A stretch of DNA of 64,000 nt, taken from Nitrosopumilus sp. (GTDB lineage Archaea; Thermoproteota; Nitrososphaeria; Nitrososphaerales; Nitrosopumilaceae). Shown here piece after piece: positions 1 to 64,000 of the stretch (position 1 is the stretch's first letter; each line of letters begins with the position of its first letter). Location of the stretch: assembly GCA_963662625.1 (NCBI GenBank), contig OY759726.1:448001-512000 (forward strand). Reading direction: 5' to 3'. Both the position numbers and the translations under genes were made by a program. The notes under the pieces are model-generated. The model did not search any database and had not been told where the DNA came from. It saw only the letters and a list, made by a program, of their open reading frames with translations.

Positions 1-418
1 CGACGTTGTCCGCAAACACGCCCACGACCGACTTGTTTTTCTCTATCACCATCTGGGACAGATCCACCATGTGGCTCTCCCGGATTCCACGGTCCACGAC
101 CCTGGCCAGCTCTATGACGTCGGGGTTGGGCGGGCCCGTCTCCACGCTGGGGTGCGACAGCGGGAGGAGCTCGGCGGTGCATATGAATATCCCCTTGTCG
201 CCCATGTCCGGGAACGGCCTGTCCGGCTGGATCTTCACGCCGCACACGACCTCGCTGTCCCCGAGCCTGACCTTGGCGGAGCCGTTGGCCTTCGGCACGG
301 CGTTGGTGTCAATCACCAGCTTCCGCGGCTCGTCGAGCGCCCTGCCGTCGGCGCGCTTTCCCTGCTCGAGCAGGGCCAGGATCTGCGTCTTCTTGAGGTC
401 GTCGAGCACCGAGGCCAT
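1..418 (-). CDS. rrp42: Exosome complex component Rrp42 (3' end runs off the window)
   Basis: Manual translation from ATG at 418: MASVLDDLKKTQILALLEQGKRADGRALDEPR...ELARVVDRGIRES; RNase PH fold, directly downstream of rrp41. Confidence 0.92.
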   Translation of the reverse strand, partial: MASVLDDLKKTQILALLEQGKRADGRALDEPRKLVIDTNAVPKANGSAKVRLGDSEVVCGVKIQPDRPFPDMGDKGIFICTAELLPLSHPSVETGPPNPDVIELARVVDRGIRESHMVDLSQMVIEKNKSVVGVFADNV

Positions 419-1156
419 CTACTTCCTTCCCCCGTTCTTGAAATACTTGTCGTTGAGAGCCTTCTTCTGCAGCTCGTAGACGAGCTTGCAGCCCTCGATC
501 CCGGTCTGGACGCACTTTTTGTACTCCTCGGCGGAGAGCACGCCGTCCAGCTGCAACAGGGTGATCTTGTCGAGGCTCGGCATGTAGCCGACGGGCATGT
601 CGGCCTGGCCGGCCTGGTCTTCCTCGTTGTTCACGTCGAGTATGACCGTGTCTGCCACCTTGCCGGCGGCGCACGCTGCGACCAGGTCCCTCATCGGGAT
701 CCCGGCGTCCGCAAGCGCGACCGACGCGGCTGACAGCGCCGCGCAGCGGGTGCCCCCGTCTGCCTGTATCACCTCTATGAACACGTCCACGGCCGTCCGC
801 GGGAACTGCTCCAGCATTATCGCCGGCGCGAGGGCCTCCTTGATGACCTTGGAGATCTCGATCTCCCTCCGCGAGGGGGCAGGGTTCTTCCTCTCGGTCA
901 CGGAGAACGGCTCCATGTGGTACCGCACCCGCAGTATCCCCGTGTCGGTGTCGGACATGTGCTTCGGGTGGACGTCCCTGGGCCCGAACACCCCGACGAC
1001 GATCTTGTTGTCCCCGAACTCGATGTACGCGGAGCCGTCGGCGTTCTTCAGCCCGCCCGCCTTTATCATGATCCTCCTGGGCTCGTCGACCTTCCTCCCG
1101 TCGCACCTGACGCCGTTCTCGTCCAGCAGCACCATGGTGGATTCCCGTCCGCCCAT
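419..1156 (-). CDS. rrp41: Exosome complex exonuclease Rrp41
   Basis: RCDGR, ADGSAYIEFG and QADGGTR motifs; exosome operon context. Confidence 0.95.
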   Translation of the reverse strand: MGGRESTMVLLDENGVRCDGRKVDEPRRIMIKAGGLKNADGSAYIEFGDNKIVVGVFGPRDVHPKHMSDTDTGILRVRYHMEPFSVTERKNPAPSRREIEISKVIKEALAPAIMLEQFPRTAVDVFIEVIQADGGTRCAALSAASVALADAGIPMRDLVAACAAGKVADTVILDVNNEEDQAGQADMPVGYMPSLDKITLLQLDGVLSAEEYKKCVQTGIEGCKLVYELQKKALNDKYFKNGGRK

Positions 1157-1837
1157 CTACGATTCGCTCCTTGATTCTAACATCGCCTTCACCTTCTCAG
1201 TCAAATTTGCAACGTGCGCATTCTCGTCAATCATCCTGATGGCCTTTTTGGCCTTTAATAATCCCTCTGTAGACTCGCAGGCGGCGACCACCCAGCCGTT
1301 CTGCCCTATGGTGACGGCCGCGTCGGTGGCCATCTCTATGGCCTGGATCATGGATCCCCTCTTCCCGATGAGCCGCGAGATGTTGCTCGGGGATATGGAC
1401 ATCAGATCGCCGGAGTCGATCTTGCCGAGGTCCCTGTCAGACACGGTCACCAGCGGGTCACGGGTCCTGTCAAAGTTGGCGATCCTGGCCGCGACGAGGT
1501 CGCCCGTCTTCAGCTTCGAGGTCAGCTCGTCGGCGTACGCCGAGAAGTTCCGGCCAAAGACGTCCTGGGCGGGCAGGAACCCCACATAGCACGAGTTGAT
1601 GTCGAGTTCCCAGGAGAGGGAGTTGTGGGAGATCACCTTGCCGACCACGAGGTCGTTGATCTTGGGCATGTACTTCCCGGCCATGGGTATCACCCTCACG
1701 GTATCGTCGTAGATTTCTGACACGCCCACCGCGGTGGATATTATCTTGCTGCCCTCGAGCACCGCGTTCTGGTCGGGCCTGAGGGAGTCGGTGGTTATTA
1801 CGTCCCCGGGCATCACGTACTTGCGCCTCATCTCCAT
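1157..1837 (-). CDS. rrp4: Exosome RNA-binding protein Rrp4 (S1+KH)
   Basis: YVMPGD, KYMPKINDLVVG, and KH motif RLIGKRGSMI...IGQNGWV. Confidence 0.93.
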   Translation of the reverse strand: MEMRRKYVMPGDVITTDSLRPDQNAVLEGSKIISTAVGVSEIYDDTVRVIPMAGKYMPKINDLVVGKVISHNSLSWELDINSCYVGFLPAQDVFGRNFSAYADELTSKLKTGDLVAARIANFDRTRDPLVTVSDRDLGKIDSGDLMSISPSNISRLIGKRGSMIQAIEMATDAAVTIGQNGWVVAACESTEGLLKAKKAIRMIDENAHVANLTEKVKAMLESRSES

Positions 1838-2523
1838 TACTCTACCACCTCTACCGTGGCCGAGCCCTTCGTTATGGAGCCCAATCTGTCTATCACGTTT
1901 GGCCTTGACGCAGCGGGTATTTCAAGTATTGCTTTTAGGGAGCCGTCGTTTTGCCACGTTTCCCGCGACAGGGATCCCACGGACTTTAGGACCGCGTAGG
2001 ACTGCCCGGCGTACTGGGCCGGCACTACGATCTCGAGCTGGAGGTTCTCCGACTTTAGCGGGATTATGGAACGCAGCTTTTCCACGACTTCCTTGACCTG
2101 CACGTCGGCGCCCTTTTGCGGGTCCACCGACACCCTCGCGTCCTTCATCGCCTGCTCTATCCTGAGAGGGGGGTGCGGCAGGTGCGTCTTGGGGTCCACG
2201 TATGTCTTGGCGATGGACTCGACGATCTGCCTCCTCTTCTCGTCGATCATCCTCCTCCTCTGGTCGGTGGTCAGGTTCAGGTCCCCCTTCTGGAGGATCT
2301 GCGCGGCGATCTGGGAGTGATCCTCCGTTTTGAACGCCCTGAGCAGCTTCTCGGCGGGAGGCTTCGTCCCCTTGCCGGAATCCGTGTAGATCTCGTCGGA
2401 GACCAGCACCGAGGAGACGTCCTTCTTCCTCCCGAGCTTGTATTCCAGCGCCGGATCGGGCTTTACCAGGATCTCGAACTTGTCCCCCTCGAAGGAGTAC
2501 CTCGCCACGGTGACTTCTGCCAT
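1837..2523 (-). CDS. Ribosome maturation factor SBDS/Sdo1
   Basis: KFEILV...IYTDSGKG...DPKTHLPHPPLRIEQAM motifs; exosome operon. Confidence 0.93.
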   Translation of the reverse strand: MAEVTVARYSFEGDKFEILVKPDPALEYKLGRKKDVSSVLVSDEIYTDSGKGTKPPAEKLLRAFKTEDHSQIAAQILQKGDLNLTTDQRRRMIDEKRRQIVESIAKTYVDPKTHLPHPPLRIEQAMKDARVSVDPQKGADVQVKEVVEKLRSIIPLKSENLQLEIVVPAQYAGQSYAVLKSVGSLSRETWQNDGSLKAILEIPAASRPNVIDRLGSITKGSATVEVVE

Positions 2524-2739
2524 TCACGGGATAGTGTGCACGGCCGTATTTATCTATACGTGGGAGTGCCGGCGCGCCTCCAGGCGCCGGGGGCGGGCGG
2601 CGGCGCGCGCAAGCGCGGGTCCCTCGGCGCGGCAGGCGCGGGCATTCCCCGGCCAGGCGCGGGGCCGGCGCGGGCCCGGACTCGTACGCAGGCATCCCAG
2701 CTAGATTTTTATTTGGACTTTGGAGATTTTGTTCAAGAT

Positions 2740-3375
2740 TTGCCCTCCCTAGAAGTAGTTGACAAGGACGACAAGAAAATGTCGGTCAAGCTCAAGGGCG
2801 TCCCGCTGCAGTATGCAAACGCGCTGAGGCGCGTCTGCCTGAACGGGATCCCGGTGTTCGCGATAGACACCGTGGACATCGTGGAGAACTCCTCGGTGTT
2901 CCCCGACGAGGGACTGGCGCACAGGCTGGGGCTGATCCCCCTGAGGACCGACCCGTCCGGGTACAGCGAGCCCGGAAAGTGCGAATGCCAGAAGGAGACC
3001 GGCTGCTCCAACTGCAAGGTGATGCTGATGCTGGACTCGAGGGACTCCGACGTGACGAGAACCGTCCTGTCAGGCGAGCTGTCGTCCGAGGACGAGCGCG
3101 TGGGGCCGATCTCGGGCCAGATCCCGATAGTACAGCTGGCCCCGGGCCAGAGGGTCAAGGCGGAGTGCTACGCGAGGCTCGGGAGGGGGACCGAGCACTC
3201 GAAATGGAACTCCTCGACAATCGCGACCCTGACGGAGACGGACAGGGAGGACGAGCGGATCCTGACGGTGGAGTCCACCGGCGCCCTTGCCCCGGAGCGG
3301 ATAATCCTTGCCGGGGTCGACGAGTTGAGCAGCAAGATTGCCGAGTTCAAGGGCATGATAGAGGCCATCGGCTAG
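2740..3375 (+). CDS. rpoD: DNA-directed RNA polymerase subunit D (Rpo3)
   Basis: ANALRRV, NSSVFPDEGLAHRLGLIPL and GRGTEHSKW motifs; TTG start inferred. Confidence 0.92.
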   Translation: MPSLEVVDKDDKKMSVKLKGVPLQYANALRRVCLNGIPVFAIDTVDIVENSSVFPDEGLAHRLGLIPLRTDPSGYSEPGKCECQKETGCSNCKVMLMLDSRDSDVTRTVLSGELSSEDERVGPISGQIPIVQLAPGQRVKAECYARLGRGTEHSKWNSSTIATLTETDREDERILTVESTGALAPERIILAGVDELSSKIAEFKGMIEAIG

Positions 3376-3459
3376 GCGCGCGCCGCGGGGCAGGACTTGG
3401 GCGGATTCCGGCCGGCGCAAGCACAGACATTATATTTGGGTTTCAAACCGCAGTATCAC

Positions 3460-3807
3460 ATGGCTAACCGGGTCGTCCTGCGCATGGCTAGGGAGCTCAG
3501 GAAGGCGTCTGCCAGGAACAAGGCGCCCATATGGGCAAAACTGGCAGAATACGCGCTAAAGCCGTCGTCCGCAAGGCGGGACATCAACCTGTACAGGATC
3601 GGCCAGCTTACCAAGGAGGACGACACCGTCGTGTTTCCGGGCAAGGTCCTGGGGGTGGGCTCCATCGGCCACAAGATCACGCTCTGCCCGTTCTCGATCT
3701 CGAGCGCGGCGGCAAGCAAGGTGCTCGAGAGTGGGGGAAGCGTCGTCAGCCACGCGGAGCTGATCGGGCGGAACCCTACCGGGAAGGGGGTCGTGATGCT
3801 TGGCTAG
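3460..3807 (+). CDS. rpl18e: 50S ribosomal protein L18e
   Basis: APIWAKLAE...INLYRI...VVFPGKVLG; operon order. Confidence 0.93.
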   Translation: MANRVVLRMARELRKASARNKAPIWAKLAEYALKPSSARRDINLYRIGQLTKEDDTVVFPGKVLGVGSIGHKITLCPFSISSAAASKVLESGGSVVSHAELIGRNPTGKGVVMLG

Positions 3808-4258
3808 CGGGCAGAAGGCGGAGACCGACAGGCCGATCGTGGTGGATGCCACGAACCACGTGGCGGGGAGGCTGTCCGCGAACGTGGCGAAACTGCTGCT
3901 GGACGGGAACAGGGTCTCGGTGGTAAACTGCGAGAAGATAATGATCAGCGGGACGCGGGCAAACATCATCAAGGAGTACAGGGAGTTCCTGGAGGTGGCG
4001 AGCATACTCAACCCAAAGCACGGCCCGTTCCACCCGAGGAGGCCCGACACCATCATGAAGAGGATGATCCGCGGCATGCTGCCTAGGAAGAAGCCGTCCG
4101 GGGTGGCGGCCCACAAGAGGCTGAGGACGTACATAGGATCCCCGAGGGAGCTGGGCGCCTTTGAGAAGATCCAGTTCGAGAAGGCGAAGATAACGAGGGT
4201 CCCCGCAGACTACACGACCATGGCCGACCTGGGAAGGACCGTGGGGTGGACGGAATGA
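3800..4258 (+). CDS. rpl13: 50S ribosomal protein L13
   Basis: VVDATNHVAGRLS, GPFHPRRPD, IRGMLP. Confidence 0.95.
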   Translation: MASGQKAETDRPIVVDATNHVAGRLSANVAKLLLDGNRVSVVNCEKIMISGTRANIIKEYREFLEVASILNPKHGPFHPRRPDTIMKRMIRGMLPRKKPSGVAAHKRLRTYIGSPRELGAFEKIQFEKAKITRVPADYTTMADLGRTVGWTE

Positions 4259-4704
4259 CGACGCCCAAGACGGAGATCTACTTTGCCACCAGGAAGACGG
4301 CCAGCGCGCACGTCTACATCACGAAGGGCAGGGGGAAGGTGAGGATAAACAACGTGCCTGTGGAGATGATCCCGCAGGAGACCGCTAGGGAGGCGATGCT
4401 GGTGCCGCTGGAGATCACGGGCGACCTGAGGGACAAGGTGGACATCTCGGTGCGCGTGAGGGGCGGCGGGTACATGGGCCAGGCAAGCGCCGCCGCCACG
4501 GGCATCGCGAGGGCGCTTACCGGGTGGACAAAGTCCAAGAAGGAGCCGAGGGACCACCCGTTTCCAAAGTCCACCAGGAAGGACCTGCGCAACAGGATTT
4601 CAGATTTCGACAAGTACCTCATCAGCGGGGACGCCAGGAGGAAGGAGCCGAAGAAGTTCGGCGGGCCCGGCGCGCGCAGAAGGAAGCAAAAGTCCTACCG
4701 TTAG
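4255..4704 (+). CDS. rps9: 30S ribosomal protein S9
   Basis: RKTASA, VRGGGYMGQA, KEPKKFGGPGARRRKQKSYR. Confidence 0.96.
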   Translation: MTTPKTEIYFATRKTASAHVYITKGRGKVRINNVPVEMIPQETAREAMLVPLEITGDLRDKVDISVRVRGGGYMGQASAAATGIARALTGWTKSKKEPRDHPFPKSTRKDLRNRISDFDKYLISGDARRKEPKKFGGPGARRRKQKSYR

Positions 4705-4707
4705 GCC

Positions 4708-5430
4708 GTGAAGGCTGTAATTCTGGCAGGCGGCAGCGGCACCAGGGGAAGGCCCTACACGGACTACTTCCCAAAGGCCATGACCCCCGTGTTCGGCAGG
4801 CCGCTGATCGACTACATCGTGGAATACCTGGGCAGGTTTGACTTTGTCGGCGAGGTGATCGTCGTGGCGGACCTCGAGGGCCTCGGAGGGCAGATAAGCA
4901 ACTACTACCAGAACCATTCCGGGGCGCGGCTGTCCTTCGTGCAGGACGCCGGGTGCGGCACCGGCGGCGACCTGCTGCACGTGGAGGGGGCGATCGGCGG
5001 CGACTCCGAGTTCGTCCTCTGGTTCGTGGACAACCTGTGCGCGGTCGACCTGGGGAAGATGAGGGACGTGTTCAGGGAGAAGCGGAGCGCCGCGTGCATC
5101 GCCACCAGGACCCGGAGGAGGGAGGAGACGGGCTTTGCCGTGGTGGAGGACGGCGTCGTCAGGAAGTTCATGGAAAAGCCCGTGGTGAGCCTGCCCATGT
5201 CCGAGTGCCTCGGGGTGTACATCCTGGGCAGGGAGGTGTTCGGCATGGTCAGGGCGAAGAAAAAGGGCGAGGTCAACCTGTCATACGACGTCCTGCAGGA
5301 GCTGTCGGGGGAGGGCAGGATCAGCGCGTTTGACGTCGGAAAGTCGGACTGGATGGACGTCGAGTCCCCCACGGTCCTGGAGAGGAACCGGAGGACCGCC
5401 AGGCGGATCATAAGGCAGATGGGGCTCTAG
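4708..5430 (+). CDS. Nucleotidyltransferase (NDP-sugar pyrophosphorylase family)
   Basis: MKAVILAGGSGTR..P.T..PKAM; GTGG; F.EKP. Confidence 0.85.
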   Translation: MKAVILAGGSGTRGRPYTDYFPKAMTPVFGRPLIDYIVEYLGRFDFVGEVIVVADLEGLGGQISNYYQNHSGARLSFVQDAGCGTGGDLLHVEGAIGGDSEFVLWFVDNLCAVDLGKMRDVFREKRSAACIATRTRRREETGFAVVEDGVVRKFMEKPVVSLPMSECLGVYILGREVFGMVRAKKKGEVNLSYDVLQELSGEGRISAFDVGKSDWMDVESPTVLERNRRTARRIIRQMGL

Positions 5431-5992
5431 GCCCCCGCTCGAACCGCGCGATCTCACCCTCGTGGCGCATGGTCTGCGCGATGTCGTCGAGGCCCTCCAG
5501 CAGGATCCGCTTCTTGTGGGGGTCGATCTCGAACCTGATCCGCTCCGGGCCGGCCGCCACCACCTGGCCCTCCAGGTCCACCTCCACCTGCCCCCGCCAC
5601 GACATCAGCCGGCCCACGGCATCGCGGTCCAGCGCCACCGGCAGGAGGCCGTTCTTGAAGCAGTTGCTGTAAAAGATGTCCGCGAAGGACGGGGCCACTA
5701 CCACCGAGAACCCGTAGTCCAGCAGGGCCCACACGGCGTGCTCGCGGCTGGAGCCGCACCCGAAGTTCTCGCCTGCCACCAGGATCCTGGAGCCCTCGTA
5801 CCTCGCGTCGTTGAGCACAAAGCCGGGCCGCGGGTTCCCCTCCCCGTCGTACCTCCAGTCGTGGAACAGGTACCTGCCGAAGCCGGACTTTTGCACCAGC
5901 TTCAGGAACTGCTTGGGGACGATCTGGTCGGTGTCCACGTTGACCTTGTCGAGCGGGGTTGCGACAGTCCTGACGCCGGCAAACGCTTCCAT
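5408..5992 (-). CDS. leuD: 3-isopropylmalate dehydratase small subunit
   Basis: [35 protein letters not shown]. Confidence 0.93.
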   Translation of the reverse strand: MEAFAGVRTVATPLDKVNVDTDQIVPKQFLKLVQKSGFGRYLFHDWRYDGEGNPRPGFVLNDARYEGSRILVAGENFGCGSSREHAVWALLDYGFSVVVAPSFADIFYSNCFKNGLLPVALDRDAVGRLMSWRGQVEVDLEGQVVAAGPERIRFEIDPHKKRILLEGLDDIAQTMRHEGEIARFERGPRAPSAL

Positions 5993-5993
5993 G

Positions 5994-7409
5994 TCAGCCC
6001 AGGTCCAGTTCCCTCACGTCCACGAAGCGCCCCTCGGTGGCCGCGGCGGCTGCCATGACAGGGCTCACAAGGTGGGTCCTGCCGCCGGCGCCCTGCCTGC
6101 CCTCAAAGTTCCTGTTGGACGTGCTCGCGCACCTCTCCCCCGGGGCCAGTATGTCGGGGTTCATCCCGAGGCACATGCTGCACCCGGACTCCCTCCACTC
6201 AAAGTTCGCCTCGGTGAAGATCCTGTCGATCCCCATCCCCTCTGCCTGCCTCTTGACCATCTGGGAGCCGGGCACCACCATCGCCCTCACGCCAGGCGCC
6301 ACCTTCCTGCCCCTCACGGCCCGCGACGCCTCGACCAGGTCCTCCAGCCTGGCGTTGGTGCAGGAGCCGATGAACACCCTGTCGATCTCGATCCCGGTCA
6401 TCGGGGTGCCCGGCTCCAAGCCCATGTACTCGAGGGCCTTCTGCGCTCCCCTCTCCCGGCCCTCGTCGCCTCCCCCGAACTCCTCTGGGGTGGGCACGGA
6501 GCCCGTCACGTCGCAGGTCATCGCGGGGCTCGTCCCCCAGCTCACCTGAGGCGCGATCCCGCCGACGTCCATCGCGTAGCTCCTGTCGTAAGAGGCGCCG
6601 CCGTCGGTCACCAGCTCCTCCCTCCAGCGGTCCACCATGGACTCGTAGTCCCTCGGGGTGTACTGCCTCCCCCTGAGGTACTCGAAGGTCTTCTCGTCGG
6701 GGGCGACCATCCCGGCCCTTGCCCCGGCCTCGATCGACATGTTGCACACGGTCATCCTCTGCTCCATGGAGAGATCGGACACCGCCCGGCCGCGGTACTC
6801 GAGCACCGTGCCGGTGCCGCCGGCGGTCCCGATGTTCCTGATCACGGACAGGACGATGTCCTTTGCCGTGACCGCGTGCGGGTTGCTGCGCCTCCCCTCG
6901 ACCCTGATCTCAAACGACCTCGGCTTTTCCAGCCACAGCGTCTGGGACGCGAGGACGTGCTCCACCTCGCTGGTGCCGATCCCGAGCGCCAGGGCGCCGA
7001 ACGCTCCGTGCGTGGAGGTGTGGCTGTCGCCGCACACTATGGTGGAGCCGGGCAGCGTGATCCCCAGCTGCGGCCCGATGACGTGGACTATCCCCTGGTT
7101 CGGGCTGCGCATGTCGAACAGCGTTACCCCAAAGTCCCTGCAGTTCCTTTCCAGGGCCCTCACCTGGATCGCCGACGTCTGGTCCGCCATCGGGAGGCCG
7201 CGGTCGCCCGTGGGGACGTTGTGGTCCACCGTGGCTATGGTGAGGTCGGGCCGCCGCACGGTCCTGTTGTTCATCCGAAGCCCGTCAAACGCCTGGGGGG
7301 ACGTCACCTCGTGGACCAGGTGCCTGTCGACGTAGAGCAGCGACGGGCCGCCGTCCCCCTCCACCACCACGTGCGAGTCCCAGATCTTCTCGAAGAGCGT
7401 CCGTCCCAT
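5994..7409 (-). CDS. leuC: 3-isopropylmalate dehydratase large subunit
   Basis: [47 protein letters not shown]. Confidence 0.95.
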
Positions 7410-7410
7410 C

Positions 7411-7902
7411 CTAGCCCCGGCCCGCCCCGTACTTGAATAGCCCGCCCGCGGCTATGATGTCCCCGATGATGCCCGGGAACGGCCTGGTCTTGTACGTCTG
7501 GCCCGTCGTGACGTTCCTGATCTCGTTTGATCCGGCGTCGACGTCTAGCTCGTCCCCGTCAGATATGCCGCGGTACGCGTCCTCCCCGATCTCTATCGGG
7601 AGCAGGAACGCCCCGTCCACGGCGTTCCTGTAGAATATCCTCGCGAAGGAGAGCGCGAGCACCGCCCTCACGCCGGAGGTCGACAGCGCGATGGGCGCGT
7701 GCTCCCTCGACGAGCCGCACCCGAAGTTCTTCCCGGCGAGCACGAAGTCTCCCTCCCTCACCTTGGAATGGAAGTCGGGATCGATTCCCTCCATCGCGTG
7801 CGTCGCGAGCTCCTCGTAGTCGTGTATCTTGAGGTACTGCCCGGGGATTATGACGTCCGTGTCGATGTTGTCCCGCTCGTACTTTATGGCGCGCCCCCTC
7901 AA
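7411..7902 (-). CDS. Homoaconitase/isopropylmalate dehydratase family small subunit (HacB/DmdB-like)
   Basis: [26 protein letters not shown]; TTG start overlaps the stop of the upstream large subunit. Confidence 0.85.
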
Positions 7903-9170
7903 TCCAGGTCCCTCGGGTCGGTGATCGTGCCCGTTACCGCCGACGCCGCGGCGACGAGGGGCGAGGAGAGGTACGTCTTGGACTCCACGTGCCCCATCCT
8001 TCCCGGGAAGTTCCTGTTGGTGGTGCTGATGCAGACCTCGTCCTTTGCCAGCACCCCCATGTGCGCGCCGCAGCACGCGCCGCATGTGGGCGGGCCCACC
8101 GTCGCGCCCGCGTCCAGGAAGACCCGGAGCAGCCCGTTCTCCATGGCGCGCCTGTAGATCGATATCGCGGCCGGGAGGATCTCTGTCCTGATCCTCACCT
8201 TCCTTCCCTTGAGCACCCTCGCGGCAGCCTCCAGGTCCTCGTACTTGGCGCCAGTGCAGGATCCTATGTACGACTTGTCCAGCTCCACGGACCCTACCTC
8301 CCTGACCACGGCGGTGTTCTCCGGCGAGAACGGCTTGGCGACCACCGGCTCCATCTCGGCCCCCTCGTACTCCAGGGTCTCGGAGTACCCGGCGTCGGCG
8401 TCCCCGTGCACCGGCCGCATGCCCGAGGCGCCCCTGGATGCCAGGTAGTCCTCGACCTTCCGGTCCGGCTCCACTATGCCGTTCTTGGCGCCGGCCTCGG
8501 TGGTCATGTTGCACAGCGTCAGCCTCCCCTCCACTGACATCTCCTCGATGCCCGTCCCGCCGAACTGCATGGCCCTGTAGGCGCCGCCGTCCGTGCCTAT
8601 GTCGCCGATTATCCTCAGGATGAGGTCCTTTGCCATCACGTGGTCCGGCAGCCTGCCGTTGAGCTTGAAATACGCCGTCTCGGGCACCCTGAACCAGATC
8701 TCCCCGTTCAGCAGCACGTACGCGATGTCAGTGTGGCCCAGGCCGCACGCGAACGCGCCCAGCGCCCCGGTGGTGTTCGTGTGCGAGTCCCCTCCGACGT
8801 AGACGTCGCCCGGGAGCACCATTGCCTCCTCGTGGGACAGCGTGTGGCAGATCCCGTACTGGCCCATGCCGTACTTGAAGTGCCTCTCAATCCCGTAGTC
8901 CCTGGCAAAGTTCTGCAGCTTCACGATGTTCTCGGCAGAGATCTTCTCGGCCGACGGGACGAAGTGGTCCTCGGCCACCCACACCCTCGAGGGATCCCAC
9001 AGCCTGTCTGTGGCGATCCCCTGCTCCCTTAGCTTGTCGAACACCTTGATCACCCCCGGGCCCGACACATCGTGGACCATCACCTTGTCCACCTTGGCAA
9101 ACACCACGTCGCCGGGATCCACGCGGTCCCGCCCCGAGGCCCGCGCGAGGATCTTCTCCACTATGTTCAT
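7899..9170 (-). CDS. Homoaconitase/isopropylmalate dehydratase family large subunit (HacA/DmdA-like)
   Basis: DSHTNT.GA, IGSCTG, CGACCGAH, STTNRNFPGRMG; archaeal type, about 420 aa. Confidence 0.87.
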   Translation of the reverse strand: MNIVEKILARASGRDRVDPGDVVFAKVDKVMVHDVSGPGVIKVFDKLREQGIATDRLWDPSRVWVAEDHFVPSAEKISAENIVKLQNFARDYGIERHFKYGMGQYGICHTLSHEEAMVLPGDVYVGGDSHTNTTGALGAFACGLGHTDIAYVLLNGEIWFRVPETAYFKLNGRLPDHVMAKDLILRIIGDIGTDGGAYRAMQFGGTGIEEMSVEGRLTLCNMTTEAGAKNGIVEPDRKVEDYLASRGASGMRPVHGDADAGYSETLEYEGAEMEPVVAKPFSPENTAVVREVGSVELDKSYIGSCTGAKYEDLEAAARVLKGRKVRIRTEILPAAISIYRRAMENGLLRVFLDAGATVGPPTCGACCGAHMGVLAKDEVCISTTNRNFPGRMGHVESKTYLSSPLVAAASAVTGTITDPRDLD

Positions 9171-9220
9171 AACCGAGAAGGCCAGTCCTGTGGATTAAAA
9201 GCTTTTCAGGGGCAGTAGCT

Positions 9221-10776
9221 GTATGAGGTCACGCGTGCTGACCCTTTAACCAGCAAGGCGCGATCACGCTGATCCTTACTGCAGGGGGTGCCAGTGCGTG
9301 CGTGGCAAGGCGCAGAACGACCAGGCAGCCGGGGGGCCTGCTGGCACTCGCGCCCGGCGATATCGACTCACTCAAGTCAAAATACGGGGAGGCGGTGGCA
9401 GAGAACAAGAGGCTCCAGGCCCGCCCCGCTTACTGCGGGAACGCCCACTCCCCGCCGTCGGCCAAGTCGCCGGGACGGGAGGAAGCCAGGCGGGCGAGGA
9501 GGAAGGCCCGGAGGGCGGCGGCGGAGGGCGGCGGCGCCCCCGCGGGGAGGCCCGGCGGGCAGCCGGGGCACCGCGGGGCGTCCCGCAGGCACGCGCCTGG
9601 ACGCACGGTGCGCCACGGGTTCAAGGGGGGCGTCCCGCCAGAATGCGGCCGGTGCGGCCGCGGGACCGTGCCGGGCAGGCCCGTCACGCGGGACATCCCG
9701 GGCTTCGAGGTTACCGTGACGGAGACGCGCCGCGCCGCCCGGGCCGACATCGGCCTCGAATGATTTCGATTCGATGCTCGCGGTTACCGTGACGGAGACG
9801 CGCCGCGCCGCCCGGGCCGCCGCGTGCCCCAAGTGCGGCAGGGGGCACGTGGCGCCAAGCGGCCTCCCGGCGCGCGGGGGCCGCGGCAAGAACACGGCGG
9901 CCGCGGCGGCCGCGGCGGCCGCGCTGCGCCACGCGGCCGTCCCGTTCGGGAAGACAGCGGGTGCCGTGCGGGAGATCACCGGGGCGAGGATCGCGAAATC
10001 TGCGGCCATAAACGTGGCGGGGCGCGCCCGCGGCGCGATGCGCGGGCAGTTCCGGGACATCGCGGGCCGCGCCGGGAGGCCCGAGAGGGCCGGGGCCGAT
10101 GAGACGCGCGCCAGCCTGGCGGGAGAGGGCGGGCGGGCGCGGGTCACCCGGTCCGGCAGGAACGCCGTGACCGTGCACGGCCGGAACAGGGGGCCGCGGG
10201 TGCCAGGCAGGCACGTGGACTGGTACCGCGGGACCGCCGCGCCCGGCAGGCCCTCCGCGCACGGGAGGTCCGGTACGGGCGGGCGCCGCCGGCCGTGCCG
10301 GTCCCGCGGGCTGCGGTAGCTGCGGCACGCGGCGGAGAGGAAGGGGGCGGCGCCGCGCGCCGGGGTGCCGCGCCGGCGGGCGTCCGGCGCGTGCGCCGGG
10401 GCGCTGGCGGCCGCCGCCTCGGGCAGGCACTCGGCGCGCCTGCGCCGCGCCTCCGGGTCTGGGATGCGCAGGCTGCCGTTCGGGCACGGGGACGCCGGGG
10501 GCACCGCGCCTGCCCCCCTGGCGGGCAGGCTGCAGGCGCCGCCGCCCCGCCCGTCCGCGTTCCCGGGGCACGGGGGGGCGGGCCCACGGACAGCGCCCCC
10601 GGGCGCGGCCTGCGGCACATGGCGGTGTCCCGAAAGACAGGCGGCCAGACCAAGGGCGGGAAGCCCTGGAGGGACAGGCGGTCCCGCTCCATGGCGTGCA
10701 TGATCACGTGGGAGAGGCACGGGAAATCCCTGTCAGGCGGGGTACCCAAGACAGTGTAGGGGTGGTGACCTCGTAC
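9221..10776 (+). mobile_element. Degenerate IS66-family element (fragmented TnpC-like transposase)
   Basis: Fragments: coiled coil + NAHSPPS + PGGQPGH.G + DIP..VTE...CPKCG + C-terminal ..TW..HG; 12-bp terminal inverted repeats GTATGAGGTCAC (9221-9232) and GTGACCTCGTAC (10765-10776), 11/12 match. Confidence 0.7.
9709..9819. repeat. Perfect 38-bp direct repeat separated by a 35-bp unique insert
   Basis: ggttaccgtgacggagacgcgccgcgccgcccgggccg at 9709-9746 and 9782-9819. Confidence 0.95.
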
Positions 10777-10824
10777 CACCACCTGCGCTTAAAAGGTTAA
10801 ATAAAAAAGCCCGGTTGCTGTACC

Positions 10825-11049
10825 ATGGACGAGGTTCCAATCACCGGCAACCAGCAGTGCCTGGAGGACGCCATATTCCGGGAGGACAAAAAATACGTCG
10901 GGGAGTGGGTGCTGATTGTCGACGAGAGGGTGGCGTACCACGGGCCTGACGGGGACGAGCTGCTGGCCGAGGTGAGGAAGGCCCAGAAACGCGGCGTCTC
11001 CCCGCTGGTGCATTATGTCGGGGACGAGCACGACGCATTCCTGCTGTGA
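10825..11049 (+). CDS. DUF5678-like small protein
   Basis: KY.GEWV.IVD..V..HG.D..E pattern; A/T-rich TATA-like sequence upstream; precedes a retropepsin gene. Confidence 0.7.
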   Translation: MDEVPITGNQQCLEDAIFREDKKYVGEWVLIVDERVAYHGPDGDELLAEVRKAQKRGVSPLVHYVGDEHDAFLL

Positions 11050-11059
11050 GGCCCGCGCC

Positions 11060-11473
11060 ATGTCTGCCACATTCAGGTACATTCCTTTGACTTACGGCGA
11101 CCAACGTCTGAGGAGGCCTGCATTGGAGGTACGGCTTACCCACAAGTACAGCATCAACATTCACGCATACGTGGACAGCGGCGCATCGCACACATTTGTC
11201 CCACAAAGGTACGCAAAACTTGCCGGGCTTTTAGATGAAGGCAACGCAGTGAAGGTTCAACATATTGAGGGATCATACGAGGCCAGGATGGTAGCTGTCA
11301 GGTCAATGGAGATAATGCGGGGCCAGGAAGTGTTTGAGAACATGCGTGGCCAGACGGTGCTGGTTGGAGAGAGCGACATCCAATTCTGCATTCTTGGCCG
11401 GAATTCGGTCTTTAGGTATTTTGACATCACTTTCTCTGAAAAGCGCAGGAGGGTTACGCTGACCCGTGTTTAG
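11060..11473 (+). CDS. Clan AA (retropepsin-like) aspartic protease
   Basis: RP.LEV.L...AYVDSGASHTFVP catalytic motif and ILGRN C-terminal motif. Confidence 0.82.
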   Translation: MSATFRYIPLTYGDQRLRRPALEVRLTHKYSINIHAYVDSGASHTFVPQRYAKLAGLLDEGNAVKVQHIEGSYEARMVAVRSMEIMRGQEVFENMRGQTVLVGESDIQFCILGRNSVFRYFDITFSEKRRRVTLTRV

Positions 11474-11861
11474 TGGAGACGTCAGTATTTGGCGGAACGG
11501 GCTGGCCGCTGGCGGCGCAGGCATTCCGGGGCGCATGAAGGGTCCGGCCTGTCCTGGCAGGTCCGGCGGGGCGCCGCTTGGGGAGCCCCTGCTTCGGCTT
11601 GCGTGCGGGGGTTTTTTGCGGGCTTTGTGCTGCCGGGCCGCCCCCGCAGCCGTCTGCAAACTCTTCCTTGCTTATGTTGGCATACCGCAGTATGGAAAAC
11701 AGGGGTTTGATCCTCAGTTTTTTGTTCCCTGCGGGCACAACTGTGACTTCACTTCCCCTTCTTAGCGTTGCGTGGATTCCTTTCCTGCGGGTCACGGCAA
11801 ATCCCCTGCCTTGCAGGTATCTTGTCATTTGATTGCCGGATATTCTTGGGAACTTTGGCAT
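11454..11861 (-). CDS. hicA: HicA-family toxin (about 70-aa core with GC-rich read-through tail)
   Basis: MPKFPRISG..M..YL...GF...R.KGIH..LR.....VVP...L...LFSILR.A.IS.EEF. Confidence 0.8.
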   Translation of the reverse strand: MPKFPRISGNQMTRYLQGRGFAVTRRKGIHATLRRGSEVTVVPAGNKKLRIKPLFSILRYANISKEEFADGCGGGPAAQSPQKTPARKPKQGLPKRRPAGPARTGRTLHAPRNACAASGQPVPPNTDVSTKHGSA

Positions 11862-12073
11862 TATTGCTCTATTATAAGCATGTTAAAGTCTGTCGGGCTC
11901 CCACGTTCCTCGGCTGCCAGCCCCACCGCCTCTTTCATGCTTTCGGCCACAGCCCCAAACGTGCCTCCCTCCGAAACTGCGTGCAGCTCGTCGCATGTGC
12001 CGACGAACCCCCCGTCCTCGAGATCCTTGGTTATTACCACCGCATACGTTTTCTTTTGTATGGTTGTGGTCAT
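11861..12073 (-). CDS. hicB: HicB-family antitoxin (short form, no DNA-binding domain)
   Basis: YAVVITKDLEDGGFVGTCDELHAVSEG.TF.....MKEAV; stop overlaps the hicA start. Confidence 0.8.
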   Translation of the reverse strand: MTTTIQKKTYAVVITKDLEDGGFVGTCDELHAVSEGGTFGAVAESMKEAVGLAAEERGSPTDFNMLIIEQ

Positions 12074-12149
12074 GGCACTACCAGTCGTCAATTGTACGGA
12101 AAGTCGGTCCGCGCCGGATCAAGAGGACGGTAGCCGGCCATTCTAGGCC

Positions 12150-12897
12150 GTACCGATCACGGAAGGCCATGACAGGAAGACTTGCTGAGGGGTCCCGGAA
12201 GTGCCCGGTCAGGCAGCGAGAGAAGGGCGTGCCGTCATCCCGGGTGGCGGCCGACCTGGGAATCACCGCCAGGCACGTGCAGGGGCCGCGGGCGGGGTTC
12301 CCGGGGACCGGAACGGCGGCGGCGGGCCGACGCGGCAGGCGCGGTTGCGCGCGCAAGGAGGCGCAAGACGGTGACAGTGGTGCAGGACGGGCCCGTCTTC
12401 GTCAGGATGGGCACCAACGGCAGGAGGCTGTGGTCCCGCGTCGGGGAGGGGGTCGCCGTCAGCAGGTCCGGCAGGAGGGACAGGGTGGTAGTGTACGGCT
12501 CCCTCGCGGCCGACGGGACGAGGCCGGTGCGGCCGTGCGGCAGGTCCGGCGGGGATGCCTTCCTGGCGTACCTCAAGGAGATCCGGCGCGAGCGGGGGCG
12601 CGCGCCGGTGATAACGGGCAACGCGGGGCAGCACAGGACGGCGGGCGCGGGGGAATGCCTGCGGGACCACCGAGAGATCGGGGTGCCGTGCCTTCCCGCC
12701 GCCGCGCCGAAGCCCGGCGCGGCGGGGGCCGTGTGGAAGGAGGCAAAGCACGGGCTGGTCACGCCCGGGCACTACGAGACGCTGGATGGACTGAAGCGTG
12801 CGGTCTCGGAGTATTTCAGGACGTGCCCGATCAGGGCGGGCACCTGCAAGTTCCTGTACCGCTCCATCTGAGACGAAATTTTCAATGATCGTCACTA
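12150..12897 (+). mobile_element. Degenerate IS630-family element
   Basis: HTH fragment (VAADLGITARHV) plus eroded DDE_3 domain (VYGSL...FLAYLKEI..ITGNAGQH..VWKEAK); imperfect TIR 12150-12164 / 12881-12895 (11/15), the right one followed by TA. Confidence 0.72.
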
Positions 12898-12948
12898 AAG
12901 GCAGGCAATTTCACGGTTTTGGGGCGCGGCCGAAGGGCAGGAATGGGA

Positions 12949-13668
12949 TCAGTGCCCCTCCACGACCGATATCACGGCGTTTGCCATCCTGACCGCGTGC
13001 TCCTCGGTGAGGTGTCCCAGTATTGAGTAGTGGTTGGACTCTGTCAGGAACAGCATTTTCAACGGCGAGATTACTCCGAGCGTGCCGTCAGGGTACACCG
13101 TTTGCGCCATTTCCATCATCAAGGCCTTTCCCAGGGAGTCGCTGACGTCGGTCAGCCTGTACATCGGGTTCGTGTTGTTGTTGTAGAGGTTCAGCGGTTC
13201 GCCCTGTCGTGGGGCAAAGCTTACGGTTATGTAGTTCTGGGAGAAGAGCAGTTCCAGGTCGGTGTTGTCCTCCGTCAGGGGGACCTTTCCAAGCAGGAGC
13301 ACGGTATTGTCCGGGTGGCGGTACACCTGCAGGTGGGAGTACTCGCTGCCTGCCGCCTTCAGGAGCGGGACATACTGGGAATACTGCGGGTTCGGGATCC
13401 TGGGGCCGCCGGCACCCGTGGCGTTTATGAACGGCGTCACCTCGTCGTCGAAATAATGCCCCCTGGACAGCTTTGAGGCGGGGGGGATGCCGCCGCCCAT
13501 GACCCTGGGAAGATCCGCGGTCACGGGCACTGCCGGATCAGGCGATTCCGTGTGGACGCCGCCTTCCGGAGACTCGTCTGAAGCCCAATATGTACCGGCA
13601 AAGAGCACTACTATGGCCACAGCTATTCCGGCCCCGCCCACGGAGATCGCCGCCCTCCTGTCTAGCAT
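12949..13668 (-). CDS. Hypothetical protein with N-terminal membrane anchor
   Basis: Hydrophobic AISVGGAGIAVAIVVLFAGTYW, then a globular region; start overlaps the stop of the upstream pseudogene. Confidence 0.65.
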   Translation of the reverse strand: MLDRRAAISVGGAGIAVAIVVLFAGTYWASDESPEGGVHTESPDPAVPVTADLPRVMGGGIPPASKLSRGHYFDDEVTPFINATGAGGPRIPNPQYSQYVPLLKAAGSEYSHLQVYRHPDNTVLLLGKVPLTEDNTDLELLFSQNYITVSFAPRQGEPLNLYNNNTNPMYRLTDVSDSLGKALMMEMAQTVYPDGTLGVISPLKMLFLTESNHYSILGHLTEEHAVRMANAVISVVEGH

Positions 13669-15450
13669 GGGGGTGATGCCCCCTTGCCGGTTTTGGTGTG
13701 CCGGTACGGCTCGTCGCCGGTTCCGCACTCGTATACCTTGTAGTGGTCTCCCTCCTCCCGGATAATTGTGGTGCTGAAATCGGTCGAGACTACGTCCGTC
13801 GAATCCATCTCAAGGTCATTCCAGTCGTGCTGGTATAGCGGGTTGGTGGGCCTCGTGGCCTCGCTCCCGATGGTGAATTTGGTTATGGACACTGGCATTT
13901 CCGTTACATATTCGCACTACGCCTCCTTCCCGCCACTGTGCGTCGCGGTCACCGTCCATTTTTTTCCACTATCGTCTGATTTCTCCACCCTGATGCTGAA
14001 TACGTCGCCGTCGGAAACCGCGATGGGCGTTTTATTCTGTAACATGCCGTGGGCCCCGCACCCCGCGCTTTCTTCGGCGTGACTGTCAAGGAACCCGGCC
14101 TCGATAAATCGATCGTTGCTGAAATGTACCCACATGGGGTTTTGGATAAAGCCGGAGCCGTAAGGGACGCCTATGTCGCCCACGGTCAAGTCCACGTTGA
14201 CGCTTGATGGCGGTGTCTTGGGAACGTAGGTCTTGATCGCATAGCACCGCTTTTCATTGTTGATGCCCGACGCCGGGCACTCGGTAGCCGTGTCGTCCAG
14301 CCCGATGGTGATGGAATGCGTGCTGGCCGGAAGGGGGTCATCAAACACCTTGGCCCCAAGAACCTTCACTCCGTTGGGGTAGGTGATGACAGGCGTGGTT
14401 GCCTCAAACCCTGCCGACGGCGCCGCCTGGGCAAGAAAGTCGGCAGGCATGAGGTCCGTCTTGGACGCCTTGCCGTCCGCCCCGGTGGTTGCAGCCTCCA
14501 GCTCGTTTGTGGTGTACGTGTGGACATGCACGTTTTCCCCGTATATTGGCGGTTCCCCGGCGTCCTTCACGCCGTCCCCGTCCACGTCATGAAACACGTC
14601 GATGTCCAGCGTCACCTGCTTCTCGGGTGGCACCGGGTAAAACCCAACCTTAAACTCATTTCTGGAACCGGTGTTTGGCCTCACCACGTATTCGTAGAAC
14701 TCGCCTGACGTGATGGTGTGATCAAACGGAAAATAACCGGTCTGGACCAGCGTGCTGCCCGGGGTGGGGGCGACCAGGCCGAATTCGTAGCTGCCGTCGC
14801 TGCCGGTGGTTCTGCTCCTTTGTTCTGACGTCAGCAGGTCTATGACGTACATGGCGTACCCCTGGATTCCTGGCTCCCCGGCGTCCTTCTTGCCGTCGCC
14901 GTCGGTGTCTGAGAACACGGTTCCGTGGATCGTGGCGTCGTTGTCCTCGGTCACGTTTCGCAGGGCAAATTCGTCTGGGTGTGGCGGCCCTGTGGATATC
15001 CTCACGTCGTGGAAGTAATGGCTGTGGGTTGACGGCACCATCCCGGTCGGGACGTCTACATGGATCCTATACGTCCCGGGCTCTAGACTTAGGGCGTACG
15101 CGCCGTCATTATCCGTTTCAGAGCTGAATTTCGCAGAGTCGGCGGTCCTGGTTGCGTGCACCCCTGTCTTTATGCCTCGCTCCGTATCCTCCTTGCTGCT
15201 GTTGTCGTTTTCATCCAGAAACACCACCCTTTGCTTCCACCGTGAATGTGGAGCCCCCGGTCTGGCTGCTTGTAACGACGCGGTGTCCCTCCCCAAACCC
15301 CATGACACCGCTGTCTGCAAACGCGCCGTGCCCGCCTCCGGCCTGCGGGGATGCGTCCCTTGCCGCGGAATGGTCGGTGGCCGACAGCGCGGCCAGCGCG
15401 ACGAGTGTCCCCGCGGCGGCCAGCAGTGTGGCGGCTCTTCTGTTTTTCAA
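13662..15450 (-). pseudogene. Secreted SdrD-B-repeat surface protein, disrupted by a frameshift near 15228 and an in-frame TAG at 13917
   Basis: Signal-peptide ORF 15450-15211 shifts frame at AAGGGTGGTGTTT into VVFLDENDN; SdrD-B motifs GTVFSDTDGDGKKDAGEPGI and DVDGDGVKDAGEP; ORF 13662-13898 continues in the same frame after the stop. Confidence 0.75.
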
Positions 15451-15590
15451 TGGTGCTTTTTTTGACTCCCGGCCTCCATTTAAGCATGCGTGGCACAGTG
15501 CTCCAAGACTGTGACATGGTCACGCCTTCCTTGAAGGTGGGGCCCCCGCCCAAAAAACCGCGATTGCCGGCTTCTGGAGTGGTGCAAGCC

Positions 15591-15770
15591 CCCCGTGAAG
15601 ATGGTGCCGGAAAGATCGCTTTTGAATTGAGGTCGCGTCCCCTGTTGTGGTGCAGCCCCACTCCCCGTGAAGATGGGGCCGGAAAGATCGCTTTCGAACC
15701 CGATAGGCGCAAGTGGGTCAGCAGGTGTTTTTTGCCCGTGAAGATGGGGCCGGAAAGATCGCTTTTGAAC
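15591..15770 (+). CRISPR. Orphan CRISPR-like mini-array (3 repeats of 35-36 bp, 2 spacers of about 36 bp), no cas genes
   Basis: Repeat cccgtgaagatgg(t/g)gccggaaagatcgcttt(t/c)gaa at 15592-15626, 15664-15698 and 15735-15769; periods 72 and 71; internal hairpin gaaag-atcg-cttt(t/c). Confidence 0.5.
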
Positions 15771-15936
15771 AGTGGTGCACCCGCCCAGCTCGTCATTGAA
15801 CGGGGGCGGCCGCCCCTCCCTGGGCGGCCAGGACAGGAGATGATCCACAAGGCACGCTTTGGAACGGCAGGGAGGCCACATCACCCTGATTGAACAGGGC
15901 CTCAGGGGCAGAACAGTAAAAAAGAAAGCGGTGCGC

Positions 15937-16737
15937 ATGATGGCCATGCCGCTTACCGTGATCCCCCTGCGTTCCCGGAGGATGGAGGGGAGGTTCGACG
16001 TGTTCGGGTCGCTCTTGGAGGCGCTTGGGGAGAACCGCGAGGCGCTGGAGGACGGCGACGTCGTGGTGGTCTCCGCGAAGCTCGTCTCAAACGCCCAGGG
16101 GAGGCTGGTCCGCGCGGCGGGCGTCAGGGCGTCGGGGGACGGGGGCAGGGTCTCGAGGAGGTTCCGGCTGGCCCCCAGCATCGCCGAGATAATCCTGAGG
16201 GAGTCCGACGCCATATTCGGCGGGGTGGCCGGGTTCGTGATAACGTCGTCGGGCGGCATCATGGCGCCAAACGCCGGCATCGACAGGTCCAACGCGGCGG
16301 AGGGCACGGTGATCCTGTACCCGAACGATCCCTACCTGGCTGCCGAGCAGCTCCGCAGGAAGGCATTCCTGGAGCTCCGGGTCCACGTCGGGATAGTCCT
16401 GGCGGACAGCAGGCTGATGCCCGCGCGGGTGGGCACGTCCGGCGTGGCAATCGCGTTCGCGGGGTTCGAGCCGGTGCGGGACATGAGGGCCAGGAGGGAC
16501 CTGGACGGGAACCCGCTGAAGGTGACGTTCCAGGCGGTGGCAGACAACATCGCGGCCATCGCCAACCAGGAGATGGGGGAGGGGTCAGAGTCAAGGCCGT
16601 TCGCGATAGTGAGGGGCTCTGGGGCAAGGCTCACCGGCAGGAAGGCGGGGCCCGGCGAGACGGCGGTGCCCCCCGGGCAGTGCGTGTACGTGAGGGGCCT
16701 GTCGGGCGCCTCCCCGTTCCGGGCAGGCGGCGCCTAG
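15937..16737 (+). CDS. cofE: Coenzyme F420-0:L-glutamate ligase
   Basis: DGDVVVVSAKLVS.AQG, NAGIDRSN, G...ADS, DLDGNPL.VT..AVAD.IA..A...MGEG. Confidence 0.9.
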   Translation: MMAMPLTVIPLRSRRMEGRFDVFGSLLEALGENREALEDGDVVVVSAKLVSNAQGRLVRAAGVRASGDGGRVSRRFRLAPSIAEIILRESDAIFGGVAGFVITSSGGIMAPNAGIDRSNAAEGTVILYPNDPYLAAEQLRRKAFLELRVHVGIVLADSRLMPARVGTSGVAIAFAGFEPVRDMRARRDLDGNPLKVTFQAVADNIAAIANQEMGEGSESRPFAIVRGSGARLTGRKAGPGETAVPPGQCVYVRGLSGASPFRAGGA

Positions 16738-16820
16738 CGCCGGCTCTGGGGGCCGCGCCTGCCGCCCCGGCGTGGCGCGGGGGCCCGTGTTTTAAATAGA
16801 AGTCCCTTCAGGTCTCAGTT

Positions 16821-17369
16821 ATGGAATACCGCACCACGTACCCCAAGACCGTCTCGTTCCTGGACGGCCTCAGGCACAGGATCGACGTCGACGGCCGCGG
16901 CGTGGAGCAGCTCCACATCGTGGTGAGGAGGAGCTTTGACGACCTGGCCAGGATCTTCGCCTCCGAGGGGTTCACCAAGGTGAAGTTCGAGCACAGGCAG
17001 CCGGGCCAGATCGGGAGCGGCCTGAACCTCAAGCTCAAGAAGCCCTGGGAGATGCACGTCAGGATGGTCGACCTGAAGAAGGGCCTGATCGGGATCCACG
17101 CCGAGGTAGAGGTGTCGAGGGACTACCTGCAGCACCTCTTCTCGCAGAGGACCCCCGTGATCTACGAGGTGGAGGAGATCCTCAAGAAGTACCAGGTTGA
17201 CTACCGCATATGGCACGACAGGATCAAGAAGGACGTCCACGCCGTCATCGACAACTACAGGGTGAAGCTGGCGATGCCCGGCCTCCCGGTGTTCGCGTGG
17301 AAGCCGATGCTGTTCATGATCGCCACGGTGGGCGCCCTCTATGGCTGGAAGTACCTAAACACGATCTAG
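16821..17369 (+). CDS. Conserved hypothetical protein with C-terminal TM helix
   Basis: Host-like codon usage, TATA-like tttaaata upstream, hydrophobic C-terminus. Confidence 0.75.
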   Translation: MEYRTTYPKTVSFLDGLRHRIDVDGRGVEQLHIVVRRSFDDLARIFASEGFTKVKFEHRQPGQIGSGLNLKLKKPWEMHVRMVDLKKGLIGIHAEVEVSRDYLQHLFSQRTPVIYEVEEILKKYQVDYRIWHDRIKKDVHAVIDNYRVKLAMPGLPVFAWKPMLFMIATVGALYGWKYLNTI

Positions 17370-17371
17370 TA

Positions 17372-17698
17372 TCAGACGCCCAGCGCCTCCGCCTTCGTGA
17401 GCTCCAGGAACACCTTGTCCCCCACGCCGAGCCCCATGTCCTTGTACTCGTGCATCTCCAGCTTGAGCTGGGTGACTCCCCCCTGCACCCCCATTCCGCC
17501 CATGCCCGAGAGCATCTTGTTGAGGTCCTTCATCATGTCGTTCATGTTGGTGAACCCCATCACCTTGGGGCTTCCAAACGGGGAGGGGGGCGACGCGGAG
17601 CCCTCGTTGAGATCCTTGATCGATGACAGCGAGACCACCACGTACGGCGCGCCGTCCGGGGCCGCGTCGATGCTGCGGACGACGAACTCTTTCTTCAT
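17372..17698 (-). CDS. Conserved hypothetical protein
   Basis: Host-like codon usage; TATA-like sequence upstream. Confidence 0.75.
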   Translation of the reverse strand: MKKEFVVRSIDAAPDGAPYVVVSLSSIKDLNEGSASPPSPFGSPKVMGFTNMNDMMKDLNKMLSGMGGMGVQGGVTQLKLEMHEYKDMGLGVGDKVFLELTKAEALGV

Positions 17699-17814
17699 GG
17701 TATAACTGGCCGGGGTCTTTACTTATAATTTTGTTTTTGGGCCCTCCCGCCGCGCGGCGCCCGCGCGCGCCGCCGCATTGAAGACTTAATTACAATTTTT
17801 CGGAACAGTCAGCA

Positions 17815-18351
17815 TTGGGCAACCAGATGCTGGCCGCGACGCTCCGCTACTACGGGGTGTCGCCGTGGGAGATAGAGGTGCTGTACGGGTACATGGTGGG
17901 CAGGTTCTCCATCAAGCAGGTGGAGGTGGAGCCGGACGACGACGACTTTGTGAGCTTCCTGGGCATCGAGATCCCGCTGGCGTTCAACGAGGGGTTCTTC
18001 CAGTGGTTCGAGTACAGGCGCTGGGAAAGGGTGAAGGCGGTGTTCAAGGAGATGAAGAGGAGGCGCGGTTCCCGGAACGCGCTGAAGGTGAGGATCAGCT
18101 TCGCGGGCAGCCCGGGCATAGTCTTCGTGGTGGACACCGACGACAGGCAGTGGTTTGACAACGCGGTGGAGAAGATCGACTTCGTCCTGGAGCTTCTCCC
18201 GTACCACCTGGATCCGGCGAAGATCCCCGCCGGCGTGGAGGAGATCAGCTACAGGTTCCACCCGGACGCCGCGAGGTGGCGCCTCCACGGGGCAAGGGCC
18301 GGGGGCGCCTCATACGCGTTCAGGGGGGACGGCTGGAAGGCCGTCACCTGA
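17815..18351 (+). CDS. Hypothetical protein
   Basis: Host-like codon usage; convergent overlap with the next gene. Confidence 0.7.
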   Translation: MGNQMLAATLRYYGVSPWEIEVLYGYMVGRFSIKQVEVEPDDDDFVSFLGIEIPLAFNEGFFQWFEYRRWERVKAVFKEMKRRRGSRNALKVRISFAGSPGIVFVVDTDDRQWFDNAVEKIDFVLELLPYHLDPAKIPAGVEEISYRFHPDAARWRLHGARAGGASYAFRGDGWKAVT

Positions 18352-18781
18352 GGTCCTTTTGCAGCGGCTCGAGCATCCCGTGGAGCTCCCTGTACTTGGA
18401 CTCGAGGAACCTCAGGGCGGCGCCGAGCCTCTTGGACTTGCCGTACTTGTAGCGGATCAGCTCGCGGTGGTGCCAGAACGTCTTTTCGCCTGCCGCGACG
18501 GTGGTAAAGTAGTCGGGCCCCTTCAGACCGTCGGGCAGCCTCATGTCGTACGGGAACAGCAGTTCCACGATGAACCACTCGTCGCCGTCGGGATAGTCGG
18601 AGCCGGTATCCACGTCGAAGAAGACGTGCAGCAGCTCCGACTGCATCAGGCCGTCGTCGCGGATGGCCGGGTGCCTCACCTGAGACCTCTTGAAGTCGAG
18701 GTCGACCAGCTGCGGTTCGAAGTATCCCTTGATTATGGACCTGCGAAATACCTTGTTGGTCTCGACTATGTTCAACTGCAA
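18344..18781 (-). CDS. Hypothetical protein
   Basis: Host-like codon usage; downstream of the OFOR beta gene. Confidence 0.72.
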   Translation of the reverse strand: MQLNIVETNKVFRRSIIKGYFEPQLVDLDFKRSQVRHPAIRDDGLMQSELLHVFFDVDTGSDYPDGDEWFIVELLFPYDMRLPDGLKGPDYFTTVAAGEKTFWHHRELIRYKYGKSKRLGAALRFLESKYRELHGMLEPLQKDLR

Positions 18782-18825
18782 GATGATATATGATCAGACT
18801 AGCCTATAACCCATTTGGTCGCGCG

Positions 18826-19788
18826 CTATACCCGGAGCGAGTCCAGGATGCCGGAGACGTCGGTGGTCGGGGAGCCGCCCTCGGAGATCTTCTGCTTGGC
18901 CGGCGGGTTTTCCAGGTAGTTCGGGATCTTGTCGACCAGCCTGACGGCGTACGGGGAGACAGTCTCGTTCTGGTAGAACACTCCTATGGGGATCTTGCTG
19001 TCCCACTCCAGCGACTTTATCAGGGCCTGCGACATTTTGTCGTCCACCTCGGCCACGTCGTTGTAGTGGACCACGGGATCAAAGTGCGAGTCCTCCAGCT
19101 TGTATATCCGGGAGTGCCTGGCCATCGACTCGTCTGCCAGGTCGGCCCCGGCGAACCAGTCCCTCGTGTTGATGTCGTTGTACGTGGGGCAGGGCTGCAG
19201 CACGTCAAGGAACGACAGGCCCCTGTGCCTCACGGCCTGCATGATCATGGACTTGAGGTGCCTGACGTCGTAGGAGTACCCGCGCCCGATGAACGTGAAC
19301 CCGCTGGCCACCGCTAGCCCGATCGGGTTGACGTGGGAGTTCGAGTTGGGGGTGGGGAGCGACTTTGTCTTCTCCCCGAGCTTCAGCGTCGGGGACGCCT
19401 GCCCCTTGGTGAGCCCGTAGACCCCGTTGTTGAATATGATGTAGGTCATGTCCACGTTGCGCCTCCCGGCCGCGACAAAGTGCCCCGCGCCGATTCCCAG
19501 GCCGTCCCCGTCCCCGCCAACCGCGACCACGGTCATCTCGGGGTTGGCGAGCTTGCACCCCTGGGCAAACGTCAGCACCCGCCCGTGGAGCGTGTGGACG
19601 CCGTAGGTGTTGATGTAGTGGGACGTCTTCCCGGAGCAGCCTATCCCCGAGAAGATGGCCGCCTTGTCCCGCTGGATTCCCATCTCCGCGAGCGCCATCT
19701 GCAGCGCGTTGACTATCCCAAAGTCCCCGCACCCCGGGCACCAGTCGTTGTGCACGTCGGTCTTGTAGTCTGCGAGCTTAAGCGCCAT
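18826..19788 (-). CDS. 2-oxoacid:ferredoxin oxidoreductase beta subunit
   Basis: WCPGCGDFG, SGIGCS, HTLHGR, GDGDG...NNGVYGLTKGQASPT (TPP-binding). Confidence 0.95.
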   Translation of the reverse strand: MALKLADYKTDVHNDWCPGCGDFGIVNALQMALAEMGIQRDKAAIFSGIGCSGKTSHYINTYGVHTLHGRVLTFAQGCKLANPEMTVVAVGGDGDGLGIGAGHFVAAGRRNVDMTYIIFNNGVYGLTKGQASPTLKLGEKTKSLPTPNSNSHVNPIGLAVASGFTFIGRGYSYDVRHLKSMIMQAVRHRGLSFLDVLQPCPTYNDINTRDWFAGADLADESMARHSRIYKLEDSHFDPVVHYNDVAEVDDKMSQALIKSLEWDSKIPIGVFYQNETVSPYAVRLVDKIPNYLENPPAKQKISEGGSPTTDVSGILDSLRV

Positions 19789-21688
19789 GTTCCAGTATCT
19801 CCCTCCTGTCAGCGGTATTGCTTAATATTTTTTTCAGGGACGCGTGGATCTCCGTGCTCGTCATCCCGCGCCCAGTGTACTTTAGGATGTAGTAGTCGAT
19901 GTCCCTCAGGACGTTCTGCTTGAAGATCGCCCCCATCTGGGCGGAGTAGTTGGCCTCCACGTCTATCAGTACCCTCGCGTCCTTCAGGAGGGACCTGACG
20001 TACTCGGCCGGGAACGGGTGGAGGAGCTTCAGCTGCACGAACCCGACGCGGATCCCCTCATCCTCCAGCATGGCCAGGGCGTCGAGTATGGGGCCCTTGG
20101 TGGAGCCCCACGACACTATGGTGAACTCGCTGACCCCGAAGGACACGGCCTGCTCGCGCTCCGGGATGTTCCGCAGCGCCAGGTCCAGCCTGGACATCCT
20201 CTTGTCCATCATCGTGATCCTCACCTGCGGATCCTCCGTGATGTGGCCGTACTCGTCGGACTCGTCACCGGTGTTCCAGAAGACCCCGTTGTCCATCCCC
20301 AGCCTGGATCGCGGGGATATCCCGTCCTCGGAGGGCGCAAACCTCCTGTAGTCCCCCTCGACCCTGTCCAGCAGCTTCCCCCTGTCGATCGTGATCTTCT
20401 GGGGGTCGAGCATCCTGCACGTGATGACGGAGCTCGAAAGGAACTTGTCCATCATGTGGATGACTGGGATCTGGTACACGTCGGAGTAGTTGAAGCACCG
20501 CCCGGTGTCGTAAAAGCTCTCCTCTATGTCGCCGGACGCGTAGACGATCTTCGGAAAGTCGCCGTGCCCGGCGAACACCGTGAACAGGAGGTCGTCCTGG
20601 CCGTGCCTCGTGGGCAGGCCGGTGGACGGCCCGCTCCTCTGGTACAGCGTGATCACCACCGGCACCTCGTTGATCCCGGCCCAGCCCAGGGCCTCGGTCA
20701 TCAGCGCAAACCCGGGGCCGGAGGTGGAGGTCGACGACCGGGTGCCGGTCAGCGCGGCGCCGATCATCATGCCAATCGCTGAGATCTCGTCCTCCGTCTG
20801 TATCACGGCGGTGGATCCCGGCCTGTCGTGGCGGACGGACAGGATCTCGTTGGACTCCATGTAGATGCTCTCGTCGGACGCGGGCGTGATCGGGTAGTAC
20901 GACTGGAAGCGGCAGCCGCTCACCATCTTTCCCAGGGCGGTCCCGAAATGCCCCTGCAGCAGGACGGTGTCCGGGGCCTTCTCGGTGCCCGGCAGGCCGT
21001 ACTTGAAGTTCTCGAAGTTTGACGCGGCGTGGTCGTAGGAGTAGCCTGCCGCGTGCCTGTTGATCTCCGCGACGCGCGGCTTGTGGGAGAAGATTGAGTC
21101 GATGGAGCGGAACAGGAAGTCCGTCGGCACCCCGAGCATTCCCAGCGACAGGGACACGCCGATCACGTTGTACATCCTGACCATGCCGCGCAGCTTGGGA
21201 TCCCCGTTCTCCTTTGCGAGCGTCTCCAGGATCCCCTTGAAGGACACAGGGTAGAGCGACGCGCCCTTCTCCCTCGCGATCTCCAGCGCCCCCTCGACCG
21301 TGAACGGCTTGCCCTTGGATTCCAGGTACTCGTGGAGCCTTTCCCTGAACGGCGGGTCGAGCGTGCGGACGTCGTCGGTGGACTGCTTTGCGAGGTTCGA
21401 GTCGTAGATGATCGCGCCGTCGGGCGAGACCCCGTCGAAGTGCCTGAATATGGTCTCCGCGTCGTAGGAGACCATCATGGTGGCGTCGTTGAGGTTGGAG
21501 CGCACCTGCTTGTCCGCCACGCGCACCACGAAGTAGCTGTGCTCCCCCTTGATGTTCGAGTAAAACTCCCTCTTTCCGAACACGTGGTATCCCATCTCCG
21601 CGGACACCTTGGAGAAGATGTTCGCGCCGGACTCCACGCCGCTCCCCTGCGGCCCCCCGATCATCCACGTAAAGTCAACCGCGCTCAT
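19778..21688 (-). CDS. 2-oxoacid:ferredoxin oxidoreductase alpha subunit (fused gamma domain)
   Basis: IGGPQGSGV, YYPITPASD, QTEDEISA, TSGPGF, QRSGPSTGLPT. Confidence 0.95.
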   Translation of the reverse strand: MSAVDFTWMIGGPQGSGVESGANIFSKVSAEMGYHVFGKREFYSNIKGEHSYFVVRVADKQVRSNLNDATMMVSYDAETIFRHFDGVSPDGAIIYDSNLAKQSTDDVRTLDPPFRERLHEYLESKGKPFTVEGALEIAREKGASLYPVSFKGILETLAKENGDPKLRGMVRMYNVIGVSLSLGMLGVPTDFLFRSIDSIFSHKPRVAEINRHAAGYSYDHAASNFENFKYGLPGTEKAPDTVLLQGHFGTALGKMVSGCRFQSYYPITPASDESIYMESNEILSVRHDRPGSTAVIQTEDEISAIGMMIGAALTGTRSSTSTSGPGFALMTEALGWAGINEVPVVITLYQRSGPSTGLPTRHGQDDLLFTVFAGHGDFPKIVYASGDIEESFYDTGRCFNYSDVYQIPVIHMMDKFLSSSVITCRMLDPQKITIDRGKLLDRVEGDYRRFAPSEDGISPRSRLGMDNGVFWNTGDESDEYGHITEDPQVRITMMDKRMSRLDLALRNIPEREQAVSFGVSEFTIVSWGSTKGPILDALAMLEDEGIRVGFVQLKLLHPFPAEYVRSLLKDARVLIDVEANYSAQMGAIFKQNVLRDIDYYILKYTGRGMTSTEIHASLKKILSNTADRREILEHGA

Positions 21689-21734
21689 CCCGCGGCACCG
21701 CCCTCGCGCGTGGGAGCCGTTCGTGCCGCCAAGG

Positions 21735-21884
21735 TCATTCCCCTCCCGTGGCCGCGTCAAACAGCGCGCACTCGCACTTGTCCCTCTCGCCGCAGTAGGG
21801 GCAGACGCAGACGCACTTCTCTATCGCGTTCCCGCATTCCACGCATAACGCGAACTCCTCCTCGCTCCCCGGCTCAAAAGACAC
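21735..21884 (-). CDS. 49-aa cysteine-rich small protein (not in the ORF track)
   Basis: GTG start; MSFEPGSEEEFALCVECGNAIEKCVCVCPYCGERDKCECALFDAATGGE; TTTATA about 22 nt upstream. Confidence 0.75.
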   Translation of the reverse strand: MSFEPGSEEEFALCVECGNAIEKCVCVCPYCGERDKCECALFDAATGGE

Positions 21885-21936
21885 ACGGTACCTAAAATGA
21901 AATCGTATAAATTGTTTGGCGTGGCCCGTACTAGCA

Positions 21937-22899
21937 GTGAGGGTGTTTCTTACCAGGAGGCTGCAGGACTTTGCGATAAGGGAGCTTGAAGAGAGGTACG
22001 ATCTGGAGATCCACTCCGGCAGGATTCCCGTGCCGAAGGCAAAGCTGCTGTCGAGGATCGGGGACGTCGAGGGGCTGATCTGCCACCCCTACGACACGGT
22101 GGACCGGGAAGTGATCGACGCGGCGGGGAAGCTCAGGGTGATCAGCACGTACAGCGTGGGCTTTGACCACATCGACGTGGCGCGCGCCAGGAAGAGGGGG
22201 ATCCGCGTGGGGTACACGCCGGAGGTGCTGACCGACGCCACGGCCGACCTGGCGTTTGCTCTGATCCTGGACGTGACCAGGAGGGTGACCGAGGGCGACA
22301 GGATGATCAGGGCCGGGGAGTGGGTCCTGGACGGCGAGGGGGACGGCTATGTCGGGCACGACATGCGGTCAAGGACGCTCGGGATACTCGGCATGGGCAG
22401 GATCGGCGGGGCGGTAGCGAAAAGGGCCGGGGCGTTCGGCATGGACATAGTATACCACAACAGGCACCGCGTCGCCGAGAGCGCGGAGAGGGCCCTCGGC
22501 GCGAGATACGTGGGCCTGGAGGGGCTGATCGCGGGCAGTGACGTCATATCGATCCACGTCCCGTACACGGGGAAGACGGACGGGATGTTTGACGCCGCCG
22601 TCTTCGCCAGGATGAAGAGGACCGCGATCCTGGTAAACACGGCGCGCGGGCGGATCGTCAACGAGCGGGACCTGGTGTCGGCGCTGAGGAGGAAGGCGAT
22701 AGCGGGGGCCGGCCTGGACGTGTTTGAGACGGAGCCGATCAGGAGGAACAGCCCCCTGACAAGGATGCAAAACGTGGTCCTGGCGCCCCACATAGGGAGC
22801 TCCACCGAGGAGACGCGGGCAAAAATGGCCCGGATCACCTTGGACAACCTGCACCGGGGCATGGCAGGCAGGAGGCCGGTCTACTCGGTGGGGCGCTAG
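21937..22899 (+). CDS. D-2-hydroxyacid dehydrogenase (glyoxylate reductase-like)
   Basis: SVGFDHID, TPEVLTDATAD, GILGMGRIG, NTARG, GLDVFETEP, PHIGS. Confidence 0.92.
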   Translation: MRVFLTRRLQDFAIRELEERYDLEIHSGRIPVPKAKLLSRIGDVEGLICHPYDTVDREVIDAAGKLRVISTYSVGFDHIDVARARKRGIRVGYTPEVLTDATADLAFALILDVTRRVTEGDRMIRAGEWVLDGEGDGYVGHDMRSRTLGILGMGRIGGAVAKRAGAFGMDIVYHNRHRVAESAERALGARYVGLEGLIAGSDVISIHVPYTGKTDGMFDAAVFARMKRTAILVNTARGRIVNERDLVSALRRKAIAGAGLDVFETEPIRRNSPLTRMQNVVLAPHIGSSTEETRAKMARITLDNLHRGMAGRRPVYSVGR

Positions 22900-22967
22900 G
22901 CCCGCGCACGGCGGGGACAGCGGCGAAATGTGCAGTTTTTATACCAAGGGGACAGAAGGCTAGCAGA

Positions 22968-23051
22968 TTGAAAAAGTTCAAGCACACCAATGAAGAGTTA
23001 GAGTTGGCAAAGCTGCAGACTGAAAAGGCAAAGAAGAAGAAATCGCAGTGA
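22968..23051 (+). CDS. Putative 27-aa lysine-rich small protein
   Basis: TTG start, MKKFKHTNEELELAKLQTEKAKKKKSQ; TTTTTATA at 22936-22943; T-tracts after the stop. Confidence 0.5.
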   Translation: MKKFKHTNEELELAKLQTEKAKKKKSQ

Positions 23052-23085
23052 GGTTTTTCCCCTGCCCCTCCCGGGCAGGTTTTTT

Positions 23086-23463
23086 TTAAAATTCGACCCT
23101 GGGGCCGAACTTTCGGCTCAGCCTGTCGTACGCGCCCTTCCTAGCCGGATCGAGGTTGTCTGACCCGTCATACATCCGGGTAAAGAACGCGGCTAGCACG
23201 CGCTCGTTCCCGCCGTCGAAGAACCTGACGCTGTAGCTCGTCCGACCCGGCCTTTCCTCCACGACGAACTCGGCGGACCTTACCCGCTCAGAGTCCACGT
23301 GCATGTGCGCGGGGCCGTCGTTGGAGCCGATCGTGATCCACCTGTCCTTCTGCCTGACGGCAAGCGAGTTGCTGCGGATCTCGCCCACCGCGCCGTTGCC
23401 CCTCACCACCAGCAGCACGTCGTCGACCTTTACGATCTCCGAGAGGATCTCAAGCAGCAGCAC
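23086..23463 (-). CDS. ChuX/HutX-like heme carrier family protein
   Basis: VLLVVRGNGAVGEI...HMHV......AEFV.....SYSVRFFD...VLAAFF pattern. Confidence 0.6.
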   Translation of the reverse strand: MLLLEILSEIVKVDDVLLVVRGNGAVGEIRSNSLAVRQKDRWITIGSNDGPAHMHVDSERVRSAEFVVEERPGRTSYSVRFFDGGNERVLAAFFTRMYDGSDNLDPARKGAYDRLSRKFGPRVEF

Positions 23464-23488
23464 AGTGTTGGGGGGAGCCGAAATTATT

Positions 23489-23764
23489 TCAGTCTTTCCC
23501 GGCCCCTATCCGCACAAAGTCGTCTGGGTCTGCGTTGATGCAGTCGGTGCCCACCGCCTTCAGCCTGGAAAACCCGATCCGGCCTTCGGGCACCTTCCCT
23601 GCCTCCTGCAGGGCCCGGGTCTTGCCGGACACTGCCAGCCTGTGCCTGTCGCAGGCGACCCCCACCATGTACTCGCCGTCCTCAACCACCACGGACACCA
23701 CGAACTCCGGGGGGTTCGCGCACTGCTTTCCGGACTCTACCACGGAGCACCTGTCAGGTAGCAT
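23489..23764 (-). CDS. Conserved hypothetical protein, probable Cys/His metal binding
   Basis: MLPDRCSV....CANPPEF....VGVACDRH. Confidence 0.7.
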   Translation of the reverse strand: MLPDRCSVVESGKQCANPPEFVVSVVVEDGEYMVGVACDRHRLAVSGKTRALQEAGKVPEGRIGFSRLKAVGTDCINADPDDFVRIGAGKD

Positions 23765-23789
23765 ACAGTGTGGGGGCAGGTGCCGGATA

Positions 23790-25088
23790 TTAAGATTGAT
23801 CCAGTACGGCGCCAAGGTCCCACACGGACTCCTTGCGCGATTCCGGGTAGTCCAGCAGCCCCCTTTCCCGCAGCCCGCTCACGAGGAACGCAGAGTACGC
23901 CGGCGCGCCGGTGGCCCCGGGGGAGTTGTAGTTTATGACGTGGAGGGATCCGTCGCCCTCGACCTCCAGCACGTCTGGCAGGAACCTCCCCTCGGGGGTC
24001 ACGACGGGCGAGCGTATTCCCGCGGTGCCCCTGGCCGAAAAGAACTCCGGCCTCGCCTTCGGGACGAACTTCCGGACGCGCGCTATCATGGCGGTCTTGG
24101 AGATCGAGCTCAGCCACTCCCTGGACGCAAGCGAGAGGAACTCGGGGTCATAGAGCAGCTTCAGCGCGTTGCCTGTGAGCACCTCCTTCAGTTTTGCGAC
24201 CGACGTCGCCGCGTCCCCCATGTAGCCGGAGTACACCTCGGGACCGGGCACCGGCACCGCGTTGGGCCCGACCTCCGTGCCGCCGTCGGCCTTCTTTACC
24301 CAGTGGGGATCCAGGAACGGGTACCCCTTGAACTCGGCAACCGTGTAGACGGTCGATCTCACCAGGTCCCGGTGCCCGGGATCCGCCACCCAGTACTCGC
24401 CGCGAAAGTGGAGGTCGGCGTACTCCGTGGCAAGCCCCATCATGTGCGCTATGTCCAGCGAGTTCCCCCCGGCGCAGTTGATCACGAGGCCCGCTGACGT
24501 CCCGGAGCCGTCCTCGAATGCCAGCCCGTACCCGGACCCGGACTCCTCGACGCCCGTTACGTTTCGCTTCAGGAGGAAGTCCGTCCCGTTCCGCGCCGAC
24601 TCGCCTTTCAGCGCCCCGGTGAACTCGGCGAAGCTCGTAGAGACCTCGCGGTCGCAGTAGAGCGCGGAGTGGCACCTCACGTTCGGCTCGGCCCGCGACA
24701 CCTGCCTTGCGTCCAGCAGTTCGAGGGATCCCTCCGGGATGCCGTTTTTCTGCCCCCATTCCATGTACTCCTCGAGGCTCTTGTGCTGCCCCTCGTCTAG
24801 CGCGAGCTCTAGCACGCCGGTGGTCTTCCACGGGATCCCGCGGTCTCTTGCAAGGGACTCCCACATGCCGCGGGAGACCAGGGCCGATTTCGCGAGCGTC
24901 CCCTTTGTGTCGGGATCTAGGTAAAAAGGCGAGTGGACGACCCCCGTGTTCCTGCCGCTGGCGTGCATTGCCACTGCGGGTTCCTTCTCGATCACGCACA
25001 CGCTCGCGTCAAAGAGGGTCGATATCCAGTACGAGACGCTGGTTCCCAGGATCCCGCCCCCGATTACCGCGACATCGTACTTTGGCAA
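23790..25088 (-). CDS. FAD-dependent oxidoreductase, L-2-hydroxyglutarate oxidase (LhgO)-like
   Basis: DVAVIGGGILG, HASGRNTGVVHS, INCAG, FRGEY, SPGATGA. Confidence 0.88.
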   Translation of the reverse strand: MPKYDVAVIGGGILGTSVSYWISTLFDASVCVIEKEPAVAMHASGRNTGVVHSPFYLDPDTKGTLAKSALVSRGMWESLARDRGIPWKTTGVLELALDEGQHKSLEEYMEWGQKNGIPEGSLELLDARQVSRAEPNVRCHSALYCDREVSTSFAEFTGALKGESARNGTDFLLKRNVTGVEESGSGYGLAFEDGSGTSAGLVINCAGGNSLDIAHMMGLATEYADLHFRGEYWVADPGHRDLVRSTVYTVAEFKGYPFLDPHWVKKADGGTEVGPNAVPVPGPEVYSGYMGDAATSVAKLKEVLTGNALKLLYDPEFLSLASREWLSSISKTAMIARVRKFVPKARPEFFSARGTAGIRSPVVTPEGRFLPDVLEVEGDGSLHVINYNSPGATGAPAYSAFLVSGLRERGLLDYPESRKESVWDLGAVLDQS

Positions 25089-25309
25089 CGCGTATTGTAT
25101 GCGCGCGGCGCAATTAAGGGATTGTGCGCGGGCCGGGCAGGCGGGGGGCGCCCCGGCGTGGCCCGCCTGGGCGGAGCCGGCACCCGCGCGCTGCCCCGGG
25201 CCGCGCGGGGACGCGATCGTGTGATGGGCATGAGAGGATTTGGTGCCGGGGCTTACAGGTATTGGGCTGGCGGGGAAATTATTAATTATTTGTTTGTGCA
25301 AGTAATGGC

Positions 25310-25753
25310 GTGGAAGCCGACGAGATCGACTCGAAGATCGTGAAGAACCTGCTTGTCGACGCCAGGCTGTCATCGAGGCAGCTTGCATACAGGCTGGGGC
25401 TGTCCACGGTTACCGTAATCAACAGGATAAAGAAGCTGCAGAAAAAAGGCATAATCAGGGGCTACACGGTGCGCCTTGACCACGAGCTCCTGGGGTACGA
25501 CATAACGGTGATAATCGAGATAACCGTCAGGAGGGGGAAGATGGCGGAGATCGAGGGCAAGCTGTCGGAGCACGAGAACGTCTGCGGGGTCTACGACATC
25601 ACGGGCAGCAGCGACATCATGGTGGTTGCCAAGTTCAAGACCAGGGAGGAGCTCAGCGGGTTCATCAAGGGCATCTCCAGCATACAAAACGTGGAAAACA
25701 CGATAACCCACATGGTGCTGAACACGGTGAAGGAAGACTTTAGGCTGATGTAG
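25310..25753 (+). CDS. Lrp/AsnC family transcriptional regulator
   Basis: DEID.KI...L..DAR.S...LA..LGLS..TV..RI.KL...GII.GY; YDITG..D. Confidence 0.92.
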   Translation: MEADEIDSKIVKNLLVDARLSSRQLAYRLGLSTVTVINRIKKLQKKGIIRGYTVRLDHELLGYDITVIIEITVRRGKMAEIEGKLSEHENVCGVYDITGSSDIMVVAKFKTREELSGFIKGISSIQNVENTITHMVLNTVKEDFRLM

Positions 25754-25802
25754 CAGGCGGCATCCTCCAGCCGGGCGGCGCCACGGGACACGGCCCGCTC
25801 CC

Positions 25803-26330
25803 TCACCTGGTGAATCCCTGGTCGCCTACGACGTTGATCGTCATGGTGGATTTGATCATTCCGAGCTTCCGTATCTTTTGCCCGACGATGCCCGATATGT
25901 CGTTGTAGGTCGGCGCGACGATCTTGCATATGACGTCGTGGGATCCCACAAGGCAGTCTGCCCCCGTGATTTCGGGGATCCTCTCCAGGTTTTCTGCCAC
26001 CGCGGGCTCGTCTGCCTTGCCGCACTGGATCATGACGAATGCCCGGGCCATGTGCTTCTCCAGGACATCGTCTTCCTCCTTGGTCGTCTTGCTGAACATG
26101 GGCACCCCGTCCACGGGCAGCGTCAGCGTGGAGCGGATCTGCGAGACGCTTCGGATTTTTTTGACGTCTTCCCGGATTGCCGCCTCGTCGCCTGCCTCCA
26201 GCACGGAAAGGATGTCGTACGGGCCGAACGTCCCGTATGCCGACCGGATGTTCGGGATTTGCTTGAGGTTTGCCAGCACCGAGTCGTCGGTTCCAGACTC
26301 GTTGCACAGCAGGACGTAGGCCTTAGGCAT
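25803..26330 (-). CDS. Tandem Lrp/AsnC ligand-binding (RAM) domain protein without HTH
   Basis: Two copies of the AYVLL.C...G.YDI / AFVMIQC...G.HDVI motif. Confidence 0.8.
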   Translation of the reverse strand: MPKAYVLLCNESGTDDSVLANLKQIPNIRSAYGTFGPYDILSVLEAGDEAAIREDVKKIRSVSQIRSTLTLPVDGVPMFSKTTKEEDDVLEKHMARAFVMIQCGKADEPAVAENLERIPEITGADCLVGSHDVICKIVAPTYNDISGIVGQKIRKLGMIKSTMTINVVGDQGFTR

Positions 26331-26737
26331 GGTGCCTACAGCACCGTCCGTCGACTCCCATCAATGCAGACAGGTGCCGGACGCGGCCTATATTCCTTAT
26401 GCTCCGGCATCCGCCGCACGCGGCCTCCCCGGCCATGCGCCCGGCAGCCGCGGGCCCGCCGCGCGCGCCGCCGGCCTTCCGGGCAGGGCAGGCTTGCTCC
26501 GGGCCCGCGCCATCGGTTCGCCCCGCCGGGCCGCCGCCGGCAAAGGCGCCCGAGGAAAGCCCTGGCATGACCGTGCCGGGCAGTTTGGGCGGCCCCCGAT
26601 CCCGGCGCGCGCCGCGGCGGGCCGGCGCGGGCCCTGCCAGCGTCCGCCCGGGGGCCCGCATTCACGGGGATTCAGTAGCTTGATATACGCATGAGGGCAA
26701 GTTTTTGTCAAAGTCCGCATTTTGGAAATGATGAAAG

Positions 26738-28405
26738 ATGAGATGGAAAACGCTAGAGCACAACGGGATACTGTTTCCTCCCGAATACGAATCGCAGGGA
26801 ATCAAGGTGGGGATAGGCGGGAAGGCGGTGGATCTGAACCAAGGCCAGGAGGAAATGGCGTACCAGTGGGCAAAAAAGAAGGACACCCCGTATGCCCAGG
26901 ACGCGGTGTTCCAGAAGAACTTCACCTCTGACTTTGTAGCTGCCTTGGGCGAGGGATTCGAGAAGATCAAATACGCGGAGATCGATTTTTCCGAGGCCTA
27001 CGCCGTGGTGGACAGGGAAAAGGACCGCAAGGAGATGATGACAAAGGAGGACAAGAAGGCCCTCGCCGCAGAAAGAAAGAAGCTGCGGGAGCAGCTCAAG
27101 GAGACGTACGGCAAGGCGGTCATCGACGGAAAGGAGGTGGAGGTCGCAAACTACATGGCGGAGCCCCCCGGGATCTTCATCGGGCGGGGGGATCACCCGC
27201 TGCGCGGAAGGTGGAAGCCCAGGGTCGCTGGGAAGGACGTGACGCTGAATCTCGGAAGAAAGGCCAAGGTCCCGGAGGGGGAATGGGGAAAGATCGTCCA
27301 CGACAGGGACTCGATGTGGCTGGCAAGCTGGACAGACGAGCTGACGCAAAAAAGGAAGTACGTGTGGCTGGCAGACACCGCGGGCCTCAAGCAGGAGCTG
27401 GACAAGGCAAAGTACGAGAAGGCGGTGAAGCTTGCGGGCGAGATCGGGAGGGTCAAGGACGGCATCGTGAGGGACATGAAGAGCAAGGACAAGAAAAGGA
27501 GGAAGATCGCCACCGCGTGCTACCTGATTTGCAGGACGGCTATGAGGGTGGGCGACGAGAAGGATCCCGACGAGGCAGACACGGTAGGTGCGACTACCCT
27601 GAGAAAGGAGCACGTCCGGATGAAGCCCGGCGCGATAGAGTTTGATTTCCTCGGAAAGGACAGCGTGAGGTGGCAGGAGAGCGTTCCCGTTGAGGGGGAC
27701 GACAGGCAGTTCCAGGAAAACCTGGCGGAGCTCATGCGCGACAAGAAGCCAAAGGACGAGATCTTCGACGGGGTAACCTCGAGGAACGTCAACGCGTACT
27801 ATTCTGGAATAGTGGAGGGGCTCTCGGCCAAGGTGTTCAGGACGTACCTGGCGACCACGGCGGTAAAGGACTTCCTGAAACTGCACGACGGCATCAAGGA
27901 CAGCTCCCCCACCGCGAAGATATACTATGCAAAGCTGGCCAACCTGGAGGCCGCGGTCATGTGCAACCACAAGCGGACCATCCCCAAGACGTTCGAGGGA
28001 TCCCTGCAGAAGAAGAAGGACAGCCTCAAGAAGGTGGAGGCCAGCAGGCCCTGGGCAAGCGCCGAGGAGGCGCTGGGCAGGGCCAGGAAGGCCAAGCCCA
28101 AGACTAGCAAGCAGAAGGAGAGCAGGAGAAAAAGGATGAAGGCCCTGAGGGAGAGGATCGAGAGGCACAGGGGGAAAAGGGAGGAGAGGCTGGAGAAGAT
28201 GAGGCTGCAGATAGACCTGACTGAAAAGACCAGGGACTACAACCTCGGAACGTCCCTCCGGAACTACATAGATCCCCGTGTATTCAAGGCCTGGACTGAC
28301 GAGGTGGGCGCAGAGTGGGAGAAACTCTACACTGCGGCGCTGCAGAGGAAGTTCCTCTGGGTAAGGGCCGAAAACGCCCCCTGGAGCGAGATCGGGGGGC
28401 GGTAA
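26738..28405 (+). CDS. DNA topoisomerase IB (eukaryote-like)
   Basis: WKTLEHNG..FPP.Y, EPPGIFIGRG.HP.RG, MRVGDEKD..EADTVG..TLR.EH, FDFLGKDS, AKVFRTY, CNH, GTS..NYIDPR. Confidence 0.96.
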   Translation: MRWKTLEHNGILFPPEYESQGIKVGIGGKAVDLNQGQEEMAYQWAKKKDTPYAQDAVFQKNFTSDFVAALGEGFEKIKYAEIDFSEAYAVVDREKDRKEMMTKEDKKALAAERKKLREQLKETYGKAVIDGKEVEVANYMAEPPGIFIGRGDHPLRGRWKPRVAGKDVTLNLGRKAKVPEGEWGKIVHDRDSMWLASWTDELTQKRKYVWLADTAGLKQELDKAKYEKAVKLAGEIGRVKDGIVRDMKSKDKKRRKIATACYLICRTAMRVGDEKDPDEADTVGATTLRKEHVRMKPGAIEFDFLGKDSVRWQESVPVEGDDRQFQENLAELMRDKKPKDEIFDGVTSRNVNAYYSGIVEGLSAKVFRTYLATTAVKDFLKLHDGIKDSSPTAKIYYAKLANLEAAVMCNHKRTIPKTFEGSLQKKKDSLKKVEASRPWASAEEALGRARKAKPKTSKQKESRRKRMKALRERIERHRGKREERLEKMRLQIDLTEKTRDYNLGTSLRNYIDPRVFKAWTDEVGAEWEKLYTAALQRKFLWVRAENAPWSEIGGR

Positions 28406-28445
28406 GCCCTGCCCCCCGCGCCCCCGGGCACGGCCAGGGGCGCCT

Positions 28446-29859
28446 CATAGTTTGTTGAACACATGATAACCACCCAGGCGTAGTTGCCCCGATGGACCGG
28501 CCCCTGGTAGCGCGTGGGCCTGGCGCCCTTTCTGTTGAATGGGGCAATCCGAGCTGCCGTGTCACTGGGCTTCGCGCCCTGATGGGCGTGTGCAGCTTCC
28601 GATCCGTCAGACATCCGAAAGGAGGCGATAGGAAAGGATGAGAAAGACAAGCATGGGGACAGGCATGGGGAAGAGAAAGCGCGGCGCGTGCGTGGCGGGC
28701 GGGAACGGGAAGGTTCCCGGGAGGGGGCAGTACCCCAACACCCGGGACGGCGCGGCGAAGTTCGCAGGGGTGATGGCGCGCAGGTACCTGGGCGGCGGCC
28801 CCTGCAGGGCCGCCCGCGGGACGACTGGCAACATGCGGGACAGGACGTTTGACGCCTTCGAGGCGGCCGGGACCGGCATCAAACTGGCCAACACGTACAG
28901 GACGGCCCTGATAGCCAGGACCGCCAAGAAGACCGACAGGATTGACGCAGAGAAGATAGCGCAGGTGCCGGGGACGGACATGATACCGGAGCGCTGCGTC
29001 CCCCCGGGCCACACCAGGGGGATGCGCGCGATGGCCGGGCAGAGGGTGAGGCTGGCCCGGGACAGGGCGCGCGTGACAAGCCGCGCCCGCAGCCTCCCGG
29101 GCCGCCACGACATCCAAATGGACGCCCCCGCCATGCACTCCGAAAAGGCCCTGGGGCAGCTGGAATCCGCGGGGCCGGGCTCTGGGCACGACGGGTTGGT
29201 CCTGGGCCAGTGCGCCCGGCAGGCGGGGCACCTGACGGAGGAGATCTCCGTGACGGGGGGGCTCCCCGGGACGGGGGCCGCCCACAACGGTGACGCGAGG
29301 CTGCCGGCCAGCACGGCCGGCGTCGGCACGTTCACCGCGGTGCTGATGGCCCCCGGGATCGGGGACGTCTCCAGGTTCAGGGGGCCAAGGCAGATGGTGT
29401 CGTGGGCCGGGCTGTGCCCGGCGGCCTGCCAGTCGGGGAACCAGCCGTACGCGGGGAGGATCAAGAAGATCGACCCCGGCAGCCTGGTCAACTGGGCCAT
29501 GCGCGAGGCCGCGGACACCGCCGTGCGGCACGACGCCAGGATGGAAGCCGTGTATGCGTCCGCGCGCCGGAGGCACGCGGACAAGCATGGGCCGGCAACC
29601 ATGGTGGTGGCCCACAAGATGGTCACCATGATGCGGCACATGCCGGCCACCAAGGCACCCTACGAGTCCCGCAACGAGGGGCCGTGCCGGCGCAAGCTGG
29701 CCGGGACGGGGAAGGCGCGCCGGGGGCGGCCCCCCGCGCTGCCCGCATCCCGGACCGTCTTGCCAGCGCTGGCCATGAATCCCATGCCATGCAACCCAGT
29801 CACGGATCGGAAAAACCGCTGGATGCATTGCGGCAACTACGCCTGAGTGGTTAACATAG
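28446..29859 (+). mobile_element. IS110-family element, bounded by CATAG direct repeats, with 26-bp sub-terminal inverted repeats
   Basis: CATAG at 28446-28450 and 29855-29859; IR 28463-28488 vs 29832-29857 (24/26); about 190-bp non-coding 5' end. Confidence 0.8.
28638..29846 (+). pseudogene. IS110 transposase/recombinase, open frame but eroded
   Basis: KKTDRIDAEKIA, GVGTFTA...GIGDVSRF....MVSWAGLCP...QSG; first RuvC Asp (G.D) appears replaced by Gly. Confidence 0.82.
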
Positions 29860-29979
29860 GTGCGCGACCCGGTTTAGAGGCACGAAAAACAACCCCATAA
29901 AGGCGGGTTCGGGCAGGGTTGTGCAGCAAACTAGCGCGTCAGAATCATTTATTTTCTCAAAGATACCGGCATATACTAT

Positions 29980-30095
29980 GCCGGGGTAGCTCAGCCTGGT
30001 TAGAGTGCCAGTTCGCATGGTAAACTCTGCCGGTTCTTCCATAGAAGGCAACACTCATAATCTGGAGGTCGTGGGTTCGAAACCCACCCCCGGCA
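29980..30095 (+). tRNA. tRNA with CAT anticodon (elongator Met, possibly Ile2) with a 41-nt non-canonical intron (30012-30052, position 30/31)
   Basis: Acceptor GCCGGGG/CCCCGGC, T-arm GTGGG-TTCGAAA-CCCAC; removing the intron restores CCAGA-CTCATAA-TCTGG; bulge-helix-bulge TGCC/GGCA with bulges AG^T and AC^A. Confidence 0.9.
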
Positions 30096-30153
30096 TGGTA
30101 TAGTCCGGATGCGGCCCGAGTGCCGGACCGGCCCTGGCGGCGCGGGCCGGACC

Positions 30154-32823
30154 CTACCTCCCAAGGTAGAGCAGCCATTCCACGGGGGCCAGGCCGACCC
30201 TGACGTAGTGGACGGAGCCCGGCTCCGGGTCCACTATGGCCGGCAGCCACGGCACCTCGACGCCGCCGGGGCCGGCGTACGCGTATTCCGTGGGGGCGTA
30301 CCCGCGGAGATCCGGCAGCACCGCAAAGTCTGACGGGACGATGTCCCGCATCTCGAGGGCGCCGCCGGGGCCCGTCTCCGCCACCGCGTCCCCGGAGGCG
30401 TACGTGTGGACCGCGACCCGCAGGCCCCCGGCGCCCGCCTCCCCGGCGTCGCGGGCGCCGTCCAGGTCGGCGTCCAGGTACGCCTCGAGGCGCAGGGTGA
30501 CCATCCCGTCCGGCGGGACTGGGTAGAGCCCCAGGTCAAACGTGGCGCCGGACCCCCCGGGGGGGCTCGCCAGGACGGACCACCCGGGGGGGTCCGCCGC
30601 CACGTGGCCCGGCGGGAGCGGCCCGGTCTGCACCAGCGTGGAGGCCGGGCCCGGGTCGAGCCCCGCGAACCTGTACTGCCCGCCGGCGTCCGTGACGGCG
30701 GCCATCGCCGGGGCGCCGGGCCGGAGGGCGAGCATCACGTGCCCGGCGACGCCCCCCTCGCCCGGATCCCGCACGCCGTCGCCGTCGGCGTCGCGGAACA
30801 CCGTCCCCGAGACCGCGGCCGCGGCTCCCGCCGCGCCGCCCGCCACCCTGACGGCCACCGCCCCCTCGTTGCCCTCCCCGACGCCGAACCCGTCCGCCCT
30901 GACGGTGACCTCGTAGGAGCCCTTCTCGTACGGGAGGGACTTTAGCTGGAGGATCCTGCCCCCGGGCCCGCCCATCTGGAACAGGTCCCCGTCGCCCCCG
31001 GGCACGACGGCGTATGACGCCTGGCGCCTGTCGAGGGCGGGGCTCTGCACCGTGATGGTGGTGACGTCGGCCCGGCCGGGGGCGGGGACGGCGTGGCCCG
31101 GCACGACCAGCCAGCTTCCGAGGTTCTGGCCGGAGTCGGCCCCCTCGAACATCCCCTCCATGTCCGTCACGCTTGACACGTCCCAGGGGCCCAGGGGCTG
31201 GTCGAAGGAGGCCGCTCCCGAGAACATCCAGCTCATGTCCGTCACGCTTGACACGTCCCAGGAGTCCAGGGGCTGGTCGAAGGAGTCCGCGTCCGAGAAC
31301 ATCGCCCTCATGTCCGTCACGCCAGACACGTCCCAGGAGTCCAGGGGCTGGTCGAAGGGGGTATGGCCGAACATGCCGGACATGTCGGTGACGCTCGAGA
31401 CGTCCCAGGAGTCCAGGGGCTGGTCGAAGGAGGCGTTATGAGCGAACATCCTCTCCATGTCCGTCACGTTTGACACGTCCCAGGATGAGAGGGGCTGGTT
31501 GAAGGGGGTATGGCCGAACATGCCGGACATGTCGGTGACGCTCGAGACGTCCCAGGAGTCCAAGGGCTGGTCGAAGGAGAAGCCGAACATGTAGGACATG
31601 TCGGTGACCGACGACACGTCCCAGTGGGCGAGGGGGTGGTTGAAGGGGGTTATTGAGAACATGAAGGACATGTCGGTGACCGACGACACGTCCCAGGAGC
31701 CGAGGGGCTGGTCGAAGGCACGGGCAAAATTGAACATGTCGGACATGTCCGTCACGCCGGAGACGTCCCAGGAGCCGAGGGGCTGGTTGAATTCCCATGC
31801 ATTTCTGAACATCCCGGACATGTCGGTGACGCTGGAGACGTCCCAGGAGCCGAGGGGCTGGTTGAATTCCCATGCTTCTCTGAACATCCCGGACATGTCG
31901 GTGACGCTTGAGACGTCCCAGGAGCCGAGGGGCTGGTTGAAGTGGAAGCCGGTGTCGGAGAACATCCCGGACATGTCGGTGACGCTTGAGACGTCCCAGG
32001 AGCCGAGGGGCTGGTTGAAGCCCGCGCCTGAGAACATCCCTGACATGTCGGTGACCGACGACACGTCCCAGGAGTCCAGGGGCTGGTTGAATGGCGTACC
32101 TCTGAACATGCCGGACATGTCGGTGACGCCGGAGACGTCCCAGCCGCCTATGGGGCCGCTGAAGGAGGAAGACGCGAACATGCCGCTCATGTCCGTCACG
32201 CCGGAGAGATCCGGCGCGTCGCTTGCGTTGTATGACAGGTTTAACGCGCCCTTGAATGCGGACTCCATGGACTCCCACTTGGTGCCGCCCCACTGCTCGA
32301 TGGAGGCCAGCTTGAGGGCGTTGGCCGTGGCTGGCGTGCCGTCGTCCCACACCAAGCCGCCCAACCTGGGATCGAACGCCGCGTTGCCGTCCAGGCGGAT
32401 CCTGGTAAAGTCGCCCGTTATCTGCACGGTGTAATGCCCGGGGGCGGCGTACGTGTGGGAGGCGTCGCCGGCATGCGCGGTCCGGCACCCGTCGCCCCAG
32501 TCCACCGAATAGGCGCCCGCGGCGCCCCCGACCGGGATGGTGATCGACTCGTGCGCGGAGGCGATCCTCCACTGGGTGACAAAGGCCCCGCCTTCGGCGG
32601 CCGGGGACTGCCAAAATGGCCCGTGTTGGGCGAGCCATAACATAAAAGTGGCAAAGGCCCCGCCTTCGGCGGCCGGGGACGGCTCCGCCGGCGCGCAGGC
32701 GGGCGGGATCTGCGCGCCCGCGCCCATGCCGGCCTCCTCTGCCGGGGGCATGCCGTAGGCGTGGGCTACGGGCACGGCCAGCGCGCATGCCAGCACCGCC
32801 AGGAATGCCGCGTATGATATCAT
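30154..32823 (-). CDS. BspA-like/DUF285 repeat surface protein with signal peptide, PKD-like domain and C-terminal SdrD-B pair
   Basis: Signal peptide; VDWGDG...HTYAAPG.YTV; about 15 repeats of FNQPL.SWDVSSVTDMSGMF; GTVFRDADGDGVRDPGE. Confidence 0.9.
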   Translation of the reverse strand: MISYAAFLAVLACALAVPVAHAYGMPPAEEAGMGAGAQIPPACAPAEPSPAAEGGAFATFMLWLAQHGPFWQSPAAEGGAFVTQWRIASAHESITIPVGGAAGAYSVDWGDGCRTAHAGDASHTYAAPGHYTVQITGDFTRIRLDGNAAFDPRLGGLVWDDGTPATANALKLASIEQWGGTKWESMESAFKGALNLSYNASDAPDLSGVTDMSGMFASSSFSGPIGGWDVSGVTDMSGMFRGTPFNQPLDSWDVSSVTDMSGMFSGAGFNQPLGSWDVSSVTDMSGMFSDTGFHFNQPLGSWDVSSVTDMSGMFREAWEFNQPLGSWDVSSVTDMSGMFRNAWEFNQPLGSWDVSGVTDMSDMFNFARAFDQPLGSWDVSSVTDMSFMFSITPFNHPLAHWDVSSVTDMSYMFGFSFDQPLDSWDVSSVTDMSGMFGHTPFNQPLSSWDVSNVTDMERMFAHNASFDQPLDSWDVSSVTDMSGMFGHTPFDQPLDSWDVSGVTDMRAMFSDADSFDQPLDSWDVSSVTDMSWMFSGAASFDQPLGPWDVSSVTDMEGMFEGADSGQNLGSWLVVPGHAVPAPGRADVTTITVQSPALDRRQASYAVVPGGDGDLFQMGGPGGRILQLKSLPYEKGSYEVTVRADGFGVGEGNEGAVAVRVAGGAAGAAAAVSGTVFRDADGDGVRDPGEGGVAGHVMLALRPGAPAMAAVTDAGGQYRFAGLDPGPASTLVQTGPLPPGHVAADPPGWSVLASPPGGSGATFDLGLYPVPPDGMVTLRLEAYLDADLDGARDAGEAGAGGLRVAVHTYASGDAVAETGPGGALEMRDIVPSDFAVLPDLRGYAPTEYAYAGPGGVEVPWLPAIVDPEPGSVHYVRVGLAPVEWLLYLGR
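31145..32210. repeat. Coding tandem repeats (about 69-78 bp units) of the DUF285 motif
   Basis: Recurrent acatgtcggtgac...gacacgtcccagga...ggggctgg units. Confidence 0.92.
32576..32682. repeat. 35-bp direct repeat (33/35) separated by a 37-bp unique insert, in frame within the DUF285 gene
   Basis: gtg(a/g)caaaggccccgccttcggcggccggggac(t/g)g at 32576-32610 and 32648-32682. Confidence 0.92.
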
Positions 32824-34169
32824 GCAGTTCGTCGTTACTGGTTGCTTATGGCCTTTTTGTCAGACGCGCTGCGGCAGGTAGCGGAATCTGGCGTTCTGTC
32901 AGCGCCTAACCCGTCGGAAAATCCCCCGGATCCCCGAGGCCCCCGCATCGTTAATACCGCCAGACTCGCAATACGTCTCATCCCTGTGATCACCGCTTGC
33001 CATATTCCCACATGCCCATGCGGCATGGATTTGTCACCCCCTCATACCGCGACTTTCCTGTCGTCGCCGTACATCGCATCACCGCCTCCGTAGCCGCATG
33101 ACACGTTGCCGGAGAAATTGGCCGTGGTGGCGCCTTTGGGGCGCGTGGTATCCGCGCATGCGCGGATGCCGGATCTCCGGAATCCTCCCTCGCATGAATC
33201 CAGCGCCCCGTTGCCGCCTTCGTCACGACAAGCCGTGGCATTTACAGTGGCAGGTTCGCGGCTCCGCGAAGCCTGGCGTCAGAATCGAAGGCCAGGAACG
33301 CATGGTTTGCAGGAGGGGCTGGCCACCCGCACCACTTCCATGGTTTCCAGCGTCCGGGTTTGCGCCACCGTGGAGCTCACGCTACCTCGACATATCCGGC
33401 AGAAACCGGGCTGCCGCCGCGGCGGCGCCGACAATCTCGTGCTTGCCCCCGGCGGCACACGCGCCAGACAGCGGCTCGCCCGTTGCGGGTGCGTCGGCGC
33501 CCGATTCAGCAGCACGCGCCATGGCGCTTGCACATGCTGATTGCCGGATGCCGGATCCCCGCCACTGCCCCCCCAGGCGCGGACGTTCTGGCGCAGTCCG
33601 CGGGCGCCGCATCGCTGGCTGCCGGTTCCGAGTAGCCGAAAAAGCCTCCCGGGGGATTGTGGGACTCCCGGACGAAGCGCCGTCCCCCGGCCCGCCGGAG
33701 CAGTGCGGCGCCTGGACGCAGTGCGGGGCGGCAAAGGACGTCGCGGGTGACCTCCCGTACGCGGGCGCCGCATGGCCCACAACCAGCCCACTGTGAAATC
33801 ACGCGGCAGAGGATCCGCGGATGTGCGCTGCTTGGATCGTGTCACGGATGCCGCTGCACGCAAAACGAAATGCGGTGCCCGGTCGAAACGAGCTGGAATC
33901 GGACGCGCCGGCGGCGGCGCGCCCACGCGGGCCGCCATGCGCCGGGGGACGTTCTGGTCAAGATGTGCGGTCGCGTGACGCGTTGGCCGTGGCGCCCGCC
34001 GCGGCGCGGGGACTCCATGGCGCGCCGTGCTGCCGGCGCGCGGCCCCCCAGCCGGCGTGGCGGCCGGGCCTGCCAGGCACGCGCGCGCCGTGCCTGCGCC
34101 GCGCCGCGAGCCCGTTTCCCGCCGCGTTCACGATCATGTTTTTATTGATAGGCATCGATAAAGAGGCAC

Positions 34170-35456
34170 TTGAAGGAAAAGCTGCAGGACCTGCAGGACA
34201 TAAAATGCCCGCTGTGCCACAGGACACTCGCGTCCTACGAATACAAGAAGGCGCTCTCGGAGCTGGAGGCCACTATCGTGCAGAGGTACGAAAAGGCGGA
34301 CAAGAAAAGGACCGAGGGCTTTGCGCAGCAGCTGAAAAGGATAAAGAAGCAGCACAGGCAGAAAGAGAAGAGCCTCCAGGCATCACATGACAACGAGATG
34401 AGGAAGCTGCAAAAGAGTTTGGAGGGATCGCATGACAGGCAGCTGGACGCGCTAGAAAAAAGCTACGACAAGCTGGCCGCCCAGAGCCAAAAACAGTTTT
34501 CCAGCATGGAGAGGAAGATAAAGCTTGACTTTGAAAAAAGAATGCGGGAGAGAGACAGGGAGTCGAAGGCATACGAGAGGGAAACGAAGGCGGCCCACAG
34601 GAAGGAGCTTGCGCACATGGCAAGGCAGATCCAGCAGTTGAAGAAAGAACGGGCGTCCGTCAAGAAAGAGGCGAGGGAGGGAGCCAGGACGGACTTTCAG
34701 GCAAAGTACGACAGACTGAACTCTGAGATGGCAGAAAAAGAGATCCAGATAAGGCGCTTCACCAAGGAGGTGGACGGGCTCAAGAGGAAGATCACCCAGG
34801 CGAAGCCGGGACCTGCGGGCGGCGCGGGAGAGCTGGACCTCTACGCGACTCTCACCCACGCGTTTGCCAACGACTTCTTCAGGAGGCAGAAGAAGGGGAC
34901 GTCCAGCGGCGACCTGATCCAGCAGATAAGGACCCCGACCGGCTCCCTTGACACGCTGATAGTGTACGACAACAGGGCCGCCGCCACGGTAACGAAGAAA
35001 GACGTCGAGAAGGCGAAAAAATACAAGAAAATCCACGGCACGAACTACGTCATCATCGTCTCGAGCAGCCTGCCCAAGAGATCCGTCCCGAACGGGATCT
35101 TCGGCGAGATGGACGGGGTGCTGCTGGTGCACCATTCCATAATAACCGAGGTGGCAAGGCACATACGCACCGGCATAATCGAGATATCAAAGCTGTCAAA
35201 GAGCAAGGAGGACCAGGAGGCAAAGCAGTCCAGGCTGTACGAGTACATAATCAGCGGCGAGTTTTCGATGATGCTCGAGTCGCTCTACGCGATAAGCGGG
35301 CAGCTGGCCAGCATCCAGACCAGGGAGGAGAAGGACCACGAGACCCTGTGGAAGACCAGAAAGTCGCTGTACGGCCAGCTGGTAAAGGCGGCCAACGACC
35401 TGTCAAGCGGGATAGAAAGCATCACCCAGAAAGAGATCACCGTGGAAGGCCGCTGA
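34170..35456 (+). CDS. DUF2130-like coiled-coil protein
   Basis: N-terminal IKCP.C, long coiled coil, GE..L...L..AF..D....KKG...GD..Q.I C-terminal domain. Confidence 0.72.
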   Translation: MKEKLQDLQDIKCPLCHRTLASYEYKKALSELEATIVQRYEKADKKRTEGFAQQLKRIKKQHRQKEKSLQASHDNEMRKLQKSLEGSHDRQLDALEKSYDKLAAQSQKQFSSMERKIKLDFEKRMRERDRESKAYERETKAAHRKELAHMARQIQQLKKERASVKKEAREGARTDFQAKYDRLNSEMAEKEIQIRRFTKEVDGLKRKITQAKPGPAGGAGELDLYATLTHAFANDFFRRQKKGTSSGDLIQQIRTPTGSLDTLIVYDNRAAATVTKKDVEKAKKYKKIHGTNYVIIVSSSLPKRSVPNGIFGEMDGVLLVHHSIITEVARHIRTGIIEISKLSKSKEDQEAKQSRLYEYIISGEFSMMLESLYAISGQLASIQTREEKDHETLWKTRKSLYGQLVKAANDLSSGIESITQKEITVEGR

Positions 35457-35681
35457 GGGATCCCCGCGGGGCCGGATCTCCGGCGCCCATGCCAGCCAGC
35501 CGCCCAGTCCGGGTTTTTCCGGCCAGGTACGATCCAGCCTCCCAGCGAGCCGCGCAGCCCAGGCTCGGTTTTCCGGGATGCGCCCCCCCCCCCGCGCCGA
35601 ATGCCCGGGCATGCGCCACGCGCTCTGCCCCGCGGCGCCCCAAGATAGCGTTAAATGTAGCGCCGGGCGATTTTAACCGGA

Positions 35682-36875
35682 ATGGGGGAGTACGAGGAGT
35701 TTGCCGAGGCGCTCCTGGGCCAGCTGTCAGTGGAGATCAACGAGGAAAAAGAGATCATGCGGGCGGCAGAAAAGGCAAGAGACGACATGCCGGGGGCCGG
35801 GTTCGGGGACATAGAACAGGCGGCCGGCATGGTGTTCCCGGACCTGAGGGAAAGGGCCGGGCGGTTCCTCGGACTCGGCATCCCGGACGGGCTCAGGATG
35901 GAGTTCCCGGAACTGGCCGACCTGAAAAGGATCAAGGCGGAGAAGGTGTTCTCGGACGAAAAGTCGTCCCGGTTCGTGCAGAGGCTGTTCCAGGCGGTGG
36001 CGGAGGAGGACGCCGGGAAGATCGCCGGCCTCGTCGAGGAGGATCCCGCAAAGTACCTGGTGTATTCGACGTACGCGATCCAGTACATCTCGAAGATCTC
36101 CACCACGTACGGCGACTACCTGGACTCGGTGATCTACCTGAACAGGTTCATACTCTCCAGGTACCCCCAGATCATCCTCCACAGGCAGGGGCCGCCCTAC
36201 GAGGAGCGGTTTTCCAGGATCAACTCTGGCTACATGGGCGCAGTCAAGATGACCATCCTGGAGGAGACCGTGCATTCGGCGCAGGGGAACCTGCAGAGGA
36301 TCAACCGGGACGCCGCGATGCGGGTCAACCTGATCAACGAGGAGCTTGCCAGCATCGTCCTGGCGCTGGATCCCGGGACGGTCAGCGGCCTCGCCGAATA
36401 CCTGCAGCTCCAGGCGGTCCCGGACGACTTTCCCTTCGCAAAAAAGGCGAACCTGTTCTTCTTTCTGAACCCGGACCACTTCCTGATCGAGCAGATCGGG
36501 CCGGACGTGATGACGTTCACGCACGTGGAGATCGACCCGAAGATATCCGAGGCCATCCCGCAGCTGCTCGGCATCTACAAGAGGTGGCTCGGCCCCATAC
36601 AGCAGCACCACGCCGCGTTCAGCACCATGGAGGGGATGGCCGCGTTTGCGGTGGAGACCGTGCTAAAAGACGACGGGGACTTTCAGAACTACCTGACCAC
36701 GTTCATGGGCACGGACTTCTCGTCATACCGGGTGAGGAAGGACATCGGGAGGGACTTTACGATGGCCGTCCACGAGAGGCTCGGCACGGAGGCCTTCGGG
36801 AGGCTGGTGGAGGATCCGCCCAGCACTAGGGAGCTCAAGGACCCGCAGTCGTACATAGGCAGGGCGTGCAGGTAG
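35682..36875 (+). CDS. Conserved hypothetical protein, possible zincin-like fold
   Basis: ILEETVHSAQ and downstream MEGMA motif; host-like codon usage. Confidence 0.7.
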   Translation: MGEYEEFAEALLGQLSVEINEEKEIMRAAEKARDDMPGAGFGDIEQAAGMVFPDLRERAGRFLGLGIPDGLRMEFPELADLKRIKAEKVFSDEKSSRFVQRLFQAVAEEDAGKIAGLVEEDPAKYLVYSTYAIQYISKISTTYGDYLDSVIYLNRFILSRYPQIILHRQGPPYEERFSRINSGYMGAVKMTILEETVHSAQGNLQRINRDAAMRVNLINEELASIVLALDPGTVSGLAEYLQLQAVPDDFPFAKKANLFFFLNPDHFLIEQIGPDVMTFTHVEIDPKISEAIPQLLGIYKRWLGPIQQHHAAFSTMEGMAAFAVETVLKDDGDFQNYLTTFMGTDFSSYRVRKDIGRDFTMAVHERLGTEAFGRLVEDPPSTRELKDPQSYIGRACR

Positions 36876-37696
36876 CCTTGCGGGAAAGGTTCGATCCCCT
36901 CGTCGCCGAGTGGATCTCGTTCGTGGGAAGCCCGAACTTCAACCTGGCCGAAAAATGCCTCAAGTTCGCCCAGATCCTGGAATACCCGGACCTAGACGTG
37001 GAGTCGTACGTGCAGAAGATCAACCGCATCGGGAACTCGCTCAGGGAGTCGGTCGGCGGCGCCAGAAACCCGATCTACGTCATATCGCTGCTAAACGAGC
37101 ACCTCTTCCAGAACCTCGGGTTCGCGGGGGACAGGGGCGGCTACCACGATCCGAGGAACAACTTCCTAAACGAGGTGGTCGACAGGAAGTCCGGCCTGCC
37201 GATCACCATGTCGATACTGTATGCGGAGGTCGCAAAGTCCGTAGGCCTGGAACTGAAGCTGGTCGGGTTTCCGGGCCACGTCCTGGCAAAGTACGGCGAG
37301 GAGATGATCCTGGATCCGTTCAACGACGGGAAGCTGCTCGGCGTTGACGACCTGCAGGGGATGCTGCGCCGGAGCTTCGCGGGGCGGGTGGAGTTCGAAC
37401 CGTGCTTCTTGGACGAGATGGGGGAAGAGCAGGCCCTGATCAGGCTTGCGCGCAACCTGAAGAACTCGTATGCCCGGTCGCACTCCTACGAGAGGGCCGC
37501 GAGGTGCGCGGACATGGTCCTGGCGATCGAGCCGGACTCGCCGGAGGACGTAAGGGACAAGGGGGTCATCGAATGGCGCATGCTGAATCCCGACTCCGCG
37601 CTGGCGTACCTGAACAGGTACCTGGAGGTGAGCCCCAACGCGGAGGACGTGGACTTTGTCTTGGAACTGATACGCGACATCAGGGTGAAGGGGTAG
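36866..37696 (+). CDS. SirB1/transglutaminase-like domain plus TPR protein
   Basis: GF.GD...YHDPRN.FLN.V..RK.GLPI, VGFPGH, LDPF, RDKG...YLE. Confidence 0.87.
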   Translation: MQVALRERFDPLVAEWISFVGSPNFNLAEKCLKFAQILEYPDLDVESYVQKINRIGNSLRESVGGARNPIYVISLLNEHLFQNLGFAGDRGGYHDPRNNFLNEVVDRKSGLPITMSILYAEVAKSVGLELKLVGFPGHVLAKYGEEMILDPFNDGKLLGVDDLQGMLRRSFAGRVEFEPCFLDEMGEEQALIRLARNLKNSYARSHSYERAARCADMVLAIEPDSPEDVRDKGVIEWRMLNPDSALAYLNRYLEVSPNAEDVDFVLELIRDIRVKG

Positions 37697-37732
37697 GACG
37701 GCGCGGGAACGCTTTGTTCCATTGGTGGAAAA

Positions 37733-37903
37733 TCAGGACAGTATGGAATCGATTTCGCGGCCCTGCTTTACCAGGGATATCTCGTGGCGGGCAATCTTGT
37801 TTTTGAGGGCCGCCTTCAGGATGTCCAGCTCGTTCCTGAGCAACGCTACCTCGTCCTCGAGTTTGGCCACCCGTTCATAGATCGTCTCGGCTTCTGAACT
37901 CAT
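37733..37903 (-). CDS. 56-aa coiled-coil small protein (not in the ORF track)
   Basis: MSSEAETIYERVAKLEDEVALLRNELDILKAALKNKIARHEISLVKQGREIDSILS; TTTTTAA upstream on the minus strand. Confidence 0.7.
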   Translation of the reverse strand: MSSEAETIYERVAKLEDEVALLRNELDILKAALKNKIARHEISLVKQGREIDSILS

Positions 37904-38078
37904 GATTATGTATCATGAAGTGGTTCTCTTAAAAAGTTATGGTTGCGTGGGGCGCGGCGCGGCCCGGATTTCAGGCACGGGGATCGCCGCGCTTCGGCTG
38001 CCCGGGCACGCCCGTACTGCAGGCCGGCCCGGACGTGCTTGGGCACGCCCGGCCCCCGCATGCGGGGCGCCGGCGCGG

Positions 38079-38240
38079 CTATAATTCAAACTCCTGCCTG
38101 CATTTCTCGCATTTCCCCCTCTCTTGGCCCGGGGGGCCGAGCAGGAAGACCTTGCCTATGGTATGGCATTCGGGACACAGGCCCGTCGTGGCGTTCTTTG
38201 GGCCGGTTCTGATAATCTTCTGTCTTTTTCTGCGTCCCAT
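38079..38240 (-). CDS. 53-aa zinc-ribbon protein with basic N-terminus (Elf1-like architecture)
   Basis: MGRRKRQKIIRTGPKNATTGLCPECHTIGKVFLLGPPGQERGKCEKCRQEFEL; TATA-like sequence upstream. Confidence 0.75.
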   Translation of the reverse strand: MGRRKRQKIIRTGPKNATTGLCPECHTIGKVFLLGPPGQERGKCEKCRQEFEL

Positions 38241-38431
38241 TGATCAGTCATGCCCCATCCAGACTATTAAATTTAGTTTTTTGGGGATCCGGCGCCCGTG
38301 GGAAGGGGGAAGCGCCTGCCTGCGGGCCAGGACGGCCGCGCCTGCCGCCGCGTGATCAGGGGCCGCGCCGTGGAACGGGCGTTCCCGCGGGCGGCACTGG
38401 AATTCCAGACAGGCCGGCTCCCGTCCCGCCA

Positions 38432-38926
38432 TCAGGGCGGGACGTAGCCGACGTTAAACGTCACGGCCTCGTTGACCGAGGGGGACGCGTACGTGTATGT
38501 GGCGGTGGTCGGGGCGTGTCCCGCATGGGCGGATTCCGGCCGGATCAGGCAGTACGCGGGCGGGGGCAGTATCTTGTCAAACGCGTACTCCCCGCTGGCG
38601 TCGGTGGTGGTGCGGACGATGGAGTTAGTCGCCGCGTTTATCACGAGCATCGACTGCCCGGGTATCCCGCGTTCCCCCGCGTCCTGCATCCCGTTGCCGT
38701 TGTTGTCCTGGAATACGGTCCCCGTCACCGTGCCGTATGCCCTGGGGGTTATCGCCGGGCTCTTCTGGGCCGGATCGAGCTTGTTCAGGAAGCCGACGAT
38801 CTCGCTTGAGCACGGATCTGGGCTGTTTCCGCACGTGGCCACGGTGTTTTGGATCCATCCGTGGTAGACGTTGGGAACGGCCAAGACGCCCTGGCCCCCC
38901 ATGCAGGCATCTCCTGATCTGGCCAA
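38432..38926 (-). pseudogene. C-terminal relic of an SdrD-B domain surface protein
   Basis: GTVTGTVFQDNNGNGMQDAGERGIPG...TTTDASGEYAF; upstream region has no continuous frame or signal peptide. Confidence 0.65.
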
Positions 38927-39478
38927 GGCGGGTTACCGTTCTCCGAAGTGCCCCATCTCAGAATCTAACTGCGCCCGGCGATCCCTCAGATCTGCCTTGA
39001 GCGAAGGCAAGGCCTGCTTTTGGACTAGTTCTTTTGGCGATATCGTCGGCTCTAAAAATTCACCCTCACCGATGCTTCCACTTGGCCAATTTCCGCAGGT
39101 TTCGATCCGCGCTCAAGTTCGGGTGGCGCCTCCTCTTCCGTTTTTCCCGAAAACATGCGCCGTGCCGGGACCGCCAATCGTCCCGATTTCACGCCCCAAG
39201 CTTCTGTCCGGGCCGGGGTTGGCCGCGGGCCGGCTTAACGGAGTTTTTGCGTGACTTTGGCGCAACAATCTTGGGACATCGCAAGCAGTCATAGGCGTCA
39301 TGCCTTGAAGATGTGAAAATGCCGAGCGCGGTATCAGAAGCAATTACAGCCCCATGGGGTTTCTGACGCATGTTGGTTAGGCGCCAGGGGGCGCGACGAT
39401 CAGCCGGCAGGGAGAAGATCAGCCGGAGGCGAAACAGAGTCGCCATGAAGGCCTCCCCCAAGCAGCGCCGCTAGGAAC

Positions 39479-39486
39479 TTTTATAA
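39479..39486 (+). promoter_or_regulatory. TATA box of radA (probably leaderless transcript)
   Basis: TTTTATAA ending 24 nt before the ATG at 39511. Confidence 0.6.
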
Positions 39487-39510
39487 AGTACCTGTACCGT
39501 ACTCTACGGT

Positions 39511-40623
39511 ATGGTAGAAGATTTGAGATTAGACAGTTTGGAGGGCGTGGGCCCTGTAACCACGAGAAAGTTGTCTGACGCGGGAGTCCACAACATAATG
39601 GATCTGATCGTCAGGGGTCCGGTAGAAATTTCTGAGATAACTGGAATGGAAAAAGACACTGCAGAAAAGATAGTCAACAAGGCACGGCAGCACTTGGTCG
39701 AAGGCGGCCTGCTGGCCAGGGATTTCGTCAGCGCTAGCGAGATATACAAGCACCGGCAGTTGATTGGCAAAATCACCACCGGTACAAACTGCCTCGATAC
39801 GCTGCTTGACGGCGGCCTTGAGACGCAGGCCCTGACCGAGGTCTATGGCGAATTCGGTTGCGGAAAGACCCAATTTGCGCATACGATGTCCGTCATGGTC
39901 CAAAGGCCAAAAGAAGAGGGCGGGCTGGAAGGCGGAGTCCTGTACATCGACACCGAAAACACTTTCAGGCCTGAAAGGATCATCTCGATCGCGCAGGCGC
40001 ACGAGCTGGATCCAGAGAAGATTCTCGACAACATCATCGTCGCGCGTGCGTACAACAGCGCGCACCAAACCCTGATTCTGGAAGAGGCAGGATCCATAAT
40101 AGATGAAAACAACATCAAATTGATTGTCGCGGATTCTGCAGTCGGCCTGTTCAGGTCCGAGTATCTTGGGAGAGGCACCCTGTCCAGCAGGCAGCAGAAG
40201 CTCAACCACTTTGTGCACCTGTTGTCCAGGATTGCAGAGACCTACAACTGCGCCGCGATAGCCACAAACCAGGTGATGTCGTCTCCAGACGTCTTCTTTG
40301 GGGACCCGACGCGCCCGATCGGAGGCAACGTAGTGGCCCATACCAGCACGTACAGGATCTACTTTAAGAAATCCGGCAAGAAGCGAATAGCGCGGATGGT
40401 AGACAGCCCCCACCACCCGGAAGAAGAGGTAATCTTCGCCTTGGGAGAAGCCGGAGTCGTGGATCCTGAAGAGGCTGAAAAGAAAAAGAAGGTCACAAAG
40501 GCCGGCAAGAAGGCCAAGGCAGACGCAAAAGCCCCGGAACCGGAACCAGATGCAGAAGAGATCCCCGATGCGGGTGCCGTTGCAGACTCCCAAGAGGCCG
40601 ACCCGGAGCCGCTAGAGGAGTAA
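39511..40623 (+). CDS. radA: DNA repair and recombination protein RadA
   Basis: HhH N-terminal domain, TEVYGEFGCGKTQ (Walker A), YIDTENTFRPER, FRSEYLGRG.L..RQ, PIGGNVVAH. Confidence 0.97.
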   Translation: MVEDLRLDSLEGVGPVTTRKLSDAGVHNIMDLIVRGPVEISEITGMEKDTAEKIVNKARQHLVEGGLLARDFVSASEIYKHRQLIGKITTGTNCLDTLLDGGLETQALTEVYGEFGCGKTQFAHTMSVMVQRPKEEGGLEGGVLYIDTENTFRPERIISIAQAHELDPEKILDNIIVARAYNSAHQTLILEEAGSIIDENNIKLIVADSAVGLFRSEYLGRGTLSSRQQKLNHFVHLLSRIAETYNCAAIATNQVMSSPDVFFGDPTRPIGGNVVAHTSTYRIYFKKSGKKRIARMVDSPHHPEEEVIFALGEAGVVDPEEAEKKKKVTKAGKKAKADAKAPEPEPDAEEIPDAGAVADSQEADPEPLEE

Positions 40624-41458
40624 GCCCCCTTCCCCCTTGTACGGGCACGCATGCGCCGTAGTTCGGGATTCCGGCGGCATTCGTGTCACCGCCGCGCCGG
40701 GTTTTCAAAAGGGCCGGGTTCCCGCGCCGGCATTCTGAGGAGGCGGCCCCGGTGGTGGCACGGCCTGCGTGTCCGCACTGAACGCACATGTCCCGTTTTC
40801 CCACAGCCTGTCGGATCCCCAGGCCGGGGGCATGGCGGCCGGAGTTGCCAGGTGGCGCGCCGGCGCCCCCCCCCCACGGCTTTCCGACCCCCGTTCAGGA
40901 CGTGCCGACCAAGCGCGTGGTATGGACATGCATGCCCCGTGGCATTTCCCGCATCCCTCGGGCTCCCAGGTTCGGCGCGGCGTCTTTCAGCAGCTGGCTC
41001 CCTGGCGGCCAAGTCTTGGATTCGCTTGGGGGTCGCGCGCTGTCCCGATCCGGCCCGCACGGGCCGTCCAGGCCTTGCCTGCATGCGCGGTCGTTTTCGG
41101 GCCCCCGGGCGGGCTGTCCGGGTTGGCGCCTCCCCGTCCCGGAGCTCGGCGGCCCTGCTGCTGCGCGCCGCCCGCCGCCGGGGACGCGCTGCCTGGCGCA
41201 GGATGCCGTTTTGCTTCCGGTCTGGGATCCCTTCGGGCGGGATGTTTGGAGCTGCCGGCCAGGGCGGGGATCTTTGGCGCGCCGGGCAGCAGATCCCTGG
41301 CCCCGCCGTGCTCTGGTCTTGCGTGCTCGGGTCTTGCGTGCCGGGATCATCCCGGGATGCCGCCTTCATGCCTGAGGCGTCCCGGTCGCCCCGCCCGGCA
41401 TCCAAAACGGCCCCGAGTTATTGTAAGTATTAAAATAGGGCGCAGGGCGTTTCCATTC

Positions 41459-41758
41459 ATGGCAACCAAAAAGTCGTCTGGCCGTTCGCACGGGTTCAAG
41501 CACAAGTCCAGGTCCGTGATGAGGAAAAAATCCCCCCGCGGAGTCTCCTTCCTGCTGCGCGAGTACCGGGAGGGCCAGCGCGCGCTCGTCATAATCGATC
41601 CCAGGCAGCACAAGGGCCTGCCGCACAGGCGCTACCACGGGAAGGTGGGCACGGTGACCAGCGTGGGCAGGCGCGCGGTGACGCTTGACGTGAAACTGGG
41701 CGACAAATCGAAAACCTTAATCACTAGATTGGATCATATCAAACCGTTCGGTGTCTAG
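41459..41758 (+). CDS. rpl21e: 50S ribosomal protein L21e
   Basis: SHGF..KSR, IDP..HKGLPHRRYHGKVG, HIKP. Confidence 0.95.
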   Translation: MATKKSSGRSHGFKHKSRSVMRKKSPRGVSFLLREYREGQRALVIIDPRQHKGLPHRRYHGKVGTVTSVGRRAVTLDVKLGDKSKTLITRLDHIKPFGV

Positions 41759-41759
41759 C

Positions 41760-42086
41760 ATGGAGGAAGTGAAAAAGAAGCAGGCCGTTTCAGTGTCGGA
41801 GGTCAAGGAGATCCTGGGCCAGGTTGACGTCGAGGAGATGGATCAAATCCAGCGCTGGACCTTTGACTATGTCTCAAAATTCGTAGCCACGGGGCCAGGC
41901 GACGCCAAGGAGATGAAGAGGCGGCTGATGAAGGAGTGCGAGCTCACCGAGGACGAGGCAGTCGAGATAGTGAACATCAGGCCCACGAGCCTGGCCGAGC
42001 TGCGCTCCTTTACGTTTGGCTGGAAGAAGCTTATCCTTGCTGAGACCCTGGAAAAGATACTCGGGATAATCAAGGAGCATTCCTAG
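41760..42086 (+). CDS. rpoF: RNA polymerase subunit F (Rpo4)
   Basis: VSVSEVKEIL, FDYVSKF, AVEIVNIRP.S..ELR; rpl21e-rpoF-DUF655-ksgA order. Confidence 0.88.
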   Translation: MEEVKKKQAVSVSEVKEILGQVDVEEMDQIQRWTFDYVSKFVATGPGDAKEMKRRLMKECELTEDEAVEIVNIRPTSLAELRSFTFGWKKLILAETLEKILGIIKEHS

Positions 42087-42106
42087 GGCCGGCGGAGATT
42101 CCCAGA

Positions 42107-42673
42107 TTGTCATCTGCGCAACCACCACCTAGGCGATACGAAGAGCACGCTTACGTCTTGGACTTCAACCCCAGGGGCAAGTCCTCCACGGTCAAGGGCA
42201 GGGAGGGGATCATAATAACCGCGATAGGCGAGGACAGGCTGACGCTGTTGGAGATACTCGGCGCGCAGAACTCCACGTTCGAGATCGGCGAGAGGATCTT
42301 CATCGGCAAGGAGGGGAGGACCAAGGTCCTTTCCGTCCTGGGCAAGATGGAATACAGCTGCGTCTCGTCGTCGGGGCAGAGCGAGCTTGCCAACGTGGTG
42401 GAAAGGATCGTGACTGACAACGAGCCAAGGTTCGTCGAGTACCTGAACAACGCGAGGCCCCTCACCCCGAGGATCCACGCGCTGGAGCTGATCCCGGGAA
42501 TCGGGAAGACGTACATGAAGAGCATGCTGGAGGAGCGCGAGAGGAAGAAATTCGAGAGCTACGCCGACCTGCAGGAGCGGGTCGGGTTCACTGAGCCGAT
42601 CAAGCACATATCCCAGAGGATCATGGACGAGATCACCGGCGAGAGCAGGATGAACCTCTTCGTGAAGAGATGA
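42107..42673 (+). CDS. DUF655 family putative RNA-binding protein
   Basis: EEHAYVLDF, AIGE..LTLLE, LTPRIHALELIPGIGK. Confidence 0.9.
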   Translation: MSSAQPPPRRYEEHAYVLDFNPRGKSSTVKGREGIIITAIGEDRLTLLEILGAQNSTFEIGERIFIGKEGRTKVLSVLGKMEYSCVSSSGQSELANVVERIVTDNEPRFVEYLNNARPLTPRIHALELIPGIGKTYMKSMLEERERKKFESYADLQERVGFTEPIKHISQRIMDEITGESRMNLFVKR

Positions 42674-43377
42674 CAAGGCGCAGGAGGCGGGGGCAGCACT
42701 TCCTGAACTCCTCCGGGGTCGCGAGGACCATGGTCTCCGAGGCCCGCATAACGAGGGGCGACACCGTGTACGAGGTAGGCACCGGCCGCGGCGCCCTCAC
42801 CCCGCTGCTGTGCGAGAAGGCCGGGAGGGTCATCTCGGCCGAGGCCGACAGGGAGCTGTTCGAGGGAGCCGCCGCCAGCCTCGCGCACATACCGAACCTC
42901 ACCCTGCAGTTTGGCGACGGCTTCAGGAAGGGCAACGCGTTCTCGGTCTTTGTTTCCAGCCTGCCCTATTCCAGCAGCAGGAGGGCCATGGAATGGCTGG
43001 CGCAGACCCCGTTCTCCCACGGGGTGGTGATGGTCCAGGAGGAGTTTGCCCGGAAGATCCTCCGCGGGCGGGCGCCCGGCAGGAGGGCGGTCGGCGTCAT
43101 CGCCAACCACGCCATGGAGATCACCAGGATATCCAGCGTCGGGAGGGCCAACTTCGACCCACCCCCCGCCGTGGACTCGGCCCTCCTGAGGATCCGCAAA
43201 AAGGCGACCGTCGGGAAGGCCCTGGTCCAGGCGGTCAACAGGATTTTCTCGTACAGGAGGAAGACCGTCCAGAACGTCCTCAGGCAGTTCGGGATGGAAA
43301 CCGTAATAGCCAAACGGCTGGACGATCTGTCAGACGAGGAGATAATCGGTATTGCCAGGGAAGCCATCGGGAAATGA
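42670..43377 (+). CDS. ksgA: 16S rRNA dimethyladenosine transferase KsgA/Dim1
   Basis: GQHFL, EVGTGRGALT, SLPY, MVQEEFA, FDPPPAVDS. Confidence 0.92.
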   Translation: MTRRRRRGQHFLNSSGVARTMVSEARITRGDTVYEVGTGRGALTPLLCEKAGRVISAEADRELFEGAAASLAHIPNLTLQFGDGFRKGNAFSVFVSSLPYSSSRRAMEWLAQTPFSHGVVMVQEEFARKILRGRAPGRRAVGVIANHAMEITRISSVGRANFDPPPAVDSALLRIRKKATVGKALVQAVNRIFSYRRKTVQNVLRQFGMETVIAKRLDDLSDEEIIGIAREAIGK

Positions 43378-43891
43378 CGGGTACGCGCCGGCTGAGGACA
43401 CCTTCTTCGTGGCCGAAAACATCGCGGGGGAGCGCGGCGAGGCGGCCCTGGACGTCGGCAGCGGCTCGGGGTACCTCACCAGGCTGCTGTCCGAGAACTT
43501 TTCCCTGGTGGTCGGGACAGACGTCGATTTTGGCGCCCTGAGGGGCCAGACTTACAAGACGGACAACCTGGTCTGCTGCAACGGGTCCGACGCCCTCAGG
43601 GCGTGCTTTGACCTGGTGGTGTGCAACATGCCGTACCTCGCCACCGACGAGATCCTGGACGCCGCCACGGACGGCGGGAGGGGCGGGTTCGAGGTCCCGA
43701 GGAGGATCCTCGACTCCGTCTGCGGCAACATCAGGGGCAACGGCAAGTTCATCTTCGTGACGTCCTCCCTGTCGGACTTCCGGAGGCTGATCGGCCACGC
43801 GCGGGGCCTGGGCCTGGCGTGCCGGATAGTCGCCAGGAAGAGGCTGTTCTTCGAGGAGCTCATACTGGTCGAGGCCAGGAAGCCCGCCTAG
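43352..43891 (+). CDS. HemK2/Mtq2-family methyltransferase
   Basis: YAPAEDTF, LDVGSGSG, CNMPYL, DGG..G. Confidence 0.85.
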   Translation: MPGKPSGNDGYAPAEDTFFVAENIAGERGEAALDVGSGSGYLTRLLSENFSLVVGTDVDFGALRGQTYKTDNLVCCNGSDALRACFDLVVCNMPYLATDEILDAATDGGRGGFEVPRRILDSVCGNIRGNGKFIFVTSSLSDFRRLIGHARGLGLACRIVARKRLFFEELILVEARKPA

Positions 43892-43893
43892 GC

Positions 43894-44919
43894 CTACCTC
43901 CTCAGTTTTTCCTTGGCGAACTCCGCGATCGCCGCGGCCATCTCCCGCGTCCCCGAGCTCCCGCCGAGGTCGTACGTGACGGTCCTGCCCTCGTTGATTA
44001 CCCGGTCGGTGGCCTCGAATATCGCGTCCCGGATGTCGGGCTCCCCCAGGTACTCGGCCATCCAGGCCCCCGAGAGGATCGTCGCGGTGGGGTTGACCTT
44101 GTTCATCCCCTTGTATTTGGGCGCGCTCCCGTGCGCGGGCTCGAACATCGCGTAGGATTCCCCCATGTTTGCCGAATACACGTTTCCTATGGATCCTATG
44201 CTGCCCGAGGCGCACTCGGAGATGATGTCCATGAACAGGTTGGTGCTGATCAGGACGCTGTCGTTGAACCTCTCCGGGTTCTTCACCAGCTGCTGCGCCA
44301 TGTTGTCTATGTAGTACTCCTCGACTTCCAGCCCGGACGACTCGGCCGCCCTCTGCACCTCGCTCCAGAATATCCCGTCCGTCCTCTTGAGTATGTTCCT
44401 CTTGGTGATTGCCACTACCCTGGGCGTGCCGTGCCCCTTGGCCCACTCGAACGCGGAGTCCACTATCCGCGCGCAGCCCTTCCGGGTGATCTTCCTTATG
44501 GCCACCGCCGAGTCCTCCGAGGTGTCAAACTCGATCCCGGCGTACAGCCCCTCCGTCGCCTCCCTGAAGCATACAAAGTCCAGCTTCCTGTCCGGGGACA
44601 GCCTGTCAAACGTCTTGATCGGCCTCACGTTTGCAAAGAGCTCGAACTTCTGCCGGGTGGACACGGCGACGCTCCTGGGCGCCTTCGGGTCCGGAATGGT
44701 TGTGGTGGGCCCCTTGAAGCAGGCGTGGCTCTCGTCCATGATCCTCGAGGTCTCCTCCGGGATGTACGTGGCCCCGCCGTTTTTCTGCCACTGCTCCGAG
44801 CCCGCCTCGCACCGGATCATCTCGATCTGGGAGTTGCACGCGTTCAGGACGGCCTCCATCGCGTCGACGAGTTCGGGGCCCACCCCGTCCCCGTTGATGA
44901 CAGCTGCCTTCTTGCTCAA
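43894..44919 (-). CDS. Isocitrate/isopropylmalate dehydrogenase family protein
   Basis: GDGVGPE, KGPTTT, FANVRP, EATEGLY, NLFMDIIS, FEPAHGSAP. Confidence 0.92.
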   Translation of the reverse strand: MSKKAAVINGDGVGPELVDAMEAVLNACNSQIEMIRCEAGSEQWQKNGGATYIPEETSRIMDESHACFKGPTTTIPDPKAPRSVAVSTRQKFELFANVRPIKTFDRLSPDRKLDFVCFREATEGLYAGIEFDTSEDSAVAIRKITRKGCARIVDSAFEWAKGHGTPRVVAITKRNILKRTDGIFWSEVQRAAESSGLEVEEYYIDNMAQQLVKNPERFNDSVLISTNLFMDIISECASGSIGSIGNVYSANMGESYAMFEPAHGSAPKYKGMNKVNPTATILSGAWMAEYLGEPDIRDAIFEATDRVINEGRTVTYDLGGSSGTREMAAAIAEFAKEKLRR

Positions 44920-45020
44920 AACTGCCGGGATTTGGCCGGGTTATTATTTATGTCTACCTGATTCCCAGCCCCGGGATTCCCACGGTGACGGTTTATTAGA
45001 CGACGGCGCGGTGCAGGAAA

Positions 45021-45767
45021 ATGATAATCGTCCAGATTTCCGACCTCCACGTGGGCTCCCAGTTCCTGCCGGAAAAATTCGCCGAGATGGAATCCGAGAT
45101 CAACAGGATGAAGCCCGACGTCGTGGTGGTCACGGGCGACCTCACCAACGAGGGGCTCGTCGGGGAATACGAGGAGTGCAAGAGGCTGCTTGCGAGGCTG
45201 GACGCCGGGAAGATCATCGCGATCAGCGGGAACCACGACTACCGCAACACCGGGTACCTGCTGTTCAAGAAATTCTTCCCGTTTGACACGGTGAACGAGC
45301 TGGGCGAGGACGTGGTGCTGGTGACCATGGGGACCGCCCGTCCCGACAGGAACGAGGGCGAGGTCGGGTACAGGCAGAACCTCTGGCTGCAGCGGACCAT
45401 GCAGAAGTACAGGGACAGGGTGAAGATAATCGCGATGCACCACCACCTGGTGGCCATACCGGACACCGGCTCCGACCAGCTGACCGTGGTCGACGCGGGA
45501 GACGTGCTGAGGACCATCCTGGACTCGAACGTCGACCTGGTCCTGTGCGGGCACAAGCACAGGCCCTGGGTGTGGAACTTCGGGAAGCTCTCGGTGGTCA
45601 ACGCGGGCACCGCGACCTCCGAGCGCGTGCGGGGGCTGTTTGAAAACACGTACAACGTCATCACCGTCTCCGGGAGGGAGGTGCGGGTGGACCTCAAGAT
45701 CGTGGGCGGGAGGCGCGTCCCCCTGGGCGACATCGTGAGCAATTACAGCCGGTTCGGCGAAGAGTGA
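45021..45767 (+). CDS. Calcineurin-like metallophosphoesterase
   Basis: SDLH, TGDLT, GNHD, HHH, GHKH. Confidence 0.9.
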   Translation: MIIVQISDLHVGSQFLPEKFAEMESEINRMKPDVVVVTGDLTNEGLVGEYEECKRLLARLDAGKIIAISGNHDYRNTGYLLFKKFFPFDTVNELGEDVVLVTMGTARPDRNEGEVGYRQNLWLQRTMQKYRDRVKIIAMHHHLVAIPDTGSDQLTVVDAGDVLRTILDSNVDLVLCGHKHRPWVWNFGKLSVVNAGTATSERVRGLFENTYNVITVSGREVRVDLKIVGGRRVPLGDIVSNYSRFGEE

Positions 45768-45800
45768 ACTTATTTACAGACCGGTGCAAGGGTCTCTTGT

Positions 45801-45887
45801 GCGGGGATCGCCTAGCCTGGTAGGGCGTGGGATTGCTAATCCCATGTTCGCAAGGACACGGGGGTTCAAATCCCCCTCCCCGCGCCA
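45801..45887 (+). tRNA. tRNA-Ser(GCT), long variable arm, encoded CCA
   Basis: GCGGGGA/TCCCCGC acceptor; TGGGA-TTGCTAA-TCCCA anticodon arm; GGGGG-TTCAAAT-CCCCC T arm. Confidence 0.93.
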
Positions 45888-46059
45888 CACGCACTTCCGT
45901 CACGCCCGGATCGATTCTCCCGGCCCGGGAGGTTTGCGGGCGGCCGCCCCGTGCCGGCCGGCATGCGCGGCGGTGGCCCCGCCCCGATCCCCGCGCGCTC
46001 GCCGTGCCGGGACTCCCGCCGCCCTGGCGCCGCGAGGCGTGCCCGGCCGCGGCCCCCGC

Positions 46060-46296
46060 CTAGGACTGGGCGCGGTCGAATTTTGAAGACGTCCTGGAGG
46101 CGAGCCGGACGTCTTCTGCCCTGACCGTCTTGCGCCCCGCATGCGCCGCCATGTCCACCGCGCTCCCGGCTATGCAGTTTGCCAGGTCCTCGACCGTGCG
46201 CCTGAGCTCGTCGGCGGACTCCTCGCTGACCCTCTCGGCGCCGGCCTTCTTCAGGATCCGGTACATTGCAGACAGCCCGATCTCCGAGGACTTCAT
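46060..46296 (-). CDS. Archaeal histone
   Basis: RILKKAGAERVS...A.EL.......IA..AV..A.HAGRKTV.AEDV.LA. Confidence 0.92.
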   Translation of the reverse strand: MKSSEIGLSAMYRILKKAGAERVSEESADELRRTVEDLANCIAGSAVDMAAHAGRKTVRAEDVRLASRTSSKFDRAQS

Positions 46297-46387
46297 CGGT
46301 TTGCCGTTTCGCTTTGCGGATAAAAGACAGTCGGTGAAAAAATACCACCAAGAAATCGATTTATACAGACCACCTCCTAGATCAGCG

Positions 46388-47143
46388 ATGGCATGGGCAT
46401 ACGACGCGCACGTCCACCTGTCCGACCCGGAGTACGCCGGCGACATCCCCCACACGCTCAGGGCGATGGACGCGGCGAGGATCAGGGCGTGCTGCGTCTC
46501 GATGGACGCGCCAAGCTCGCGGCGGACCCTGGCCCTTGCAGGAATGAGCTGCAACGTGCTGCCGTTCATCGGCATCCATCCCGAGCGCGCCGGCGACGAC
46601 CTGGGGCAGATGGAGGACATGATACGCGACAACGTCGGCGCCATCGCCGGAATCGGCGAGATCGGCCTGGATCCCACGTTTGCCCGTTCCGGGGACGACG
46701 GCGGGAGGCAGGTCCGCGTCTTCGAGGCCCTCCTGGGCCTGGCCGAAAAGTACCAAAAGCCCGTGTCCATCCACTCCAGAAAAAGCCTCGACGAAGTCCT
46801 GGGGATAATGACCTCGTATACCGCAAAGCGCGCCCTGCTGCACTGGTTTGACGGCAGCAAGAGGCAGCTGGGGGCCGCGATGGACATGGGCTTCTTCGTC
46901 TCCTACGGGCCCGTGACGGTGTACGCAAACGACAAGCAGTCGCTGGTCGCGAAGACCGACCCGTCCAGGATGCTCGTGGAGACCGACGGCCCTGTGCGCT
47001 TTTCGAGGTGCTTCGGGTCAAGGCAGGCGCAGGTCAGCTTCATCCCCAGCGTGATCTTCTGCGTGGCCGGGATACTGAACAGGTCCTACGACGAGATGGC
47101 GTCGCAGCTGGAGGAAAACTCGATGGCGTACGTGGGAATATAG
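46388..47143 (+). CDS. TatD family deoxyribonuclease
   Basis: DAHVHL, GIHP, GIGEIGLD, IHSR, HWFDG, VETDGP. Confidence 0.92.
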   Translation: MAWAYDAHVHLSDPEYAGDIPHTLRAMDAARIRACCVSMDAPSSRRTLALAGMSCNVLPFIGIHPERAGDDLGQMEDMIRDNVGAIAGIGEIGLDPTFARSGDDGGRQVRVFEALLGLAEKYQKPVSIHSRKSLDEVLGIMTSYTAKRALLHWFDGSKRQLGAAMDMGFFVSYGPVTVYANDKQSLVAKTDPSRMLVETDGPVRFSRCFGSRQAQVSFIPSVIFCVAGILNRSYDEMASQLEENSMAYVGI

Positions 47144-47174
47144 GTATAAAAAACCCCCGCCCTGCTACAGGGTG

Positions 47175-47603
47175 ATGGACAGGGTCAGGAGCATCTCGCA
47201 CTCGGTGCTGGAGGAGCACAGGTCGAAGTTTGGCGAGGACTACGCCGACAACAAGAGGGCCCTGGACCAGGTCTCCGTCATCCGCTCCAAGGGCCTGAAG
47301 AACAAGATTGCCGGGTATATCACTAAGTTCATAAAAAAAGAGATCAGGGAGGAGAACGCGAAAAAGATCCAGGCCGAGGCTGCCAGCCGGCCCGACGACG
47401 TGGACGCGCCGGCGGCCCCGGCGCCCGAAGCTGCAGGCGAGGCCGAGGGGCGCGAGGCCCCCGTGGCTGGAGGCGGCGTAGACAGCCTGGACTGGGAGGG
47501 GAGGTCCGAGGACGACGACGGGGACGGGTCCCATGGCGGCCACGACGCAGGCGGGGCCCCGGGGCAGCCTGCCGGCGGGGACACTGGGACAGGGGCCGCG
47601 TAG
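47175..47603 (+). CDS. rps17e: 30S ribosomal protein S17e with long acidic C-terminal tail
   Basis: F..DYADNK..L.....I.SKGLKNKIAGYIT. Confidence 0.88.
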   Translation: MDRVRSISHSVLEEHRSKFGEDYADNKRALDQVSVIRSKGLKNKIAGYITKFIKKEIREENAKKIQAEAASRPDDVDAPAAPAPEAAGEAEGREAPVAGGGVDSLDWEGRSEDDDGDGSHGGHDAGGAPGQPAGGDTGTGAA

Positions 47604-47636
47604 CAGCCCCGGAAGCTGCCGCCCCCTGCCAGAGAG

Positions 47637-48413
47637 ATGATCCGGGTAAAGTTCGTCGGCGGCGCCAGGAAGTCGTTTGCCACGGAGTCCACGAGCATCG
47701 AGGGAGCAGGCATGTCGCTGGACGGGCTCCTGTCCATCCTCCTGCAGATGAAGCCGGAATCCACCCCCCCGCTAGACGTCGGGAACGTATTGGTGGCAGT
47801 CAACGGGGTCGACTCCTCGGCGCTCGGCGGCATGTCCGCGATCCTGGGGGACGGCGACGTGGTAAGCATAATCCCGGTGATCCACGGCGGCTCCCCGTGG
47901 GGGCTCAGGCTGTCCGTCCCGGGGACGCACGTCCACGTGGCAGAGATCCCGGGCGGCGGGCAGCACGGCGCCGCCCTGCTAGAGGAGCTGAGGGCGGGGT
48001 TTCCCAGGGTGAGGCTCCAGGCGGTATACAGCAGGTTCGTGCTCAACAGGCGCCACCTGGAGGGGATCGTCGCGATCTCGGCCAGCGCCGAGAAAAACCG
48101 CGCGCTGCTTTCAAACAAGTTCGAGACGGACCTCCTGATGCGCTTTGCCATCTCCCCGCAGATAGCCAGCGCGATCAGGACGGCCGGGATAAGGCCGGGC
48201 CGGGACTTTCTCCTGATCGCTGCGGGCAGCGCGGGTGCCCTGGACGCGTTCTCGAAGAAGGCTCCCCGCGCGGCGGGTTCCCTGTTTGCCAGGGACAACG
48301 CGCCGTTCCTGAAAAGGCACTTCGGCCTGACCAAGAGGCACCTGGACTCCGTCCTCTCCGACGATCCGCTGGCAGACGTCCTGGTCGAGAGGGCCGCCAC
48401 GCTATTCAGCTAG
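47637..48413 (+). CDS. MoaD/ThiS ubiquitin-like domain fused to KEOPS Cgi121-like domain
   Basis: LVAVNG....GDGDVVSIIPVIHGG, then ETDLLMRFA...QI..AI...G. Confidence 0.8.
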   Translation: MIRVKFVGGARKSFATESTSIEGAGMSLDGLLSILLQMKPESTPPLDVGNVLVAVNGVDSSALGGMSAILGDGDVVSIIPVIHGGSPWGLRLSVPGTHVHVAEIPGGGQHGAALLEELRAGFPRVRLQAVYSRFVLNRRHLEGIVAISASAEKNRALLSNKFETDLLMRFAISPQIASAIRTAGIRPGRDFLLIAAGSAGALDAFSKKAPRAAGSLFARDNAPFLKRHFGLTKRHLDSVLSDDPLADVLVERAATLFS

Positions 48414-48923
48414 GCTCCGCTTTGCCTTCTCCGCGCTCAGGATGCCGTCCTTGGGGATCACCGCGACGCCGGCCTCGCCTCCCAGCACCTCCACCAGTAT
48501 GATCTTGTCGGGATCCTCAAGCGAGACCCTGTTGGGAAACTTTTTGGCGATCCTGGAGATCAGGTCCCGCCCGGAGATGTCCGAGTCCCTCTTCTCGATC
48601 GAGATCCTGTACGTGTCCCCCTCCGCGATCCCCCCGCGGACGGCCTCCACGGCCTCCTCTATCTCCTCGATCCGCGCCGCGGCGGCTGCCTGGACCGGTA
48701 TCATCCGGAGGCAGTAACGCAGGTGCCACGGCTCGTCGGCCAGGCGCTCGCGGGTCTTCCTGATCACCATCGACGGGTCCAGGCCCGTCTCGGCCGTCAG
48801 GATCCCAGGCATCCGGGTTATGGAGATCGCGTGGCCCGCGTCCCCGAGGCCCTCCAGGATCCCCCCGAGCTCCCCCGCGGCCTCCCGTTCCAGGCGCCTG
48901 GCGCACGTGACGATGAGGTTCAA
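48402..48923 (-). CDS. THUMP domain RNA-binding protein
   Basis: NLIVTC..E.EA..E, R.IPV, TYRISIEKR, VSLEDPD.IILVEV. Confidence 0.85.
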   Translation of the reverse strand: MNLIVTCARRLEREAAGELGGILEGLGDAGHAISITRMPGILTAETGLDPSMVIRKTRERLADEPWHLRYCLRMIPVQAAAAARIEEIEEAVEAVRGGIAEGDTYRISIEKRDSDISGRDLISRIAKKFPNRVSLEDPDKIILVEVLGGEAGVAVIPKDGILSAEKAKRSLAE

Positions 48924-49522
48924 AGCGCCGCCAGGACCTCCTCCCTCGTGACCGCCCCCTCCCTGTGGATCCTCAGCTCGCCGCCGGCAAACTCGATGAT
49001 CGTGGACTCGCCGCCGCCCGCGAGCACCCCGCCGTCAAGAAGCAGGTCGTAGCCGTCCACGCTCCTCTCGCATTCCGCGGGGTCGGTGGCCGATCCCGCT
49101 CCCGAGACGTTGGCGCTAGTCCCGACCAGGTACCTGCACCGCCTCAGCAGATCCAGCGTGCACCTGTGGCCCGGCACCCTTACCGCCACCTTCTCCCCCA
49201 CGTTCAGCGTGTCCCTCAGCCTCCGGTCCCGGACGCCCAGGACGATCGTCAGCGGGCCGGGCCACAGCCTGTCGGCCACCTTCGCGGAGCTGCCGTCGAG
49301 GCGGGCAATCTCCCTGGCGGCCTCCGCGGAGTACGCCAGCACCGGCAGCGGGTTTGCCGGGTCCCTGTTTTTGATGCTGTAGATCCTCCCCACAGCGGCC
49401 TTGTCAAACGGGTCGCACCCGATGCCGTAGACCGTGTCGGTGGGGAAGACGACCACCCCTCCCCCGGACAGGATCCTGGCCGCCTCCGTTATGCCGCGCG
49501 GATCGCACCTGGCCCTCATCAT
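48920..49522 (-). CDS. L-threonylcarbamoyladenylate synthase (Sua5/TsaC)
   Basis: VVVFPTDTVYGIG, IYSIKNR, WPGPLT, VRVP, TSAN.SG, STI. Confidence 0.93.
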   Translation of the reverse strand: MMRARCDPRGITEAARILSGGGVVVFPTDTVYGIGCDPFDKAAVGRIYSIKNRDPANPLPVLAYSAEAAREIARLDGSSAKVADRLWPGPLTIVLGVRDRRLRDTLNVGEKVAVRVPGHRCTLDLLRRCRYLVGTSANVSGAGSATDPAECERSVDGYDLLLDGGVLAGGGESTIIEFAGGELRIHREGAVTREEVLAAL

Positions 49523-49776
49523 ACACCGGGGGCGGCCATCTTTAATTATTCATTCCCCCGCGGCGCCTGGCGGCTCCCGCCTGGCGGCCCCTGCGGCGCC
49601 GCGCCGGGCGCGGGCCTCCCGCGCGCAGACCCGGCTCCCCCCGGCACGGCAGGCGCGGGCCCGGGCTCGCTCCCTCCCGCCCCCGGCAGGTTTTTAACCG
49701 CGGGCCCGGCGAGGAGACCCATGCGGTCCCTGCCGCCCGACTTTGAGGACAACGACTTCGAGGACGACCTTGACGA

Positions 49777-50064
49777 CTAGATCCTGAGGCCGAAGCTGTC
49801 TGCAAACCTGCTAAACGTGTAGTACGCCTGCAGGAACTCCCGTCCCGACGGGCTGATCCTGTACCTGCTGGATCCCTGCTGCCCGACCTGCTCGAGCAGC
49901 CCCTGCAGGACCAGCGTCTTCAGGATCCTCGAGATCCTCGAGTGGGAGACGTTCGCCTTCCTGATTAGGTAGGTCACGGTGGCCCCGTCCTCGCCCTCGA
50001 GGTCGTTGCACGCGGTGTACAGTATGTCCCCGATGATCCTCATGCGCGTCCTGTGCCCGGCCAT
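49777..50064 (-). CDS. Winged-HTH transcriptional regulator
   Basis: R....IIGDIL......T.LI.KANVS..R....L..L...GL......Y.I...G..FL. Confidence 0.82.
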   Translation of the reverse strand: MAGHRTRMRIIGDILYTACNDLEGEDGATVTYLIRKANVSHSRISRILKTLVLQGLLEQVGQQGSSRYRISPSGREFLQAYYTFSRFADSFGLRI

Positions 50065-50187
50065 GCTTACCCGTGGTAGCTAATGGCGCAATCCCTATGA
50101 TAGCGGGTTGATGTCTTGCAATATACCAAAAAGGTAAAAGAAGTTGACAAGGGTGCCCGAAGGCGCGCGGCAGGCCGCCGGGCCGCC

Positions 50188-50826
50188 CTAGGGGGCCCCG
50201 TCGAACCTCATCCGGGTCAGCGGGATCTTGCTTACCGGGATGAACAGGCAGACCAGCCCGGCTATCTTGATCGAGATGGACGCGTAATACAGGACTGGCT
50301 CCGGGACGACGAACGAGTACCACCCCAGGAACTCGCCGAACGCCAGCAGCGCGAGCCCCGCGGCGACGGATATCGCCCCCTTGTTCCTGTTCTCGGAATA
50401 CGACAGGATGGTCTCGATGGCGCCGTATGCCAGCAGGATGAACGACACGGAGCGGAAGATGTGCTCGATCTGCACCGAGGACACCAGGAACAGGGGCAGC
50501 GCCCCCACGCTCCGGAAGTACCTCGACTTTGGCATGAACGACTTGATGCTGTGCGACAGGGCGATGAAGAAATACCCCACCGTCTGGATCCCGATCCCCA
50601 GCGTCTGTATCCATTTCTCGATCCCCCCGGACTTTATGAAGAGGTCCTCTGCCATGTACCCCGTCCACACCACGCCGAACCCCACGCTGATCGAAAAGAA
50701 CGCGATCGTCAGCCTGAACAGCGTCGGGCTGCCGGTGTTCCTGAAGCCGATCAGCGACATCGCCCCTATCACGAGCCCCACCAGGAAGCCTATCAGGTTG
50801 AGTATGCTCTCGAACAGGAACTCCAA
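50188..50826 (-). CDS. Multi-pass membrane protein
   Basis: About 6-7 hydrophobic segments. Confidence 0.78.
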   Translation of the reverse strand: MEFLFESILNLIGFLVGLVIGAMSLIGFRNTGSPTLFRLTIAFFSISVGFGVVWTGYMAEDLFIKSGGIEKWIQTLGIGIQTVGYFFIALSHSIKSFMPKSRYFRSVGALPLFLVSSVQIEHIFRSVSFILLAYGAIETILSYSENRNKGAISVAAGLALLAFGEFLGWYSFVVPEPVLYYASISIKIAGLVCLFIPVSKIPLTRMRFDGAP

Positions 50827-50869
50827 CAGTGCTAGGAGCCCCGCTCATTATTTTAACCTGCTGAGCGCG

Positions 50870-51082
50870 TCAGTCCCACTCGTCCAGCGAGCCCGACGTC
50901 TGGCCCTCCGTGCTGCCCGCATAGTCCCCGAGTATGTCCGAGTACGCCGCCTCGTTGTGCGCGACGAACTTCACGTACTCGCCGTAGCTCATGTCCAGGT
51001 CGCACTTTTCGCACGTGACGAACGCAAAGTCCATCGAGAGTTCCGCGTTTTCCTTGCACTTGGGGCACTTTATCTTCAACAC
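50870..51082 (-). CDS. Small zinc-finger protein
   Basis: CPKC...CEKC with acidic tail. Confidence 0.72.
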   Translation of the reverse strand: MLKIKCPKCKENAELSMDFAFVTCEKCDLDMSYGEYVKFVAHNEAAYSDILGDYAGSTEGQTSGSLDEWD

Positions 51083-51316
51083 GTGGGTTTGGCCCAGATA
51101 ACTATTATTGCTTTACGCGGCCCCCGCCCGGGGATCACGCCGCCGGGCCCGCGGGGCGGGGCCGGCGCGGGCATGCCCCGGGCGGGCGCGGACGCGCGGT
51201 GGCCGCCCGGGCGCGGACGCCCCGGCGGATCGGCCCCCGGGGGCTCGCGGGCCGTGCTCCCCCAGGCGCGGATCCGCTAGACAAGAGATAAAAGTGGTCT
51301 GCCCCGGAAGACCCCC

Positions 51317-51598
51317 ATGGGCAGCGCGTGCACGAAATGCAAGGCGGCCATCGCCGACGGCGAGGAGATCGACCCGGTCGCCGCAAAGTACCCCGCCTGC
51401 GGCAAGTGCTGGGCAGAGTGGAAGGAGTACCGCGTCATGGTCATGAACGAGATGAGGCTGGACATGTCCATGCCGGACCACAGGAAGCTGCTTAAAAAGC
51501 ACGAGAAGATCTTCGTCGGCGTCCTGTCCCCGGAGGGAGACGTGATCGACTATGCCAACGAGGACAACAGGAGTCCGGACAAGCCCCCTGAGCCCTAG
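51317..51598 (+). CDS. YggX-like Fe(II)-trafficking protein
   Basis: C.KCW.EW......MNE.RLD....HRK.L. Confidence 0.75.
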   Translation: MGSACTKCKAAIADGEEIDPVAAKYPACGKCWAEWKEYRVMVMNEMRLDMSMPDHRKLLKKHEKIFVGVLSPEGDVIDYANEDNRSPDKPPEP

Positions 51599-52056
51599 AG
51601 CCCCAGGCGCTCCCTTGCGCCGTCCGGGACTACCAGCAGGACGGCCCTCTTCCGCCCCTCCGGGAGCCGGGCGACCACCCTCCCCACCGTCCTGGAGATT
51701 ACCGCCTGCTCCTCCCCGCCCAGCGTCAGGAACACCCCCAGTATGCCGTCCAGGTGGAATCGGATCAGCGTCTCCGGGGACCTGGCCGCCTCGTCGACGT
51801 ATGCGGCGAACAGCTCCTCCCGTTGCCCCTCCGGGAACGCCGCCACCACCTCCAGCCAGGTCTTGAACAGCCTTGAAAAGTTGTGGAACGGGATCGAGGG
51901 GCCGGCCTCCAGCGCGTTGACTATGACCTCCCTCCTCTCGGGCCCCGCCAGCGAGAAGAACTCCGCCATCCTCTTCCTCAGTATGGGCTTCCTGAGGAAA
52001 TCTGGGAGGCTCGCCAGGTTCACGATTATGTTTCCCGCGTAGTTGGGCCCGGACAC
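51595..52056 (-). CDS. Conserved hypothetical protein
   Basis: Host-like codon usage; NLASLPDFLRKPIL..RM.EFF. Confidence 0.72.
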   Translation of the reverse strand: MSGPNYAGNIIVNLASLPDFLRKPILRKRMAEFFSLAGPERREVIVNALEAGPSIPFHNFSRLFKTWLEVVAAFPEGQREELFAAYVDEAARSPETLIRFHLDGILGVFLTLGGEEQAVISRTVGRVVARLPEGRKRAVLLVVPDGARERLGL

Positions 52057-52483
52057 GGCTGATCCACTCCCCCCTCGGATATTAAGCCATGCGGCGCGCG
52101 CCTCCGGGCCCAGTAGATCGAAATGCGCCCCGGCGGGATGCCGGCCAGCGTGTCCTGGCCCGGTACGGGAACGTTTTGGACAGAAAAACCAACTGGTCAG
52201 GCGCCCCCGTAACCCGTCATGTACCCACGAAGTGCCCCCCGCCGCCCTTGCACCGGTTCCCCGCCCCGGAAGCCTTCACGCGGTTCCTTGCCGGAGCCGG
52301 CAGCCCGTTTGTTTGCTTCCTGGAGCGCTTATGGCAGGTACCGCCCGGAGCCGGCTTCTTGCGGGGCACGCATGGTTACCGGGGCCCGCGCCCGGGCGGC
52401 CGGACGCGGCTCGCGTGCCCGTGACGCCGGCGGGCCCTGCGGCATCGCTTTAGCTTAAATACGCGGGGGCCCAGCCCAACACT

Positions 52484-53497
52484 GTGGCGTCCACTGTGGT
52501 CGTCGGCGGGTTTTTCGGCGACGAGGGAAAGGGCAAGATCATCTCGTACCTGGCCGCGAGGGACGACCCCGCGATAGTGGTCCGCGGCGGCGCGGGCCCC
52601 AACGCCGGCCACACCATAAGCGACGGCGAGAGGGTCTACAAGGTGCGGATGCTGCCCAGCGGGTTCCTGAACAGGCGATCCAGGGTGATGATCGGCCCCG
52701 GCGTCGTGGTCAACCCCGGGGTCCTGCTGGGCGAGATCAGCGACTTTGGGGTGGCGGGCCGCGCGTTCGTTGACGGCAACTGCGGCATCATAGAGGAAGA
52801 CCACCTGGCCAGGGACTCCAGGGGGGACCTAAAGGAGAAGATAGGCAGCACCGGCTCGGGGACGGGCCCCGCCAACGCCGACAGGGCCATGAGGACCCTG
52901 AGGCTCGCGAGGGACGTGGACTCGCTCTCCTCCCTGGTGGCCGACGTGCCCGGGGAGGTGAACCGGGCGCTGGGCTCGGGCGAGCGCGTCCTCGTGGAGG
53001 GGACGCAGGGCACGTTCCTCTCCCTGTGGCACGGCACGTACCCGTTCGTGACGTCCAAGGACGTCACGGCGTCGGGCATCTGCGCCGACGTGGGCCTGGG
53101 CCCGAAGAGCGTCGGCGAGGTCATAGTGGTATTCAAGTCGTACGTGACGCGCGTGGGGACCGGGCCGCTGGAAAAGGAGCTCACGCCCGAGGAGGCCAGG
53201 GGCCGCGGCTGGTCCGAGTTCGGCACCGTCACCGGCAGGCAGAGGCGCGCGGCGGACTTTGACTTCGGCCTGGCCAGGCGCGCGGTCATGCTCAACGGCG
53301 CGACGCAGGTCGCGATCACGAAGCTGGACGTCCTTTTTCCCGCCTGCGCGGGCAGGACGTCCTACGACGGGCTCCAGCCCGAGGCGAGGGGCTTCATACG
53401 CGGCATAGAGGAGGGGCTTGGCGTGCCCGTCACGCTCATCGGCACCGGCCCCGGGGCGGCCGAGGTCGTAGACAGGAGGGGCGGGGTTCTTGGATAG
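52484..53497 (+). CDS. purA: Adenylosuccinate synthetase (short archaeal type)
   Basis: GDEGKGK, GPNAGHT, IGSTGSG.GPA, EGTQG, GTYPFVTS, GTVTGR.RR. Confidence 0.96.
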   Translation: MASTVVVGGFFGDEGKGKIISYLAARDDPAIVVRGGAGPNAGHTISDGERVYKVRMLPSGFLNRRSRVMIGPGVVVNPGVLLGEISDFGVAGRAFVDGNCGIIEEDHLARDSRGDLKEKIGSTGSGTGPANADRAMRTLRLARDVDSLSSLVADVPGEVNRALGSGERVLVEGTQGTFLSLWHGTYPFVTSKDVTASGICADVGLGPKSVGEVIVVFKSYVTRVGTGPLEKELTPEEARGRGWSEFGTVTGRQRRAADFDFGLARRAVMLNGATQVAITKLDVLFPACAGRTSYDGLQPEARGFIRGIEEGLGVPVTLIGTGPGAAEVVDRRGGVLG

Positions 53498-53527
53498 GTT
53501 TAATTTGTCAGCGCGCGCAAGGCTTCC

Positions 53528-54190
53528 GTGGACAGGTTACCCCGCTACATCCAAGTCCATTCGACGCTGGAATTTTCCAGGATGGTCTGCGCCCTAGAGC
53601 ACTCCCCGCGCGTGTCCTTCCTCCACGAGCACGACGGGAGGAAGGTCCTGTCGGTGCAGATGGACATACTCAAGGAAAAGCCCGTGGTGTACTTTACCCC
53701 GCTCGAGCACCGCGGGGACTACCTGTGCTACGGCATGAGGGGCGGGAAGGAGGAGTCCACGGTGGTCGACTCCACCTCGGACGCCAGCAAGATGTACTCC
53801 CCGATCGTCAGGATAAAGTCGCTCCCGTCCACGCTGAGGCCCGGCAACGGCACGCTTGACAGGTACCAGCCCATAGAGCTCGAGGACGTGTCCAGCCTCG
53901 CGAAGCTCACCTGGGGGCTCGAGGACGTCCCGTTCCCGCTGTTCCTGTTCCCCAGGAACGACAAGTGGCTCATGGGCGTCTTCATGACGTTCAACGACGA
54001 CGGGCCGTCCTACTTTTGCCACGTGGTCCTTGACAGCGAGCCCGAGAAGCCGTTCCTGAAGTTTTCGGCCAACGGCGGGACGGAGCCCACGTTCGTGGAC
54101 GGGCCGTCGGATCACGGCTACTCGTACACCAAGATCATAAAACTGAAGGACACCCACCCGCTAGTCGACTATGGACACCTTCAGAACTAG
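53528..54190 (+). CDS. Conserved hypothetical protein
   Basis: Host-like codon usage; located between purA and pyrF. Confidence 0.75.
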   Translation: MDRLPRYIQVHSTLEFSRMVCALEHSPRVSFLHEHDGRKVLSVQMDILKEKPVVYFTPLEHRGDYLCYGMRGGKEESTVVDSTSDASKMYSPIVRIKSLPSTLRPGNGTLDRYQPIELEDVSSLAKLTWGLEDVPFPLFLFPRNDKWLMGVFMTFNDDGPSYFCHVVLDSEPEKPFLKFSANGGTEPTFVDGPSDHGYSYTKIIKLKDTHPLVDYGHLQN

Positions 54191-54899
54191 GCTGTCCCGG
54201 ATCTCCGGGAAGAACGGCAGGGTGATCCTCGCGTGCGACCACGGGGGCGGCTCCGGGGACCTGGAGGCGCGGGCGATCCGGAGCATAGAGGAGCTGCACC
54301 CCTTCCTGTGCGGCGTGAAGCTGAACTTCCACCTGCTGCTGCCGCTGGGCGCCGGGGGGATCTCGAGGATCACCGGCGCGGCCCGCAGGCACGGCCTGCA
54401 GGCGATAGCCGACATCAAGCTGAACGACATAGGGAACACCAACGGGATCGCCGCCGGGCGCCTCTGGGACATGGGGTTTGACGCGGTGATCGCGAACCCC
54501 ATAATGGGGCTGGAAAGCATGAGGAGGCTGGCGGCGTCGGCCCACGGGGACGGCAGGGGCGTCATCAGCCTGTGCCACATGAGCGCCCCCGAGGCCAGGC
54601 TTGCCTACGAGATGGAGGTCGGGCCGCGGCGCCTCTACGAGGTCTTCCTGGACTGGGCGATCGAGAGCGGCGCGGACGGGATCATAGTCGGCGCGACCTT
54701 CCCGGAGGTGATCAGGCGCTGCTCGCGGGAGGCGCGCGGGACGCCGTGGGTGTTCTCCCCCGGGGTGGGGGCGCAGGGCGGCAGGCCGTCAGAGGCGCTG
54801 TCGGCGGGATCCGACTACCTCATCGCCGGGAGGGGCATCCTGGACGACCCGGACCCGGCGGCGGCGGCCAGGAGGATGCAGCTAGAGTGCTTCCCGTAG
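54171..54899 (+). CDS. pyrF: Orotidine 5'-phosphate decarboxylase
   Basis: ILACD, ADIKLNDIGNT, VGAT.P, SPGVGAQGG, I.GR.I. Confidence 0.93.
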   Translation: MDTFRTRLSRISGKNGRVILACDHGGGSGDLEARAIRSIEELHPFLCGVKLNFHLLLPLGAGGISRITGAARRHGLQAIADIKLNDIGNTNGIAAGRLWDMGFDAVIANPIMGLESMRRLAASAHGDGRGVISLCHMSAPEARLAYEMEVGPRRLYEVFLDWAIESGADGIIVGATFPEVIRRCSREARGTPWVFSPGVGAQGGRPSEALSAGSDYLIAGRGILDDPDPAAAARRMQLECFP

Positions 54900-55301
54900 C
54901 CGCGCCCGCGACTTTGAGAGGACGCCCCTCGCCTTCTCGAACGTCAGCCTCCCCATCGCGGCCCGGTAGTCCAGCCAGGCGTGGCCGACGTGCTCGTGGG
55001 AGAGCGCCACGTCCCCGGTGCCGGTCTCGCCCAGGAAGAACACGACCTTCTTGTTGATCACCCTGCCCTTGTGCTGGAATCTGTACCTGATCCGCTCCTC
55101 AAAGCCCTCGACGAACTCGATGTCGGTGATCCCGGTCTCCTCCTCGGCCTCCCTGAGCGCGGTCTGGTGCATGGACTCGCCCTCCTCCATCTTTCCCTTC
55201 ACAAAGTCCCAGTGGCCCGCAGGGTAGTGCAGCAGCAGGAACAGCACGCGCGAGCGCTCCCGCCTGAACACCACTATCCCCGCCGACGTCTTCCGTATCA
55301 C
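54882..55301 (-). CDS. NUDIX hydrolase (Ap4A hydrolase-like)
   Basis: HWDFVKG..E.GE....TALREAEEETG; LSHEH. Confidence 0.9.
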   Translation of the reverse strand: MIRKTSAGIVVFRRERSRVLFLLLHYPAGHWDFVKGKMEEGESMHQTALREAEEETGITDIEFVEGFEERIRYRFQHKGRVINKKVVFFLGETGTGDVALSHEHVGHAWLDYRAAMGRLTFEKARGVLSKSRARLREAL

Positions 55302-56089
55302 TTCCCCATCTTCCTCCTCCGCTTCTGGAACGTCCTGATGGCCCTCATCAGGTCGATCTTCCTAAAGTCCGGCCAGAAGATGTCTATGAACACCAGCTCG
55401 CTGTACGCGCTCTGCCACATCAGGAACCCGCTCAGCCTCTTCTCCCCCGACGTCCTCAGTATCATGTCCGGCGACGGCTGGGGCAGGTGCGAGGTGTACA
55501 GGTTCGACTCGATCTCCTTCTTGTCGATGTCGTCTACGTCGAGCGAGCCGTCCTTTATCTTGCCCCCGATCTTCTTCACGGCGTCGACCATCTCGTTCTG
55601 CCCGCCGTACGCCAGCGCGATGTTCAGGAAGTGGTCGTCGTAGCCCCTGGTGGCCTCGTCCAGCCTCCCCAGGACCCCCCTTATCGAGTCGGGCAGCAGC
55701 TCGATCCTGCCTATCCCCTTGACCCTCATCCTGTTCCTGTGGATCCTCGGGTCGGCGCAAAGCTTCTCCAGCCTGGCCAGTATCAGATCGTAGAGGAGGG
55801 CCAGCTCGCGGTCGTCCCTGGACAGGTTCTCGGCCGACAGCGCGTACAGCGTGATGGTCTTTATGTCGAACTCCTCGCACCAGTCCAGGAGGTCCTCCAC
55901 CGCGTTGGCGCCGTTCCAGTGGCCCGTCCTGGACATGCTGAGGTGCTTCCTGGCCCACCGCCTGTTCCCGTCCAGGATCAGCGCGACGTGGTTCGGGATG
56001 TCGCCGTGGCGGATCTCGTCTTCGAGCCTCCGCGAGTAGATCCTATACAGGCCGGACGCCTGCAGCAGGGCCTCCTTTATGTTACTCAA
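55298..56089 (-). CDS. uppS: cis-Prenyltransferase (undecaprenyl diphosphate synthase family)
   Basis: PNHVALILDGNRRWA, YALSAEN, YGG..E, RTSGEKRLSGF. Confidence 0.94.
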   Translation of the reverse strand: MSNIKEALLQASGLYRIYSRRLEDEIRHGDIPNHVALILDGNRRWARKHLSMSRTGHWNGANAVEDLLDWCEEFDIKTITLYALSAENLSRDDRELALLYDLILARLEKLCADPRIHRNRMRVKGIGRIELLPDSIRGVLGRLDEATRGYDDHFLNIALAYGGQNEMVDAVKKIGGKIKDGSLDVDDIDKKEIESNLYTSHLPQPSPDMILRTSGEKRLSGFLMWQSAYSELVFIDIFWPDFRKIDLMRAIRTFQKRRRKMGK

Positions 56090-56161
56090 GTGCTGTCACT
56101 CGGTTCTTGCTACGGTTCCCATGAGATATCAGTGTTTTTTCAGAACTCTTAAATCATAGTG

Positions 56162-57307
56162 TCAGCCGGGCTCCATCTCCTGGCTCCTGTTCTTCCTGTA
56201 CTTCCTGTACAGGATCGTGACCGAGATCAGCATCGCCGCGAGCCCCGCCAGCAGGGGCGGGACCAGCGTGAACGAGTTCACGTCGTGTATCAGGATGTTC
56301 GTGAACTGCGCGATCGTGGGGTACAACGCGGCCAGCACTACCAGCCGCAGGATGTCGCTGATCTGCCTGGGCACGCCCCCGATCCAGTTGCTGAGCAGGA
56401 TGCCCGCGAAGATGGCGCCGGCGCCTATCCACAGCATGGGTAGCGCCCCCGCGACGAACTGGCCGATGATCACCTTGTCCGTGATCTGCTCGATCAGCTC
56501 CGCGTTTCCCTCGAGCAGCCGCGCGTCGACCGACTCGATCCCCGCCGGCACCGACGAGAGCATCAGCAGGATCCCCGCGACCATCGTGAAGATCCTGATG
56601 AACCCCATCGGCGTGGGCCTGGACCAGTTGGACAGGGCCCGGTCTATGTCGAACGCCCTGACGATGAACGCGCCGCCCAGGATGCTCAGGAGCACCGCGA
56701 AGATCTCGGTGGTGAGCCCGAGGACCACCCCTATGCCGCCGATCAGCAGGAGTATCCCCGGCACGCCCAGGAAGAACTTGGAGTACTTCGAGTCGTACGC
56801 GATCATCTTCAGGTACTTGCCGAATACCGCGTAAGAGTACTCCACGCTCCTGCTGACCTTCATCACCACCCGCTGGACCGAGATCACCGGCAGGACGTTC
56901 TGGACCACCGGGATGACGCTCTCGTCGTCCTCGCCGTCGGACACTATGACTGCGCCGTTGGCCGAGAAGGCCTGCAGGGCGGCCTTCGTCTCCCTGAGTA
57001 TCTTCTCGTCTGCCTGGACCCCCCTGTCCTTGACGCCCGCGATGGTCACGACCTCGACCTCGTACCCCTTGCTGATCAGGTCCTCGTACGTCTTGATCGC
57101 CGAGAATATCGAGTTGGAGTCGGCGTCCTCCGGATCCTCCAGGGCCAGCCTCTGCGCCGCCTCTATGCACGCGTCCCTGCCGATGACCGGGGTGGCTATC
57201 CCCGCCTTCTCGCCCACGTCGTTGTCCCTGTCTATGCAGATTACCAGCAGCTTGTTTGCGGCGGACGCGTTCACGTCCTTTTCGACCTTGTCGGACCTCT
57301 GGGACAT
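56162..57307 (-). CDS. DUF373 family membrane protein
   Basis: LVICIDRDNDVG.K.GI.TPVIGR, DPEDADSN, VSDG.DDE.V.P. Confidence 0.88.
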   Translation of the reverse strand: MSQRSDKVEKDVNASAANKLLVICIDRDNDVGEKAGIATPVIGRDACIEAAQRLALEDPEDADSNSIFSAIKTYEDLISKGYEVEVVTIAGVKDRGVQADEKILRETKAALQAFSANGAVIVSDGEDDESVIPVVQNVLPVISVQRVVMKVSRSVEYSYAVFGKYLKMIAYDSKYSKFFLGVPGILLLIGGIGVVLGLTTEIFAVLLSILGGAFIVRAFDIDRALSNWSRPTPMGFIRIFTMVAGILLMLSSVPAGIESVDARLLEGNAELIEQITDKVIIGQFVAGALPMLWIGAGAIFAGILLSNWIGGVPRQISDILRLVVLAALYPTIAQFTNILIHDVNSFTLVPPLLAGLAAMLISVTILYRKYRKNRSQEMEPG

Positions 57308-57471
57308 TCCTTAGCTTTGCGCGGGATGACCTTTTAACGATTTCCAACTTTTAAAAATATTATAGTTAGGTTTTGGCGCCCCTCCCGTCCCGGCCGTGGC
57401 CGGGGCGGGGCCCGCTGCCATGCGCGGGCGGGGGCCCGTTCCGGCCGGGGCGCCCGGGGCCCGCCCCGCGG

Positions 57472-57960
57472 TCACGGCCTGGCCCGGTCGGACAGATCCA
57501 CCAGTTCCCGGTATTCCTTCTTGAGCGCGGCGATCTTCTCCAGGTTCTCCGCCGGCCCGCCGCCCCCCTTCATCAGCTCGGCGGCCACCCTGGTCTCGAC
57601 GACGTAGGAGTTGAACTTCCTCAGGGCGTCCATGTAGTTGATGTAGCTCTCCTCCCACTCCCCGGGGGGGTTGGACTTTACGAACTCCGTGATCTGCGCG
57701 GTGACCTGGGACGACGTGGCCTCCGTCGTCTCGACGTACGCGTCTGGCAACACCTTGCCGTCCATCATGCTCTGGAACTCCATGTCGACTGACTCCTCTA
57801 GCACCTCGTGGATTTTTTTTACGCCGTCCAGGTAGTTTTCGTAGTCGCTCACCACGAAGGTGGACGGGTTGTCCTGCGGCACCATCCAAAATACAAAGCT
57901 CGCGCCGGTTATCGCAGCAAGTATGAGTACGGTGATTGCTATGCCCCGCTTGGATGCCAA
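57472..57960 (-). CDS. Hypothetical membrane-anchored protein
   Basis: N-terminal TM GIAITVLILAAITGASFVFW; TTG start inferred. Confidence 0.72.
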   Translation of the reverse strand: MASKRGIAITVLILAAITGASFVFWMVPQDNPSTFVVSDYENYLDGVKKIHEVLEESVDMEFQSMMDGKVLPDAYVETTEATSSQVTAQITEFVKSNPPGEWEESYINYMDALRKFNSYVVETRVAAELMKGGGGPAENLEKIAALKKEYRELVDLSDRARP

Positions 57961-58201
57961 TTTGCAGTGCTTACGGACAGGGTGGTTATAACTTGTGGGC
58001 ATCTCCAGATCGCATCATTGCTGCGGAAAACCGCAAAAAATTAGCACAATCGGCGCATAACTTACAATTATTGAACGAGTGCGCCGGACGCGGGGGATTC
58101 GGCGTCGCGGGCCGCCCGCGGCAACTTACGCGCGTCTATCGTGTGGTGAAATTATTTTTACAGACTCTTCCTAAATACCACTGCGTATGACAACTTTTAG
58201 G

Positions 58202-58348
58202 ATGGCAGAAGCATATTGCGTAAAATGCAGAGCTAAAAGGGAGATAAAGAACCCGAAGAAAACCACGCTAAAGAACGGACGGCCGGCATTGAAGGGAACA
58301 TGTCCCGAATGCAGCACGAACGTCTTTCGAATTGGAAAGGTAGACTAG
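58202..58348 (+). CDS. DUF5679 / Cren7-like 48-aa zinc-ribbon protein (not in the ORF track)
   Basis: MAEAYCVKCRAKREIKNPKKTTLKNGRPALKGTCPECSTNVFRIGKVD. Confidence 0.85.
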   Translation: MAEAYCVKCRAKREIKNPKKTTLKNGRPALKGTCPECSTNVFRIGKVD

Positions 58349-58390
58349 CCTACAAGCACTTCCACTCGATCCCTCTTTTTCAAAAACCGC

Positions 58391-58759
58391 GTGGCTGGGA
58401 CGGGCATGCCGGAAGCAACACGGGGCAGGCCGTCGCCAAAGGGAAGGCCGCGCGGAGGCTGCGCCGGCACGATGGCCTTGGCACGGTCCCCCGCGATGCG
58501 GGCGGTTTCCAAGGGGCAGGCCGCGCGGAGGCTGCGCCGGAGGAATCGCGCGGTGCCGGCGGCACCACTGCCAAAGCCCCCGCGCCAGACGCCATTGCCG
58601 GCCCCGAGAAGCGGGCCGCGCCGGGCCCCGGGGGCGGGCCGGCCGTCGGGAACGTCCCTGGCAGACGAGCTGGAAAAGATCTCCAAGTTGAAAGAAGACG
58701 GCGTGCTGACGGACGGGGAGTTCCCCAGGATGAAAAGCAGGCTGATCGACAAGTCCTGA
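58391..58759 (+). pseudogene. Decayed gene retaining a C-terminal SHOCT domain
   Basis: SLADELEKISKLKEDGVLTDGEF..MK.RLI; upstream part is low-complexity and GC-rich. Confidence 0.6.
58436..58540. repeat. 32-bp direct repeat (30/32), period 73 bp
   Basis: ccaaagggaaggccgcgcggaggctgcgccgg (58436-58467) and ccaaggggcaggccgcgcggaggctgcgccgg (58509-58540). Confidence 0.88.
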
Positions 58760-59015
58760 GCCCCAGCAAAGGCGGGCAACGGCCCGACCGAGTGGCGCGC
58801 CCGGGAATGCGCGCCGGCCATCCGCCCGCCGCGGCCGGGACGCGTCCCGCCTTGCGTGCGCCGGCTGCGCGGGCCGTCCGGCGCCCCCGCCGCGCCCCTC
58901 CCTTGGGCGGCCGTCCGGCGCCCCCGCGGGGCGGCACGGCGCCGCGCCTGCCCGGGAAGCCGCGCCGGGGCGTGATTTCAAAACCCATATAGGGTCTGGC
59001 GTACCGTGGCATACC

Positions 59016-59438
59016 ATGACAAAGGCGGAGTACGAGGGACTGCTCAAGAGGATCCAGGACAGCCTGGGCGACTCCAAGGAATCGTCGTCCAGCAGGTTCG
59101 AGCTTCCCACCGTGGACGTCATGTGGGAGGGCCAGAAGACGTTCCTGAGGAACTTTTCGGAGTTCCCGAAGGTCCTGAGGCGCGACCCGGACAAGGTCCT
59201 CCAGTACCTCTCAAAGGAGTTCGCGGTCCCCGCGGAGAGGCTGGGCGACAAGGCCATGTTCATCGGAAGGAGGGACGCCGAGGACTTTACGAGGCTCTTC
59301 CAGATATATGTCAAGGACTACCTGGAATGCCACACCTGCAAGAGCCCCGACACGAAGATCGTCAAGGAGAACAGGATCATATTCCTGATATGCGAGGCAT
59401 GCGGCGCAAAATCCACTCTCAAGGGCAAGTACGCATGA
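59016..59438 (+). CDS. Translation initiation factor 2 beta subunit
   Basis: RFELP, KTFLRNF, LRRDP....YLSKE, C.TC.SPDT, CEACGA. Confidence 0.93.
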   Translation: MTKAEYEGLLKRIQDSLGDSKESSSSRFELPTVDVMWEGQKTFLRNFSEFPKVLRRDPDKVLQYLSKEFAVPAERLGDKAMFIGRRDAEDFTRLFQIYVKDYLECHTCKSPDTKIVKENRIIFLICEACGAKSTLKGKYA

Positions 59439-59734
59439 TGGCGTTCTCGGTCAAGGTGTCCGACTACCAGCGCAACTCCATGCTGAACATCTGCGACGAG
59501 GAGCTGCTGGGGACAACCGTCACCCAGGGAGACCTGAACATGGACATCGCAGAGTCCTACTACGGCGAGAGGATCGTCGGGGAGCCTGAGGCCAGGAAGC
59601 TGCTGGAGGGCGCGTCCATAATCAACATGGTGGGGGAGAAGGCCGTCTCGCTCTCGATCGAGATGGGCATCGGCTCGGAAAGCGGCGTGAAGACCATCTC
59701 CGGCGTCCCGTTCCTGATAGTCTTCAAGATGTGA
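59435..59734 (+). CDS. DUF424 family protein
   Basis: ICDEELLG, YYG, A.IINMVG..AV..I..G, I.GVP. Confidence 0.87.
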   Translation: MMAFSVKVSDYQRNSMLNICDEELLGTTVTQGDLNMDIAESYYGERIVGEPEARKLLEGASIINMVGEKAVSLSIEMGIGSESGVKTISGVPFLIVFKM

Positions 59735-59774
59735 AAGGAAATCCATTTTAATGCAGCGCGGGCTAGGTTAATTC

Positions 59775-60554
59775 TTGGCAGCCGACATAAGCAAAAAGCA
59801 GGAGTCGAGGATCGACGAGAAGCTGATCTCAAAGTCCAGGAGGGGCCCCCGCGACGACGGGTTCAAGAGGGGGAAGGTGGTCAACGAGGTCCTGGACAAG
59901 CCGACTGTCATGACGCTCTACAAGATGATAAAGAACCGCGTCGTCTCCTACGTGAACGGCGCGGTGAGCGCCGGCAAGGAGTCGCTCCTGTTCTGGGCCG
60001 TGGACGAGGGGGGCTCCGACGTGGCGCTGAAGGTCTACCTCGTGAGCACCGCGAATTTCAAGAGGCGCGAGTCCTACATGGCCGGCGATCCCAGGTTTTC
60101 CAGGCTGAGGGGGGGGACGAGGAACCTGGTCTACGCGTGGGCGAGAAAGGAGTTCCACAACCTCTCCCGGTGCCGGGACGCCGGCATCGCGGTGCCCGTG
60201 CCGATAGCCCAGTCAAACAACGTGCTCGCGATGTCGTTCGTCGGCCGGGACGGCAGGCCCGCCAGGAGGCTGCTGGAGTCCGAGGCGGGCAGGGACGACT
60301 ACCTGCAGGCGGTGTCCATCCTGAAGCGGCTCTACGCGGGGGCGAGGCTGGCCCACGGGGACTTTTCGGAGTTCAACATATTCAAGACCCGGCAGGGGCT
60401 GGTCGTCTTCGACCTGGGCGCCGCCGTGGACCTGGGGCACCCGCGCGCGCTGGAGTTCCTCAGGAGGGACGTCGAAAACATCACCAGGTTCTTCTCCAAG
60501 AGGGGGATCCCCGTGGACGACCCGTCGGAGGTGTTCGGGAACATCGTGAAATGA
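59775..60554 (+). CDS. rio1: RIO1 family serine kinase
   Basis: SAGKES, ALKVY, WARKEF.NL, HGDFSEFNI, FDLG.AV. Confidence 0.92.
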   Translation: MAADISKKQESRIDEKLISKSRRGPRDDGFKRGKVVNEVLDKPTVMTLYKMIKNRVVSYVNGAVSAGKESLLFWAVDEGGSDVALKVYLVSTANFKRRESYMAGDPRFSRLRGGTRNLVYAWARKEFHNLSRCRDAGIAVPVPIAQSNNVLAMSFVGRDGRPARRLLESEAGRDDYLQAVSILKRLYAGARLAHGDFSEFNIFKTRQGLVVFDLGAAVDLGHPRALEFLRRDVENITRFFSKRGIPVDDPSEVFGNIVK

Positions 60555-61123
60555 GCTTTGAGAAGATGGTCCGCATACCGGGCGAGCGGATCGCCGTGCT
60601 TATCGGCAGATCCGGGGGCGTCAAGGCGGGGATAGAGGAGGCGTGCCGCGTCGCCGTGGACGTCGACGGGGAGACCGGGGACGTCGTGATCAGGTCCGCC
60701 GGGGACGTCGGGCAGATCCAGCCCTTCAAGGCGACGGAGATCGTGACGGCGATAGGCCGCGGGTTTTCGCCCGAGAACGCGATGGCGCTGCTGGAGGGGG
60801 ACAACATGCTGCACGTGATCGATCTCAGGGAGTTCGCCGGAAAGTCCAAGGCGAATATTGAAAGGATAAAAGGGAGGATAATCGGAGAAGGTGGTAAGGC
60901 TAGGCGAAACATGGAAAACCTGAGCAGGACCAAGATATCCGTTTACGGCAAGACGGTCTCGATCATCGGCAACACCGGCAACCTGAGGCGGGCAGTCGAC
61001 GCGATATCCTCCATATCCAACGGGAGCATGCACGGCACGGTCTACGGCAAGCTGGAGGCAGCGAACAGGAGGGAGAAGCTCGAAAGGATGAGGCTGTGGG
61101 AAGATCAAGATGTCTTCTCTTAA
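60551..61123 (+). CDS. KH-domain pre-rRNA processing protein (Dim2/Pno1)
   Basis: IP.ERIAVLIG..G, AIGRGFSPE.A, RIKGRIIG..GK. Confidence 0.9.
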   Translation: MSFEKMVRIPGERIAVLIGRSGGVKAGIEEACRVAVDVDGETGDVVIRSAGDVGQIQPFKATEIVTAIGRGFSPENAMALLEGDNMLHVIDLREFAGKSKANIERIKGRIIGEGGKARRNMENLSRTKISVYGKTVSIIGNTGNLRRAVDAISSISNGSMHGTVYGKLEAANRREKLERMRLWEDQDVFS

Positions 61124-62948
61124 GGAAAAGTTCAACCAGATCTCACCCAGTGAGTTCTTTTACAGCAACAGGGACCTTGCCGGGTTCAGCAACCCGACGC
61201 GCTCGCTCTACACCGCCGTCCGGGAGTTCGTGGAAAACGCGCTGGACGCGTGCGACCAGAATGGCATCCTGCCCGACATCCACCTGACGCTCAAGGTGAT
61301 CGAGCCCGAAAAGTCCGATCCGCGCGCGTACATGCTCACCGTGAAGGACAACGGGCCGGGGATCGAGGCCAAGCACATCCCGCTGGCGTTTGGCACCGTC
61401 CTCTACGGATCCAAGTTCGGCCTGAAGCAGGCGCGCGGCATGTTCGGGCTGGGGGCGACCATGGCGATACTCTACGGCCAGATCACCACCAACAAGCCGG
61501 TGGTCGTGAAGAGCTGCGTCGACGGGAAGACCCAGGACGAGTTCGAGCTGCTGCTGGACATACAGAAGAACAGGCCCGTGATCGTCAGGCACAAGACGAG
61601 GGCGGCCTCCAAGAGGGGCCTCTCGGTGAGCATCTGCCTGGAGGGGGACTATTCCAAGGCGGGGGTGAAGATCCGCGACTACGTCTACCAGACCTCGCTG
61701 ATCACGCCGTACGCGACGATCACCTTCGACGATCCCAAGGGGCAGAGGTTCCACCACACCAGGTTCGTCAGGGAGATCCCGCCGCCCCCGACCATCATAC
61801 GCCCCCACCCGCACGGGGTGGACGTGGAAAGGATCAGGAGGATGATCCTCGAGTCCCAGTTCGAGATCCCCGCCATAGACGACAGGATGATCGAGAAGGT
61901 CAGGAAGGACCTCGGCCTCTCGAAGAAGAACCTGGGCTTCACGGCCATCATGCAGAGGGCGCGGAAGAAGTGGAAGAATCTCTCCAGGCAGGTCAGGGTG
62001 GTGGTGGCGCTGGTGTCCTTCCTGGGGATGGACTTTGAGAGGCTCAGCAAGATCAAGATCGAGGACATCGACGTGCCCAACAAGAAGCTGTACTACTGGG
62101 ACTTTGGGGACTCGCAGTCCAAGGCGGCCGAGATGGATCCGGCGAGCCAGTACTACAAGCAGCTGACGAACACCGTGCAGGGGGAGCCGCTCAACTCCTT
62201 CCTGACGAAGCGCTTCCAGCGGGTCGGCCCCACCACGGCCGTCAAGTTCGCGGAGTTCGCGGGGTTCAAGCCCGAGAAGCGGATGGGCACCATGGACAAC
62301 CAGGAGCTGGTGAAGCTCAGCGAGTCCCTGCAGAAGTTCGAGGAGTTCCTCGCCCCGGATCCCAGCTGCCTGGCGCCCCTGGGCGAGGCGCCGTTCGAGA
62401 AGGGGATCAGGAAGTTCTTCAGCCCCGACTTTACCGCCGTCGTCCAGCGTTCGGCCTCGGCGTACTCGGGGTTCCCGTTCATCATAGAGATGGGGATCGC
62501 CTACGGCGGCGACATAAAGCCGGGCGGCCCCCACGTCTACAGGTTCGCAAACAGGATCCCGCTGCTGTACGACGAGGGAAGCGACGTGGTCCTGAAGGTG
62601 GTGAACGACACCGACTGGGCGAGGTACAAGGTCAAGGGCGAGCCCCCGTTCATCATAGTGTCGCACATATGCTCCACGCGGATTCCCTACAAGACCGCCG
62701 GCAAGGAGAACGTCGCCGACCGGCAGGAGATCGAGCGCGAGCTGAGGCTGGCGCTGCAGTACCTGTCAAGGAAGCTCGCCACGTACATGTCAAAGAAGGG
62801 CCAGGCGGAGATGGCCAAGAAGAGGGCCAACCTTTACGCCAAGTACATACCGCTGATAGCCCAGTTCTGCACGGAGCTGGCAGGGAAGAAGAAGGAGCCC
62901 AGGTACAGGAAGATGCTGGAGGGGGAGGCAGTCGTTGAAGGGCAGTAA
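61110..62948 (+). CDS. top6B: DNA topoisomerase VI subunit B
   Basis: ISPSEFF..N...AGF, REFVENALDA, DNGPGI, GSKF....RG.FGLG, RFANRIPLL. Confidence 0.96.
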   Translation: MSSLKEKFNQISPSEFFYSNRDLAGFSNPTRSLYTAVREFVENALDACDQNGILPDIHLTLKVIEPEKSDPRAYMLTVKDNGPGIEAKHIPLAFGTVLYGSKFGLKQARGMFGLGATMAILYGQITTNKPVVVKSCVDGKTQDEFELLLDIQKNRPVIVRHKTRAASKRGLSVSICLEGDYSKAGVKIRDYVYQTSLITPYATITFDDPKGQRFHHTRFVREIPPPPTIIRPHPHGVDVERIRRMILESQFEIPAIDDRMIEKVRKDLGLSKKNLGFTAIMQRARKKWKNLSRQVRVVVALVSFLGMDFERLSKIKIEDIDVPNKKLYYWDFGDSQSKAAEMDPASQYYKQLTNTVQGEPLNSFLTKRFQRVGPTTAVKFAEFAGFKPEKRMGTMDNQELVKLSESLQKFEEFLAPDPSCLAPLGEAPFEKGIRKFFSPDFTAVVQRSASAYSGFPFIIEMGIAYGGDIKPGGPHVYRFANRIPLLYDEGSDVVLKVVNDTDWARYKVKGEPPFIIVSHICSTRIPYKTAGKENVADRQEIERELRLALQYLSRKLATYMSKKGQAEMAKKRANLYAKYIPLIAQFCTELAGKKKEPRYRKMLEGEAVVEGQ

Positions 62949-64000
62949 GGGCAAGCCGCGCGGCGTCAAGGCCACCGAGAAGCAGAAGAAGATCCTGGCG
63001 CTGCTCAAGGGCCACGGCGCGGAGATATACGACGACCTGGACGGCGGGAAGTTCCCAAAGTTCTCCATACCCAGCAGGTCCGTCAGCAACATAGTCTACG
63101 ACAAGAAGCTCCGGCAGTACGTCCTGGGGGACTCGGCCGCCATCCGCAGCTCCAGGAACTCCTCGCAGCTGCGCTCGTTCACGCAGCTTATGTGGCTGGC
63201 GTTCTTCGCGAACCGGCTGAGCCAGGAGAAGAAATCATCCACCCTGAGGGACGTCTACTACTCGTCGCAGGCCTTCGCGATCGAGTTCGACGACCAGTCC
63301 GAGTCCGACAACATCATCGTGGACCTGGAGGCTGTGCTCTCAAAGCCCCGGGAGGACTTTCACATATTTCCCGAGGAGAGGAGCTCGATATTCGGCGACC
63401 TGGACGTGGAGTACACCATCCCGGGCTACGAGGGCAAGACCATGAACCTCTCGAACCACCCCGACGGCTACGCCATAGGGCCCAGCCTCACCACGGCGGA
63501 GCTGCTGGACACCAGCGCCGAGATCGTGATCGCCATCGAGAAGGGCGGGCTCTTCACCAGGTTCGTCGAGGAGCAGGTCGACAAGAGGTTCAAGTCCATC
63601 ATAATCAACACCGGGGGCCAGGCGCCCCGCTCCACGAGGACCATCCTCAAGCGCATACACGACGAGATGGGCCTCCCCGTGATCGTCCTGACCGACGGCG
63701 ACGTGTACGGGGAGCACATCGCCATGGTGATAAAGTCCGGCTCGGCCAACGCGGCCCACCTCAGGGAGCTCACGGTGCCAGACGCGAAGTGGGTGGGCGT
63801 CTGGGCGACCGACATCGAGAAGTTCAAGCTCCCCACGATACCGATGACCGAGTCGGACGTCAAGCGCTGCCACGACCTGAAGAAGGATCCCAGGTACAAC
63901 GAGGGGATATGGAAGAAGGAGCTGGACGTCTTCCTGAGGATCAAGAGAAAGGCCGAGCTGGAGGCGTTCTCAAAGTACGGCCTGACGAACATCACCGACA
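62935..64000 (+). CDS. top6A: DNA topoisomerase VI subunit A (3' end runs off the window)
   Basis: TTG start overlapping top6B; STLRDVYY, IEKGG, G.APRSTR, TDGDVYG.HIA, KAELEA. Confidence 0.94.
   Translation, partial: MKGSKGKPRGVKATEKQKKILALLKGHGAEIYDDLDGGKFPKFSIPSRSVSNIVYDKKLRQYVLGDSAAIRSSRNSSQLRSFTQLMWLAFFANRLSQEKKSSTLRDVYYSSQAFAIEFDDQSESDNIIVDLEAVLSKPREDFHIFPEERSSIFGDLDVEYTIPGYEGKTMNLSNHPDGYAIGPSLTTAELLDTSAEIVIAIEKGGLFTRFVEEQVDKRFKSIIINTGGQAPRSTRTILKRIHDEMGLPVIVLTDGDVYGEHIAMVIKSGSANAAHLRELTVPDAKWVGVWATDIEKFKLPTIPMTESDVKRCHDLKKDPRYNEGIWKKELDVFLRIKRKAELEAFSKYGLTNITD

Follow-up and report, generated by a model that had tools for sequence, protein, structure and literature searches.

How do four loci of a Nitrosopumilus chromosome come to share one architecture, in which a short stretch of DNA stands between two direct repeats with a period close to 72 bp? 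All of them lie in the 64,000-nucleotide stretch analyzed here (the window), and the original prediction was that they arose through off-target integration by a Cas1-Cas2 integrase. Inspection of the sequence and a repeat search both recover the loci as described, with periods of 73; 72 and 71; 72; and 73 bp in order of position. They make up four of the eight families of short-range direct repeats that the search found in the window; two of the other families are DUF285 coding repeats, and the last two are spaced 171 and 37.

Geometry of the four loci

Locus 1 consists of a perfect 38-nt repeat (9709-9746 and 9782-9819; 36 nt if the insert is taken to include two ambiguous bases) around a 35-nt insert (9747-9781), with a period of 73, and comparison with its paralogues places it in a multi-copy element. 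Alignment to four of these paralogues, each of which has the segment once, leaves exactly 73 extra columns in the window copy. Locus 2 is a mini-array of three 36-nt copies (15592-15627, 15664-15699, and 15735-15770) with one or two mismatches between them, two in the case of the first and third, and spacer-like inserts of 36 nt (15628-15663) and 35 nt (15700-15734). Locus 3 lies within a DUF285 gene (30154-32823, minus strand). Its 36-nt copies (32576-32611 and 32648-32683, period 72) differ by two mismatches, have a 29-nt perfect core, and flank a 36-nt insert (32612-32647) that, read in frame, is part of a 24-residue addition to the surface protein, in which the sequence SPAAEGGAF occurs twice. 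Locus 4 is an old event, with copies at 58425-58467 and 58498-58540 that are 86% alike over 43 nt and have two mismatches in a 32-nt core (58436-58467 in the first copy).

Some of the attributes first given to these loci hold only in part. The description of the surroundings of loci 1 and 4 as IS66 and SHOCT relics finds no support in Pfam, with no families returned for the open reading frames tested. The dyads noted in the repeats are present, but once GC content is corrected for the targets show no enrichment in folding energy (p = 0.14), and a role for dyads as a shared target feature is not supported. Likewise, the AT-richness of the inserts is real at loci 1 and 3, where a GC content of 0.51 compares with 0.82 and 0.79 for the respective repeats, but it is not a general property: the full set of 31 inserts, introduced below, averages 0.66, and the genome 0.634.

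The genome-wide period and the resident type I-G system

The 1.86-Mb genome contains 31 isolated repeat-insert-repeat pairs with periods of 70-74 bp, and all other periods are nearly empty, a sharp peak of the kind that the original prediction called for. An exact-seeded scan of periods up to 1000 places 24 of 53 isolated pairs at 70-74, with at most two at any other period, and within the range 60-90 the peak accounts for 33 of 40 pairs. When mismatches are tolerated (periods 40-130), the range 69-75 holds 33 of the 43 isolated pairs; two of these 33, both of period 75, are DUF285 coding repeats. Clustering of this kind is far beyond chance. A true 73-bp tandem duplication at genome position 1,083,394 has a different appearance and was set aside from the footprint set.

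The search for an integrase yielded a single Cas1, fused to Cas4 and with Cas2 beside it, in a complete type I-G system made up of the Cas4/Cas1 fusion, Cas2, Csb1/Cas7g, Csb2, Cas3g, and Cas8g1/Csx17. NCBIfam bit scores (cut-offs in parentheses) are 727.6 (560) for Cas4g/Cas1g, 703.9 (400) for Cas3g, 462.8 (150) for Csx17, 149.9 (45) for Csb2, 98.6 (38) for Csb1, and 31.6 (24.5) for Cas2, and the closest solved structure to the fusion is Geobacter Cas4/Cas1 (7MI4; E = 6.5e-164). Located between two blocks of the type I-G cas genes is a CRISPR array of 135 repeats of 36 nt, all identical, a sign that the adaptation machinery may have been active recently. Its spacers, none of which matched when searched against phages and plasmids, are of 34 (1 spacer), 35 (22), 36 (41), 37 (44), 38 (17), 39 (8), and 40 nt (1), and 132 of the 134 units have periods of 71-75. 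The length of repeat plus spacer (36 + 34-40) equals the footprint period: the mean is 72.61 ± 1.15 in the array (n = 134) and 72.19 ± 1.20 among the footprints (n = 31; Mann-Whitney p = 0.18).

These observations, together with those on inserts and targets set out below, lend strong support to the idea of off-target Cas1-Cas2 integration, and the checks that could be run are favorable, although the PAM check is weak. We consider it highly probable that the four loci are products of ectopic full-site spacer integration by the organism's own type I-G Cas4/Cas1-Cas2, the resident complex being the likely catalyst. In such a reaction, Cas4/Cas1-Cas2 would load a prespacer of ~34-38 bp, and both of its 3' ends would be joined to opposite strands of ordinary DNA at points ~36 bp apart, a spacing that would be set by the same ruler that serves for the 36-nt repeats of the array. 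Subsequent gap repair would copy the 36-bp target to each side of the insert, for a net gain of 70-74 bp.

Inserts, targets, and competing explanations

Donors for 12 of the 31 inserts are found elsewhere in the same chromosome, with 89-100% identity over 31-38 nt, and some inserts are thus copies of distant DNA. The donor sites are tens to hundreds of kilobases away, in housekeeping genes such as those for FttA, CoaBC, and MscS. The insert of locus 3 has 89% identity to genome positions 839259-839294, and the window itself contains the donor, or protospacer (54673-54707, minus strand), of a 35-nt insert at genome position 1,479,054-88, with 28 nt identical and 33 of 35 matching. The remaining 19 inserts have no donor in the genome. 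The same is true of the inserts of locus 2, and that of locus 1 has no match in the genome, in IMG/VR or metagenome contigs (exact scans), or among phages (blastn). Of the 12 donors, 3 are clearly flanked by the motif TTN or its complement and one ambiguously so, with ~0.8 expected by an estimate from base composition; TTN is the published PAM for type I-G, which may not be the one used by this system. A shared mobile element (MITE, IS, or casposon) was considered as a source and rejected: no insert matches another footprint, and the only non-self matches at E ≤ 1e-4 are the donors.

Self DNA accounts for 39% of the footprint inserts compared with 1.5% of spacers in the true array. Self-derived inserts may persist at ectopic sites because, without canonical repeats, no crRNA would be made from them. 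If this reading is correct, the inserts escape interference and would therefore be an unselected record of the DNA captured by the enzyme.

If the loci had arisen by simple tandem duplication, by slippage during replication, or by template switching, the inserts would be diverged versions of their neighbors; template switching had been raised for locus 1, where the first 14 nt of the insert bear a loose likeness to sequence immediately upstream. By local alignment, all 31 inserts are similar to their own flanks only at the level of chance (lowest, 4.5%); the score of 8.5 at locus 1 is reached by 24.5% of random windows. In addition, the true tandem duplication looks unlike the footprints, and the 12 traceable inserts have donors at great distances. 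Explanations of this type are already largely refuted, and we regard them as very improbable.

The structure is instead one of insertion with target duplication, as is evident from paralogues that have remained empty. At nine loci, including locus 1, paralogous copies of mobile elements carry the target once, as revealed by overlapping HSPs. One such empty paralogue is in the window (12548-12584), where two HSPs overlap by 37 nt, corresponding to the 37-nt target duplicated at genome position 396,382. The expectation of single-copy alleles is thus borne out in paralogous elements but not in orthologues, none being found among the relatives examined because these are too diverged and because contigs of public runs break at repeats. 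The excess of footprints in mobile-element copies probably reflects a tolerance of insertions there. At genome positions 10,396-10,555, an older footprint in a paralogue has the same target but another insert; if this account of it is true, it would show seeded sites turning into preferred sites.

The breaking of short-read graph contigs at repeats also means that the filled forms of loci 1 and 2 are not bridged by contigs of public runs, which leaves some room for an assembly artefact. Against this, older events have mismatches between their copies, the reading frame at locus 3 is continuous through the insert, and both copies at locus 1 have derived bases that are absent in the paralogues. 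Two runs, X1 and X3, have contigs in which the unique flanks agree exactly, and the same footprint is present in a different assembly, G002. An artefact is the explanation to which we give least credence.

A greater challenge comes from the possibility of an undescribed, CRISPR-independent process that adds ~72 nt as a short genomic copy plus a compensating target duplication, the match to the CRISPR period being coincidental. The summed length of duplication and insert varies less (sd 1.2) than either does by itself (34-39 nt, by maximal identity, for the duplications and 31-38 nt for the inserts), and in 6 of the 11 donor-resolved events the end of the target has 2-4 bases in common with the flank of the donor. 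The targets are also unlike the canonical repeat, with a mean of 13.2 of 36 identities versus 13.6 for random sites and no excess of k-mers; locus 1 alone resembles it, with 19 of 36 identities (>99th percentile). However, when boundaries are defined by donors and ambiguous bases are given to the insert, we read 8 of the 11 events as compatible with a duplication of exactly 36 bp, so that most of the apparent compensation is boundary ambiguity. The inserts are, moreover, diverse in sequence and mostly not hairpins, and the footprint periods are indistinguishable from those of the organism's own array. The apparent duplication length does range from 33/34 to 38 nt or more, and 16 of the 23 clean events are longer than 36 nt, more often than chance extension would predict; the stagger or microhomology is therefore not fully accounted for. 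Counting in favor of the integrase, G stands at the first duplicated position of 30 of 46 half-sites (background 0.31).

The same scan applied to relatives bears on this question in both directions. A same-genus relative with Cas4g/Cas1g has two clean footprints in 215 kb, with duplications of 36-37 nt and inserts of 36-38 nt, and footprints are thus present in both sampled genomes of the genus, each with Cas4g/Cas1g. None were found in 400 kb of a relative without a Cas1-like match. The same result was obtained for 400 kb of relative G016, which does have the I-G system with Cas4g/Cas1g, so possession of the system is not sufficient. On balance, a CRISPR-independent origin seems unlikely.

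A candidate nascent array and known systems

Locus 2 is possibly a CRISPR array in the process of being born, in which case a second integration, at a site already seeded, would have given it three repeats. Its repeat forms a stem-loop and has a plus-strand end of TTGAAC, and the 9-mer ATGGGGCCG of repeat 3 also occurs in the canonical repeat, where 0.006 per site would be expected at random. Alternatively, the locus may be what is left, after decay, of a true array that was foreign or older, a reading to which we attach an appreciable but lesser probability: three regularly spaced copies are already one or two mismatches apart, the stem-loop and terminal motif are present, and the common 9-mer could mean common descent. 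Set against descent from an older array, the repeat is absent, at up to three mismatches, from all 150 other genomes of the order, its 31-nt core is absent from metagenome contigs (exact scan), the neighbors are an SdrD-like gene on one side and cofE on the other, with no cas genes nearby, and the periods of 72 and 71 match the resident integrase. By the criteria for a bona fide array, the spacing is regular, but neighboring cas genes and a repeat conserved in relatives are missing.

More broadly, and with a little less than even confidence, we suggest that the type I-G integrase of this archaeal genus may serve throughout the genome as a constant source of 72-bp insertions, editing proteins in frame, as in the adhesin-like DUF285 gene, knocking out copies of mobile elements, and founding new CRISPR arrays, as at locus 2, where a second spacer would already have been taken. 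The footprints touch on open questions, namely the origin of CRISPR arrays and their repeats and the cost of the adaptation machinery to its host. They provide about thirty fixed natural events with a candidate enzyme, for some of which the donors and pre-insertion sequences are known. What becomes measurable are the target rules of the Cas4/Cas1-Cas2 integrase outside the array, the proportion of captured prespacers that is self DNA before selection acts, the load of mutations from gene disruption and in-frame protein insertion, and the first steps in the birth of an array. The period-peak test can be used on any genome.

Casposons and IS elements also insert with direct duplication of the target, and the casposase is a homologue of Cas1. 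These elements insert a defined kilobase-size unit and make short target duplications, whereas the inserts here are fragments of ~35 nt, all of them different, and the duplicated target is ~36 bp long. Closer in protein family (Cas4g/Cas1g; PDB 7MI4) is the I-G (formerly I-U) Cas4/Cas1-Cas2 module of Geobacter sulfurreducens, which acquires spacers mainly of 36 bp with the PAM TTN at about 50% of unique naive spacers (Almendros et al. 2019; PMC6547450), a motif clear at just 3 of 12 donors in our case. The portions of that study drawn on here describe integration at the leader-repeat and make no mention of ectopic genome-wide integration. Another archaeal integrase, Cas1-Cas2 of Pyrococcus furiosus, is described as capable of full-site integration into non-CRISPR DNA in vitro, at sites with repeat-like features (PMC6698737); likeness to the repeat is seen here at locus 1 only and not across the set. 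The kind of event is, in the accounts consulted, already known from E. coli, where off-target integration by the type I-E Cas1-Cas2 gives rise to "neo-CRISPR" loci (Nivala, Shipman and Church 2018, Nat Microbiol 3:310; via 10.1101/148544, PMC7054753, and PMC6698737). There too, sites outside CRISPR loci have an insert the length of a spacer between copies of a repeat-length target, and arrays might be seeded in this way. Those events were seen with Cas1-Cas2 overproduced, and the natural evidence, from two other species only, was termed circumstantial (10.1101/148544). Set beside that account, the genome studied here is that of a wild archaeon and encodes a type I-G Cas4/Cas1 fusion; the ruler is 36 bp, the fixed events number 31, and both self donors and empty paralogues can be identified. 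What is new is the scale, the archaeal type I-G host, and donors that can be traced.

Repeat pairs with a common period

The four loci for which a shared geometry had been claimed are all present in the sequence, at window positions 9709-9819 (locus 1), 15592-15770 (locus 2, a mini-array of three repeats), 32576-32683 (locus 3, in a DUF285 gene) and 58425-58540 (locus 4), and their successive copies start 73; 72 and 71; 72; and 73 bp apart, respectively. A search of the whole window for direct repeats (≥24 nt, no more than 400 apart) gave eight repeat families, comprising these four loci, two sets of DUF285 coding repeats, and two families at spacings of 171 and 37.

The settings of the loci differ. 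Locus 1 sits within, and interrupts, a multi-copy element; neither its host element nor that of locus 4 has a family match in Pfam. Locus 2 has an SdrD-like gene on one side and cofE on the other. No copy of its 36-nt unit turned up in 150 further genomes from this order, its repeat core has no match in metagenome contigs, and one 9-mer is common to the unit and the canonical repeat, that is, the 36-nt repeat of the genome's own type I-G CRISPR array. Locus 3 is best fitted by a 36-nt insert flanked by a 36-nt duplication, with two mismatches between the copies. The addition is in frame and accounts for 24 of the 889 residues of a DUF285 protein; it follows the signal-peptide-like start and makes SPAAEGGAF occur twice. 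The copies at locus 4 share 86% identity across 43 nt, with a core of 32 nt, and this is an old event. The coding repeats of the DUF285 gene lie at window 31072-32235 and have periods of 75, 72, and 147; the period of 75 recurs in many DUF285 genes genome-wide and is to be excluded from any period histogram.

Three scans were made of the genome, a single contig of 1,858,698 bp with a GC content of 63.4%, in which the window occupies bases 448,001-512,000. An exact-seeded scan (repeats ≥24 nt, periods ≤1000) yielded 84 isolated single-pair loci; in 53 of them the period exceeds the repeat length, and 24 of these fall at periods of 70-74 (70:4, 71:3, 72:7, 73:8, 74:2), and any other period occurs at most twice. 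A looser scan (repeats ≥20 nt, periods of 60-90, no more than two neighbouring repeat matches, CRISPR array left out) placed 33 of 40 pairs at 70-74, and an independent mismatch-tolerant scan (at least 29/34 identities, periods 40-130) placed 33 of 43 isolated non-tandem pairs at 69-75 (69:2, 70:4, 71:4, 72:9, 73:10, 74:2, 75:2). The remaining 10 include four at period 120 that, judged from their sequences, apparently represent one coding repeat family. The genome-wide period histogram, which the original prediction had proposed as a check, thus has a sharp peak at 70-74.

For further analysis, 35 pairs with a period of 69-75 and a repeat of at least 24 nt were reduced by four, namely the DUF285 coding repeats of period 75 at genome 1,368,626 and 1,618,200 and the overlapping pairs at 1,083,394 and 1,083,429, which together make up one plain 73-bp tandem duplication. 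That duplication (genome 1,083,394-1,083,544) looks coding and has the period of the footprints in a different geometry. The resulting working set consists of 31 pairs at 30 loci (70:4, 71:4, 72:9, 73:10, 74:4). In 20 of these 31 pairs the maximal core shows no difference between the copies, and most of the events are therefore recent.

The resident type I-G system

The only Cas1 match in the genome is a 554-residue Cas4/Cas1 fusion (Pfam Cas4 and Cas1; NCBIfam Cas4g/Cas1g, 727.6 bits, cut-off 560), which adjoins Cas2 and has as its nearest solved structure the Geobacter Cas4/Cas1 fusion 7MI4 (E = 6.5e-164). Csb1/Cas7g, Csb2, Cas8g1/Csx17, and a Cas3g whose C terminus carries an HD domain lie on the other side of the array, and the genes make up a complete type I-G system. 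The array itself (genome 1,683,977-1,693,742) is built of 36-nt repeats, 135 in number and all identical, and of 134 spacers with lengths of 34-40 nt (35:22, 36:41, 37:44, 38:17, 39:8). A search for cas1, cas2, and cas4, together with the true repeat-plus-spacer length, had been suggested as a further check: the genes are present, and the mean period of the array, 72.61±1.15, matches that of the footprints, 72.19±1.20 (Mann-Whitney p = 0.18).

The cas2 side is the probable position of the array leader, because the opposite end has a degenerate terminal repeat and the minus-strand repeat ends ATTGAAGC, which we take to be a typical type I repeat end. That degenerate repeat, at the end distant from cas2, is partial and comes after the final complete one (L003:7925-7950, minus strand). 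Two of the 134 array spacers match the genome that carries them, both perfectly: spacer 113 (genome 1,692,138) matches chromosome 837,999-838,035, and spacer 132 (genome 1,693,522), third from the presumed leader end, matches 1,799,688-1,799,725. TTN, given as the I-G PAM in a published account (PMC6547450), is absent from both protospacers in either orientation. A comparison of 7.8 kb of the array with phages and plasmids, in which a PAM was sought, returned no match, and comparison of the array with 300 genomes of the order returned only related arrays and two weak matches of 39-41 nt.

Empty sites and the origin of the inserts

Many footprints lie in multi-copy elements, and in copies elsewhere in the genome the target, the segment that is duplicated in the footprint, is single. 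At nine loci (genome 348,484; 395,288; 396,382; 457,709, which is locus 1; 631,904; 1,020,047; 1,479,016; 1,578,421; and 1,647,257), a paralogue gives two BLAST HSPs that overlap by 31-42 nt. Alignment of locus 1 with four paralogues reveals exactly 73 extra columns, corresponding to one 38-nt copy and a 35-nt insert, and derived bases common to both window copies are missing from the paralogues. Such alignments show the footprint structures to be insertions with target duplication. Orthologous empty alleles were not found among the same-genus relatives, which are at ~66-76% DNA identity and in which intergenic targets are unconserved. Public reads, from four runs of one study, were kept as graph contigs terminating at repeats; a contig of depth 5 from one run (X4) links window 9708 directly to 9782, leaving out exactly 73 bp. 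At the 90% likeness threshold used, it could represent either an empty allele or a paralogous copy of the element, and it is therefore not counted as an empty allele.

Outside the window, genome 10,396-10,555, paralogous to the element at 66,289, holds an older, decayed repeat-insert-repeat with the same target as the 66,289 footprint and a different insert of ~34 nt, for which no donor was found. Either this site was struck twice independently or spacer turnover took place.

Of the 31 inserts, 12 have a distant counterpart in the same genome (89-100% identity across 31-38 nt). The insert of locus 3 matches genome 839,259-839,294, and window 54,673-54,707 is itself the donor of the insert at genome 1,479,016. 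Donor genes are ordinary, such as those for FttA/aCPSF1, CoaBC, and an MscS-like channel. Given how these families are known to be distributed, the KH domain of FttA and the presence of CofE point to an archaeal organism. No source of the locus 1 insert was found in IMG/VR (exact scan), phages (blastn), or metagenome contigs (exact scan). Six of the 12 donors, together with one self-matching array spacer, fall within a 110-kb stretch, 816-926 kb, which partly overlaps a section of reduced GC (0.55-0.61 at ~835 to 950 kb vs 0.634 for the genome). The genes struck there are housekeeping genes, so that this cluster is not an obvious provirus; GC skew gives no clear origin or terminus, and the cluster therefore could not be linked to a replication terminus.

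Template switching had been put forward as an alternative at locus 1, where the start of the insert had been said to resemble sequence just upstream. Similarity of the inserts to their own flanks is at chance throughout: 24.5% of random windows resemble the locus 1 insert equally well, and the lowest value among all 31 inserts is 4.5%. This chance-level similarity largely eliminates tandem duplication and template switching. Off-target spacer integration by the resident Cas4/Cas1-Cas2 is the reading that we prefer; a CRISPR-independent process is less likely in this genome, in view of the reaction details and the relatives described below and of the agreement between footprint and array periods. 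Under spacer integration, the self share of 39% among footprints vs 1.5% in the array would fit interference-driven selection acting on the array only.

Target choice, relatives, and precedents

By maximal identity, duplications measure 34-39 nt and inserts 31-38 nt. Donors define the insert ends in 11 events, and in eight of these the duplication is exactly 36 bp if ambiguous bases are assigned to the insert, as we read them; the other three depart from this, at about 34, 35, and 38 or more. On each strand the duplication tends to begin with G, which is its first base at 30 of 46 half-sites (23 cleanest events). Resemblance of the target to the canonical repeat is not general across footprints, the exception being locus 1, with 19/36 identities, mostly in the leader-proximal half. 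The dyads that the original prediction regarded as a target feature did not hold up, being neither enriched nor significant after GC correction. TTN is clearly present beside three of the 12 donors and ambiguous beside one. Footprints are over-represented in repeated DNA (14/31 vs 84/600 random windows; Fisher p = 5e-5), an excess that we read as tolerance of insertions there; targeting of repeated DNA might produce it as well.

Cas4g/Cas1g scores above the cut-off in six of 61 genomes of the family, including the present one. Relatives were compared by the mismatch-tolerant scan as single samples rather than group-wide. Bases 400,001-800,000 of the present genome contain 12 pairs at periods of 69-73, and the same interval contains none in either G016, a relative with type I-G and an array period of 71-76, or G003, a relative with no Cas1-like match. 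In 214,713 bp of G002, a member of the same genus in which I-G is present, two of six pairs are clean footprints (L129:319-428 and L132:1869-1979): one has a 36-nt insert between 37-nt copies, the other a 38-nt insert between 36-nt copies. G002 (L121:13,913) and G016 (G016:C1:528,176) resemble each other in a motif of ~30 nt (…CCCTTYATTTCCACTCCA…) that recurs at a 60-61-bp period and is unrelated to the 72-bp footprints.

A limited literature search found no description of a natural genome rich in such events. In E. coli that overproduces Cas1-Cas2, off-target integration and the formation of 'neo-CRISPR' loci have been shown, and evidence from nature, for two other species, has been called circumstantial (Nivala et al. 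2018, via 10.1101/148544, PMC7054753, PMC6698737). With its four loci confirmed, the original prediction of off-target Cas1-Cas2 integration is supported, and the genome is an unusually rich natural case of this known off-target integration.
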